From Podarcis muralis (Eukaryota), in assembly GCF_964188315.1 (NCBI RefSeq), contig NC_135671.1, positions 35,898,001-35,962,000 on the forward strand: a stretch of DNA of 64,000 nt. The letters run 5' to 3'. Below the pieces are notes generated by a model, which saw only the letters and a program-made list of their open reading frames with translations, was not told where the DNA came from and did not search any database. The position numbers and the translations under genes are program-made. Below are positions 1 to 64,000 of this stretch, in pieces. The number at the start of each line of letters is the position of its first letter. Position 1 is the stretch's first letter.

Positions 1-614
1 AGACTCCTTAAAGGGAGTGAAAGGCGGGATATCAAATCCAAACTCTTCTTCTTCTTCTTCTCTCCCCAGGAGGTTTGTTTGGCCCCTTCATAAAACGTTT
101 TTAGGCTTTCAAATGTTCTGTGGAAGGGGGCTTATTTGTCTCCTTTCTTATTTTTATTGTATATTTTGTATTTTTTATATTGTAATTTTATGTTGAGAAC
201 CACCCTGAGTTCTATGGGTATAGAGTGGCATACAAATTCAATTAACAAAATGAACAACCAACTTGTCCGTGCAGGAATCTTGTTTGCCACTACTGACCTT
301 TAAACTGAGGAAGCCCCGATAACGTCCTGAGGGACCTCTTGGAATACAGTTTGAAAACTGAGGCATCATAGATCCCAACACGTCCCCTCACAGGAGCTGC
401 AATACATGGAACCTCAAATCACAGAGTCTGAAGAAATATTTTTATAGCACAAGATTTGGTTCTCATTGTCCAAGTTACAATCACTCTCCCCGCTGCAGGG
501 CCCAGCTGAGAGCTTTAAAATTTAGCTCCAGGAAGGCAGTAGTCCCAGGGCGCAAGCCACACATCCGGCACCCAGACCTTCCACAGCCGCCTTTCTGTCC
601 TCCTTGTTATTCTC

Positions 615-3600
615 TCACAGAATACATCCTTTCAACCAGGCAGACAAATCAAGGCCTTCGCAATTTTCCCTCCAACCCATCCTAAGTGAGAGAAAGAAAG
701 GGAATCTCATTAAAGAGAAATTCATTGATAAACTCAATAAATATGGGATGTAAATTTACAGGATAGCTTCTGCTGTACAAGTCCCAAAGAAACAGACAGG
801 AAGAGTATAACCTGTGCTTGGAAGAAACTCATTCAAATTAACTGATGCACTGAATAAATTCAAAAACCTCTGGATCACACCTGAGAGTAGTTCCTATAAT
901 TTCCAGGTGAGCTAAATGGTGGAAATGAGGACAATTTTTAATTCAATTCGATCTGTGTTTGATTGTGGCCATTGCATTTACCATTTTAAACTATCTGAAA
1001 AGTGATGCTGCAGCAGACCCTACAAGTGTCCCTATTTTCCAGGGACACCCCTGATTTAGAGAAGCTGCCCCGTTTCTGATATGATCCTGAAATACCCTAC
1101 TTTTCCTTAGGATGTCCCTATTTTCATTGGAGAAATGTTGGAGGGTATGGAGTTATCCAACCCCCAAGCCATCTAAATGTAATCCTGCATAGGGAAGGGT
1201 TTTTTTGTTAATGTTTAATGTTTTCTTATGTTTTTATATATGTTGGAATCTGCTCAGAGTGGCTGAGGCAACCCAAGTAAGATGTGTGGGGTATAAATAG
1301 TAAAATTATCCTTATCGAATGAGACGTCCCTATTTTCATCGGAGAAATGTTGGAGGGTATGCTGCAGTTTAAGATTAAAGCTCATGATTGTTGGAAAGAA
1401 GAAATGAAACAAGTGTTCACATTATACTGGGGATGGTGGGGTTTTGAAAAAATGTTTCTTAGTCTTCTTAAGTGGGGCGCAGGTGGCGCTGTGGGTTAAA
1501 CCACAGAGCCAAGGACTTGCCGATCAGAAGGTTGGCGGTTTGAATCCCCGCGACGGGGTGAGCTCCTCTTGCTCGGTCCCTGCTCCTGCCAACCTAACAG
1601 CTCGAAAGCATGTCAAAGTGCAAGTAGATAAATAGGTACCACTCCGGCGGGAAGGTAAACGGCATTTCCATGCGCTGCTCTGGTTCACCAGAAGCGGCTT
1701 AGTTATGCTGGCCACATGACCCGGAAGCTGTATGCCGGCTCCCTCAGCCGATAAAGCGAGATGAGTGCCACAACCCCAGAGTAGGACACGACTGGACCTA
1801 ATGGTCAGGGGTCCTTAAGCAGATTTTATACTTTAGCAATTTAAAATTCTGAAGACTGGGGGGGGGGGAATGCTGAGAACCACGAGAATGAATTGTGAAC
1901 TGAGCTGTGAACTGAACTGAAACAGAATTAGTTGCTTTCTGGAGGGGTGAACTGGAACAAAGTCCTTTTTAAAATGAACTTTCCGAGCCCTGAGCATAAC
2001 TCCATCTTCACCAACTGGATGATTTGGACTACAACTGCCATCAGCCCCTGCGTCGTATGCTTGTCCCAGATGGGGCTCATGGGAACTGTAATCCAATACA
2101 TCTGGACGGCACCAGACTGGCAAGGGCCACCAGGGCCACCATAACCAGACAACTAGCTTCTGCACAGCTGCAGAGACATCATGGTCCACTGGAATCTGAA
2201 TGGTCAAGGGATCTATAATGTCAGGCTTACAATATGATTCTTCTAAGGGCCGTAGCTCCATGGTAGAGCATCTGGTTTGCTTTGCAGAAGGTCCTGGGTT
2301 CAGACCCCAGGAGCATCTCCAGGTAGGGCTGGAAGAGACCACCTGAAACCTTGGACAGTCACTGCCAGTCAGTCTAGGCACAATTGAGAGAAACATGCCA
2401 ATGATCTGACTCAGTATGGCAGCTTCTATCTCCTATGAGCCAGTGATAAACTCCTTAGACTGGGGTAGCTGGCAGGGGTCTGATAGGGGTTGGAGTCCAC
2501 CACTGTGGGCAGCTAGCGTGTGTAATAGTCAGGGTGCCATACTAGGATGTGGGAGACCAGGGTCCAAATCTCTACTCAGCCATGAAGTTCACTGGGTGAT
2601 GAGCGTCAGCCCTACAACATCTGTAGGGCCACAGCTTCCTTACCCCTGAACTGTGGGGCTGTTATTGCATTTGTTCAGTCAATGAACAAATCTGGTCTGC
2701 TGAGGTTACCATAAACAAGATTTTGTAAGAACAGGCCCAGTGACTCCCGATCAGCTAACATTGAGATCTGAATTTTATGGACTTTGAAATCTCTCTGTTA
2801 TTTAAAAGTGCACCAGACTTAATGAGAGATTTTTACTTGGGGATTTTGTGGCTTTGCAAGGCAATTGTTCATTTTTACTTTTAAAATTATACTGTGCATC
2901 AGATCCTTGTATGTGTTTGTGGTTTCTAAGTGCTATGTATTATATTAAAACAGATCATTGCAATTCTGCACTATACACTACAGTGGTACCTCAGATTAAG
3001 AATTTAATTCGTTCTGGAGGTCTGTTCTTAACCTGAAACTGTTCTTAACCTGAAGCACCACTTTAGCTAATGGGGCCTCCTGCTGCTGCCATGCTGCCGG
3101 AGCACGATTTCTGTTCTCATCCTAAAGCAAAGTTCTTAACCCAAGGTACTATTTCTGGGTTAGTGGAGTCTGTAACATGAAGTGTATGTAACCTGAAGCG
3201 TATGTAACCCGAGGTACCACTGTATATATTCGCATCCTGAATAGAACGTAAGATGCGATGGGTGTCTGTGTGTGTGCGGGTCGCGTTTTGCTGCTTCCGC
3301 GCATGCGCGCGCCGTCATTTTAAGTGTCTGCGCATGCGCAAGCAGCGAAGCCCAGAAGTAACGCACTCCATTACTTCCGGGTTGCCGTGGAGCACATCTT
3401 GAAAGCATCAACCTGAAGCACATTCAACCCGAGGTATGACTGTACTTTACAGTGGTACCTCGGGTTAAGTACTTAATTCGTTCCGGAGGTCTGTTCTTAA
3501 CCTGAAACTGTTCTTAACCTGAAGCACCACTTTAGCTAATGGGGCCTCCTGCTGCCGCCACACCGCCGGAGCACAATTTCTCTTCTCACCCTGAAGTTCT

Positions 3601-6600
3601 TAACCTGAAGCAAAGTTCTTAACCTGAAGCACTATTTCTGGGTTAGCGGAGTCTGTAACCTGAAGCGTATGTAACCTGAAGTTTATGTACCCTGAGGTAC
3701 CACTGTAATAATAATTTCTGTTGCTTGATTTCTTTGGATTTTTTCAACACTGGTTTACCATCCATCTTAAGAGACAAGATCCTTCTGATGGCTGGTTGTC
3801 CAGAGGATGGAGACTAGCAGTAAGGCTGGATATCACCACGGTGCCTTGCTAACAAATTCCCCTGTTTTGCTTAGCATGCAGCAGAAGTGCAGGACCTAGT
3901 GGTGGTCACCAGATTCTACCCCACTACCCCCGAGAGATCCCCTTACCATGCTCCTAGGCCTCTTGGTCCTTGTGCTATCCTCATGGCACAGACAATGTCA
4001 TCCTTGATGTCACTGGTCAGCAGATCTGTGGGGACAGAGGAAAAGCAGGCATGAGGGGCTGAGGCAACACCCTAGACTCCTACTTCTGGCAGAGGTGACC
4101 TTCTGCAGAGAAGAAGCCTGCAGAGGTGACCCATGAGTTACAACTTCCCTCCGGAGCCTCTCTCCAACCAGCTCCTTAGCCTGCGTCTTGTGCCTTCCTA
4201 TTGGAAAGAGAATATCTCTGCAGACCAGCACATCCCCCTGGTACAGAAACCCCCAAAATGTCTGCCAAGAGACATAAACATGCCATGAGATGGACAGCCC
4301 TCCATAATTTGCTAGGCTACAACTCCCAACATCCCTGGCCATTGGTCAGGCTAGCTGAGGCTGATGGGAGTTGTATTCCAACAACACCCAAAGGTCCATG
4401 GGTTCCCCATTCCTTCTCTAAGAGGACGGCAGGGAATCAAAGTCTCCCACCTGCGTGGATGTTTGCCTGTTGCTTCTCTGCATTATACCTGGGTCTGGCT
4501 TGGCCAGCTTCTGATGAAGCAGGCTTGGGGCACAGGTAATTCTGCCTTGTTGCCACATTGTCTGGGCATGGACCTTTCAATTGCAGCACCTTGGAGGAAG
4601 CTGCCACTGTCTCTCTCCCTAGGTCCCTGTGCTTGCCCTCTTCCAATCAGAAGGTGTGTGTCCAAGATCAGTGGCTCACGCAGAAATGCAGGGCTCCACT
4701 GAGTGGACTTCACAAGCAAAGGTGGCAGCAGATGCTGCAGTCCCTGCAGGGAACTCTGCTGCAACCTGGTCCCTTTAGGCTGCAGCGCAGCGCCCTCTAA
4801 TGCCAGGATGTAGAACTGAAGCCAACCCACTTCAGAGCTCACCGCTGCAATGCATTTTGCAGAAGTTCGGCTGGAAGTGTTTGTAATCTTCACACCAAAG
4901 GTGGCTGTTGATCTGGAAGATGCCATTGCTGGTGCTGCCATCAGCTTCGTGGTCCACAATTGCCGTGTCAAAGTGGCTCTCATAGAAGGCCAAGCAGACC
5001 CCTATAAGGTGGAGAGGGAGAAGGATCCAGGAATTCTGCGCCAAGATTAACACAAATTCTGCTCCAGGAAATGCTGGGGTTTGGGCCACCTGTATAAATT
5101 ATGCAAATTAAGCATATTTACATATAGGTCCTTGTTTTGCATAATTTATTTGCGTCTGTCAGTCATGCAGGAAGGACAAGGAGCTAGGCAGGACACACAT
5201 GCTTCATAGTGATTCATGCAGCAAGGTGGCTCAATTATTGCAATGTGCTCCATGCAAGGCTACACTTGGGCCTGGCCTGCAGGCTGCCGCTGGTGCAAGA
5301 GGCTGCAGCTAGACTGTTGACGGGAACAGAGCAACACCAGCACATAACCTGAGTGCTCAAAAGCTTGCACTGGCTGCCCACACCTGGGCCAGGCTCAAGG
5401 TGTTCGTCTCAATTTACAAGACGCTTAACAACATGGGCCCAGGATACCTCAGAAACCGCTTGAATCTTTATATCCTGCCCAAGCCCTGCGGTTTCCAGGG
5501 GAGACACTGGTAGCGGTCTCCCCACCCCCCACCCCACCCCGGCTAAGATGCACAGCTTAAATTTCCCAGGCAGAGTCCATTCGGCATTTCGGGCCCAATT
5601 TTATGGAACCGCTTTCCAGATGAGGTCAGACAGGCTCCCTCCCTTTTGAACTCCCAGAGCCTGTTGAAAATTGCTATGCCAGCAGTCATTTTAACTGAAT
5701 TCTGATTTTATAATTTGAACCAATGTTCATTTTCACTGTCTTCAGTTTGCCGTACACTGCTTAGGAACGGATGACTGCAATTAAGCAGTAGATAGATTGT
5801 CATAATATATAAATAATAAATAACTAAACGTACATTTCCAAGTCTTTCTTTTCACAGTCATGAGGGCTAGAAATATGCCGTTTTCTTTAGGGGATTAAAG
5901 CTCGCACATTCTCACCACTAAATTTCATGTGACACTTTTTTTTTTACTGCCCTTGCACATGCTTGTAAGAAAAAACTTTCCAAACTGTGTGTCGTAACAC
6001 ATTAGTGTGTCGGCTGCAGTGTGTAGGTCTGTTGCATGAACAGTCCCTGTGATCCTCCTGGGACTGGAAAGGGGTCAGTTTAACTTCTGGTTTGCTAGTA
6101 AAACTGAATTAGTAAAGGTAAAGGGACCCCTGACCATTAGGTCCATTCGTGGCCGACTCTAGGGTTGCAGCACTCATCTCACTTTATTGGCTGAGGGAGC
6201 CGGCATACAGCTTCCGGGTCATGTGGCCAGCATGACTAAGCCGCTTCTGGCGAACCAGAGCAATGCACGGAAACACAGTTTACCTTCCCGCCGGAGCAGT
6301 ACCTATTTATCTACTTGCACTTTGACGTGCTTTGGAACTGCTAGGTTGTCAGGAGCAGGGACCGAACAACGGGCGCTCACCCCGTCGTGGGGATTCGAAC
6401 CGTCGACCTTCTGATTGGCAAGTCCTAGGCTCTGTGGTTTAACCCACAGCACCACCCGCGTCCCACTGAATTACTGTGTCACAAAATGATGCATGTCTAA
6501 AAAGTGTGCCACCAACAGGGAAAGTTTGGAAAGCTCTGCTGTAGAATATGCAGCCCTGATTATTACAACCGCCCCACCCCAATACCCAGGTCCTGAACAG

Positions 6601-6856
6601 GAGGCCCAGGAGATCCTGCTCCCCATACATGAGGGCTGACCTCGGTTCAGGTGAGAGGGACGGAGGGAAGAGATGGAGAGAAGCACTCACAGTCAGCTAG
6701 ACTGTATCCACGGTAACCTTCCAAGCCAGACACCTTCAATAAGTGGGCCAGTTCACAGCGTCTGAAGATCTTTCCCCCAACTCTGGATGTAAAGCACATG
6801 AGGAGAGGCAGCAGCAAAAGCAGCTTCTTCCCTAAAAAAAGTGTTGGGAAGGACAT
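615..6856 (-). CDS. C-type lysozyme-like protein A (SPACA3/SLLP1-like), 4 coding exons, 156 aa
   Basis: Hand-spliced exons (-): 6856-6691, 5001-4843 (159 nt), 4025-3947 (79 nt), 681-615 (67 nt incl. TGA). All introns are GT-AG with phases 1/1/2, as in c-lysozyme genes. Protein [156 protein letters not shown] has 8 conserved Cys. The motif [14 protein letters not shown]...D(H/Y)EADGST(S/N)NGIFQINS matches SPACA3 as recalled. Orthology untested. Confidence 0.92.
1475..1815 (+). mobile_element. Sauria SINE
   Basis: tRNA-like head (TGGCGCTGTGG A-box, GGTTTGAATCC B-box) and conserved body TGCAAGTAGATAAATAGGTAC. Lies in gene A intron 3. Confidence 0.9.
2246..2432 (+). mobile_element. tRNA-derived SINE (Squam2/Anolis-SINE2-like)
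   Basis: Head gtagctccatggtagagcatctg..ggttcagaccc followed by catctccaggtagggctgg..ctgccagtcagt. A diverged copy lies at about 42090-42290. Confidence 0.55.
2981..3222. mobile_element. Tc1/mariner (Tigger/pogo-like) MITE
   Basis: TIR cagtggtacctc..gaggtaccactg, flanked by TA on both sides. Confidence 0.85.
3450..3705. mobile_element. Tc1/mariner (Tigger/pogo-like) MITE, second copy
   Basis: Same TIRs and TA TSD. A related partial element ending aacccgaggtatgactg lies at about 3225-3442. Confidence 0.85.
5385..5825 (+). mobile_element. Degenerate L2 LINE 3' fragment
   Basis: L2-like ORF2 remnants (cccaattttatggaaccgc) and an aataaataa tail. Other L2 3' fragments at about 10710-11000, 16090-16350, 29740-30010, 33650-33790, 39080-39190, 46217-46420 and 61482-61870. 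Confidence 0.55.
6112..6464 (-). mobile_element. Sauria SINE with 9-bp TSD
   Basis: Full length with (ACCTTT)n tail. TSD actgaatta at 6103-6111 and 6465-6473. Confidence 0.92.
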
Positions 6857-7689
6857 GATCCCCGGGGAACGACAGGTGGGGCATGGGACTCCAAGGCAGC
6901 CTATGGAGAAAGAGAAAACCACCATGAGGCCCCTTGTGGTGAAAGGGTTCAGTTAGCAAGCGACTAGGCCACTGTGATTTGTCCTTACATTTGAGGAGTG
7001 GGGAGAAAGCTCACCACTTATTCCTGGTGTGTGAACACTTCCATGCACATCACCAGACCTCATTCAGACCGTGCAATACCTGAGTCCTCAGACAAAACAA
7101 TTCATCAGCTCAGACTTCTGGAAATGAATGTTTAAAACTTTTGGGATGTCGAAGACTACATGTATGATTATGTTTATATCTGATCCTTCCTCTTTACATG
7201 GGGAACTGTGGTCCTCCAGATACAACTGGACTCCAACTCCCATCAGCTCCAGCCAGCATCGAGAACAATGGGAGCTGTAGTCCAGCATCATCTGTAGGAT
7301 CATCCCAGAAGAGTGAGCTTGTAGGCTTTGTCTTAGCCACACTCCCTGTCTTGGCCGTAGTGTTGACTAACTTTGTGAAAGGCAACAAAATGTTGGTCCC
7401 AGGGTATGTGGTCTTAACGCACATGATAAGACTTGGCACCCGGCTAAGCTAAGTAGGTCTGTGTTTGGTCACTGTCTGGATGGGGAACCATCGGGGAAGC
7501 TTGGGTTCCATGTTGAAAGAAAAGCTGGATACAAATGTAAGATCAATGAAGAAAACTCTCTGGCACAGCAGTCCAATATTCTCCAGTCCTGCAACTATGC
7601 CCAGATGGCTATCTTTCAAGAGTATTCCTAAAGTGAAGATTGTCTGCTCCCCCTCTACACATAGTAAGTGTTCCTCAGCTGACTAAGAT

Positions 7690-7811
7690 AAGGTTGCCAG
7701 ATTTTTTTCAATGAATCCGGGGACACATTTCAGCTTCAATGGATTTTGTATGGGGACTGATCTGTAAATCTGGGGACTGTCCCCGGGAAACGGGGATGTC
7801 TGGTAACCCTA
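7690..7811. mobile_element. Short MITE of the same family as 19188-20104
   Basis: aaggttgccagatttttttcaatga..ctgtccccgggaaacggggatgtctggtaacccta. Confidence 0.6.
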
Positions 7812-8989
7812 GACTAAGAGTTTGTAGCAGATTTGAAAGAGAAGCCCTCCACAAATACACATTCCAGCCCATCAGAGACATGCAGATGAAAACACGAGTC
7901 CCCACTTCTCTTGTAGACCAGCTAGAACTCAAGAATCAAGCCTCATACACCAGTTCCACTCTGTTTATCCCATGAGAACACATGTCCATCCCAAAGCTGT
8001 GGCTGAGGCCTACACATCATGACTCCACACCCAGCCTGGCACTTCTCCCACCCTTCCAGAAAGCCACTTACTGAACAAGCCCTGCGTGAGTGAGAGTATC
8101 ACTTGGGTCCCTCTGCAATTGGAGGCAGACTTCCCAAGGGGCAGGTGGTTCTGGAATCCAACAGGTTTCCTGTGACGTCACAGCAACTGGGCTTCTAGAA
8201 CATGACCTGCTTCTGCTTCCCACTGCCAGCAGAGCTACGCTGCTGAGAAATGGGTGCACCCATCCCCACCATTCTTCAATATTGCGTCCGTTGTGAGCGG
8301 TGGGAGTAGGAGTCATGGGATCTTCTGGGTGATTGTCCAATAGGCTCCACAGCTGAGTCAGGATAAGCTAAGCTATATGCAGATAAGAGAGTCCATTCTG
8401 TACATCAGCTCTGAAGGGTATTCTTTCTTGGCTTGGGTTTTGTGTGAAGGACTGACAAAGAACCCACTATTTTCCTTTATTTGGTTGCTCTCTTGCATCG
8501 ATTTGATGGATTAAAGAGTCCCTCTCCCCTCCTCCCTTTGGCAACTCCTTAAATATGGAGCTGATCTTATCACAACCCAAAAAAGGGGAGTTTATCGTAA
8601 TCCAAAAAAAGGGGAGTCCAAGAACTACATTCACCTATAGCTGCAACTTAGCCCCATTAGCTACTGAGGGCTGCATGTGCACAGGTTTGGGGCACAGGAT
8701 GGAGCCTCTGGATTGGTCAGACTTGGTCTATAAATAGACCAGGGTCTTCTTTCCCTTGCATGTTCAAAAGAACAGATCCTTCGGTCTGCTGTATTTCAGC
8801 AGGAACCTTCGGTCCAGCTCCCTGCTTTGGTTAGGAATGTGAGAAGAGCACAGCTGGGTCAAACAAATGGTCTCTCTCAGGGTTGGGGAATCTTTTTCAG
8901 TCCAAGGGCCACGTTTCCTTTATGGGCAACATGCCAGTGGTGGGTGGGGCCAGAGGCAAAAGTGGACGGAACAACAAATGTACATTTTG

Positions 8990-9350
8990 CTTTTGTGCAA
9001 TACGCTGTTTTCTACCTGTGCTCCACACCCCATTTCCCAGCTTCTATCCAGGCAAGCAAAAGGCATCGTCAGAGTGCCAGGGCATATTCCAGCCAGGCAG
9101 ATATACTCAAAGAGTCTGTGAAGCAGACTTCTTGATCCTCGCTTCTTGATCCTCAGATCCCTGACTTCGTGACTCCTTGCTTCCAGACCCTCGGACCCTT
9201 GGCTTCTTGACTCCCAGCTCTCTGACCCTCAGACTCTTGGCTTCCTGACTCCTGGCTTCTGGACCCCCGTTCCTGCTCCCACCCAACCATCTTGCCCCCG
9301 GTCCTGACGTCCCCTGCCGGGACTTCGATTGCCCGTGAACTGGACCATGA
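8990..9350. mobile_element. Possible Gypsy-type LTR fragment with degenerate pyrimidine-rich (cttcttgatcctc/gactcc) repeats
   Basis: Short degenerate tandem repeats ending ccatgaca, a pattern typical of vertebrate Gypsy LTRs. Boundaries and TSD unresolved. A similar-looking region lies at about 48490-49620. Confidence 0.3.
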
Positions 9351-10274
9351 CAGCACAAGAGGATCAAGAGGATAGCTGTTCATCCCCTAAGCAACGGGTC
9401 CCTTCGGAGGAACTGCTTCCCTCTTCCTCAGAGTGGTACTCTCCTTCCCTAAGACCTCCGTTCTCCCTGACAGCAGCGGAGCTACCATTCTGGGAGTGGG
9501 ACACAGCTATAGCATCCCTGAAAGTGTCATCCATCAACTGCTCTGCCTTTCTTCACTTTTCCAAATCTGCCACCTTGGCCTCAAGAGAAAAGATTTGTCC
9601 CTAGAGACCCAGGAGCTCATTGCACCTCAGACACACCCAAGACTCCTGTCCAACAGAGATAGGTATACTTGTGACGGACAGTTCAAAACACTGGGAAGCC
9701 CAAACTCCCCTTCTGGCTTTCTTCCCACATACTTGTTTTTGTGCTTCACGTTACTTTATTGAAAGCTTGGGTCAAGGAAAGGAGAAGCAGGGCGGGTTGT
9801 CCTGAGCTCCTGGCCCTGCTGCCCAACTCCCACATCTGCTCAACTCACCTGGATGCTTTCTCAGCCAGGGCTCCCTTTACCTCATGGGCTGGGAACCCTT
9901 AGCAGGGTTGTGCCACAAAATATTGGGCCACCAAGACCTGTTTTTGAAGAACTAATATGCAAGAATACACAGACATGAAAATACTCGGCACCCTTCCCAG
10001 CGGTGAAGGAACAGGCTGTGCCAGTTGACTGCCTTTGCAAACAACTAGGTGCCAGTTTTTCCACTGGACAAAAACAATAAGCAGGGAACAAATCAGAGGG
10101 CATCACTCCCACTGTTTGTTCTGGGTTCAGGAGGTGGTAAGATAAGATAAGGTGGTGAAAGTCAAGCGACAGCCATAGGAAAGTCCTTTCAACTAGACCA
10201 TGGAAATTGCCAAGAGCAGAGGCAAAGCCAATTGCTATAGTGAAAGAAGGCATCATGTGGTTGAAGGGGTGCCC

Positions 10275-10316
<42 letters not shown>
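10275..10316. repeat. (CAT)14 microsatellite
   Basis: Read directly. It explains the poly-Met ORF 9882-10340. Confidence 0.95.
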
Positions 10317-10345
10317 TTTATTTGTATGCCACCTTTCCACAGTTA

Positions 10346-10701
10346 GGGGACGCGGGTGGCGCTGTGAGTTAAACCACAGAGCCTAGGGCTTGCCGATCAG
10401 AAGGTCAGCAGTTCGAATCCCCACAATGGGGTGAGCTGCCATTGCTCGGTCCCTGCTCCTGACAACCTAGCAGTTCCAAAGCACGTCAAAGTGCAAGTAG
10501 ATAAATAGATACCACTCCAGAGGGAAGGTAAACGGCATTTCCGTGCGTTGCTGTGGTTCGCCAGAAGCGGCTTAGTCATGCTGGCCACATGACCCGGAAG
10601 CTGTACGCTGGCTCCCCCAGCCAATAAAGCGAGATGAGCGCCGCAACCCCAGAGTTGGCCATGACTGGACCTAATGGTCAGGGGTCCCTTTACCTTTTTT
10701 C
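10346..10701 (+). mobile_element. Sauria SINE with 9-bp TSD
   Basis: Full length. TSD ccacagtta at 10337-10345 and 10702-10710. Confidence 0.92.
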
Positions 10702-11517
10702 CCACAGTTAATACTCAAGGCAGCTTACGATATGAAAAGATTTACATAATTACAAACATAGCAAAGTAGTCATAAAAATAAACAAAACACATCAAAAACC
10801 ACATAACCAAACTGAACAATTTCCACATAAAAATAAAGATACAAAAAATGAATATCAATAACAACAAAAACTCCAAACAAAATTACCCCCCAAATACCCC
10901 AGTCCTTGCTGGGTGGCAGCAGCAGCAGCAGTTCTTACGAAGCCTGTCAGGCCCCGCCCTGAGCCAGGTGGAGAGAGGCAGGAACGGGGCTCTCAGGCTC
11001 CCAGCAGGTCAGACTTCCCCATCCACCTGCCTTTCCCTTGCCAGGCTGATCCTGATCAGGCTCTGTCCCATGGAGCCAAAAAGTTTCTACACTTCTGCAC
11101 TAGTGCAAAAAATTCCTTGAATACAGCCCGTTAGGTCCATTAATTTCAGCGAGTCTACACTGAGGAAAACTTAGCTGAATACCAACCATAGAAAGTTCTC
11201 ATAAATTACCCTATTTGTACATTAAAGTAAAAATTCTAATACAGGAATTAAATTGGTTAGATTGTGAATTTATCAAATATAGCATGGCAATACTTCTTTT
11301 TTAATGAATTAATTCAAATCTAGTAATACAACTTGGATCCTGGAGCTACAGCTCTCAGCCCTCCACCACAGAGAGTGGGACCCAAAGAGTCATTTCCCCT
11401 TCTTCTTGTTGACACACACATGCAGATTAGCTAAGCAAGGTCAGGGTGAACGTCCTCAAGGGTCTGGCAACATCATGCAGACCTTGGCTGCTTTCCAGAG
11501 GAGTGCCCAAGAGCCCA

Positions 11518-11524
11518 TATAAAA
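11518..11524 (+). promoter_or_regulatory. TATA box (TATAAAA) of lysozyme B
   Basis: Consensus TATAAAA about 50 nt upstream of ATG 11573. Confidence 0.7.
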
Positions 11525-11572
11525 GCAGGCGTGACACCCTCACCATCTACCTTGACCTCCTGCACTACAACG

Positions 11573-14500
11573 ATGAAGGCTCTTTGGCTGCTGCCCTTCC
11601 TTGCTGGTCTCCTCACCACAGGAGAAGGCATGATCTATGGCCGCTGTGAGCTGGCTCAGAGGCTCCAGCAGTTGGGCTTAGATGGTTATGCTGGCTATAG
11701 CCTGGCCAACTGTAAGTCCATTGGGGGACATCTGGGTATTGGCTAGGCAAGCATTATGAAAAGATAGAATTTATCTGAGTGGGGGGCAGCAGGGGGCAGC
11801 GGCGGCAGGTGGCTGTGCACTACATCTGGGGAGAGTGCTTAATCTTCTGGGTCTGACTGTCTAGGTGTGTAGCTGTAATTATGAGAGGAAGGTGTCCTCC
11901 CTCCGCATTTCTATAGCTAATTTGGAACATGCCATGCTGCATCCTGCTATAGGGCTGCTATAGGACGCAGGTGGCTCTGTGGTCTAAACCAAGAGCCCTT
12001 TGGGCTTGCCAATCGGAAGTTTGGGGGTTCAAATCTCCACGATGGGGTGAGCTCCCGTTGCTCTGTCCCAGCTTCTGCCAATCTAGCAGTTCGAAAGCAC
12101 ACCAGTGCAAGTAGATAAATAGGTACTGCTCCAGCGAGAAGGTAAATGTGGTTTCCGTGCACTCTGGTTTCTGTCATGGTGTCCCGTTGGGCAGAAGCGG
12201 TTTAGTCATCCTGGCCACATGACCCAGGAAGCTGTCTACAGACAAATGCCGGCTCCCTCAGCCTGAAAGCAAGATGAGCGCCACACCCTACAGTCACCTT
12301 TGACTGGGGTCCTTTACCTTTTTACCTTATAGGGCTGCAGGAATAGGGTGTAAATGATGTGTGTGAATGAATGAATCAGGGTGAAGAATGTGGTTTGTGC
12401 ATCCACATAAGTGGAAGGGTGCAGCGTAGAGGTGGATGTGATGAAGTCAGGAACTCACTGGACAGCTGGATTTTTTATTTTTATTTTTGAATTTGCATTT
12501 TATTTATTTGTTAACATTCTTATATTACATCGGTAAATGTTGTCATATTACATTACAGGACATACTATAATATAATTTCCAACATGTATACAAAAATTAT
12601 ATAAAAATTTTATATGCCTAGAAAGAAAATGAAACAAAAAAAGAAAGAAAGAACAAAGAGGAAGGGGAAAAACATCCCCCCCAAATCATATACATACCAA
12701 CACACTAGACTTCCTGTCTTTCCCGTTGTATATTCCTTTTTTACAAATGAATGTACTCTTATTATTGTATGTTTCTTTACATATTATCTAATACATTCCT
12801 ATATCAATATGTGCTCTCAATGTATTTCTCAACTCAATCTCACTCCAATGTCAATCAAATGCTAGCATAGATAGCGAACCTTTACTGTATTTTTGAACAT
12901 GTTTTATATCTATCCCACTTTTCCGTAAATTTTTGTTTTGAATTGCCTCTCAGGGTATTTGTTAACTGCACCATTTCAGCAAATTCTTGTAGCTTATAAT
13001 GCCAGTCTGTTATTGTCGGGGGTTCTTGTTCCTTCCACCCCTTTGCCACCAAAGTCCGCAGCTCGGACTCACTGGACAGTTGGATAAGGCAGGATTTCGA
13101 AACACGTGTGGGTGTGAAGAATGGGGCATCCTCCTCAGAATCTGCGCACTTAGTTCTGACCGTATCATGCCTTCTGTCTCAGGGGTCTGCACAGCATGTC
13201 ATGAGAGCAGCTACAATACCCAGGCCATACACTACGACTCTGACGGCAGTGCTGACTATGGCATCTTCCAGATCAACAGCCGTTACTGGTGCCAGAGTCC
13301 CAGCGAGCCAAGTTCCAACATATGCGGAATTCAATGCTCTGGTGAGAATCGGCTTCTCCTGGAGGGAGATTTGTCTCTTTCAGAGATGGAGAACCTTTGG
13401 CCCACCAGATGTTGATAGTCTACAATTTCCACTATCCCAGACCATTGGTCTTGCTGGCCGGGGCTGATGGAAGTTAGAACCAAAATGACATCTGGAGGGC
13501 CACAGGTTCCCCACCCCAATCTAAATTGTGATGCACAGCACATCAATTGCTTCTGGGAGACAGAAAGGATCAGTTGTCCTTCCTCACCCTGGAACATTCT
13601 GCTTCAGCTCTTTGCAGGTGTGGCATTTGCACTCCCAAAGAGAAAAAGTCAGATAGCTGTGGTTCAGTGGTCTAGGTTGACCAGCTTATTCATATGTTGA
13701 TGTATCTGCTGGCTGGGAAAGCCCGTTTCCTACCTGAAATGCAGCCCTCCTAGCCAGGAGATTTCAAGTTCCACATGTAGTCTGTTTGGACATTAAATTG
13801 TGTAGTCAGATCATAGAAGGTACATTTATTTGACTTGGAATTAGTAAGTGTATAGGGACTGTTCCCCATTTTTTACCCTCTGGATACAAAAGGCTATTTC
13901 AAGCTGCATGCCAGGTGGGAGGGGAGAAAAGGTTGCAACTATGGGAGAGTCAGGCGATATTGTCCGGCCCTTTTTACATCTCTTTTGTCCCTTCAAAACT
14001 GCACCAGGCCTATAACATCCCAACAGGGCCCCTTCATGCCAGCGGTGGAGCTGGCCGCTCGGGCGCCTGGAATGGTGCACATGTCGTGCACCCGGGGGCA
14101 GAGCGATCCGCCAAGGGGGTGGGACAATCGCACAGTCCGCCCAGGGGGGATTTTGTCACCCCCACTCTGGGATGACATCTGGGGTAGGCTGCCCCCCCCC
14201 CACCCCTGCTTCATGCTCCTATTGCATCTGCTTTCCTTGCAGAACTGCTGACGGACAACATCGCCGTAGACGTGGCTTGTGCTAAGGTTGTCGTTGACAA
14301 TTCACCCAACGGACTGGGTGCCTGGTAAGAAGCCCGTGAACTGTTGGGAGAAGGGTCTTCCCTTGTGAGAGGTGGAGGGACACCCTAAACACCACAATCA
14401 CTGCAGAAGCACCAGTTCCCTCTGAGCTGGGGAATATGAGGGTGCCACAATTATGTTAGAAATACTCCTGTTTGATTTGAAAATGGAAGCGACGGTTGAG

Positions 14501-15784
14501 TTGAGGTGTGTCCACTTGAGACAGTCATTGCAAATGTGCAGATGAACAGAATAGAAGTTGAACAGAAGTCTTGGGGGGGGGGGTTGAATGTACAGGGAAA
14601 CAAATCAGGTAACAAGCCTTGGATGAAGACATCCCCAACCTGCCCCCCCACCCCCAGGTCTGTAAAGGTAAAGGTAAAGGTACCCCTGCCCGTACGGGCC
14701 AGTCTTGACAGACTCTGGGGTTGTGCGCCCATCTCACTCAAGAGGCCGGGGGCCAGCGCTGTCCGGAGACACTTCCGGGTCACGTGGCCAGCGTGACATG
14801 GCTGCTCTGGCGAGCCAGAGCCGCACACGGAAACGCCATTTACCTTCCCGCTAGTAAGCGGTCCCTATTTATCTACTTGCACCCGGAGGTGCTTTCGAAC
14901 TGCTAGGTTGGCAGGCGCTGGGACCGAGCAACGGGAGCGCACCCCGCCGCAGGGATTTGAACCACCGACCTTTCGATCGGCAAGCCCTAGGCGCTGAGGC
15001 TTTTACCCACAGCGCCACCCGCTGTACACCCAGGTCTGTACAGCAATGTAAAAATGTGAGTTGGGAGACAGCAAGGGAACGACATCACTCTGTTTCAAGC
15101 CACTAATGTGCACACAGTCTAAGTTGCCATGCCTATGAAATGTGCTGCATTTCAGTTTTTCAAGGGGGGCCCATGGCAATCTGTTAGATCAGGGGTAGTC
15201 AACCTTTTTATACCTACCGCCCACTAATGCATCTTTCTTGATGGTAAAATTTCCTTACCACCCACCAGTGCTCGATGGAAGGAGGATTCAGCTTGTGCCG
15301 TAGAACCCACTACCGCCCACCTAGACTCCTGAAACACCCACTAGTGGGCAGTAGGGAGCAGGTTGACAACCCCTGTGTTAGATGATATCAATTAATATAT
15401 GTTCTTTAACACATCTATTTTAGTTAAGAAAGTTTCGCATAGGGAAACAAGTCAAGTGATAAAACAAAAGCATTGTGCACACTCATGTTTTCTCTGTATC
15501 CAAAGTATTCCCACCACTGGTTTGTGAAACAGTGTGCACACAACCGTAGCCACAAACTATGTCGATCCAGTTGTGATATAACTGTGTTTTGATGCATTCT
15601 CCCCTCACCCCCAGCCAGCTTCAATCCAAATGGAGAAAATGGACAACCTAGCTGTGTTTGGAGCTGATAAAATGCACGCACAGTTCATTTTTCATATCTG
15701 TTCATTTTCCCCTCCAGGGTGGCATGGCGATTACATTGCCAAGGTCAGGACCTGTCTCAATACGTTGCAGGGTGCGACTTGTAG
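11573..15784 (+). CDS. C-type lysozyme B, catalytic Glu35/Asp52 intact, acidic, 148 aa
   Basis: Exons (+): 11573-11711, 13183-13341, 14243-14324, 15718-15784 (TAG), all GT-AG. Protein [152 protein letters not shown] box upstream and AATAAA downstream. Confidence 0.93.
11959..12327 (+). mobile_element. Sauria SINE with 11-bp TSD
   Basis: More diverged copy in gene B intron 1. TSD tatagggctgc at 11948-11958 and 12328-12338. Confidence 0.9.
12470..13010 (-). mobile_element. L1 LINE 3' fragment
   Basis: Minus-strand translation [29 protein letters not shown] matches the squamate L1 ORF2 C-terminus pattern, followed by an A-rich 3' tail. Confidence 0.7.
14665..15022 (-). mobile_element. Sauria SINE (second subfamily) with 12-bp TSD
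   Basis: 3' part ggtacccctgcccgtacgggccagtc. TSD cccaggtctgta at 14653-14664 and 15029-15040. Confidence 0.92.
15190..15375. mobile_element. hAT-type MITE with 8-bp TSD
   Basis: TIR caggggt(a/t)gtcaacct. TSD tgttagat at 15182-15189 and 15376-15383. Confidence 0.85.
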
Positions 15785-15885
15785 AAAAAACACAATATCC
15801 TGGTGTCGGCAGGGATGCTAGAAAACTGACTCCAGCCTCAGTTATGTCTCAGCCTGTCAAGAAATTGTTCTAACTCAGTCGCAAA

Positions 15886-15891
15886 AATAAA
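15886..15891 (+). terminator. Polyadenylation signal AATAAA of lysozyme B
   Basis: AATAAA about 100 nt after the stop, followed by ATTAAA at 15895-15900. Confidence 0.65.
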
Positions 15892-16339
15892 TGCATTAAA
15901 AAATGCTGGAGACCTGTTTTATAATGTCAGTTCAGCACCTCTCCTTACATTGTAGGTGGGAGAACCTTGGGAGGAGTCACTACAAGGATGTCCTAGGCAG
16001 GTGAAGTCCTGGGTTATTCAGGCATGTCTCAGAAAGTTTGTAGGAACTACCTGGAAAATGACTTGTTTATTGAGTGGTTATTATTGTTGCTGTTATTGTT
16101 TGAATTTATTGCCTGCCTTCGACCAGCAGGTCCCATGGCAGGTTACAACAATTTAAAACTCAGAATTAAAAGCACACACACATTACAGTCACAGGAATAG
16201 GGTGGGCCAAATGCCAGGATAAAGAAGTTTGTGTCTTCAGCCCTTGCTCAAACCTATAATGCCACAACATAGGAGCTGCCACAGAGAAGGCCTTCTTTCC
16301 TCGGGGCCAACAGCTGAGTTTGGGAACACTCTCAAGAGG

Positions 16340-17170
16340 CAGAATCTATGCCAAAACATGGGTGAAGTCATGCCACATTGATGTTTCAGTCCTCCATCTT
16401 GATTCAAAACAGTGCCCAGCATCCAAACAGTGACAGAGTCCACTGCCCTGACCTTGGTAAGCCTCATGGTGAGTTTTGCAATGATATATTTAATGGTAGC
16501 TAAACCTATGCAAAAAAAAAGGGCTAAGTCATGCCAAAATCGTATTTCAGTCTACCATCTTGAATCACAATGGTGCCCAGCATCCAAATATCGACAAAGA
16601 CCATTGCCCCTGTGGTGGGAACGTCATGCCAAGTTTGTCGACAATATCTCAAGAGGATGCCAAACCTATGCCCAAAAGTTACCCTCAGGGTAACTTCCAA
16701 CTCTATAATTCTATGATTCTATGGATGCAGTAATACAAAAGTCACATTTTGGTCCACCATCCAGATTCAAAATTGCACCCACACGTTGATGTAGATCCTG
16801 ACCTCAGGAACCTTCATGGCAAGGATATCTCAAGAGGTGGGCTAACCTGTGTAAAAAAAGGGGGGGCAAAGTTACAACCAAATTGATGTTTTGGCCTGGC
16901 GTATTGATTCAGAATGGCACCTGGCATTGAAATGGCAATGTAGTCTGCTACCCCCACCTCAGGAACCCAGTGTGGCAATGATATATCAAGAGGTGACAGA
17001 GCCTATGCCAAAAATTGGACAAAGTCATGTCAAAGTGACTTTTTCGTCAACCATCTTGATTCAAAATGGTGGCTAGCATCCAAACGTTGACAAAGATTGC
17101 TGCCCCTATCTCAAGAGCCCTCCTGCCAACTTGGGTGGCAAGATCTTAAGCAACAACCAAACCTATAGAA
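16340..17170. repeat. Degenerate tandem array, about 5 units of 140-200 bp
   Basis: Anchor ccatcttgattcaaaa..gcatccaaa..atatctcaagagg..aaacctatg recurs at 16394, 16555, 16757, about 16899 and 17051. Confidence 0.65.
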
Positions 17171-17480
17171 CCACCCTAAGAGACAAGAGTCTCAAGAGCT
17201 CCTCTTCTTGGTATGTTGCTCACTTTCCTTTGTAAGGACATAAGAAGAGATCGGCTGGATCAGGCCAAAGATCCATCTAGTTCAGCATCCTGTTTTCATA
17301 GTGACCCACCAGGTGCCCCATTTCAATTCAGTTGGGTCTCAGAATTAACCCTTGAATGAGTCAAGGCTGAAGTGAGTTCAGAAGCTAATAGCCCATCACA
17401 ACAAGCAAATAGATGGAGTGTAGCTCCACATGAACAGGGGGTATCATACTGAAGGATGTGTCATACAACTAATTTTGGGT

Positions 17481-17832
17481 TTAGGTACCCCTGCCCGTAC
17501 GGGCCAGTCTTGACAGACTCTAGGGTTGTGCGCTCATCTCACTCTATAGGCCAGGAGCCAGCGCTGTCCGCAGACACTTCCAGGTCATGTGGCCAGCGTG
17601 ACAAGCTGCATCTGGCGAGCCAGAGCCACACACAGAAACGCCGTTTACCTTCCCGCTAGTAAGCGGTCCCTATTTATCTACTTGCACCCGGGGGTGCTTT
17701 CGAACTGCTAGGTTGGCAGGCGCTGGGACCGAACAACAGGAGCGCACCCCGCTGCGGGGATTCGAACCGCCGACCTTTCGATCAGCAAGCCCTAGGCGCT
17801 GAGGCTTTTACCCACAGCGCCACCCGCGTCCC
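17481..17832 (-). mobile_element. Sauria SINE (second subfamily) with 10-bp TSD
   Basis: TSD aattttgggt at 17471-17480 and 17836-17845. Confidence 0.9.
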
Positions 17833-17958
17833 TCCAATTTTGGGTAGCTGTTGTCAAAAAGGCTACACCAGCTGCACAGGAAAATATAAGAGGTGAAACC
17901 AACAGGTACAGCAAGGGCTCATCCATACTTTGTCTTGACCCATATTTTGCTCATATTA

Positions 17959-18094
17959 CAGGCTTCCTCAACCTCGGCCCTCCATATGTTTTGAGACTAC
18001 AATTCCCAGCATCCCGGACCACTGGTCCTGCTAGCTGGGGATGATGGGAGTTGTAGTCCCAAAACATCTGGAGGTCCAAGTTTGGGGATGTCTG
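17959..18094. mobile_element. Abundant squamate palindromic MITE (actacaactcccatcagc/gatgggagttgtagtcc family)
   Basis: Hairpin-like element of about 130 bp. Further degenerate copies at about 2010-2120, 4300-4400, 7197-7290, 13395-13510, 19040-19145, 28240-28340, 31650-31750, 36410-36490, 41170-41290, 48910-49030 and 51320-51400. Confidence 0.7.
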
Positions 18095-19187
18095 TTCTAT
18101 ACTGTCCTTCATCCGAGGATCACAGGATGGTTTACCACATAAGAACACAAGAAGTGGCTGACTTTCTTGGTCATGCTACATTTCCTCAGCTTGGCTGCGG
18201 AAACAAGTTGGCATATGAGTGAGCGTCAGTAAACAGAACTTGCTCTTTTGGAAATTCAAGGTAGTTTACAGAATGCTAACATGGACACCCTTGGGTGGGC
18301 CAAGGAGGCTGTGCCAGAATCTTGTTTATCTCCACTCTCCACTGGTTGAGGGAAATTGTGCTTCAGGGAAGCGATGGCCCCTCTGACTAGCGAACCATGA
18401 TGCCTTCAGTTGACATTTAAATTTTAAGGTGAGGCAGTCCACTTGTTGTGGGGAAATAATATGACTAATATGTGAACTTTTGTTTTTATTGCTTTGAAAA
18501 GCTTTGTTAACAACTGGAGTAATTTATCTTTTCTCTGCCAGCTCTGTCATATGCTCCTCCTCCTCCTCCTCCTCCTCTCTCTGTTGACCAGTCAGTACCT
18601 CCATTCTGATACCTGTCCTGTTTTGTCACTGCTTAGCAAGAAGATGCCTTTTATGGCTGTGCTGTTCCCTTGTTTAACATCTGAGTGATCCTGAAGGGAA
18701 CAAATGGTACACATAGTTCCATTGCTTCCTACAAGACTAGCAGATGAGGAGCAAAACGGAACTTCTTCTCTAAGTTCACCCAGATAGAATTAGGGCTGTA
18801 ACTGAAAAATGTCCTAGTCTATTGAAGTGCAAGAGAAGGAAATATAGGCCCTATACATTTAAAGCAGTACCATGGCACTTTAAACTGTCATAGCTTCTGT
18901 CAAAGAGTCCACGGAACTGTTGTTTGCTAAAGGTGCCAAGTATTGTTAGGAGACTCTTTCTCCCTCACAGAGCTACAGTTCCCAGACTTCCTTGGGAAGA
19001 GGGATTCAGAGCTAAACTACTCTGCAGGGAGTCTTTGGTCCTCCAGTTGATGTTGAACTATGAGCCTCATCAGCCCCAACAAGCATGGCCAATGGCCAGG
19101 ATTGACACGAGCTGCAGGTCAGCTACATCTGGAGGGCCACATCTGAATTAAAGATACAGAAGGGAGTTGTTACATGCAACCCTAACC

Positions 19188-20104
19188 TAAGGTTACCAGA
19201 TTTTTTCAATGACTTCAGGACGCTTTAAATACATACATACATACATACATACATACATACTACACGTTCGGGATGTTGATGCTGCAGCAATGGCGGTGGC
19301 AGAAGGGCGGCCGCCACCTTGACCTCAACCGCCATGTTTTCCTTTCCTCTGAGACTTCTATCTCTTCTCTCCATGAGTCCGGGCAGCCCAAGTTTTTGGT
19401 TTTTTGGTGGTGGTGGTGGGGAAGCAGTGCACAGTGGATCAGGCATGGAAGGTGGAGGAGGGCTGAGAGCGGTGGCGATGAGGCTCGGGCAGCACAATAC
19501 CTCTTTCCCCATCAGAGCAGCCCCAATCCCATTCCTACTTGCGTGGAAGCAGGAGGGGGCGGGGATCTCTCAGCTGGGAAGCGAGGCTTCACACTGCCTT
19601 TCGGAGCAGCCCCATCCCAACTCCTACTTGCGTGCAAGCAGGAAGGGGCAGGGATCTCTCAGGCAGCGCAATGCCTCCCTTCCCATCGGAGCAGCCCCAA
19701 TCCCATTCCTACTTGTGTGCAAGCAGGAGGGGGCAGGGATCCCTCAGCTGGTAAGGGAGGCTTCCCGTTGCCTAACTGAGAGATCCCTGCCCCCTCCTGC
19801 TTGCACGCAAGCTCTGATAAGCAGCGTGAAGCCTCCCTTCACAGCTTAGTTCCTGGGGTCAGGGAAAGTGGAGGCAGCCCAGAAGTGGCATCTGAGAGTC
19901 CCTGAACCACCCTCATATGGGGACTTCCAAGCAGCTCCTGAAGCTAGCCAGAGCCAACTGCTCCAGGCTGCTGAGACTGCCGCTGCTGCATTTCCAGGGG
20001 ACATTAGATGAAATCTGGGGACATTCCAGGGATGGAATTTGTCCAGGGTCTTATTCACAAATCCAGGAACTGTCCCCGGGAAACAGGGAGGTCTGGTAAC
20101 CCTA
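19188..20104. mobile_element. Non-autonomous DNA transposon (TIR agg(g)ttaccaga..tctggtaacccta) with internal 85-90-bp repeats
   Basis: Ends match the short copy at about 7690-7811. Three direct internal units and one inverted partial unit at about 19505-19820. Confidence 0.6.
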
Positions 20105-20182
20105 CCCTAACCGAGAAACCAGCTTCATCAGCTCTATTGGAATAAAGACCATTCATACTGGGTGAAGATCGCCCAACATCAT

Positions 20183-20728
20183 GTTTAAGGATCAGAAACC
20201 ATTTATTTAGATCCTTTGGTAGCTGCACTCCGCTGTTCCCGGAAGACAGAGACATGGTCACAAGTGGTTTGCGGTTAGGTATTTTTAAGCCCTTTAACAA
20301 AACAAGTTAAGATAAACAGTGGACCAGGTGCGTAAGAATCAGCCACCCCAGCCTATAATTAGCTCAGATGTGTTCCAGACTAATCTCGATTCATTTGGTT
20401 AGAGGAACCGAAAAGCAGCTGAGGTTCCAAAAGAAGGCCTCTTGTCCATCTGTTTGGCCGCTCGGGTTGTCTGTACACTCACCACTTGGGGGGTTTCAAG
20501 ACAGAAGGCGACGTGTCAATTGATACTTAGGTCTTCAGAGGCCCCACCTCAGCTCCATTTTGCTATGAGCTCAACAAGGTCCTCATTTTCAGGAAACATT
20601 GCTCAATCTTCAAGCCATCGTCACCAGACTTGGGGTTGGCTCGCCTATCTAGTTAATTGGGTAAAGCCCTGAGCCTGATATCTCAAGTGGTCACTTGACT
20701 TGTCTGCCCCTAAATCCGGATTTACACA
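20183..20728 (-). mobile_element. Possible solo LTR
   Basis: On the minus strand a TATA-like cttaaaaata is followed about 80 nt later by AATAAA, with TG..CA-like ends. No convincing TSD found. Confidence 0.35.
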
Positions 20729-21344
20729 GAAACTTCAGATAATGAACTTGGTTACTTCGTTCAGAGGCTTTTCCTCAAAGAAGTGATGACAACAACAACC
20801 AGCCATTTCTTACTGAGATATAAGGTCCCATGATATAGCAAAATCACATCTTTCAGGTTACATATTAAAATTACCAAAGTGAGCCTGCAGCAAACAATTG
20901 ACTCAAGAGAGCAGTGATTAGTGGAGAGTCTTGAGCAATAAATGTAGACACCATGTGTCGACCAAGCAACCTTTGACCAATCTGTGTTGACTCAGTACAT
21001 TAGAGCAGAAGCTGAGAAGCATTATTCCTAGCAGTCTGAATTAATCCTGTCAGGAGCAGCTTTGAAACTCCTGAGTTTCCAAGAAACAACCAATGCTATC
21101 AACACCTCTCAGCAGGACAACAGTGTTCCTGGAAGCCTTTAACCTGAGACCTTCGAGTATAGGGTAGTATAGAAATGAAATGAAATATAAATAAATCATG
21201 TCTCCAACTTAAAGCAAACTTGGATTGTAACAAATAATGGACTTCACATGCTCAACAGAAACTCTCAGCATCCTGGATGCCTTCCAATAAGCAAGACTTG
21301 AAAAGGCTGGCATAGGGCATCATACTGAAGACACACAGGCCTTT

Positions 21345-21978
21345 CTTTTCTTTTTCTTAAAAATAGCTTTTATTGGAATTTTATTTACAACATAACATAA
21401 ACCCCCCACCCCCCAATACACAATCCACCCTCATTAAATGTGAACATAACATACAGTGAGCATAACATACAACAATACAAACAACCAAATAAAAGACTTC
21501 CTTTATCCTGTATCTGGCCTCCCTATTTACTTCTTATAAACTGTTTCCTTTATGAAGAATTATTAAGATTTTTCTAATTATAATTTAAATATCCACAAAG
21601 TCTCCTGCAGACATTAATCGAAACAAGTCCAGGTATGTAATTTCAGGGCACTTTTGTGAAGTATTCTCTGCATTTTCCCCATGCTTTTTGAAACTCTTGT
21701 CTAGTGTGATCTCTAATTGCCTCTGTTAATCTAGCCAGCTCAATATACGCTAACAGTTTGTCTTGCCATTCCTTTTTTGTTGGCACAGTTTCATTTTTTC
21801 CAGTTTTTAGCAATTAGGATCCTTGCCGCTCCTGTGGCATAGAGGAATATTTTCTGATCTCTTGCTATAGCTGTGTCCATTATCCCTAGTAGAAAAGCTT
21901 CTGTATTTTTTATAAAGTTATACTTAAACATTTTTTTAAGCTCGTCATATACTGTGTTCCAGAAGCTTTTGATTTTTT
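21345..21978 (-). mobile_element. L1 LINE 3' fragment (frameshifted ORF2 C-terminus)
   Basis: Minus-strand translation SFWNTVYDELKKMF..EAFLLGI..LYATGAARILIAKNWK/NETVPTKKEWQDKLLAYIELARLT. Confidence 0.8.
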
Positions 21979-23184
21979 CACAGGTCCACCAAACCTTTCA
22001 ATAAAAAATGTAATATGGCTAAATGGGAAATGGATATGAATTGAAATCTACAGTCCACACATAGAACAGTCTGAGCAAGAGGACTCTGGGAGGCCGGTGT
22101 AGCACATTCCTTGAGAATGGGGATGTGACAGAAAAAGTGGAGGGGAAGCTTGCTCTGTCTCGTCTGTGTTCCCAACAGCCTGGTTCACATATAACACTAA
22201 GCCATGGCTTGTTTAACAAACCGTGAGTTAAGGCAGCAACAAACCATTGCTTCAAATCATGGTTTGTTGGCGGTAAAAACAAACAGCAGTTAAGCTACTG
22301 GGCAAGGTTCATACATAACACTAAGTCATGATACATCATTATGTGTGAAGCAGGCCATTGTTGTTGCCATTATAAAATCTGCATTAATCCCTTGAATATG
22401 CATGTATGTTTTGTTTTATTCTTTTAATTGTAAATTTGTAAATGAGCTTGAAAACCATTGTTGCAGGATGGGATGTGAAATCACTGTGTATCCTAATTCC
22501 CATTCTATTCTCTAAGTGCCGTAGCCTAGATATTCAAAACAGCCACACACTAGAAGGGAGTATTGGCAAACTTGTTTGTAAAACCAAAACTTCATTATTA
22601 TTACTATTATTGTTGCTTTTTAAAAAAAACAACTAAAGAAAGGGAGGGGATCTGCCCAAAAGCCCATTAAAGACTCGTGGAATGTGGACTGATAGTTGAG
22701 AGGAAAAACTGTAACACAGTTGCTCTGTGAGATGTGACTTTATTTTGCCATTATTCTACTTCTACTGTGTACTTCGTTGTTCTTATTTATTGTTTGACTG
22801 GATTTGTTCATGTTGTATTTTTCTAAATGCTTGATAAAATATATAATTAAACCAGAGAGAGAGAAAAGCAGAAGGGGTTACAGAAATCCAAGTTGGAGGG
22901 GAAATGAAATAAAGAGACTGCGAAATGACTATCGAGAAGGACGCACACACCCATTCCCTCTCTCTTTTGCCACCACTGTCCAGACCCCATCCTGCCTGTT
23001 CACTTGCTCTCTTGCCAGATGGCAGCTGCCTATCATTTATTCTAGGCTGCCACATGATTGAAAAAGGAGATCTCTGAAGGCTGTCTATGGCCACACACCA
23101 TTTTGTTGCAGGGCTCCAGTCTGATCGCAACCTCAGTTCTCCAAGTACTGTTGCTTCTGAAGTCCAAATGGCACAACACATATA

Positions 23185-23636
23185 CAGTGGTACCTCAGGT
23201 TAAGAACTTAATTCATTCTGGAGGTCTGTTCTTAACCTGAAACTGGTCTTAACCTAAGATACCACTTTAGCTAATGGGACCTCCCGTTGATGCTGCTGTG
23301 CAATTTCTGTTCTCATCCTGAAGCAAAGTTCTTAACCTGAGGTACAGTGGTACCTCGGGTTACATACGCTTCAGGTTACATATGCTTCAGGTTACAGACT
23401 CCACTAACCCAGAAATAGTACCTTGGGTTAAGAACTTTGCTTCAGGATGAGAACAGAAATTATGCGGCGGCAGCAGGAGGCCCCATTAGCTAAAGTGGTA
23501 TCTTAGGTTAAGACCAGTTTCAGATTAAGAACGGACCTCCAGAACGAATTAAGTTCTTAACCCAAGGTACTACTGTACTATTTCTGGGTTAGCAAGTGTC
23601 TGTAACCTGAAGCGCCTGTAACCTGAGGTACCACTG
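23185..23636. mobile_element. Tc1/mariner MITE containing an inverted copy of itself (23345-23575)
   Basis: Outer TIRs at 23185 and 23636. The inner copy sits in the opposite orientation at an internal TA, which is duplicated. Confidence 0.85.
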
Positions 23637-24048
23637 TAGGCAAAGAGGGAGGTAGCATCAGATTTGGGGGGCCTGGAACCAAAGATTTAAGTTTCTAAAA
23701 GGTAGAACAGCCTGCAGAGGAAATGGAAAACCCTGGAAAACCATCCAATAAGGGCTGAGGACAGTAACCATAGGATGCTGGCTGACTGATGAAGAAAACT
23801 GGGTCATATCTACAACTTAATTTTAAAGTACTTTTATACCATGTTAAAAAGCACGGCTTCCGCCAAAGAACCTTGGGGAACTGTCGTTTGTTAAGGGTGC
23901 TGAGCAATGTAAGCAGACCCCCTATTCCCCTCATAGGCGAATGGTAGCTTTTGGAGGGAGTAATGGATCGCAGCACAAACTACAGTTTCCATAATTCTTA
24001 GGGGGAATACATGACCATTTAAAGCACCTTTAAACGTACCGTGCAGAT

Positions 24049-24206
24049 CAGTGGCGTAGCGTGGGTTGTCAGCACCCGGGGCAAGGCAAGTAATTTGCGC
24101 CCCCTAACCCGTGGAGTTGCGCCCCCTAACCTGTGGATTTGCCCTAACCCCAGATGTTGCGCCCGGTGCGGCCGGCCCCCCCTGCACCCCCCACGCTACG
24201 CCACTG
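24049..24206. mobile_element. hAT-type MITE with 8-bp TSD and internal 22-bp repeat
   Basis: TIR cagtggcgtagcgtgg. TSD gtgcagat at 24041-24048 and 24207-24214. Confidence 0.87.
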
Positions 24207-24674
24207 GTGCAGATGGCATGTAAGTTTTGTTGCAGGTTTCACTTGTACAACTCTGTTAATCAGCTAGCCTTGCTAGTTAGCTCAGTTGGTTTTAATTCCT
24301 AGAGAATGCATGCAATAGTGCCCATGCTACAGAGAAACAACATATTCTCCACTGCTTTAGATGTTTTCCCCTTTCTCATTTATTCTAGACCTGAAGAATT
24401 CCAATGATTAAAAAAAAAAACCCACTTCGAATTTACAGGTGAATATAACGGCCACATTTTCCAATCACGCAGAGTCTAGCTCTACTTGTGAAGGAACAGA
24501 AAACAGGCACAAATTCACAATGAAACACTGGGTTGAAATCCACAGCTCTTTTCTGTGTGGCCACCACCAGACCCCTCAACGCAATAGTATGAATTTGCCA
24601 GACTCTTTCCGATGTCTGCCTCCAGCCAATGACAGAGCTGTATGGCGCGAGCCTCAGGGAAACAAGCAGCCTCT

Positions 24675-24700
24675 AGGCAAATGAGCATGGTAGCCATAAA
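24675..24700 (+). promoter_or_regulatory. Possible degenerate octamer (AGGCAAAT, 7/8) plus CATAAA box upstream of the VJ-C1 leader
   Basis: AGGCAAAT at 24675-24682 and CATAAA at 24695-24700, 75-100 nt upstream of the ATG. Ig V promoters carry ATGCAAAT. The match is imperfect and could be chance. Confidence 0.25.
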
Positions 24701-24772
24701 GCAATGTGCATGGTGCGTATGCGCTAGAAAGACAAGCAGTTTCATCATCAAACCACCTCCAAGCGGAGAAGG

Positions 24773-27700
24773 ATGGGCTGTCAGATCCTGCTGTCTCTCT
24801 CTTTGGTTCTCTCCATCCACGGTGAGTACACACATAGCTGGTTGCCAAGCTAGAGAGGCCAAGAACTTGCAATAGGCCAGTGGGAATGACGGGGAAATGA
24901 GGAATTTGGGCCTTGTGCTAGAATAGAGAGAATGAGCATGATGGGCTAGAGAAATCCGCACACCTCTTGTGTCTTTCAGTGGAGGTCAGTCAAGGGCCAC
25001 GGCTATGGTCTAGGAATGGCAGGTAGATGTAAAGGACTTCAAAGGCTGGTGTACGCTTAGAAGGCTGGAGGAGAAAACCCAGACTCACTCATTCAATCAT
25101 CCCTCCATCTACCCGCTAGGCACTTACGAATAGCGATGGTGGGAAAATTCGACTCAGTTCAGATTTAAAGGCAATCCTATCTAGTCCCCACTTTCTAAAC
25201 AATACGCATGCTGAAGTATAGCCACCCATCAGAATGCACACTTCTTCGATTTGCGCAGTGTAGTTGTGCAGCCAAGTGATGTGTATAGAAATGAACACTC
25301 TAGGGCGGAGTGTGCATAAAAAATGCATATATCAGTGACAATAACATGTGCAAATATATATCATATTCTATAATGTATAGGAATTTGCTCTGCAAAATGT
25401 GTGCGTTGGCAAAATTTGGATAAAAATATGTGTATACTAGGAGAAATTCACAATAACATGTAGATGAGGGTTTAAAATTTTAAAAATAATAACAAAATGA
25501 TGTGGAAAACTGAACTTAAGACTAGAAAAGTTTACAACTCAGCAGAACTGAAATGGACAAACTGGCCCATTTTTGAAATGCTGGCTCCGTAAGCGAAATA
25601 CACTGAATACAAGGGGGTGCACACTTTCAAGCTGTATAAAATTCTTCAGCAGGTGTGCCATCAGAGCCCCACCCACATGCTGTTTAACTTGGCACATTTC
25701 AGCATTTAGGTAATTAACATTTTAAATATAAGACACATAAAGGGACTAGTTCTTACTGTGATTGTATGGAATCATTCTTTCCAAGCCTTGTATTTGTGCT
25801 CTGCTGATTTTGCAAACCGTAAAGTGGATGTGGTGGAGATGGGGAACGGTGGACTCTGCGAAGGTCTCAGTGGTGAATGATGCGCAAAGGCAGAAACAAC
25901 CTACGACTGCAGATTTCAGGTTCTGCTCTCCATGCTCCTGCTAAAGTGCTGGAATGGGGATATGTGAAACTCCCAAGCAGAGATGCTTCCAGCTAAAATA
26001 TTAGTGACAGCTATGCTTCAGCTTGAAACACTGGGATGGAACTAAGTGCCACATTAGTTACAATCTGCCTAAAAGCTTTAAAGGCTATTTTATGGGGAAA
26101 GGCAACTGTTTTCAAGGAGAGTTGAAAATGGCAGGATGGGTGCACTGGGCAGGATTCTACTCACATTAGTAGAACCCTTCACAAGGATCTCTTTTTGCGG
26201 GTTCCACCCCTCGCCGCTCTCTGTGTGCTACTATGAAGTGGTGGACCGGGCTTTCTCATTTCAGTGGCACTCTATGTGACACCAAAATTCAGTGCCCCTC
26301 ACTGCCTCTCGCCTTCTATTTTTAGTCATTTTTGCGGCATCCCCTACAGAACGCTCTTGGCTCAGTGCCCAGTGTGGACAAACTGGTTGTGCTCCCCTAA
26401 ATCTACCTCTGCCCTGTGCCCCTGAAATTGGCTTGCACTGACAGAACAATCAATACAGCATGAAATTTAATTTGTCCCATTATATTCACAGAGTTACTGC
26501 CCCATTATCATTTTTTCTTTTTTATATATAGTTGAGATTTCTGAATTCAACCTGTTTCGGTGAACCAACTTATATGCTGCCATAGTGTGCAATTGACCCA
26601 ACTCTCAGCTCTTTTGAGATGTGTTTCAGAGTCAGTGTTGGATTATGATGATTATTAATTAACCCCTTCCTAAACTACTTAGGTGCTAGAAATTATTAGG
26701 TTAAAAACGGCAAAGCCCTCCTGCAGGCTTACAATAAAAGAATGTCTCGATTGCTTTTTTGATATTGTTATCCACCTATTATATACTGAAGTCAGTCTAC
26801 AAAACCATAAAATATCTTTTAATAGCAGAAAATTTCACATTAATACTTTTTTAAAAAAACAACAACACTCACATATAAAAACCAATGTAATACAGCAAAA
26901 GACAGAGTAAGTCACTGGATCACTAGTCCTTAAAGACCATCTTTCAAAGGTGGACTCGACATGGCTCTCTCACAACTAAAATACAGATATGCTGGCACAC
27001 ATCTTGCCGGAGTTCATTCCACAACTTTGGGGCAGCTACCCAAAAGGCTCTGCTTGAGCCCACAGCCCATTGTGCCTCCCTTTCACTTGCAGGAGCAGGG
27101 CTCTCTTTCTTGATCTCAAGAAATAGGTGGGGCAGCACACTTCTCAAGAGGGAAATATCCTGTGATTTACAACCAAGGTTTTGTTTTTTGTTACTGTTAA
27201 CATTTTCTCAAAATAAGAATCCCCCCCTACATTTTCTTTATTTTCTACCCCATTTACTCTATGTATAGGACACACATATGCATATGTGTAATTAGCATGT
27301 GTCAGACAGTTCACTCCCATTATCAGGCTGAAATTTTAGCTTCACAGCAGCCACCTACTTCCCTCCTCGCAGGTGGAGCGCTGCAGCCTCTGCCCGCCCA
27401 GCCACCACAGGCCTCCTTCGCAGAGGGGACCACTGCTATCCTGCCGTGCCCTCTGGAGAGGGGCAATATCCAGGAGTACCATGCCTTCTGGTTCCTGCAA
27501 AAGCCAGGAAAAGGCCCGGTCTTTATACTGAAGCATCACATTGATGGCAAGATAGAGCGTGCTCCTGCATTTGATGAGCGTTTTGTGGCCGTCCGGGATG
27601 CCAACACCTACACGCTGCAGATTCGGAAGGCGCGCACGGAGGACAGCGCCACCTATTACTGCTTGGCAGAGGCAAATTATTTCAACACCGCTGTCTCAGG

Positions 27701-29351
27701 GAGTGGAACACAGCTCAGTGTCACAGGAGGTGAGTGAGAATACCATGGTTTACGAGTGGAGCACTTGGGCACAGGGAGCCCAATGTACTACGGGAAGCAT
27801 GCAAGGGGCTTGTGTAGCATGGAAGTTATGAAGTGTGCCCTAGGAAATTCCCAGCTCAGGTCTCGCTTTGGGCATGAATTCACAAAGTAGCCTTAGGCAA
27901 GCTGCTACGGCTCAGATTCATGCTTGCAGTGTAGGAATAATAGCACTAGTGACCTTATAGGGTTATTGTAAGGTGAACTGCTTAATACGAACACTCAGAA
28001 AAGTGATATCAGAAAAGTGGGATCCAACTTATGCATTCCAGTATTGCAAGGATTTCCACTTGTGCAGCAGAACTTCCCCCCTGCCTCTTCTCACCCGCCT
28101 GAGCTCCCCGAATCTGCTCTGGAGAGTTGTGGGGGAACCCAGAGCAGATTTAAGCAGGGGCATGAGGGGGAGTCCTGTTGCACAAGCTGAAATCTTTGGG
28201 TCAACAGGAAACTTACTTAGCACTTTGCTGCATATAGGCAGACTCCAACTCCCATCATCCCTGGTCAATGGCTACACTGGCTGGGATGACAGAAGAAGCA
28301 AGTCCAACAACATTTGGAGGGCTGCAAGTTCCACAACTCTGCCCTATTCTTTTTGTCCTCTAATGCCCTTTCTCTACAGCAGCAGACTCCATGTGCACAA
28401 TAGTCTGCAACGATGCCTTGCGTGTTCACCTGAAAAACAGATTTGGGGCGCTGGGTGGGGGGAAGGTGTCAGAAAATAGAATGAGGGCTTAGGCAAATTT
28501 ACCTTTTGTCCCACTCTTTCTAAGCACAGGTCTGTGCTTTAAAGCTTTACATCTGAGCATTTGTTTGTTTGTTTAGCTTTTTTTTATGCCCTGGAGCATT
28601 CCCCATGAAAACCTCCTCTTTAAAGCTGAAGCACAGCCAACGGCAATTGCCATTTGCTCCAATTCTGCTTTAAAGAGCGGGTTTTGGTGTGGAAAACTCC
28701 AGACCAAAAAAAAAAGTGCTGGGATCGCGCCTGAAAAGTATGGAGGAAAGGCAAATGTGGATAAGCCCTCAGAGTGGAAGAGGAGCTCAACCATAGAAAT
28801 GCTTGCGCAATCTCCACAAGAAAATCATCAACTCCAGCCCATGCCTCTGGGGCCCAAATGACGCATTAAGTTATCCAGGGTGGCATTTCTGTGTGTGGGC
28901 TCCGTTAAGTACTGCTGGGGATTCTCAGTTAACTTTGCTTGGAAATCCCCGTTCAGCAGCACCACCCAAAAATAATCAGGTCACTTGGATTCTGTGACCC
29001 ACTCATGGTGTCTCTTTCCCAGGCAAATCAGCAAAGGAACCGGCTTCAGTCACCCTCCTGTCTGATGCTTACCAGACAGCGGACTCGCCCACCATCCACG
29101 CCTTGTGCATCGCCGAGAAATTCTACCCAGGGTTCCTAGAGATCAAGTGGAGTGAGGCTGGAGTCAACATATCAGAGGGGGTGACTGCTGGGCCGGTGGT
29201 CTTAAACGAGGATGGCTCCTACAGCGCCAGCAGCATCCTGAGCATCCCTCGCAGCCGCCTGACCTCTGACATCTCCGTCAAGTGCTCCACGTACCACATC
29301 GCCTCCGGAACCAGAGCGGAGCGGAGCCTGGAGCAGTGCCAGGGAAAGTAA
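24773..29351 (+). CDS. Non-rearranging, germline-joined VJ-C1 immunoglobulin light-chain-like secreted protein, 244 aa
   Basis: Leader exon 24773-24821 (MGCQILLSLSLVLSIH G|gtgagt). V+J exon 27373-27729 (ILPCPL..FWFLQKPG..EDSATYYCLAEANYFNTAVSGSGTQLSVTG|gtgagt). C1 exon 29023-29351 (ALCIAEKFYPGFLEIKW..DGSYSASSILSI..VKCSTYH..LEQCQGK*). All junctions are phase 1, as in Ig superfamily genes. V and the J-like GxGT-L-V segment lie in one uninterrupted exon with no RSS. Confidence 0.9.
26850..27140 (-). mobile_element. L2 LINE fragment
   Basis: ORF 26944-27147 contains RAFWVAAPKLWNEL. Confidence 0.65.
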
Positions 29352-29446
29352 AGGCCTGCCGAGATCAGCAGCACCCCTCCCATCTCCTCCTTCATCCCTC
29401 AAAGCCAGACCAGAGGGGCAGCTCTGCTCCTCCTTTTTGGTTTCAC

Positions 29447-29452
29447 AATAAA
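29447..29452 (+). terminator. Polyadenylation signal AATAAA of the VJ-C1 gene
   Basis: AATAAA about 95 nt after the TAA at 29349-29351. This supports the C1 exon being terminal and the product being secreted. Confidence 0.65.
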
Positions 29453-30374
29453 GCCACCTTCACATCCCTACTGTATATATCTAACCTCCATTATTGGTTG
29501 AACCTTGAACGGGCACAACCCACCCACCCACACAATCATTTCCGCTGCTGTGTACAGAACCTCACCATCGTGTCCACCTGAGGGAGAAAAATACCTTGGG
29601 TCAAACCTGCAGGGAACTGTTTCGAGAACATGTGTAAGCCAAGCTGTCTTGAGGGCTACCCTCACCACCTCCACCTTCAGTTGGCAACACTAGGAAGAAT
29701 CCTGCACCCATATGTGTATAGTTTGTGCCTCCCCTATTATTAGTATTAGTATATTGCCCTATAGTCACAGGTCTCAGGACAGCTCACAACAAAAAAACAC
29801 AATATAAAAACATAAAATACGTAATACAAATAAAAACAAGAACAACTCAATAATTCCCATCCTCCCCAACACATTTTAAAAGGCCATCGGATGCCAATCA
29901 GCTGAAGGCCTGGTTAAAGAGGAACTTTTTTTGCCTGGCACCTAAAGGTGTATAATGAAGGTGACAGCCAAACCTTCCTGGGGAGGGCATTCCACAAATG
30001 GGGAGATTCCAAATGCCCTTATCTGCATCAGAGATGGGTAGGGGACTAGTGTAGACGCCATGGATGCAAAGCAATTAAAGATGCATGTACTTCATACATT
30101 TAAAGCACCATAACTCCCCACCAAGAATCCTGGGAACTGTGGTTTGAGAGCTATGACTCCCAGCTCCTTTAATTACAGTTCCTAGGATTGGGGGGGGGGG
30201 TGTCTTTGTGTGTATGGTGTGTACACAGCATAAATTGCTTCTTCGTTTCATATTTGGATTTTTTTTTTTACCATCCAGGGAAATAACAGATATAAGAAGC
30301 ATTTTACAAGAAAAAAACCCAAACAACTCTGTATTGATGACATGAGAGATGGCAAACAGAAGGTAGACAGGTTT

Positions 30375-33300
30375 TCAGGGATTACACCCCTTCACCCACT
30401 CACGCAGGTCTTGCTTTTCACAGTGCTTTTTCCACTCCTTCCTGCAGAAGGCAAATTGGAGAAAGGGGAAGTCTGTTACCACAATGGCTATTCCTAAGGA
30501 CAATTTTTCATGCATAGGGATCATAGCATTTTCTCAAACTACAATGCAGTTGCAGAACAAAAGGATTAAACCATAATCCATCCTGGAATTAAGCATGGTT
30601 CAAGCCACTAAATTCAAGAGAATTCTAGATGCAATTCCAGCAAAGCACACTTACTAAGGGGTAAGTAGTGTTGGACTGACTGGGTAAACATTACTCTGTG
30701 AGTAAACATTCATAGGAACTGGTGGCAGGTGCGCGCGCACACACACACACCCCAGCAAGGCCGTTTGGTGATTTTTATAATGGATCTTGGACTGCACCAT
30801 TAATTCATAATGTGTCGTTTACACTGAAGGCTCCTGGCTTCCACCTACTGCTCAGTGCACAAGGGGTGTTCCCAGGATACACTGGAATTATCAGGTGCAA
30901 ATTAGAGGAAGAGTCCTGGAATTATCAGGTGCAAATTAGAGGAACAGTTATGAACAGGTGATAACTTTGGCACGTGAAGCTTCTTTTGTCACTGCATAAC
31001 AATACCTGCCAAATTTCACCTACACAGCTATTCAAAAATTGTCTGTGGTTTGCTCTGTTCTGCTTAACATCCAAGTAAGAAGGCTTCCCCTACTAAATTG
31101 GGTTTGTGTTAACATGACATCCTCACGCCAGTGGCATTTTAGCTTGTAGTTGCTCAGGAGAGTGAGCTGCGCTATCTGTCTTACGTTTTGTTCTCTATGT
31201 GTTGAAAATATTGCACAAATAAATGCAACCAAACCTCTCAAGTACACAAGAATTCCTGCATGTGTTAAGGAGTCCCATCTTTGGTTAACCATCTGCATCT
31301 CTATTGTCATTTTTCAGTGCTGGGTCAATCACTTTTTTCTGCCAGGGACCCTGTGCCTTTAGCTTCTGTGTAGTAAGTTAGAAATCAGCAGCTGTGGGTT
31401 TTTCTGGAACGGCAATTCAGTGATAGAGAAAGCTTCAGCTATGGATTCCTGCCTGTTTCCAGGTTGTGAAAGGCACTCGCGGGAGTGATAGGACTTGGCA
31501 ACTCTACTAACTGTTTTCTTTTGATGCCTCTGACTTAGGCAGCAAGCAGGAAAACAGAAAGTGAGCTTCTCTACTCCATTAGAGATCCAGCTTGTTTGAA
31601 GCCAAATGATTGACCCAGCACTGAAAAATGACAATTAGATCAAGCAGGGGAACCAATGCTGTTGGACTCTGGATCCCATCAATCCCAGCCAGAAAGACCA
31701 ATGGCCAGGATTATGGGAGTTAGTGTCCCAGCAGCTTTTAGAGGCACACAGGACCCCCATGTCTGACTTGGATTTTTTAGTTAAAAATAAACCAAAGCAG
31801 GCCTGGCTTCTGTGCCTTTAACAGCAGCCTGGCACACATAAATTAAGCCCAGGGAGAAGATGTTCCTGTCATAAACTGATAGCGGAAATGCCACCTGCTT
31901 GAGACCAGCATGTAAGGTTGTTATAAAAAGCAGTGGGGGGTGTCTGTCAAGACTATTTCAGCAGGAAAGAGAAATACAGCTACAGAGAGAGCAGATTGGT
32001 TTTGGTAACAACCAGGTGAGGGAGGTGTTTGCAGAGTTAGTCCTCTAGGTGGGGAAAAACAGAAGATGCTCTCATACCAGGTCCCCATGCCTTGGGGATC
32101 TTTCACAATCCTCTTGACACATAAGATATCATCGTGAATATCAGTATTCAATAAATCTAGAAAAGAGAATGAAAATGTATGAATGGAAGGGAAAGTCGGC
32201 AATTATTATCACAGGGTTAGAATAAACTAAAAGACAAGCTTAAGGCTAATTGCAGAATCAAATCTCCCTAGGATCGCCACCTCTAACGACATCCTTTAGC
32301 AACCCCCATGTAGCAGGAATGGAAGCAGCCCACTTACTCTCTCCCCATTCCTCTCATCAACAAGGGTGGGGGTCAGGGGTGCCAACTTGAATAAAATATT
32401 GGGGGGCCCTGGTAAACTCCGCCCTGCATAACCGATCACATGATGCGACACATGCACACCATTTGAATGGCAATACCCAGTGCAAGTAGATAAATAAGTA
32501 CCGCTCCAGCGGGAAGGTAAACGGCGTTTCCGTGCGCTGCTTTGGTTCACCAGAAGTGGCTTAGTCATGCTGAGCACATGACCCAGGAAAACTGTCTGCA
32601 GACAAATGTTGGCTCCCTTGACCAGTAAAGCGAGATGAGGGCCACAACCCCAGAGTCATCCGTGACTGGACTTAATGGTCAGGGGTCCCTTTACCTTTAT
32701 TCTATCTGAATGGGGAAGCTGCTTTTACATAAAATTGCTGAAACAGCAAAGCTGACTGTGTGGATGTAAAAATCAGGGACAGGACACTTTGCCTAGTTCC
32801 ATCACAATGGCTAAAATGCTTTGCTACTAAAGATGGACAAATCTGTCAGTTTTCCAAGTGTCTCATTTTTCCAAGCTTAAATTCAGTTCTCCACATTTCC
32901 ACAACATTATGCAATCACCACCACCACCATCCTTGTGAAAATCTGCCAGCATTTTAGTACTTTAAGGATTGTTGTTAGGTATTGCAATTAGATTATGAAT
33001 CACTTGTAATGAGCGCTTGAAAGCACATTACAAAATATTAGGCACTTGATCAGCTGCTAAGGTATTAGCAGCCAGCAGGTGGTGCTGTTGTAACATACCT
33101 TCGTTACCTGAACAAGAAAATTGTTGATGGATGTAATTGCTGAAATGGCAAACCTTACAGTCTGCATGTAAAAATTAGGGACAGGACAGTTTGACTAGTT
33201 CCAATGTAAAAACAGTTGAATACAAACCAAATACCGGTAGTCGGGATTTTTGGAGGTGGAATAGGAAAAGCTCAGCATTTACTCCTGCATTATCCTTGAA

Positions 33301-35167
33301 CCAGCTGCCAGTCTTTTGCAGCCTATGAACTCTTATGAAATGGCTTACTAACATTCTGAACAAGAGTAAGATATCCTTTAAAAAAAAAGAGATCATATTC
33401 TGCCTGCATTTTAGAGCTGGATGATTATGTTTCAATGTATTAGCATTTTAAATTATGTAATTTATATTTTTGAGCTGCATTGTTGTGTTTGGAGGGATCA
33501 ACATTTTAACATAAAAATATGAATTCAGCAATGTGTTATTACTGACAAGACTAAAAATGTGCTTACTAACCTAAGAGGTATTATGCTATTAAATCAAGCT
33601 CTGTTTTAATTTGAAAATATAAAACAAAAATGTCAGGAAAGGCCAGTAGTATAATAATAATAATAATTTATTATTTATACCCCGCCCATCTGGCTGGGCC
33701 TCCCCAGCCACTCTGGGCGGCTTCCATAAAAACCACAAATACAGTAAAATATCACACGTTAAAAACTTCCCTGAACAGGGCTGCCCTGTTCCAAGTATGT
33801 ATTCCAAGGCCTGGAAGGCTGTGACCCTCCAAGTTTTTGCTTCAATCGTCCCTCACCATTGGCCGTGTTGGGTTGGGGCTGGTGGTAGCTTGAACAACAT
33901 CTGGACAGCACCAGGTTCCACACCTCTAACATACCATTTAGCAAGCTGTTCCATTTTCTGCAGCACCCCACCATTTTGCCTGTCCCCTCCGGCACAGTGC
34001 CACTTGTGGCGGAGGCAGGCAGGAAGGAACTCACCTGCACAAGACATGGAGCAAAGGTTCTCTGAAAGGGTACCTTCATCTTTACACCACCAGCCATTGT
34101 TGATATGGAAGATGCCGTAGTCTTTAGTGCCATCCTTGCGCCTGTCAATAGCCTCTGTGTCAAAGCCAGTCTCAAAAAACGACATGCAGATCCCTTCAGA
34201 GAGAAGAATAGAAGTTACACTCTGTAGTAGCGGCCAATTTATTGCAGATTACTAAAATATCAATCACGTTTCAAAAGACCACCAAATCGCCACAAACTTT
34301 AATCGGATTTTCATTGGATTGAAGTTTGCTCTGATTTAGCACTAAATTTGGAGAGAGTTTTTAGGGGAAAGTGGTGAGGCAAAGCAAAACAGCCTAGAAT
34401 GCATGAGACAAGCGGAAAACCGCCCAAACAGAAGTGTGCACAAGCCCTCAGCCAAAGTCTGCCCTTTCAGCTCAAAAACCGAGTTGCACATCTTCCAGGA
34501 TGTGCTGCCGGGTGAATCAATTGACGCGTGCTGTACTCTCACCCCCAAAAAGCACTTTTTTTAAGGGTGCAAGAGCGCAGCTCCCAAAATGGCCGCCATG
34601 ATCTCGTGTGAAAAAACAGGATGTCCCATTTTTTCTGAGGCACTTGGTGGGTATGAAGTCTTCATTCCTCAAATACATGTAGGGAAGGAGACATTTTTTC
34701 TTTCACTACAAATCATACAAGAATCCTCCAAATCTGGGGTAAGACAAGGCTTTACCAAGCCTCCACTGTTAAGTTGTGGGTGAACATATCAGACGACACA
34801 GTGATTCTTCAAACAGCTCTTCTTTATTCAGAGGCAGAACAGGACTGAACAGAGGAGCTCAGTCAGCCTGCTTATATGGAGCTCCAGAACAATGTAACTG
34901 TTGCCATTTTCTAAAACTATCCAATCACTGAACGTCACTTTCGATCCTTCATTTGCATACAAACTATCCAATCACTGAACGTCACTTTCGATCCTTCATT
35001 TGCATACAAACTATCCAATCACTGCTGGCCCAGGGTGAGAACTTCAGTACATAACATCCACATTTCCCTCATGATGGTTGTCCTGTCAGGTCAGGGCCCA
35101 GTGGGAGCTTCCCCCATCCTCAGGTGAAAAGCAGGTCAGCTGTGGCTAGGCGAGCTGGAGATGTGTG

Positions 35168-35212
<45 letters not shown>

Positions 35213-36025
35213 GACCCTAGTGACTGGCATGTCCCAAGATAAATTTGGTGACTGGGGCAGCAAGTAACCTGAGGCACCACCTGCCAGGAATTTTCCCTGC
35301 AAGAGGTCCTGTAATGTACAGGTGGAAAACTTGCAATCCCCCAGACATTGCTGCACATCAACTGCTATCATCCCTGCTCATGGGTCTTTGGCTGGCCGTT
35401 TAGGGTGTTAAAGGTCAGCACCAATACTTTGAATGTGGCAATGCAAAAAAAAAAAAAGGGCTCAGACACAGACTGGGAAAGCTTGCAAGTGTGCCTAGAA
35501 AAAGCAGGGCAAAAGGCAAGTGTCGATGAGCCCTGTGTCAGATCTGTGTACCTTCCATTTGTGTAACAGAAATCTGCTTCCAGAGAGGATCATCTCGTTG
35601 CCTTATGGCAACACTGGCTCAGAGCAAGAATGGGGAGTAGAGAAGCGTTCATTCAGAGAGGCATTCATTCATTCATTCATTCATTAGGTCTTCAGATAAT
35701 GGCGTGCTTTGGGGGAGCATTCATAAGAAGTAAACTGGGACAGGTTTTAGGCCAAAGCAAATAAATTGCTACCCTCTTGTGGACGTAGAGACAAGGAAAT
35801 GATGTCTGGAAAGACCATGGTTGTTATCTCACTCCTTCCCTCCCACAACATTTGAAGTATGCTCTGCATTGAGAAGCTACACTCACAGTTGGCCAGGCTG
35901 TACCCCTCATATCCATCCAGTCCGCTAACTTTCAGCACGTGGTACAACTCGCAGCGACCAAAGATCTTGGCTTGCACAGTGACGGCAAAGCAAGTGAGGA
36001 GGAGGGTCTGTAATAAGTGGATCAT
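30375..36025 (-). CDS. C-type lysozyme-like protein C (resembles Ca-binding lysozyme / LYZL1-2), Glu35/Asp52 intact, 147 aa
   Basis: Exons (-): 36025-35887, 34193-34035, 32156-32078, 30441-30375 (TGA), all GT-AG. Protein MIHLLQTLLLTCFAVTVQA-KIFGRCELYHVLKVSGLDGYEGYSLANWICMSFFETGFDTEAIDRRKDGTKDYGIFHINNGWWCKDEGTLSENLCSMSCADLLNTDIHDDILCVKRIVKDPQGMGTWKEWKKHCEKQDLREWVKGCNP has 8 Cys. Confidence 0.92.
32478..32699 (+). mobile_element. 5'-truncated Sauria SINE
   Basis: Body from gtgcaagtagataaat to the ggggtccctttaccttt tail. Head missing. Confidence 0.85.
34767..35056 (-). mobile_element. Solo LTR (290 bp) in intron 1 of lysozyme C
   Basis: TGTTA..TAACA termini and 5-bp TSD tccac (34762-34766, 35057-35061). 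The minus strand carries a TATA (plus ttatat 34872-34877) and AATAAA (plus tttatt 34823-34828). Internal 47-bp tandem duplication. Confidence 0.85.
35171..35210. repeat. (TG)20 microsatellite
   Basis: Read directly. Confidence 0.95.
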
Positions 36026-36542
36026 CGTCTTAGCTGCTTAAATGTGATGGGAGGGAGTTGACAAAACCTCTGAAGTTAACTCCTTTAGGGAGAAGCAGAA
36101 AAACAGGAAGGTTGGCTCAAACAGGGGACAAGAGACATAATGTTTTAAGAGTGACAGAGGTTGGAAACACCCCTGCCCTCTCAAAATAATACATGTTTTC
36201 TGTCCTGGGAAATCTCTGGGTAGGTTTTTCAGCATTGTTCAGTTTGTACCAGGAAAATGCCAGCTGGAATGAACACTTTGTGGCTAGTACCAGTGTTGTC
36301 ACCAATCACCCCCCAACCCATTCCTTGGCATATTTATGAGGGATGAACTTATATACTGTATGTATAAATGCCCATTTGAAGCTCTAAATCAACAGGGATG
36401 GGGAAAGTGTTCTTGGACTCCAACTCCAATAATCCCTTAGCATTGGTCATGCTAGCTGAGGCTGATGGGAGCTGGAGTCCAACAACATCTGCAATAATAA
36501 TAATAACAATAATAATAATTTATTATTTGTACCCCGCCCATC

Positions 36543-36878
36543 CTGTGGGTTAAACCACAGAGCCTAGGACTTGCCGATCAGAAGGTCGGCAGTTCGAATC
36601 CCCGCGACGGGGTGAGCTCCCATTGCTTGGTCCCTGCTCCTGCTAACCTAGCAATTCAAAAGCACGTCAAAGTGCAAGTAGATAAATAGGTACCTTTCCA
36701 GGAGGGAAGGTAAACGGCATTTCCGTGCACTGCTCTGGTTCGCCAGATGCGGCTTAGTCATGCTGGCCACATGACCCAGAAGCTGTACGCCGGCTCCCTC
36801 GGCCAATAAAGCGAGATGAGCGCCGCAACCCCAGAGTCGGCCACGACTGGACCTAACAGTCAGGGGTCCCTTTACCTT
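36543..36878 (+). mobile_element. Sauria SINE nested in an L2-type 3' end, 13-bp TSD
   Basis: TSD taccccgcccatc at 36530-36542 and 36879-36891. The host repeat is seen uninterrupted at 33650-33790. Confidence 0.92.
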
Positions 36879-37323
36879 TACCCCGCCCATCTGGCTGGGC
36901 CTCCCCAGCCACTCTGGGCGGCTTCCAAGAAAGATTAAAAATACAAGGGCACACATTCCCCATCCCTACTTTAAACAAAAGCAGATGGGTGGGCTGAAGT
37001 ACAAGGCTTTTCATCTATCTTTCCCTGACCCTTCAAATGAGTCTAGCTCTCAGTCTCTTCCTTGGAGGTAGAAGGGAGAGAGCTGCATCTTATGTCAAAG
37101 GTAAGCTAAGGCAAGGCGCAGAGAAGCTGTCAGCTCTACCGGGTGTGCAATGTGCTTAGCCACCTTGTGATTCTGAGTTGGAAATACATCAGTATATAAC
37201 TGTCCAACTTCCACTCATCCACATTATTTGAACACAAACAATGCCCTCCGTTGAGGAGCTGGATTCACAAATGGCCTGGCTATGATCTTAGGAACACAGA
37301 CTCCCAATCTCATGTTACTTGTA

Positions 37324-37646
37324 CAGTGGTGCCCCGCAAGACGAATGCCTCACAAGACAAAAAACTCGCTAGACGAAAGGGTTTTCCGTTTTTTGAGTCG
37401 TTCCGCAAGATGAATTTCCCTATGGGCTTGCTTCGCAAGAAGAAACGTCTTGCGAGTTATTGCGAGTTTGTTTCCTTTTTCTTAAAGCCGCTAAGCCGTT
37501 AATAGCCGCTAAGCCGCTAAGCTGTTAATAGCCACTAAGCCGCTAATAGCTGCTAAGCCGCTAATAGCCGTGCTTCGCAAGACGAAAAAACCGCAAGACG
37601 AAGAGACTCGCGGAACGGATTAATTTCGTCTTGCGAGGCACCACTG
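37324..37646. mobile_element. Second Tc1/mariner MITE family with internal (taagccgctaatagccgc)-type tandem repeats
   Basis: TIR cagtggtgcc(c/t)cgcaagacgaa, flanked by TA. Confidence 0.82.
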
Positions 37647-39825
37647 TATAGTATGAATGTGGAGATGAGGTTGCTTTTTGCAGAGGAAATCAGCAGGTGG
37701 GAGGAGGCCTGATTCACTCTTCCCCTAGGCACTACTTTACTCCTACTCCTTACTCCTACTCCTTTCTTTTCCCAGCTTCATCAAAGGCCAGAAAAAAAGC
37801 ACAGCTGGAAGAAAAGTCTGCGGGTGAAAGTGGTAGGTAGGATTAGATATCACCCCTCCCACCTACTGCTTCTCCCCTTTCAGATGCTTCCTCTGTAGGA
37901 TAGAGCCCGGCTTTGCTAATATAATATGTATTTCTACAATGAGATAATGTGGTGCTTGGCGATAGTGGGATGGCTTCAGAAACCAGGCAGCAGCGAAAGT
38001 CAACCGTGAGGAGTCATCTGACAATAAGGCAAGATCTGAGACTAGGCTGAACCGCAGGAGGAGAACTGGCTGTGACAACTGTCTTCAAGGCACCCATTAC
38101 TGTCTCAAACACCAACAGCTCATGTGACACCATGAAAAAGGCAGGGGACCAGGCCTATGATCACAGCCTTTCTAGTGAGTGGCTGCTAGGAGTCAATACA
38201 AAGCTGCCAAAAACTAAAATATAAGCAGTGTAATGTGTACATTTGGCCTAGGAGCCCAAATGGTGACAGATCAGTGGACGCTTTTCCCTTGCAACCCTCC
38301 CTGTGCCATGAAACAAATATACCTTTAGAATCCCGCCCAGGGTAAAAGTATCTGGCGGAGGAAGTAACCAGGGGAAATCAGAGTGTAGAGGCAGAGTTAG
38401 ACAGCACCTGCCCACCACATCTGTGAGGCGAGTCACATCGTCCCCTGCTGCTTTTCAGCTTGTAGAGGACAAGCCAGGTTGCCACACCCAGCCCTACTGC
38501 CAGCCACATGTTGCAAGGCCCAGATTAATCAGGCAGAATACTGCCTGAACTTTTCTTCCTTAGATCTTCCACGGGGAAAAGAAGCTAACAAAATGGCTAA
38601 GTCTAGCAGGTAACTCTATTGATCTCTATTTTTTTACTTTTGGTTTGAACATTTATTTTATGGAAGAAAACGGGGGATACTTGAAATAGCTACATATACA
38701 TATACGAACTCTGGGATGGAATGCCCCAAAGGTCTGTGATTCTGAACCAGTCTGGAATCCTTATGCCCCATCCAGTTCCCAGTTTCAGTGTCCAGACCTT
38801 GCTCAAGTGACCCCTTCGTATTCTACCAGAGGACAGGGATGGCTAGCTCCAGAGGGAGGCAAGGGTGGGCATCTGCTGGGAACCCAAGACCAGCAAGGGG
38901 CCCATTGCCCCCATTTACATTATGAGCACCCAAAATACTGGTGGTAGTGTGTGGGAATTCCTGTTCTGTGCAGCTTAAGGGGGTCCACTGAAGGTACCTT
39001 TCTGGGAGACGCACACCCCCTTAAATCCTGGGAGAGGAATAGATATAAGTGGCAGCAATATTCCCAACAAGATTTAAAATAATAATAATTATTATTATTT
39101 ATACCCTGCCCTCCCCAGCCAAGACCGGGCTCAGGGCGGCTAACACCAAATATAAAAACAATTGATTAGAATACAGTGAATTTTAAGAGCGTTTGTTGGA
39201 ATTGCTCTCTTTTCTTATGCATTGTAAAATGAAGACAAATATCACAGATGTGGTTGCCCTCTCTAAATGACACGCTTCCCCTCAAACTTCCCAGCAGATG
39301 GCGCTGCAGGGCAGCTTCCAGAAAGCAAAAGCTAGTTACTGTTCCCAAGTCCCACCTAGGTATCCTCATCACCCTGTTCAGCTCACGGTTTGCAAGAAGA
39401 GGATGAGATCCCGCCAAGCTGGCCAGGGAAGGAAGGATGTCCTTCTTCACAAGAGGAAAAGCAGAGTGGGAAAGGCCAGGAAGCCACCGTGGCTTTTGCA
39501 TGGAAGCTGCTGCCATCAGGTTCTGACCCCTGGACCCTCTTCCATTTAGAACTTTCAAGGAATTCCAGAACTTCCTGAAAACTGACTGTGAGATCATTTC
39601 ATCTGAGGACACAGGAGGCCAACCCAAAGGCACTGTTTACCACAAAGAGCACCTTCAGGTGCAAACAGCAGGCAGGACAGGAGTGGCGAGGGATGGGGGT
39701 GCTCCACAGGAAAATATTGTGGGCCCCAATCCAGATATAGCTGCTTTGTCTTTAAAATTAAGAATGCTGTTAAAAAGAGTCTGAAGGTGTTTTTGGCTAT
39801 TAGATCACACAGCTAGCTGCCAGTC

Positions 39826-39830
<5 letters not shown>

Positions 39831-39882
<52 letters not shown>

Positions 39883-40295
39883 TTTATTTATACCCCACCC
39901 TCCCCAGCCAGAGCCAGGCTCAGGGCAGCTAACACCAGTAAAATTACAATAAAGGCATAATGGGGGGGGGGACAAACCAATTTAAAATACAGGTTAAAAT
40001 GCCATTTAAAATGCAGCCTCATTTTATAAGTAGCCCGTAAATCAAAACCGTAAGGGGAAGGAAACAGAAGGGCCAGACTGAGTCCAAACCAAAGGCCAGG
40101 TGGAACAGCTGTGTCTTGCAGGCCCTGCGGAAAGATGTCAAGTCCCACAGGGCCCTAGTCTCTTGTGACAGAGCGTTCCACCAAGTTGGGGCCAGTACTG
40201 AAAAGGCCCTGGCCCTAGTTGAGACCAATCTAACCACCTTTCGACTTGGGACCTCCAAAGTGTTGTCATTTGTGGACCTTAAGGTCCTCTGCGAG
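39831..40295 (-). mobile_element. L2 LINE 3' fragment with (AAT)n tail
   Basis: ORF 40019-40258 reads RAFSVLAPTWWNAL..FRRACKTQLFHLAF, an L2 ORF2 C-terminal motif. The (AAT)n array at about 39831-39882 is the tail. Confidence 0.75.
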
Positions 40296-40649
40296 GCTAC
40301 AAGTCACACAAAAAAACACTCAAGAAATGTTTGCGTATGTACGTGAACAAGCTTGACACCCCCCACTCCAGAGCTCAGCATATCTAGCCAGCTCTGGTTC
40401 TTTCTTTCTGGACAAGCAGCTCCTCTTGCCGTTCTCCCCACAACCTTGCCCTGCCATGATGCCCACCCCCAGTATCCATACCAGGGACATGACAAAGTAC
40501 ATGGCAAGGCCTTGTCTGGGAATGGAGTTTATTTATCAAAATAGCGTTATGGCTTCAATCAGATTACATTATGGAATTACATCTGAAGACAAGACGTAGG
40601 TAGGCAGGGTGACTTGCAGGACATGAGTTCCATGGATGGCGCTATTAAT

Positions 40650-43600
40650 TCACAGATTGCAGGCGGCGACCCAGTAACTCAGATCTCTGCCGCGGCAATG
40701 ATCTCTCCAGCCATACCTAAGGAGAAAGGGGGAGCAGGGAGAGAAAGAAATGCAGACAGCATGCGAAGCCAGTCATGAGCCAGATGGATCCATGGCCTTA
40801 CTCTGTATACGGCAGCTTCTTATGTACTTCCATTGTAATGAAATGGAAAAGTGTGACATGATAGCATCAGGCTGTGCATTCCTCCACATCTGCCTCGTGT
40901 TGCTGGAGGACTGTGGGGAATTTGAATAGTGGCTCACAGAACCAGCCATCTGGTATGGGGGTCCCAGGGTAGCTGTCAGTCTCCATGGTCCCTGCTAGGA
41001 TGGGACGTTGGTGGAAACCAAATGCTGGACCCAGCAGGGTTCTTCTTAACTGAGGAGCCAGCAAAGTTTGGAGGTCCTAGTTGTACAACGGTGTGTCCTG
41101 AATGCATGCCCTTGTTGAGAACAGCAATCTGAGCACACCATTAGTTAGACCCCCCCACACAGATGTTGGGGAACCTGTGGCCCTCCAGATGTTGCTGCAC
41201 CACAACTCCAATCATCCCACCCCATTGGCCATTAAGGTTGAGGCTAATGCAAGTTGGGAGTCCAACAATATCCTGGGCAGGGGAGCACAGGCAGTGGCGT
41301 AGCGTGGGTTGTCAGCACCCGGGGCAAGGCAAGTAATTTGCGCCCCCTAACCCGTGGATTTGCGCCCCCTAACCCGTGGATTTGCGCCCCCTAACCCGTG
41401 GATTTGCCCTAACCCCAGATGTTGCGCCCGGTGCGGCCGCCCCCCCCCGCACCCCCCACGCTACGCCACTGAGCACAGGTTTCCCACAGCTGACACAGAC
41501 AAAGGACACGGAGAATGCTTATTTATAGTATCTCCCTGAAATTGCTGGGAGGAGAAATCAGACTGTGTTCTTGACAGGGTGGTTATTCTTCTCGTGTGTC
41601 TATGACTCACTTGCCTATGTGATTATCTGGACATCTCCACTACTTTTGGGGTCTCTCTTTGGCCCACTTGTCTTTGGGGTCTGAAACTTGGAACTGGGTC
41701 ATACCAATTTAGATTGCCAATGGGGATTCACAGGATTGCATGCTCCCTCATACAAAAACATCCCTGAACATAACAAAACTCATTGTCAGATAGCATGTCT
41801 ATGTAGGGTGTTGTTTTGTTTTGTTTCGTTTTGTTTTGTTTTGTTTCATTTCGTATGAAGAAGCATCCAAGTCTTTGAGTGCAATCTGAGTGATGCAGCA
41901 CAGACTCAGGTTTACAACCTCAGAAAGAACTAGGCCTTAATCTGCACTTAAATTATCTTTTTGGGGTATCCTTGCCTTGTCTCGTGTGCCTAAAAAATCT
42001 GAATCTCTTTGCTCTGTAGATAATTTACTGCAGTGCCCTCTCTTTGTGGGTCAGTCTGGTCCAGAATGCAGAGGTGATCTGTGATGGAGTGATAGTCCTC
42101 CTGGCTTTGGGCAAAGTGAGTGCAGGGAATGGACCAGAACTCTCCAGCATCTTCAGTTTAAAAGGATCAGGTGATGGATCAGGTGATGGGAAAGACTCAT
42201 TTCTGCCTGAGAACCTGGAGAACTACTGCCAAACAGATTAATCTCAGTACTAGACGGCATTGACTTGCAATAAGTTAGTTTCATATGTCTAGATGACTAT
42301 GTGTTCATGAGTACCCAAACCTGAGGTTTAGTCCCAATGCCAGATTTCAGGACCCAGGCTATTGGGGAATACAACTGTGTGTTTGACTGCATCTGCAGTT
42401 CTGTTATTTGAAATATTTCTCCCACTCAAACACTGATCAGGATGGCAAATTTTTATTATTATTTTTACTACTATTAATTCAAGGTTTCAAACCAGAAATC
42501 TTAAGCAATCATTCCTTCCTTGCCCACCCTCCAATAAGAACTGGAAAATGGAATTGGCACAGGTGCTTACTGCCAATGGGATTTTAAGGCTAGATGGACA
42601 GCTACCAGAAAGAGGAGATAATACAGAATGGAAAGATGGGTGGAGCAGGTAGACAAGGCTACTGAAAGACAAACTCATCCCCTTACCAGTCTGCCAAGCC
42701 TTCTGGTTCAGCTGTAGCTCGCTTGAGACAGATTATGTCATCAATAATTTCTTCGGTAAGTAGATCTAGGGTGTGAGGAGGAAATGGCAATATTATGTAC
42801 TGTACAATAATATACTGTTGGCATCTGTCTGTCTTGAGAGACAATGGAGTGTGCCTCTGGGGGTGAAGTCAAATCACTATATTAGCAGTATCAAAGTGAC
42901 TCCCCCCCCCCCCAGGGTGCAGGACAGGCAGATTGTATGGCAGCTTGGCTACAGGAGTTGCCAGAAGGAGGTGCACAAGGAGCCATCCAACTGCCTTAGG
43001 GACTCCACTCTGGATTCATGTAGGGTTTACTCCCTTGCCTATTCCTCTCCTGAAGATATCCCACAAGGCAGCAGAGATTTAGGATCAGATTTTCCTTCTC
43101 CTAGATGAGCTACCTTCCCAGGTTGACGAGCCTTATCTACCCCTCAATTCCCTCTACAGCACATGCAAAAACTTCCTTCTTGACCGTTGAACCCTCTAAT
43201 GGTCTCATTAATACATACTGAGATAAATGTTGTTAAATAATTATTTATACTGAGCTATCTGTGTGCAGCAGTTTCAGCAGAGTGCAAAAGGCCAGATTGA
43301 AACGGATTGTTTGCAGGTTGGTCCTATCATTAGGCAGAGTGATGCAGCTGCTTCAAGAGGCAAATGCCCAGCAAGGGAGGGACTACGTTGAGAGTGAGAT
43401 CTTCTCAAAGGAAGATTAAGGAGTGCTTAGGGCTTGTGGGGGTGTACTTTGATGCCAGTGACCATTTCTTTTGATTTCCAAACATGCCCCTGTGTCCCCA
43501 AAGGTCGGTGACCCTGGCCTAATGAAAGGGCAATGAGTGGTTGGTGGTTGGGTGGCTAAAACAAGAGAGTTGGAACAGCCTGTGGTTCAGAGGAAGTGAT

Positions 43601-45338
43601 GGCCAGAGGAAGGAGTCTCAGGGAGGGAAGCAAAGGGTTGCAGGGGAAGAGATGTTAAAGAGAGGAGGAAGGGGGAAATTCTCATATGGATCTGAAAGCA
43701 AAGCCCAGATCTCTAGTTACAGGCCCCTATTAATAATATAACAGTGTTTCTGTGGCAGGTTTCCAAAGCGTACAAAGCACTTTAAATACATTAGCTCAGT
43801 AATCATTACAGCAATTATTTAAAACAGATTTCATTTACTCAGTTAAACATAGGTGCCCTTATACATGGGACTCAGCTACACTCATCAATTATATTGTTAT
43901 AACTGCTTTATAAACATGTGACACCGGATGGTGCTGTAGAGCTATAGATTCGTCACCAATGGGATTTTTCCATTAAGAGTGTTCATAACACGTTTTTTTC
44001 TGCAGTGTATATAGATCCAGCCTGGGTCAGACTATAATTTTATCTTACTTTATTTTATTTTCTGACAAGCGCAATATTGTCTACTCTGATTGGCAGATGT
44101 TTCCCAGGAACTTTGACAGAGACTCTTTCCCATCACAGAAGCATGAGAAGAGCATTGCTGGATCAGGCCAGAGGCCTATCTTGTCCAGCATCCTGTCCTT
44201 ACAGTGGCCAACCAGATGCGTTTGGGAAGCCTCCAAGCTGGATTTGACCGCAACAGCATTCTCCCCACTTGTGGTTATCACCAACTGGTGTTTAGAAACA
44301 TACTGTCTACAAGAATGGATGTAGAACGTGGTCATCACAGCTAGTAATCTTTGACAGCCTTACACTCCATGTATTGTTCAACAGTGGAACAGATTCTCAC
44401 AAGAGCTGGTGGACTCTCCTTCCTTGGAGGTTTTTAAGCAGAGGCTGGAGGACCACCTGTCATGTATGATCTAGCTTAGATTCCTGCATTTCAGGGGGTT
44501 GGACTAGATGACCTTTGGAGGTCCCTTCCAACTCCGTGAGGGACAGGGATCTGTCCTACATCTTCTGCTGTGAAGACAGATGCAAAGAATACATTCTGCT
44601 TCCCTGAACTCTCTTTATCCTCCTTTAGCACACCTCTGATTTCCTTGTTGTCCAAAAATTCAACTGCTTCCTTAGGTTTATGTTTCTAGCAATGGGCTCA
44701 TCCCATTCTGTTTGGGTATCCCTTGGTATCTGCTTGCACTTATCTTGCCAAGGTTTGTACTCCTTTTGTTCTTTTCAATTGGACAATACTTCCCTTTTCT
44801 TCCTTCTTGACTCTAATACTCTCCTTGACTCTTCTCCTTAATCACGTTCCATCCCCTTGGGCCTAGTGATCTGCAATATACATTATAGCCCAGCTTCTCT
44901 TGTGGTGCTTTTGAGCAACCCCCAAGCAGGCAGTTCCACACGATACATTCAAGGCATATTCAACACCAATCTAAAGTACATGGCTTCCCCCCAAAGAATT
45001 CTGTGAACTGTAGTTTGTTATGGTTGCCAAGAACTGTAGTTCTGTGAAGGGGGAACTGCAATTCCGAGGGCCTTCTGGCAGTTCCCACACTGCGAAAAGT
45101 GAAGCTACAGGGAACCAGGCAGAGGGCCTTCTCAGTAGTGGCACCCACCCTGTGGAATGCCCTTTGGTCAGATGTTATGGAGATGAGTAATTATATAACA
45201 TTTAGGAAACATCTGAAGGCAGCCCTGTAAAGGGAAACTTTAGAACGATTAATGTTTGACTATGTTTTTATATATGCTGGAAGCTGCCCATAGTGGCTGG
45301 GGCAACCCAGTCAGAAGGGTGAGGTATAATAATAATAA

Positions 45339-45378
<40 letters not shown>

Positions 45379-46219
45379 TGTTATTCCCAGAATCCTTTGG
45401 CGGAAGCCATGTGCAATGAATGTGGATTTGCCCCTTTTTTGAGAAATTTGACCCTGCTGTTACAGCCTGAGCCTTACTTAATATGCCAGGGATCTTTACA
45501 CAGGGCCTTCAACATGTAATGTCTATGTCTCTCCAGCACTGGACTATTACCCCACCCTGAAAATCCATGCAGTCTCTTAATTGAGTGACAGCCACTACAT
45601 CACCCTGATTTTCAATGGCTGGTGTTGCAGCTGTGGCTATGTGGATTCTAGCAAATTCTCAGAACATCTGCTGGAGATTGGAAGACTGCAGCAGAGCTAG
45701 TTATGAGCATTCTCTGCAAAGGAATCCCTGAGCAGGATCACTAGTTTTAAATAATTTGGAGGTTCCATTTACAATGAAGAGGCATACAAATTCTGTTAAA
45801 TAGATTTGCCAGGCCAGACTGTGGGCTTGCTGTGCCCAGCATGGAGGTTGCACCTTAACCCAGGCACTCACCCTGCCTTCTTGCAAGGACACTCACCAAA
45901 GCAAGATAAACTGCACAGGTTCTTTGATAGAGTGTGTCGATCAGCACACCAGGAGCGACTGTTGATCTGGAAGATGCCGTATTCGGAGCTGCCATCTGAG
46001 TTATGCATCACAGTTTCCGTGTTGAAGCCACTTGCAAAGTACGCCAAACAGATCCCTAAGATGGACAGGTGGACAGGTTAACCACTTTCCCCCCCAGAAA
46101 GAAGTTGTTAGGAAAGCAGATTTTATCAGAGATGAAATTTGTCTCAAGGAAAATGTGAGTGGGCTTTCCCTCACTGGAACTCAGTTCTGGCTCCTCTCAG
46201 GTGGGTGCCACTGTCATAA

Positions 46220-46305
<86 letters not shown>

Positions 46306-48327
46306 TTTATTTATATCCCGCCCTCCCCAGCCGAAGCCGGGCTCAGGGCGGCTAACAACAATAAAACAGTACAAAAGTACAGCACAAACAACACTCTAAA
46401 ATCATTCATTATAAAATTACGTAGCTGTTTTACTACAAAGGAATTTCAGAAATAGACTGGAAAGAGAAGCTGCTGAGTTGCAACTCATTACTAAACTTAA
46501 AACCATGGAGAAACCTGGTCTGAACAAAGACATTGGATTCTTATCTCATTATATATGACAAAGCCAATTTTCACCTTCTCACCCCTTGCTTTTTCCTGTA
46601 AGACCTATTGCAGTCGTTAAGAGTCGTCAACAGGCTCACCACAGCTATCTGCCCATCACCCATTCCCACCACCCTTCTGAGTAATACCCCTCCCCACCTT
46701 CTCACTATATAGAAGGATCTGGCAACTTCTGTTTCAGTGTATCTGAAGAAGTGTGCATGCACACGAAAGCTCATACCAAGAACTAACTTAGTTGGTCTTT
46801 AAGGTGCTACTGGAAGGAATTTTTTTTGTTTTGTCTGTATTCAGGTTAGCAAAAACAACACAGCTGTGGAACTTCTTGCCATAATAAAAATTCTGTGGCA
46901 AACAATTCAGCAATTTCCAAAGATAGAATATTCAGTTGCCAGTTGATTATGCAAACTCTGCCGCCATCTTCTACCACTTTGTGTCTGGCTCCGCCCCAGT
47001 GCCACCATTTTGTGACTGGTGGGCCTCAGTAAATTTCAATCATTTCAAGTGGGCCCTTAGGGTAGAAAGTCTGAGAAGCTTTCCAAAGCATAATGTCCAT
47101 TGTTGTTTTCTTCAAAGTGGATTTGTCGTACTAGAGCAACAGAGTGCTTTAATCTACTTCTAATGCAGAAACCTGTAATTTCAGCATGCACTTGAAACCC
47201 GGCTGCAAAATATTGAGACTGGAGGCTAGAGCTGCCATACTTCAAAAAGTAAAAACCAGGAAACCACCAAAATTGTTGAGCTTTTTAAAGGGAAACCCTA
47301 AAATTCACCCCAGACGTCAATTCCACCTTTGAAATCCCAGTACAGTGGTACCTCGGGTTAAGTACTTAATTCGTTCCGGAGGTCCGTTCTTAACCTGAAA
47401 CTGTTCTTAACCTGAAGCACCACTTTAGCTAATGGGGCCTCCTGCTGCCGCCGCACCACCGGAGCACAATTTCTGTTCTCATCCTGAAGCAAAGTTCTTA
47501 ACCCGAGGTAATATTTCTGGGTTAGTGGAGTCTGTAACCTGAAGCGTATGTAACCCGAGGTACCACTGTATTGTCCAGGAAAATCTGAGCATATGGCAGC
47601 CAGAGCAAGTTGGGAAACTGGTTTCTTGGGGCCACTTTAATTTCTGCCCACACACTCAATGGCTTTCTGCAAACTTCTCCTTGCCCACATACAAGCTGAT
47701 CCTGCCAGTTTTGGTGATGCACCATGTCTTCATAAAGGTAAAGGTACCCCTGCCCGTACGGGCCAGTCTTGACAGACTCTAGGGTTGTGCGCCCATCTCA
47801 CTCAAGAGGCCGGGGGCCAGCGCTGTCCGGAGACACTTCCGGGTCACGTGGCCAGCGTGACAAAGCTGGATCTGGCGAGCCAGTGCAGCACACGGAAACG
47901 TTGTTTACCTTCCCACCAGTAAGTGGTCCCTATTTATCTACTTGCACCCAGGGGTGCTTTCGAACTGCTAGGTTGGCAGGCGCTGGGACCAAGCAACGGG
48001 AGCGCACCCCGCCGCGGGGATTCGAACCGCCGACCTTTCGATCGGCAAGTTCTAGGCACTGAGGCTTTTACCCACAGCGCCACCCGCGTCCCATACCCTC
48101 TTCATACCCTCCCACAAAACACATACCCTCTTCATACCCTCCCACAAAACACAGTAAGCAAACTGACAACCGCTCCTTGGCTACTCACAGTTAGCTAAGC
48201 TGTAGCCCTCATGCCCATCCATTCCCCAGCGTTTCAGTGTCTGCGCCAGCTCACAGCGACTGTAGATCTTGCTACGGACTTTCACCGCAAGGCAGGCCAT
48301 AAGGGGCAGCAGCAAAAGAGCCTTCAT
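40650..48327 (-). CDS. C-type lysozyme-like protein D, predicted non-catalytic (Glu35Ala, Asp52Glu; SPACA5/SPACA3-like motifs), 147 aa
   Basis: Exons (-): 48327-48189, 46055-45897, 42765-42687, 40716-40650 (TGA), all GT-AG. None of these exons is called by the ORF track. Protein [147 protein letters not shown] has 8 Cys. Confidence 0.92.
41292..41471. mobile_element. hAT-type MITE (same family as 24049-24206) with 8-bp TSD
   Basis: TSD agcacagg at 41284-41291 and 41472-41479. Carries one more 22-bp unit than the other copy. Confidence 0.87.
42820..43200 (+). mobile_element. Interspersed repeat (probable RTE/Bov-B-like LINE 5' region), copy 1
   Basis: Homologous to 62180-62640 (gagacaatggagtgtg..ggggtgaagtcaaa..ccttagggactccactc). 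Family name inferred from recall. Confidence 0.5.
44375..44540 (+). mobile_element. CR1 LINE 3' end
   Basis: ggactctccttccttggaggtttttaagcagaggctgga..ggttggactagatgacc..ggtcccttccaactc. Further CR1-type fragments at about 17237-17320, 44130-44370, 44560-44870, 52170-52270 and 53300-53350. Confidence 0.75.
45060..45378 (+). mobile_element. L2 LINE 3' fragment with (AAT)/(AGT)n tail
   Basis: gggccttctcagtagtggcacccaccctgtggaatgcc ([13 protein letters not shown]) followed by a microsatellite tail. Confidence 0.65.
46217..46303. repeat. Compound (AGT)n(AAT)n microsatellite (L2 tail)
   Basis: Read directly. It explains the poly-S/N, poly-V/I and poly-Y ORFs. Confidence 0.95.
47343..47568. mobile_element. 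Tc1/mariner (Tigger/pogo-like) MITE
   Basis: Same family as 2981-3222, TA-flanked. Confidence 0.87.
47735..48092 (-). mobile_element. Sauria SINE (second subfamily) in gene D intron 1
   Basis: Full length. tcttcata occurs at both 47727-47734 and 48099-48106. Confidence 0.9.
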
Positions 48328-50549
48328 CTCTTCCCAGCGGCCTGGTCCTGCTGTCCCTGTTGCTAAGCAGGAGGAAGAGGGGACTTTTTCAGGCTGACCA
48401 GATCTACAAAAATGAAATGTAGGGAAGAGAGAGTGACTTGGAGATCATCCCGGGAGGAGAAGGATACATTACTATTGGGGAGAGTTATCGTGATGTAGCA
48501 AGGAGACAAGATGTGCTGTGTGGGCATCTCTACCAGGAGTAGCTGGAACTGACGTGCAGCTGCCCCATGGGAGCCACTGAATTGCAGGTGGCCGGACTTC
48601 TCAATGAAGAACCTTCTAAAACTAGAGTGACCTCACCCACCCATTGGATCTTTCTGGGCAGGAAGGAATATAGAGGTCTTCCTGTCCCAGCTGAGCCTTG
48701 CATCATGGTTCATGGCCTAGGGCCTGGTCTCCTCTTAGGAGAAGAGACCATGGACACATGGGAGCATAATGGACTAGGAGGTAATTTTGCCCTTGGAACT
48801 TGCCTCCAATGTTCCCACCTGCTTAGAAATTCCAGCACCAGGCACCTGAAAAAGCTACATTACAGTCCAAGGACTCGAGCGTAGAGGCTGAAGTGCAGAA
48901 CTTGGAAACCTGCGGACCTCCAGTTGCTATTGGACTTCAGTTCCCATCAGTCCCAGCCAGTGTGGCTAATGGCTAGGGATGATGGAAGTTATAGTCCAGC
49001 AGCATCTGCAACACCCCCGTTTTCCCAGCCATGCCATAGTGGCACCATAGTGGGACCCCAGCCACCCTTGTGCTACTGGAGACAGGAGCTTATAAAGCAA
49101 GATGGGCCCCTTTTAAGAGTAGAAGTGCCACTCATGAGGGCTGAGGCTAGCTGTCTAGCAGAACCTGTAGCCCCACTTAAGGCTCAGGCTGGGCTTGCTG
49201 GCTGTTGCTGTTGCAGCAACACCAAAGTCTGGTTCCTCTGGCTTCTAGCCTAGTTTCCAACTGGAGCTGTCCAGGGTGCTACTTACCTTGGCCTCTACTT
49301 TGCCTAATTTCACTTATCTGGACCCATCCTCTGCTCTGCTTACTTCTGCCCTACTGGTGCTTGACCTCTGCATGAGCTGAATCTGCTTACTGGATCCTGA
49401 GCTTGGACTTTGCAACCTTGAGTCCCTTGAATCTGTGCTTAGTACATGCCCCCATTTCCCCCTGGTTGGGACCACTAGCTGGGATCGGACATCTTGCTTG
49501 AGCATCAGGGGATTCCTGAGCTCTGGTGTGTTCCTGCATCTGTGGTTAGTCCAGACTTGCAGATTTCTCCTTGACTCTATTGCCCCTTTTCTCCTCAGTG
49601 CTTGTCCCATGACCCAGCACTGGCAGTCACTGAAGGCTGTTGCTTGGCAAAAGTAAATGCATGGGAAAGGTTGGGGTGGCTTAGTGCAGGCACCACAATA
49701 CAGCAATTTGAAAATGACCAGATACAAATAAACTGCCACGATCTTGATTTATTTGCATGTACATCTTGGGTATAAACACATGTACCACCTGTACACATGC
49801 ACTACCTGTACATGTGCACAGATTGCATCCATATGTACACAACATAACACCTGGTTGACTAAGTGTTTTATTACCCACAAGGCTTCATGGAGGCAGAAGC
49901 CCTGCCTCTCAAATTAAGTGCATTGCTCTGTCTTGATGCCTCACACTGTTTCGGCTACTACATTGCCTCAGAGCACAGCCCCTGCCTTTTCCCTGGGGAT
50001 CCTTTAGAGAACAAACTGCCTTGGGGGACTGGTTGCTCTAATTTCAATTCAAAAAGATATGAGCAGTCTCTTCTGGTTCTGAGAGGTTGGTGATTCACTC
50101 TCATCTTTGGGGAGTTCCATTCAGAATCCAGGCTTGGTGGATTTAGGTGCCTTGAGACCTCCTGGCAAATGGTCCAGACTCTTGGTAAAGGGTGTGGCTA
50201 ACAGAGGAATTAAAAGCTTTCCTCTTGGCAACATCCTCACCTAACTTATTATCCTCATGCCAATTATTCTCCCAGGGGAAGAAAAGCAGGAAACATACAT
50301 AAGAGTGTGAACTGTGCAGCATGTCCCCTCGAATATTGCCTTAGAGCAGTGTCTGCCTAACCCAGTGTTCCCCATCTTTCTGACACCTGAGGCACACAAT
50401 TTTTCCAAATGAAAACTGGAAGCATGTGTCCCTCTCAAACCCAAAAGGACCAGAAGGAGATGGGCAGGTTGGACGTCTTATGATTCTGGCACTTAATGGT
50501 CTCTACTTCAGGTATATTTGGACCATTCCATTGCTCCAGATGTAGAGAG

Positions 50550-50551
<2 letters not shown>

Positions 50552-50596
<45 letters not shown>
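50552..50596. repeat. (TG)n microsatellite
   Basis: Read directly. Confidence 0.95.
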
Positions 50597-50598
<2 letters not shown>

Positions 50599-53500
50599 CA
50601 TTTATTGCCATCTCAAAGGATGGTGAGTTGAATGAGATTTCCTGGGAAACTATCATTATTTTAACGGCATAATATTCATGGTACATTGTGTATCACAACA
50701 CAAAGATACACATGGTGTTTCTCAACACGAAAGATTGGGAGCGACTGACCCTACTAACCTAGCATAGTTTGCCTGATGAGGGTGGAGTTCAAATCCATTT
50801 CAAATTAGCGTAGTGGGACTTCTAACGTAGGCAAGAATTAGGCCTCAGTTTTTCGTCTTCAAGATGCCGAGTCTATAGCTCCAGAAGCCATACAGTGCTA
50901 ACTAGCAGAATGAGGAGCCTACCTTTGCCCAAATGCCTGCCTGAACCTCTCCAGGGCCACCACAAAGTTCTTAAACAGCCCAGCAAGTTACAGCAGGCAA
51001 TGCACCCCACCCAGTGTTGGCAGTTCATCTGGCTTCTAGAACCTCAGCTCTGAGGTCGCCCTGTGATGTCACAGCCTGTTACCACTCCCCTTGAAGAGTC
51101 AGGCCCAGTCTCTCAATTCTGGCCTAAGATGGTTTTTGCTGCCTAAAGCAGAGCACCAAATGATGCCTCCACCGCACCCTGGGATCTTGCTGCATCATTC
51201 AGAGACTATTTTCTGCTTTCATCTGCATTCTTCTAAATGCCACCATCTGCTTCACCTTGTTGCATGATAGGACTGGTGCTGCAGGCTATAGGTCCTGAAG
51301 TACAATTACCTACCAGCACCAGAAAACAAGGCCAATGGCCAGTGATGATGGGAGTTATAGTTCAGCAATTTCTGGAAGGCTAAAGGTGGAAACCTGACGT
51401 AGAGCAAAAGCATGGAGGGGAATTGTGACCCACTTGTTCTTTCCCTAACCTCTGTGCATCTGCTGGCCTCACTCCCAGCCTCCAAACCTGCAGTAGAAGT
51501 GAGGAATGGGCTGTATGCATGGGCACATGTACACATGTAGAGCTTGTTCTCATCTTCTGGTGAATGTACTAAGTCAGGCCAGTGGAAGTGCAGAGGTCAA
51601 GAACGCAGCCACGAGGCACAACCCTATTCACCCTTCATGTTTTCAGTCTGCATGTAAATCTAAGGAGGAGAATACACACTTTCTGCACTCCCAACCACAC
51701 AATTCAAAAGTCACTTTGAAGTAGCAGGGGCTGTTGGCTTGCTAAGTCCTTTCTGGAACACCAAACACTTAAAGGCACACACGGCATGAATGGACTCCCA
51801 TCCCTGTGGTAGAACTATAAATGAGATAAAATTCCTAAGGAGATAATAGCAACAATAAAAAGTTTGGTTAGGAAAAGGCATCAAACTGGGTCAAGAATGC
51901 AGAGTTCTGCATTCTTGACCCATTTTTTGCATGCTCAAGGGAAACATGTGGAGAAAATAGCAATTTGATGCTTTCCTACCTTACAGAGGCAGCAAACATG
52001 GACATTTTAGGGAGCTACAAGGAAGACGTCTGTGTGAGTGTTCCTTAGGAACACCTACATTTCTAGCCAACTCACTGGTTCTTCATGCTGAGTTCATGAT
52101 AGCTAGGTTCTGTCTTTGCTGTTGAAGGCGGAAGCACTGGTGGAGACATTACCGTTGCGTTCAGTTCCTGCTTGCAGGCTTCCCAGATGCATCTGGTTGG
52201 CTACTGCTGAGAACAGAATGCTGGACTACATGGTCCCTTGGTCTGATCTAGCAGGGTTCTTCTTATGTGCAAGGCCAGCCTACCACTAGGCAGCAAGTGG
52301 TGGGAGAGCTGCTGCAGCCCCTGTGCTGGTTTGCAGCCGTCTGATGTGGTGGAGGATGTTGTTACATCACTAATGTTGGCTTGAAGTCAGATTCACACAC
52401 CAGAGATAACCATCTTCTCCTTTGCCTCACCTTGTGTGTGAATATATCCCAGAGTGGGAGTTTAGGGTTTCCATTTTGGGAATCCTCCCACCACAATGTA
52501 GCCATATTTAGGGAAGAGTGAACACACTTGAGGATGGGGCGAAATTGTCTTCATCCCTGTGCAGGTTCCTTGCAGGCATTCCCTTGAACCTGCACCCTTC
52601 TGGGGCAGAAACTGCCACCACAATGCTACTGCAGCTTCTGCCATACCTCTAGTTCATTGTACCTCTAATGAATGCCTCTGTAGGACTACCCAGACTAAAA
52701 TCTCCCCCTACTGAAAACTGAAATGTCACCCCAGCTGCACCCTTACTAGTTTGACTAGTGAAGGAGAAGAAAATGTGCAATCAGTACTCCTCCTAGCTGC
52801 AAAAGTGGGCTGGAGCCCATCAATTAGACTCATTCATTGGATTCAAAGAATCAACACTTGGTCAAGACTTAACTATGATTTGTAAAAGCTTATTGACATA
52901 TAGCGCTATGGGAGGGCTGGAGATTATTATTTCCTGCCATCTGCCACCACCCCCATACCTTGTGCCATGTCCTGAGGGCACAGCCTCTCCTCTCCACATA
53001 CGATTGCCAATTAGTAATAATGAGGAAGGCTGCCCACTGGGACCCAGAGGAAGGCTTAGCAATCACAAGGGCCTAATCACATTAAACTGCAATCGAAGGG
53101 CAATCAGCACAACAGCAACAGTCGATGCACAATTTCAGGGCTCATCCTTCTACTAACTTCCCAGAAGCTTTGGGGGGTTGCAGGGAGCCACACAGGCGGT
53201 ATAAAGAAACAATAAACAAGAGTACAAAGCATCGCATTGCTGAATGAGACCATCTTCTAGCCCACCGTCATGTTTCCGAAAAGGCCACCCAGATGTTTCT
53301 GGGGTTGGACTAGATGACCCTCAGGGTCCCTTCCAACTCTAATTCTAGTTTTCTAAGGCGCATGTGCAATGGCCACACCCTGCTGTTACTCCCGTTCTCA
53401 GCGGTAGGGTTTCCGAACGTGGAAAGATTCTGTTCTATCATATCTAATGATCAGTCTATCCTCTGTACATGTTATCTATTCTAGCCCTTAAGTGAACTGC

Positions 53501-54829
53501 ACATTGTGTGGAGGTTTATTTCATTATTCTCAGTCTTGAAGAACCTCTCAGCCATCAGTTTCATTGGGCGATTCCCAGAGAAAAGGAGCACAATGTCCCT
53601 CTCTTCCTTTGCAATAGCAACCAAGCAGGTGCAGGATTCTTGGATCACTGCAGAATTCCTAGGTTAGAGACGGTGAAGGTTAGAACTCTTTGATGACCTG
53701 CTGGACTTCCTGTCCAGCCACCACCCACACTTAATGGCAGGCATGGCACTTGTGTGGCACAAAGCAGCCACTGGTGCCATTGCTATTATCTTTCATTACA
53801 TCGTGTCTGTTTTTAAAAGGGAGAGATTGGCTCCCCAGTGTCGGGGTGAGACGTGGCCTCAAGCAGTGCCCAGCCACACTATTCACACCTTGGGTCCTTT
53901 ACCACTACCCTGCAAGCACTGATGAGCTGGAATGCTGGACTAGCTGCAGGTTCCCCTTACCTGCCAGACCAGTCGGCACCTTTGTCCCTCTGGAGTTGCT
54001 TTTAAGCTCCACAATTGAGTCACAAAGACAAAAGCTTCAGCAAGGAAAACCCAAAATGATAAGCAGTGGCCTGATATGACCCCCACCTCACCCCTGTTAG
54101 GACAGCAGTGGATCTGAGTGTGGAGATGCTTTTGCAGTGGCTGGAAGGGCTGCAGACGCTGCAAGTCAATTCCAAGGGGGATGTGGCAAGCAGAGAGCTT
54201 TTCAAGGGCCTCTCTGTGGACCGGCTGGCTCCTGCTGTTCCAAGGGATTTGCCTTGACAATAGAAAGTCATGATTGCTGGAACCTTATCCCAGGAGATGG
54301 GTTCAGGGTGGGCTGCCACCCACAGAGGGCCTCTGGAGTGCTGTCAAGAAAGGCATCAATTCAACACACTCACAGAGCAATTGGCATACCTCGGGAAGTC
54401 AAGGTGTGCACGCCACTCCAAGAGAGCTACAAAACTCTCATAAACAAAAACGCACACATACTTACAAGTGCATCACAGGGAACTGTAACAAAGCAATGCA
54501 ACAACTCTCCACATGCAGACATATGCATCCATTCAGGTGAGCATCTAGGCACATCTATAACCTGCATTAATAACTTTTAAAGTAACTCTGCTGCACAAAT
54601 TCACATTCCGGACTGCACACATACCCAGAGTTCCAGTATCCTTCCACTCCACATGCCTTGCCTGGCCCCGTTCCCTTGATGTGAACATCCCTTCCCTTCC
54701 CTACCCCACCCCACCCCCTCCTGCTCCTGGCCATCTCCATCCTGGGAGGGGGTGCTCCAGGCCAAGGGGTGGGAGGCGACATGGCAAAGCCGCGCCCTCC
54801 ACACGTAAGACAGACAACCAGGGAGGGGG

Positions 54830-54851
54830 TGACGTCAGAACTGGCTTAAAA
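54830..54851 (+). promoter_or_regulatory. PROP1 proximal promoter: full CRE palindrome TGACGTCA plus TATA-like CTTAAAA
   Basis: TGACGTCA at 54830-54837 and CTTAAAA at 54845-54851, 40-60 nt upstream of ATG 54888. Confidence 0.5.
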
Positions 54852-54887
54852 GTTTGGTTGGGGGGGACACAGCAAGGATCAAAGGAG

Positions 54888-55644
54888 ATGGAGGGTGGAC
54901 GAACAGGGAAAAGGAAGAGCGAAGGGTTCACTGACGTATACCCTGAGACTGTCAGCTCCACAGCTGGTGAGTTTGGGGAAGCTTTGGTCTACAGACATGA
55001 GGAGGGGCACAGGGAGGCCATCTAGACCAAAGAGGGTCCAGATGCTACTGAACATTTGGGCGGAGGAAAAGCTGCATGTGAGGGGTTGTGCAGAGGGGGA
55101 CTTGGGAGCCAGCACATCAGTGATGTGCTTCCAGCTCTGAGCAGGACTTGAAAACTGTGTGGGAAGAAGTCTACAAAAGCCTTTAGGAAACATTTGCAAG
55201 GCTTCCTTTTTAGAGCTTTTTATTAGAGCCAAAAACCAGGGTCAAGCAGACCTGGGGGTGATCTTTGTTTCTGTACGTTGTTTCTGTATTAAATGGGAAG
55301 TGATATTTTTGTGGTATTTCTTCTTCTTACACCATTGTTGAGCTTTGGAGGAGAGACGGACAGTGAGATGGGAATATTCCAGGGCGGTGTGTCTAGCTCT
55401 TCTCCTGGTGACCTATTTATTGAGCATCTATCTTTATTTGCTAACACAAAGCTTATGTGTTAAATTATATCCGGTCTCTATTGAGAATTCATTATTTGTA
55501 GGCAGGTTACACAGCAATGAGCATTCATCCTGATTTGCTTGCAAAGTTTTTATATATCTTCCCATTCATCATTTGTACAATCCACACTTCTCAGTGCATC
55601 TCCCTGTCTCTTTCCTAATCACATAAAGTCCATCTCTTTCTTTT

Positions 55645-55700
<56 letters not shown>

Positions 55701-58700
55701 ATATTTATATTCCTTATTCCTCCAAGGAGCTCAATGTGGTTTTCCGAGTTCTCCTACTCCCACTTTTCTCCTCACAACAACCCTGCAAAGTAGGTTAGGC
55801 TGAGGGACAGTGACTGGCCTAAGATCAGCCAGTGAGCTTGTGACTGAGTAGGGATGTGAATCCTGGTATTCTGGGTCCTAGTCCAACAGGTACACAGGTA
55901 AAGGTAAAGGTACCCCTGCCCGTACAGGCCAGTCTTGACAGACTCTAGGGTTGTGCACTCATCTCACTCTAGAGGCCGGGAGCCAGCGCTGTCCGCAGAC
56001 ACTTCCAGGTCACGTGGCCAGCATGACGAAGCTGCTCCGGCGAACCAGCACCAGAGCAGCACACGGAAACGCTGTTTACCTTCCCGCTATGAAGCAGTAC
56101 CTATTTATCTACTTGCACTTAAGAGTGCTTTCGAACTGCTAGGTGGGCAGGAGTTGGGACCGAACGACAGGAGCTCACCCCGCTGCGGGGATTCGAACCG
56201 CCGACCATACGATCAGCAAGTCCTAGGCGCTGAGGTTTTACCCACAGCGCCACCCGCGTCCCTCTAAACAGGTACACTACATTGGCTTTATTAAAGTGGT
56301 TGTTGTGCTAGAATGGAGCACTTTAATCACTTTTAATTGTAAACCTAAATTTCCCAGTATACGCTTGAACCCCTTCCACAGAATACTGACAGTCTGGAGA
56401 CACTTTGAGGTTGGGGTTTGGTAGGACAGCCTATCAGGAGAGCATATTTGAATACTGTCTGTGGCTTTCAGAACCATCTTCTGTGCTCATCACAATACTA
56501 ATCACAAACTTAATTCTGATCCGAGACCAAATTCCATGAAACCACCAGCAGATGGTGCCTCCTGGCCTTTTTGCAACCCCAAATCAATCCCAAATTTGTG
56601 ATGGAAGCGGAAAGCAATGTAACTGTGGTTGCATGCACACCATACATTTCAAAGCACATGACTCCTTTAAAAGGAATCCTGGGAACTGTAGTTTGTTAAG
56701 GGTGCTGGGAATCATAGTTCTGTGAGAGGTAAGCTACAGTTCTCAAGATGTTTTGAGGAAAGTCATGTGCTTTAAATGTATGGTGCATGTGCAGTTTCGG
56801 TCCCTTGGTTTCCTGGAAGGGGCAACCCTTCCATGCATAGTCAAGGAACCATCTGTCCTAGTTCCAGATCTTGTTCAGTGTGATTTTAGCCAGGAGGTCT
56901 TTTGGAGGGGAAGAGTTGCCACAGTCTCCACAAAAGCAGGAAACTTGTCCCAAGGAAAGAGCAAACTCATTTTCCACATGACAGCCTCTAAGGAGCTGGA
57001 GGAGATTGCTGAGTAGCAGGAGACTGAAATAGGCTGGAGGGGGGCTTGTAATCCCTTGGGGGCAGCCTCTCCCGAAACACTCGGATGCAAAGACATTAAT
57101 GAGAAAGCTGTTTGGACTCAGATCCCTGGGGGCTCAAGTTCCTCTATGCTGGGGTCCCAAATTAATTAGCTTTTCAGGTGAGCCTATTGTGCTCCCCTCA
57201 CTCTCACGATCTCAGGTTCTCCCAGGGAGTGGGGGCTGGAGAATCATGTTCCCCACAGTTAATCCTAGGGATTGCAGGAAGGAATTGGGGAAAGGGTGTG
57301 GGGAAATATTGTTACCATTCTGGCACTTCATTATCAGTACAAGAGGTAAAGGTTCACAACACCTGATGCTGCCAGGTGCGGCTTCTGAAAAATTATTTGA
57401 AACGCTCACAGAACTTACAAAGCAGGAGACCCTTTATGAAGAAGAGACAGTTGCGACGCAGCTTTTTGCAGCTAGCTAAAGCAATATCCAAGTGGTTCTA
57501 AGAAATATAAGGTCTGCTTGCTGCCACCCACCAGGATCACATACTGTACCAGGGTTGGCTCAAGCTACAGTATTCTGCTGTCCTGAGCCAAAAATAACAA
57601 TTTTAAAAAATCATTCTACAGGGTGGGAAGTGTGGGGAGCCCACACAATATGTAGGAGGAAGAGGGATCTCTTTCAAGGGTCGTTCCATTTCTAGCTCCT
57701 TTCATAAAATCATAGAATTGTAGAGATGGAAGGGATCCTGAGGGTAATCTAGTCTAGTCCAATGCCCTGCAATGCAGGAATATGCAGGTGGCCCGTATGG
57801 GGATTAAACCCGTGACCTTGATGTTATCAGCACCACACTCTAACCAGCTGGGCAGGAGTATGTAAGGTCCAAACCACACGGGCCTGGCAAACATGCATAA
57901 ATGGAACTCCCAAGAGCCTTCCTAAAAGGAAAAGCAGCTTTGGGAGGGAATGATCTAGCGCAAAGAAGCAAGACCAAACAGACCTCACAGCTGCAGAGTT
58001 CTTGTTGTAGCAATGTCACATTAAGAGGAGTGCTTCGAGATGTGGGCGGAGGGGAAGGTGGGGGTGAGGATGGGTTAAAGGAGTAGTGGTTAGAAAGTGC
58101 TCAGTCCTGAGGGGAACTGGCAAAGTTTTGGATAAAGGTGACTTGTAGGTCAAGACAGAGAGATGCCAGTGGATCCTCTTCTTGCCTTCCAGATGTGGAA
58201 GTTGCCCTCTGTAAGAAGTTCCCCAATGTACCAGAACCGGCTGGGGTCTCTCTGGCTGCACCTTCCTCCCTTCACACAGCTGCCGCCCCTACCAGGAGAC
58301 GTCACCGGACTACCTTCAGCCAGGACCAGCTAGATCACCTGGAGGCAGCATTTGCAAAAAACCATTACCCTGATATTTACTGCCGAGAGGAGCTGGCCAG
58401 GGCTATCAAACTCAATGAGGCTCGCATCCAGGTACATATGGACACTGCCATATTGGACGTGTTAAAAGCAGCCTGCAAGGGGCCTTTTGGAAACTGGGTC
58501 TCCAAGTCACTTACGTGCTGCGCCTTTCTGCAACCATGGGACAAAGAAAGTGTGCTTTTCAAAGTCACATTTAGAACAATTTTTCCCCTTGGTGTTTTTC
58601 ATTCTATGTTTTCCTAATAGTGAGGAAGTATTTTACTAACTGCATTAATGGGTGTATGGACTTGAAGCTCTCCGTTTATGTAAACTTAAACAGTTATGTT

Positions 58701-59750
58701 ACATGTATTTCCTTATAAAAATATTTATAGATCACTAATTCATATTAAAAAAAATCAGAGTGCTTCACGACAATTGTACATAAAAATACATACAACAAAA
58801 CCCATAGAAAATAGTTAAAATCAGAAAACAGGTAACTATTGTGGAAAGATGCATTCTTAATTGCCTGAAAGAATAGAAAAGTTTTCAGCTGGTGTTTAAA
58901 AGTTGAAACAAAAGGCACAGGGCCAGACCAGACCTATGTTACTGGTTACATGTTGTTGTAACATAGATTCTATATGAGAAACTGAGGCATCCCCCTCCCA
59001 ATACCTACGACTTTTTTATTTTAACCAAAAAAAATATTAACCAGAGAACCAGCTGGGTGTGCAGAAAGTCCAGAAAGCTGCTAAGAATCTCTGCTTGGGC
59101 CCACAATTCCAATCTGTCTACCTACACGTACCTATGTATAAATGTGCATCATTACCCTTTTGCCTGTTGTTTTGTAAGTATAATTAGTCCATCCCAAACA
59201 CACTGCACAAGCTTATCTCATAATTTCCTGCTTCTGGCAGATGTTTACCATCTGCCGATGTCCCAGAACATTCTTGGTTTTCTTAAAAGGCTGGCACTGA
59301 CAAGTTATGGATTTTCAGGAATAATTCTATTCTAAACATCATTGCCAAGATGCCTTGCCCAGGGAATACAATTCATAATATGCATTTTCTCTCTCCTTGT
59401 GCTGACAGGTTTGGTTCCAGAACCGGCGAGCCAAGCAGCGAAAGCAGGAACGAGCGCTGCCCAAACCAGGCACCCCTGGTGTCCTCTGTCCCCTGCCTAC
59501 ACCCCTATCTCGACAGTACCAATATCCCCCCACTCTTGGGTCACATCATCACCTGCCTCGCTTTCCCTCCACCTACACTCTGCCACCCCCACCTCCCCCT
59601 ACTACTTCTGCCCAGTTTTCCTGTCCTGCGCCCCACCACCCTCAACCCTCCCATGCTCACGAAGACTGGTACAGCCCACTGCGCTCCACAGCTGCTCCGC
59701 CACCTCCTGTGCTCTCTCTGAGTCTCGACCCCAGCACCCACTGGAACTAA
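54888..59750 (+). CDS. PROP1: Homeobox protein prophet of Pit-1 (paired-like homeodomain), 219 aa
   Basis: Exons 54888-54966 ([10 protein letters not shown]..), 58193-58431 ([46 protein letters not shown]) and 59409-59750 ([38 protein letters not shown]). Q50 paired-like homeodomain with an intron before VWFQN. The C-terminus EDWY..PPPP..SL(D/E)PS..WN is characteristic of PROP1. Exon 1 is less certain than exons 2-3. Confidence 0.93.
55636..55700. repeat. (TTTC)n microsatellite
   Basis: Read directly. Confidence 0.95.
55700..55895 (-). mobile_element. MIR/Ther1-like (Squam3-like) SINE
   Basis: cctcacaacaaccctgcaaagtagg..ggcctaagatcagccagtgagc core. Related copies at about 2512-2640 and 27840-27975. 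Confidence 0.55.
55896..56262 (-). mobile_element. Sauria SINE with 11-bp TSD, nested in a MIR-like SINE in PROP1 intron 1
   Basis: TSD aacaggtacac at 55885-55895 and 56267-56277. Confidence 0.9.
57706..57853 (-). mobile_element. tRNA-Ile-derived SINE with CR1-type 3' tail
   Basis: The minus strand reads cagctggttagagtgtggtgctGATaacatcaaggtcacgggtttaatccccatacgggcca (tRNA-Ile-like), followed directly by a CR1-like tail ..ggactaga..cccttccatctctacaattctatgatt. Confidence 0.7.
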
Positions 59751-60203
59751 GAGCTCTTTCTCTGCAGCAGATTGACAAGGTGCAGGAACACAGGGCAGAG
59801 GAAATTCTCAGAAAGATACCCAAAGATGTGCGTCGTTGTCTTGTTTATTCTGCTGGTAGTGGCTTCCATTAAGCAATTGTGCTGCATGAGCTTGACTGTT
59901 CCAGTGATAAACAACAACACACACACACACCACTGCCAAACAGTGATATGCATGGTATCTGAAGAACACGCTCAGTGTAACACCCTGTTTAAGCTACGTC
60001 AACGTATCTGCTGAAGAACCCCTGCCCCTTTGCTACAAAACCCCTGTGCTTCTCAAAGTCTTCTCGAATGGAGAGAGAGGACTTGGTCCATGTAAGGTGC
60101 TGCCCAGGCCAGTTGGGCCAAACCTTCACATGAACAACTTAGAGAGCAACCTAGAACCCCAAACTTCTCAGTATCTGCAATTTGAAAGTAGGGTGGCCCG
60201 ATA

Positions 60204-60551
60204 AGGTAAAGGTAAAGGTACCCCTGCCCGTACGGGCCAGTCGTGTCCGACTCTGGGGTTGCGCGCCCATCTCGCTTAAGAGGCCGGGCGCCAGCGCTGT
60301 CCGAAGACACTTCCGGGTCACGTGGCCAGCGTGACAAGCTGCATCTGGCGAGCCAGCGCAGCACACGGAAACACCGTTTACCTTCCTGCTAGTAAGCGGT
60401 CCTTATTTATCTACTTGCACCCGGGGGTGCTTTCGAACTGCTAGGTTGGCAGGCGCTGGGACCGAGCAACGGGAGCGCACCCCGCCACGGGGATTCGAAC
60501 CGCCGACCTGACGATCAGCAAGTCCTAAAACCTCAGCGCCACCCGCGTCCC
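60204..60551 (-). mobile_element. Sauria SINE (second subfamily) with about 14-bp TSD
   Basis: TSD agggtg(g/a)cccgata at 60190-60203 and 60553-60566. Confidence 0.9.
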
Positions 60552-61481
60552 CAGGGTGACCCGATACACATTGTCAAAAAAAAGCATTTGCAGCACCAAA
60601 AAAAGAGGGCACCAGTTTGCATATGGTAATTTATATGTATAATTAAGTACTTAACCCGAGGTACCACTGTATTTACCTTTTAGACCTTGAAGGATCTGAG
60701 ATGGATGGTGGTGGATGTATTTCAATGTACCTTCACACCCTCCCACATTTCAGAGATGAAAATTGGGGTGCTCTTGTGAATGTGTGATGTGCCTCGAGTG
60801 GCACACGACAAATCATTGCCTCAGAATGATTCTGTCCCTCCTCCGCCACCACACATTATGTAATGCTGAAAGCTCTTTTTGGCCTACTACTCCAGATTTC
60901 ATTCATTTGCTCTGAAATAGCCTGTCTAGTCTAGCACTGGCTTCTAAAAGAGTGAAGCAGGATATATTAGTAAACTTCAGAGTTTTCAGTTTGTTTGTTT
61001 TTTACAAAAGACTTTAACGTTTAATAAAATGCTAAATGCTAAAATGGATCTGCTGGTTTTTGTTACAGAACAGTTGCAACTCAAACAGAAAAATAATAAT
61101 TTCACAGTGACATCTATATTATCAGCATTGTTTGGGGAGGGGGAGGATGGAAGGAAAGTGGCACCAAGGGATTTTATGTCTGTATAATTTGCATGCCTGT
61201 GCCTTAAATAGATGCATGTCCAGATGCATCTACCCACCTATTGGGAGCTTTAATTAATCTAGAGGAGCTGAACCGTGAAGAATTCTAGTGCATGTGTGTG
61301 CAAATTAATACAATCTTGCAAAGGCGTTCCCCAAAGACATAACAAGGATGGTATCTTTCAAGAGAATGATACAAGAACAATAAGGACTACCAGTAACTTT
61401 TACAAAGTGACTGCTGGAATGTGCTCACCTGGTCTCAAATGCATATGCATGTAAACAACTGCACATGGAACACATGAAGAA

Positions 61482-61526
<45 letters not shown>

Positions 61527-61527
61527 T
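61482..61527. repeat. (TTA)n microsatellite
   Basis: Read directly. Confidence 0.95.
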
Positions 61528-62179
61528 TGACTTATTAGTCACTTGTTATCTAAGAAGGCCTCCAAGAGACTTATATTTAAAAACATAAACAAGAGCACAT
61601 TATTCCATAAAATATGAATAGTCATTTTATTATTTTTTTTATTATTATAAAACTTTTATGTTTTTTACAGTAATTTGAAACAATCCTTCCCAGCTGCAAT
61701 AGAAAACTTTTGCATCACAATAATAATAAAACATAACACAGACCATCAAAAGTTGGGGGGGGGGGCGAGGTACATTTTTACCTGGTGCTGAAAATATGTC
61801 AGTGAGTGCCAGGCAGACCTCTGGAGAAAGCATTCCACTGTTGGGAAGCCAAAGCTGAAAAGGCCCTGTTCTTTGTCATCACCCTTCAAGTTTCCCTCAA
61901 AGGAGACCAGAAGAAGGGCCTCAAGTGAAGATAGAACAGTCTAGGGTTATACTGTGAGAGGCATAAAAAGCCGTAAAGAGATTTAAAAGTAAAAAAAAAA
62001 AACAGCACTTTGCATTGGGCTTGCAAGCAAATATATATGCAGCCAGTGTAATAGGAACAGTACTGGTATGCTTGCTTCAAACCTATGAGAAGTTAGGCTG
62101 CACTAATTGAAGCTTCTGCACTATATTCAAAGGCACCCTCACATAAAGCTCATTACAATAATCCAATCTTAAGGTTACC

Positions 62180-62640
62180 ATGTTGTTGGTATTTGTCTGT
62201 CTCAAGAGACAATGGAGTGTGCTGTGGGGGTGAAGTCAAACTGCTGCATTTACAGCACCAAAGTGACCTCCCCAGGGCACAAGCCTGGGCAGTGTTCATG
62301 GAGGTCCTGGGCTGCCCAGACGACAGGACCCCTCCCTCAACCTTAGCTGATGTGGTCCAGAAGAAAGCAGAGCAATATGTCTGGCACCAGCAGGAAAGAG
62401 GCATACAAGACGCCATCCAACCACCTTAGGGACTCCACTCCGGATTTGTGTAGGGTTTACTCTTTAGCCTTCTTTTCCTGAAGATAGCCTGCAAGGCAGT
62501 GGAGGGTTAGAATCAGTGTTTTCTCCCCCCCCCCCCCAATGAACTACCTTCCCAAGTTGATGAACCCCATCTGCCCCTCACTTCTCTCTACAGCATGTGC
62601 AGAAACTGCCTTCTTCACCATCGGATTCACTATTGGTCTC
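62180..62640 (+). mobile_element. Interspersed repeat (probable RTE/Bov-B-like LINE 5' region), copy 2
   Basis: Homologous to 42820-43200. Confidence 0.5.
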
Positions 62641-62914
62641 GTTCGTAGTGTTGTAAAAATCCTGCCAATTGCCCAGACCATCTCTGTATTCCACAGCTTT
62701 ATTAGGACTTCAAAATATGAGCCAGCCACACCAACTAGAAAACTCCCCAGAGCTCTCTGGAAACCAAGTGGATCCATGAGTGTACAAACTGCCACTTCAT
62801 ATACATTAGTTGATTGATATTTATTTTCCACTGTTGATAATCAGATGCTATAATAAGGCAACTGTGTTTTTTTCTAAAAGGGAAACATTTTCCAAATTGA
62901 TGCAAGAAAGGCTA

Positions 62915-63146
62915 GGTAAAGGGACCCCTGACCATTAGGTCCAGTCGTGACCGACTCGGGGTTGCGGCGCTCATCTCGCTTTATTGGCCGAGGGAGCCAG
63001 CGTACAGCTTCCGGGTCACGTGGCCAGCATGACTAAGCTGCTTCTGGTGAACCAGAGCAGCGCATGGAAACGCCATTTACCTTCCCGCCAGAGCAGTACC
63101 TATTTAGCTACTTGCACTTTGACGTGCTTTCGAACTGCTAGGTTGG
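62915..63146 (-). mobile_element. 5'-truncated Sauria SINE with 13-bp TSD
   Basis: TSD gcaagaaaggcta at 62902-62914 and 63146-63158. Confidence 0.88.
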
Positions 63147-64000
63147 CAAGAAAGGCTACTGCCACATCAATACAACATGCTACAGCTTGAGAAGACCCTC
63201 TAGTAATGTGTAACAGTGTGGGCCAAGATGCTCAAGCAGAATACATTTACAGCACACAACAGCATCCTTATTGTCATTTTGTGACATGTTGCAGGGCAGT
63301 TATTTTATTACAAATTCCAGAAAGCTAGCCGTGCCTGTTGCAACAGTCTTCTCATGCAAATTTACTCAGGGGCAAGTCCTATGTTCAGTGGTATTTCTTC
63401 CTTGTGCAAGTTTTTAAAGGAACAGCAACATTGAATGCAGTGGAACTTGTTTCGGGGTAAACATACATAAAGGTTTGGACTGAAGTCTGAGCACAAGGGA
63501 GCAAACTGCAGTCTAATGCAAAGCCCTCCAAGCAAACTGACAGAAAATGGAGCAGTGGCGGGAACCCTGCAAGACTACCATGGCAACAGCCTCTTTTAGA
63601 AGGCAATGTCATAAATCTCATAGTATCAGGTTTCCTGCGTTAGTAATGAAAAGGTTGGTAATGCTTTTTTGAGGTTACGATGCACGAGGTGATGAATTTC
63701 AGTAGTTATGAGCTATCTGGGTCCCATTTGCAAGTGGTCCATTCAATTTAATGTCGTGGGGGAAAGCTAGAAATATGTAGGAATTTGCTCCCGAAAGCAA
63801 GAGTTAAGAAATGATCTTTATAGGGAACAGCTAACATGTCCACGGAATAGAGAGCAAGCTGTTGACGGTGGCTGCTTCGGTGCTACCGAGTATTGCAATT
63901 TCTGGAATCGCGTTCTTTATCCATGGCTTTTTCATTTTGAGTGCAGACGGTATCGTCTGGCCTACGTCCACATATGCAGAAGGGCGCTGCGGGCCTCGGG

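Follow-up and report, generated by a model that had tools for sequence, protein, structure and literature searches.

Four divergent c-type lysozyme genes in a probably ancient cluster of the common wall lizard

A window of 64 kb (the whole stretch of DNA that was analysed) from Podarcis muralis contains four intact four-exon c-type lysozyme (GH22) genes, here called A to D, at positions 615-48327, and these are in all likelihood best explained, taken together, as a conserved ancient cluster of four divergent paralogues, each with its own biochemical character. The duplication that produced A would have preceded the split between mammals and reptiles, those that produced B, C and D would have preceded the split between turtles and lizards, and each gene would since have kept its own character. 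Every one of the four genes was already predicted in public annotations, and the set fits the known family of sperm-type lysozyme-like genes and is largely ordinary.

Gene structures

A first-pass annotation of the window had described four intact paralogues with a shared 4-exon structure, and splice-consistent models bear this description out: every intron is of the GT-AG type, the phases are 1/1/2, and no internal stop occurs in any of the models. The exons measure 139 (166 in A), 159, 79 (82 in B) and 67 nt, and the products have 156 (A), 148 (B), 147 (C) and 147 (D) amino acids. Application of the four-exon plan to public orthologue proteins reproduced five of them exactly. Position 615 is the last base of the stop codon of A and position 48327 the first base of the ATG of D; B lies on the forward strand and the other three genes on the reverse strand. 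The exons of the four genes are as follows.

6691-6856, reverse strand: A exon 1, 166 nt, with ATG, a leader of about 28 aa and a mature chain starting KIFRRCEL
4843-5001, reverse strand: A exon 2, 159 nt, with Glu35 and Ser52 (Pfam PF00062, E 1.3e-12)
3947-4025, reverse strand: A exon 3, 79 nt, matching exon 3 of the related squamate protein P0044
615-681, reverse strand: A exon 4, 67 nt including the stop codon
11573-11711, forward strand: B exon 1, 98% identical to the lacertid protein P0205
13183-13341, forward strand: B exon 2, 159 nt, with Glu35 and Asp52 plus one additional Cys near position 33 (Pfam E 2.4e-17)
14243-14324, forward strand: B exon 3, 82 nt, one codon more than in A, C and D
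15718-15784, forward strand: B exon 4, 67 nt
35887-36025, reverse strand: C exon 1, 139 nt
34035-34193, reverse strand: C exon 2, 159 nt, with Glu35, Asp52, Trp62 and Trp63
32078-32156, reverse strand: C exon 3, 79 nt, in which the calcium loop (Asn85, Asp90, Asp91) is partial
30375-30441, reverse strand: C exon 4, 67 nt
48189-48327, reverse strand: D exon 1, with ATG at 48327, 99% identical to Podarcis raffonei P0169
45897-46055, reverse strand: D exon 2, 159 nt, with Ala35, Glu52 and Ser at 62
42687-42765, reverse strand: D exon 3, 79 nt
40650-40716, reverse strand: D exon 4, 67 nt
50921-51028, reverse strand: possible upstream alternative first exon of D (tblastn of P0169 residues 1-36, 97% identity)

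Motif scans and tblastn searches with the window's own exon peptides matched each of the four exons exactly four times, and no fifth lysozyme copy was found in the 64 kb. Positions 20375-46025 are 100.000% identical over 25,651 bp to the public P. muralis record OZ076971.1. The cluster is carried on a 42.5-Mb chromosome of this species, the common wall lizard.

Isoforms of A and D other than those modelled here may exist. Public Ensembl models of A replace exons 3 and 4 with a different, non-homologous 3' end, and for D the upstream exon found in P0169 (isoform X2, 194 aa, of the sister species P. raffonei) adds 47 N-terminal residues; the product given for D in the P. muralis annotation has 225 aa.

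The length of exon 2, which had been put forward as a distinctive mark of the array, is indeed 159 nt in all four genes, but it does not set them apart. SPACA3, SPACA5, LYZL6, fish LYZ and the C and D clades commonly have an exon-2 equivalent of 159 nt with 52 full codons, and among the subfamilies compared only mammalian LYZ has 54 codons; because the length is common across the family, it is real yet not distinctive of the array.

Catalytic residues, charge and neighbouring genes

The exon-2 peptides of A to D each score 48-64 bits against Pfam PF00062 (cut-off 27), and all of the exon-1 peptides match positions 1-27 or 3-27 of this profile. The mature chains of A, C and D contain the eight conserved cysteines (four disulfides), and that of B contains one more, nine in all. 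The residues at positions 35/52 (lysozyme numbering) and at the calcium-site positions 85/90/91, the counts of Lys+Arg and Asp+Glu in the mature chain, and its pI are given below.

A: Glu/Ser; Thr-Asp-Asp; 12 and 17; pI 5.6
B: Glu/Asp; Thr-Val-Asp; 5 and 13; pI 4.4
C: Glu/Asp; Asn-Asp-Asp; 17 and 21; pI 5.5
D: Ala/Glu; Thr-Asp-Asp; 12 and 17; pI 5.3

The gene models thus confirm the catalytic pairs read in the first pass for all four genes, and the computed charges are identical to those that had been counted by hand. Glu35 and Asp52 are present together only in B and C, and these two of the four genes probably encode active enzymes. The full calcium triad Asp85/90/91 occurs in none of A to D; Asp-Asp-Asp is present in bat and shrew Lysc1 and in one anole C-type protein.

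The classical cationic antibacterial LYZ is a basic protein for which a YEATS4/CPSF6 genomic neighbourhood serves as a criterion (PMC3141428), whereas A to D are acidic and adjoin each other, an Ig-like gene and a homeobox gene. The earlier view that none of the four is a classical cationic lysozyme is therefore sustained by both pI (4.4-5.6) and genomic neighbours. The accompanying description of the array as all anionic is also accurate, but as a remarkable trait it does not hold, because acidity is usual in non-LYZ members of the family: buffalo SLLP1, LYZL5 and LYZL6 have pI values of 5.2-5.6 (PMC5104373), and the protein table compiled in the present work displays the same tendency. Eight lysozyme-like genes have been reported in the anole (PMC3141428).

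The neighbouring features in the window are the following.

27261-27734: V-set ORF of an Ig-like gene (Pfam E 2.2e-13)
58138-58617, forward strand: paired-like homeobox exon (Pfam Homeodomain, E 3.3e-13), divergent neighbour of D

The Ig-like gene, which is not a lysozyme, lies between B and C; public gene calls give it 244 aa with V-set and C1-set domains, and in Anolis sagrei the B-type gene has the same neighbour on its downstream side. The best PDB matches of the homeobox exon are paired-class homeodomains, and a homeodomain gene of 228-229 aa occupies the same divergent position beside the D-type gene in Sceloporus and Gekko.

Age of the cluster

Trees were computed with IQ-TREE under LG+C20 from sets of 81 and 58 rows that do not contain mammalian LYZL1/2, LYZL4, LALBA or bird LYZ, and the deeper orthology which they provide for B, C and D is therefore incomplete. 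Pairwise identity among A to D is 46-53%, and each gene falls within its own strongly supported clade of orthologues, which comprises squamates together with mammals or turtles and in which its catalytic state and charge are kept. The gene order is homeobox, D, C in Sceloporus, homeobox, D in Gekko, and A, B, Ig-like gene in Anolis sagrei; it is partly conserved in the tortoise Gopherus, where a D-like gene is followed by a C-type gene in a tandem pair.

These observations indicate, at the level of sequence, that A to D are ancient, divergent paralogues and not recent copies. The opposite reading, that they arose by recent tandem duplication within one lineage and are kept for dosage, their differences being noise, would fit their location within 48 kb, their single exon plan and the presence of three of them on one strand, but it is contradicted by the low identity, by the separate orthologue clades across squamates and beyond, by the paralogue-specific residues and charge kept clade-wide, and by the same gene order in Anolis, Sceloporus and Gekko. 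Forcing a single sauropsid clade, moreover, costs 37.8 log-likelihood units, with a borderline AU p of 0.048. The dosage reading is close to refuted and has scarcely any chance of being correct; the rejection of simple dosage duplication in the first-pass annotation is supported by the same identities, clades, clade-wide residues and charge, and gene order, and by purifying selection on B and D. The dN/dS ratios are 0.24 (against Sceloporus) and 0.27 (against Gekko) for D, and 0.15 (against Anolis) for B.

Gene A and SPACA3

By its place in the trees, gene A is the orthologue of SPACA3/SLLP1: it lies in a squamate SPACA3 clade (99/92) that is sister to mammalian SPACA3 (100/97, and 99/96 in the 58-row tree). 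Exons 1 and 2 match, with 100% identity, the Podarcis muralis models P0151/P0040, which are named ‘Sperm acrosome associated 3’, and the best PDB match of exon 2 is mouse SPACA3/SLLP1 (4yf2, E 1.7e-16, ungapped; next match 1.2e-10). Like the mammalian proteins, A is acidic and has lost Asp52, but it keeps Glu35, whereas in mammals both catalytic residues are gone (position 35 is Thr or Ala and position 52 is Asn); the 163-aa mammalian proteins compared also carry a long N-terminal extension, in place of which A has its leader of about 28 aa. Glu/Ser at 35/52 is kept clade-wide in A-type orthologues, and this pair has been published for SLLP1 of python, cobra, garter snake and anole (PMC5104373). 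With Glu35 retained, Ser52, and Leu at position 62, A would most likely be a binding protein without lytic activity, secreted or acrosomal, as in mammals, and its orthology with SPACA3/SLLP1 supports, by homology, a role as a sperm protein.

Gene D, a lysozyme-like protein without Glu35

The D clade has 100/100 support in the 81-row tree, and the upstream gene of the tortoise tandem pair, which has Ala35/Asp52, joins it at 100/98 in the 58-row tree. Ala35/Glu52 is found in about 25 squamates, and the cysteines are invariant among D-type orthologues. The AlphaFold model of a D-type protein (a public protein with 99% identity) has a pLDDT of 91.8 and superimposes on trout, hen and human lysozymes and on mouse SLLP1 with TM scores of 0.95-0.98 and rmsd values of 0.6-1.1 A, so that the lysozyme fold is, as modelled, kept. 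The general acid is gone (Ala35), and Glu stands at 52 and Ser at 62, while the full fold, the eight cysteines and purifying selection are kept; D would most likely be a catalytically dead, glycan- or protein-binding lysozyme-like protein. For D as for A, loss of activity is suggested by analogy with mutant lysozymes.

Lactalbumin is a non-enzymatic member of the lysozyme fold, and D has undergone the same kind of active-site change as alpha-lactalbumin (LALBA), with loss of the general acid and Glu at the Asp52 position; it also shares the 159-nt exon 2 and the acidic character. The two differ in that D lacks a complete calcium site (Thr85) and belongs to a reptile lineage with a tortoise orthologue, whereas lactalbumin is confined to mammals, LALBA having no non-mammalian orthologue (PMC3141428). 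The resemblance, LALBA being absent from the trees, is best read as parallel loss of catalysis.

A different interpretation of D, of A or of both is that they are relics in decay or without function, on the way to becoming unitary pseudogenes. Each is without one of the two catalytic residues, D has lost Trp62 as well, and the public models of A end in the non-homologous 3' tail, all of which speaks for this reading. The reading frames of both genes are intact, however, with canonical splice sites; about 25 D-type orthologues, and several of the A type, retain all eight cysteines together with the structural tryptophans; the dN/dS of D is low and its predicted fold confident; and the Ala35-bearing lineage of D dates back at least to the split between turtles and lizards. 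Mammalian SPACA3, furthermore, works as a protein without both catalytic residues (PMC5104373). Decay is very improbable.

Genes B and C

Gene B belongs to a clade of squamates and turtles (100/98) placed inside the LYZ group (95/91), and the best PDB matches of its exon 2 are echidna and trout lysozymes. It resembles the conventional lysozyme c of hen, human and fish in having Glu35, Asp52, Trp63 and Trp108, together with Tyr62 as in human lysozyme. It differs in its pI, which is 4.4 as against 8.4-9.7 in the mammalian LYZ compared, in its ninth cysteine, and in its flanks, which are the SPACA3 orthologue and the Ig-like gene instead of YEATS4/CPSF6-type neighbours. All of the squamate and turtle B-type proteins sampled have Glu/Asp and a pI of 4.0-5.0, and exon 3 has the same 82-nt length in the Anolis sagrei orthologue. 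B would most likely be an active muramidase for a low-pH or special secretory setting.

Over its whole length the product of gene C shows 100% identity with P0187, a Podarcis muralis protein annotated as ‘lysozyme C, milk isozyme-like’, and the model has the same span, 5,651 bp, as the public gene. C falls in a squamate clade (100/96) beside a turtle clade, and Glu/Asp with Trp-Trp-Trp is kept clade-wide. Its exon 3 is closest, among PDB matches, to the calcium-binding dog and horse milk lysozymes (Lysc1), but C is without the full calcium triad, and bat and shrew Lysc1 do not group with it. The 81-row tree groups C and its turtle relatives with mammalian SPACA5 (93/86), a link that the 58-row tree does not resolve, and the clade is possibly related to SPACA5 (LYZL5): C shares the Asn85-Asp90-Asp91 loop and an acidic pI with dog SPACA5. 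SPACA5 differs from C in having Glu at both 35 and 52. C keeps its catalytic pair, the full set of three cleft tryptophans, and two of the three aspartates of the calcium loop; it would probably be an active SPACA5/calcium-lysozyme-like enzyme.

Tissue roles and a possible ancestral cluster

The first-pass annotation had proposed a subfunctionalised array in which sperm or oviduct lectin-like proteins stand beside digestive or egg enzymes; this particular division of roles is conjectural. A literature search found no expression report for the four paralogues, and PMC5104373 describes the expression of reptile SLLP1 as not yet known. One reading of their roles is that all four are male-reproductive proteins (of testis, epididymis or sperm) like mammalian LYZL/SPACA, with no division between reproduction and digestion, egg or defence. 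The orthology of A with SPACA3 and the grouping of C with SPACA5 in one tree point in this direction, as does the acidity which A to D share with buffalo sperm SLLP1, LYZL5 and LYZL6, and a separate clade of basic squamate lysozymes could perform the classical antibacterial task. Gene B, however, lies inside the conventional LYZ group and not with the sperm-type genes, and a homologue of ‘lysozyme C’ is highly abundant in iguana femoral-gland secretion (PMC8143647), which suggests that some squamate paralogue is used outside reproduction. An exclusively male-reproductive array is on balance unlikely, though far from negligible.

The conserved cluster may also be viewed, more speculatively, as the surviving piece of an ancestral amniote lysozyme-like cluster from which the dispersed mammalian SPACA3 and SPACA5 were derived, with D as an ancient dead lysozyme; this joint reading is tentative and is more probably wrong than right. 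D would then be a catalytically dead lysozyme found throughout reptiles and older than 250 million years, which would have lost Glu35 before the turtle-lizard split, gained Glu52 in squamates, and become a binding or regulatory protein, a reptile parallel to alpha-lactalbumin. If true, an ancestral cluster of this kind would contradict the published account, in which SPACA5 originated in placental mammals.

The tortoise C-type gene adjoins a TIMP1-like gene, which is only suggestive for the link with SPACA5; human TIMP1 and SPACA5 both lie on the short arm of the X chromosome.

Four complete lysozyme genes

The four c-type lysozyme (GH22) genes in the window, namely A (the SPACA3/SLLP1 orthologue), B (an acidic LYZ-type gene), C (a possible SPACA5 relative) and D (a member of a reptile clade without Glu35), were modelled from a reading of their splice sites. 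When the window was scanned for motifs in six frames and searched by tblastn with its own exon peptides, four copies of each of the four lysozyme exons were found, and no fifth lysozyme copy in the 64 kb. The exons are as follows.

6856-6691, 5001-4843, 4025-3947, 681-615, minus strand: gene A
11573-11711, 13183-13341, 14243-14324, 15718-15784, plus strand: gene B
36025-35887, 34193-34035, 32156-32078, 30441-30375, minus strand: gene C
48327-48189, 46055-45897, 42765-42687, 40716-40650, minus strand: gene D

All introns in the models are GT-AG with phases 1/1/2, there are no internal stops, and exon 2 of each gene passes the threshold of Pfam PF00062. The first-pass annotation had described four complete four-exon paralogues, each with a second exon of 159 nt, and both points are borne out by the splice-resolved models. 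The same models return the catalytic pairs (residues 35/52 in lysozyme numbering) that it had read, which are Glu/Ser in A, Glu/Asp in B and C, and Ala/Glu in D, and a recount of basic against acidic residues (K+R versus D+E) in the mature chains is identical to its own, at 12/17 for A, 5/13 for B, 17/21 for C and 12/17 for D. The models, exon lengths, residue pairs, charge counts and PF00062 matches thus confirm the original observation. The mature chains have pI values of 5.6 (A), 4.4 (B), 5.5 (C) and 5.3 (D), and the product of gene B carries a ninth cysteine.

Database searches were run exon by exon, and the full-length public proteins that they returned served as later references, while the joined models were used for residue counts, for local BLAST against the fetched proteins and for trees. 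Relatives were gathered with an exon-2 profile search and then with word searches seeded by full-length matches.

Phylogenetic placement

Two trees were computed, the first with IQ-TREE under LG+C20 from 81 proteins and 147 columns and the second from 58 proteins; both were built without mammalian LYZL1/2, LYZL4 and LALBA and without bird LYZ. In the 81-protein tree, A lies in a squamate clade (99/92) whose sister is mammalian SPACA3 (100/97), a position that agrees with the match of its exon 2 to mouse SLLP1 (4yf2; E 1.7e-16, ungapped, the next best match being 1.2e-10). B falls in a clade of squamates and turtles (100/98) within the conventional LYZ group (95/91). D belongs to a clade with 100/100 support and a long stem, whose sister group is not resolved. 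The squamate clade that contains C (100/96) and a clade of turtles (99/95) group with mammalian SPACA5, with support of 93/86. The 58-protein tree repeats the placements of A, B and D but does not recover the grouping of C with SPACA5 as resolved, and the C-SPACA5 link is therefore held to be tentative.

Forcing the four sauropsid clades together as a single clade lowers the log-likelihood by 37.8 units (AU p 0.048), which is a borderline rejection obtained from a short alignment. The first-pass claim that the array does not consist of simple dosage duplicates is supported, and the cluster provides a starting point, open to testing, for tracing where the mammalian sperm genes SPACA3 and SPACA5 came from.

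Stepwise loss of the catalytic pair in the D lineage

About 25 squamates, ranging from geckos to snakes, have D-type proteins with Ala35/Glu52, and in two squamate species position 35 is Thr or Ser; Trp62 is replaced in D-type proteins, and the majority of them are acidic. Upstream of the C-type gene P0238 of the tortoise Gopherus flavomarginatus lies a tandem neighbour of like orientation, next to a TIMP gene (the exon of which matches TIMP-1 best, at E 1e-5 versus 1e-3 for TIMP-2), and the best match of this neighbour's exon 2 is D.

L007:3231-5967 (Gopherus flavomarginatus CM045977.1, about 3.05 Mb): tortoise D-type orthologue

Its exons of 139/159/79/67 nt encode 147 aa with Ala at position 35 and Asp at position 52, and in the 58-protein tree the protein groups with the squamate D clade at 100/98. 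Given this Ala35 orthologue in tandem with a C-type gene, the D lineage already existed, Glu35 had already been lost and the tandem order of D followed by C was in place before turtles and lizards split. Replacement of Asp52 by Glu occurs on the squamate side only, and the tortoise protein stands midway in the loss of the two catalytic residues. Catalysis was probably lost stepwise, and long ago, in these reptile members of the lysozyme fold, and Ala35/Asp52 in the tortoise versus Ala35/Glu52 in squamates provides a natural series in which to study the change from an enzyme to a binding protein.

The ratio dN/dS (Nei-Gojobori) for D is 0.24 against Sceloporus and 0.27 against Gekko; for B it is 0.15 against Anolis sagrei and 0.09 against Gopherus, where dS is saturated. 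The four-exon plan rebuilt five public orthologue proteins exactly. An AlphaFold model of a D-type protein, computed from a family alignment of 104 sequences, reached a pLDDT of 91.8 (an earlier model from 17 close orthologues only, with a pLDDT of 54, was discarded) and superposes on the trout, hen and human lysozymes and on mouse SLLP1 with TM scores of 0.95-0.98. The structures that it matches include E35A mutants of the hen and human enzymes and Glu53 mutants of the human enzyme, which are laboratory versions of the natural substitutions in D.

Conserved gene order

The order in the window is A (minus), B (plus), an immunoglobulin V-C1 gene (plus), C (minus), D (minus) and a paired-like homeobox gene (plus).

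24773-29351, plus strand: Ig-like gene with V-set and C1-set domains, 244 aa in public calls, V-set ORF at 27261-27734
58138-58617, plus strand: paired-like homeobox exon, divergent to gene D

In Anolis sagrei a divergent lysozyme gene, a B-type gene and an Ig V-C1 gene are laid out as in the window, and the matching 247-aa V-set/C1-set gene downstream of the B-type gene shows that the linkage of B to the Ig gene is conserved between lacertid and anole. The homeobox exon stops at the usual homeodomain intron position, 46/47, and its PDB matches are of the paired class only; Sceloporus has the homeobox gene followed by D and then by exon 1 of C, Gekko has the homeobox gene and D, and the homeodomain gene at this D-adjacent position encodes 228-229 aa in both. 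The tortoise carries its B-type gene on the same chromosome as the pair of D-like and C-type genes, at a distance of 0.6 Mb. Within 10 kb of the box-turtle gene named "LYZL1" (P0196), no neighbour is informative. A second lacertid B-type gene, B', lies outside the array and far from A-D.

L001:10001-14854 (Podarcis lilfordi OX395142.1, about 1.15 Mb from one chromosome end): B' (protein P0208)

Its product has 82% identity with B, a pI of 4.5 and nine cysteines, and the gene adjoins a RAF-type kinase gene with RBD, C1 and kinase domains, on a P. lilfordi chromosome of similar size.

An interspersed repeat of about 350 bp, probably a SINE, is present in at least 12 copies, in both orientations, in the window, with 72-92% identity to copies at the P. 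lilfordi locus, and several copies lie within introns and flanks of the lysozyme genes.

1474-1816, 6112-6474, 10346-10698, 11963-12295, 14660-15022, 17477-17833: repeat copies
32479-32699, 36543-36882, 47733-48092, 55896-56268, 60202-60527, 62914-63151: repeat copies

Residues, charge and probable roles

Positions 35, 52, 62, 63, 108 and 85/90/91, the cysteine count and the mature pI were tabulated over all fetched relatives. The A-type pair is Glu/Ser, with Ala/Ser in Varanus; the Glu/Ser pair of SLLP1 has already been published for python, cobra, garter snake and anole (PMC5104373). B-type proteins have Glu/Asp and a pI of 4.0-5.0 in every squamate and turtle sampled, and C-type proteins have Glu/Asp, all three cleft tryptophans and a pI mostly of 4.1-5.6. 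None of the four genes has the full calcium triad, C having Asn-Asp-Asp. Gene B encodes its extra cysteine in exon 2 (window 13183-13341), two residues ahead of Glu35; this residue is common to lacertid B and B' and to the B-type proteins of Gekko kuhli and Hemicordylus, but the remaining squamate B-type sequences in the sample do not have it.

Acidity and the 159-nt exon are traits of the wider family rather than marks of the array, because they are shared with other clades and with the mammalian proteins: the exon-2 equivalent has 52 full codons in almost every clade and 54 only in mammalian LYZ, the fetched mammalian SPACA3, SPACA5 and LYZL6 are acidic too, and buffalo SLLP1, LYZL5 and LYZL6 have pI values of 5.2-5.6 (PMC5104373). 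Basic squamate lysozymes, with a pI of 8.5-9.1, form another clade (gecko, cordylid, cobra).

In lysozymes Glu35 is the general acid, Asp52 is the nucleophile or stabiliser, and Trp62, Trp63 and Trp108 line the cleft. On the basis of these established roles, the products of B and C, which are unusual in being negatively charged, probably have glycosidase activity, and A and D are probably non-lytic binders; by analogy with mammalian SPACA3, A probably acts on sperm. A "lysozyme C" homologue is highly abundant in the femoral-gland secretion of the iguana (PMC8143647), which shows that some squamate lysozyme paralogue is used in skin glands.

The diversity of lizard lysozyme-like genes has been known since 2011, when eight were reported in the anole (PMC3141428), and the A-type residue pair since 2016. 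A search of the literature on squamate lysozyme-like pseudo-enzymes found nothing, and neither a reptile-wide D lineage with stepwise loss of catalytic residues, nor a uniformly acidic B clade, nor the conserved gene order of the lizard cluster was found in the literature searched. These three are additions of modest interest to a known family, and the cluster reveals no new kind of system.

Public records and naming

All four genes are already public as automated predictions, as their matches to public lacertid proteins and models demonstrate. The product of C is identical (100%) to P0187, "lysozyme C, milk isozyme-like [Podarcis muralis]", and the gene as publicly annotated covers 5,651 bp, exactly as the model does; window 20375-46025 is 100.000% identical across 25,651 bp to P. 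muralis OZ076971.1 (about 35.9 Mb). The product of D has 99% identity with the P. raffonei protein P0169, and that of B has 98% identity with the lacertid cluster representative P0205. Two P. muralis "Sperm acrosome associated 3" models match A with 100% identity over exons 1-2, and both enter a non-homologous tail past exon 2. This alternative 3' end lies inside intron 2 of gene A (the window 4843-3947 region) and would cost the protein three of its eight cysteines. It stems either from an artefact of annotation or from a second form of the transcript; exons 3-4 as modelled here are the version that homology supports.

Names are inconsistent, with "lysozyme C-like", "milk isozyme-like" and "SPACA3-like" applied to one single orthologue group, and it is here that a checked, gene-by-gene map of the reptile lysozyme-like cluster has its value. 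An upstream exon of D (window 50921-51028, minus strand) is used in a public P. raffonei isoform, where it adds 47 residues before the signal peptide, and the D product in the P. muralis annotation has 225 aa. The top matches of the profile search (P0001-P0038) are 600-2,350 aa long, and in each of them the lysozyme domain is matched 3-10 times; they are either fusions of tandem genes in automated models or true multi-domain lysozyme proteins.
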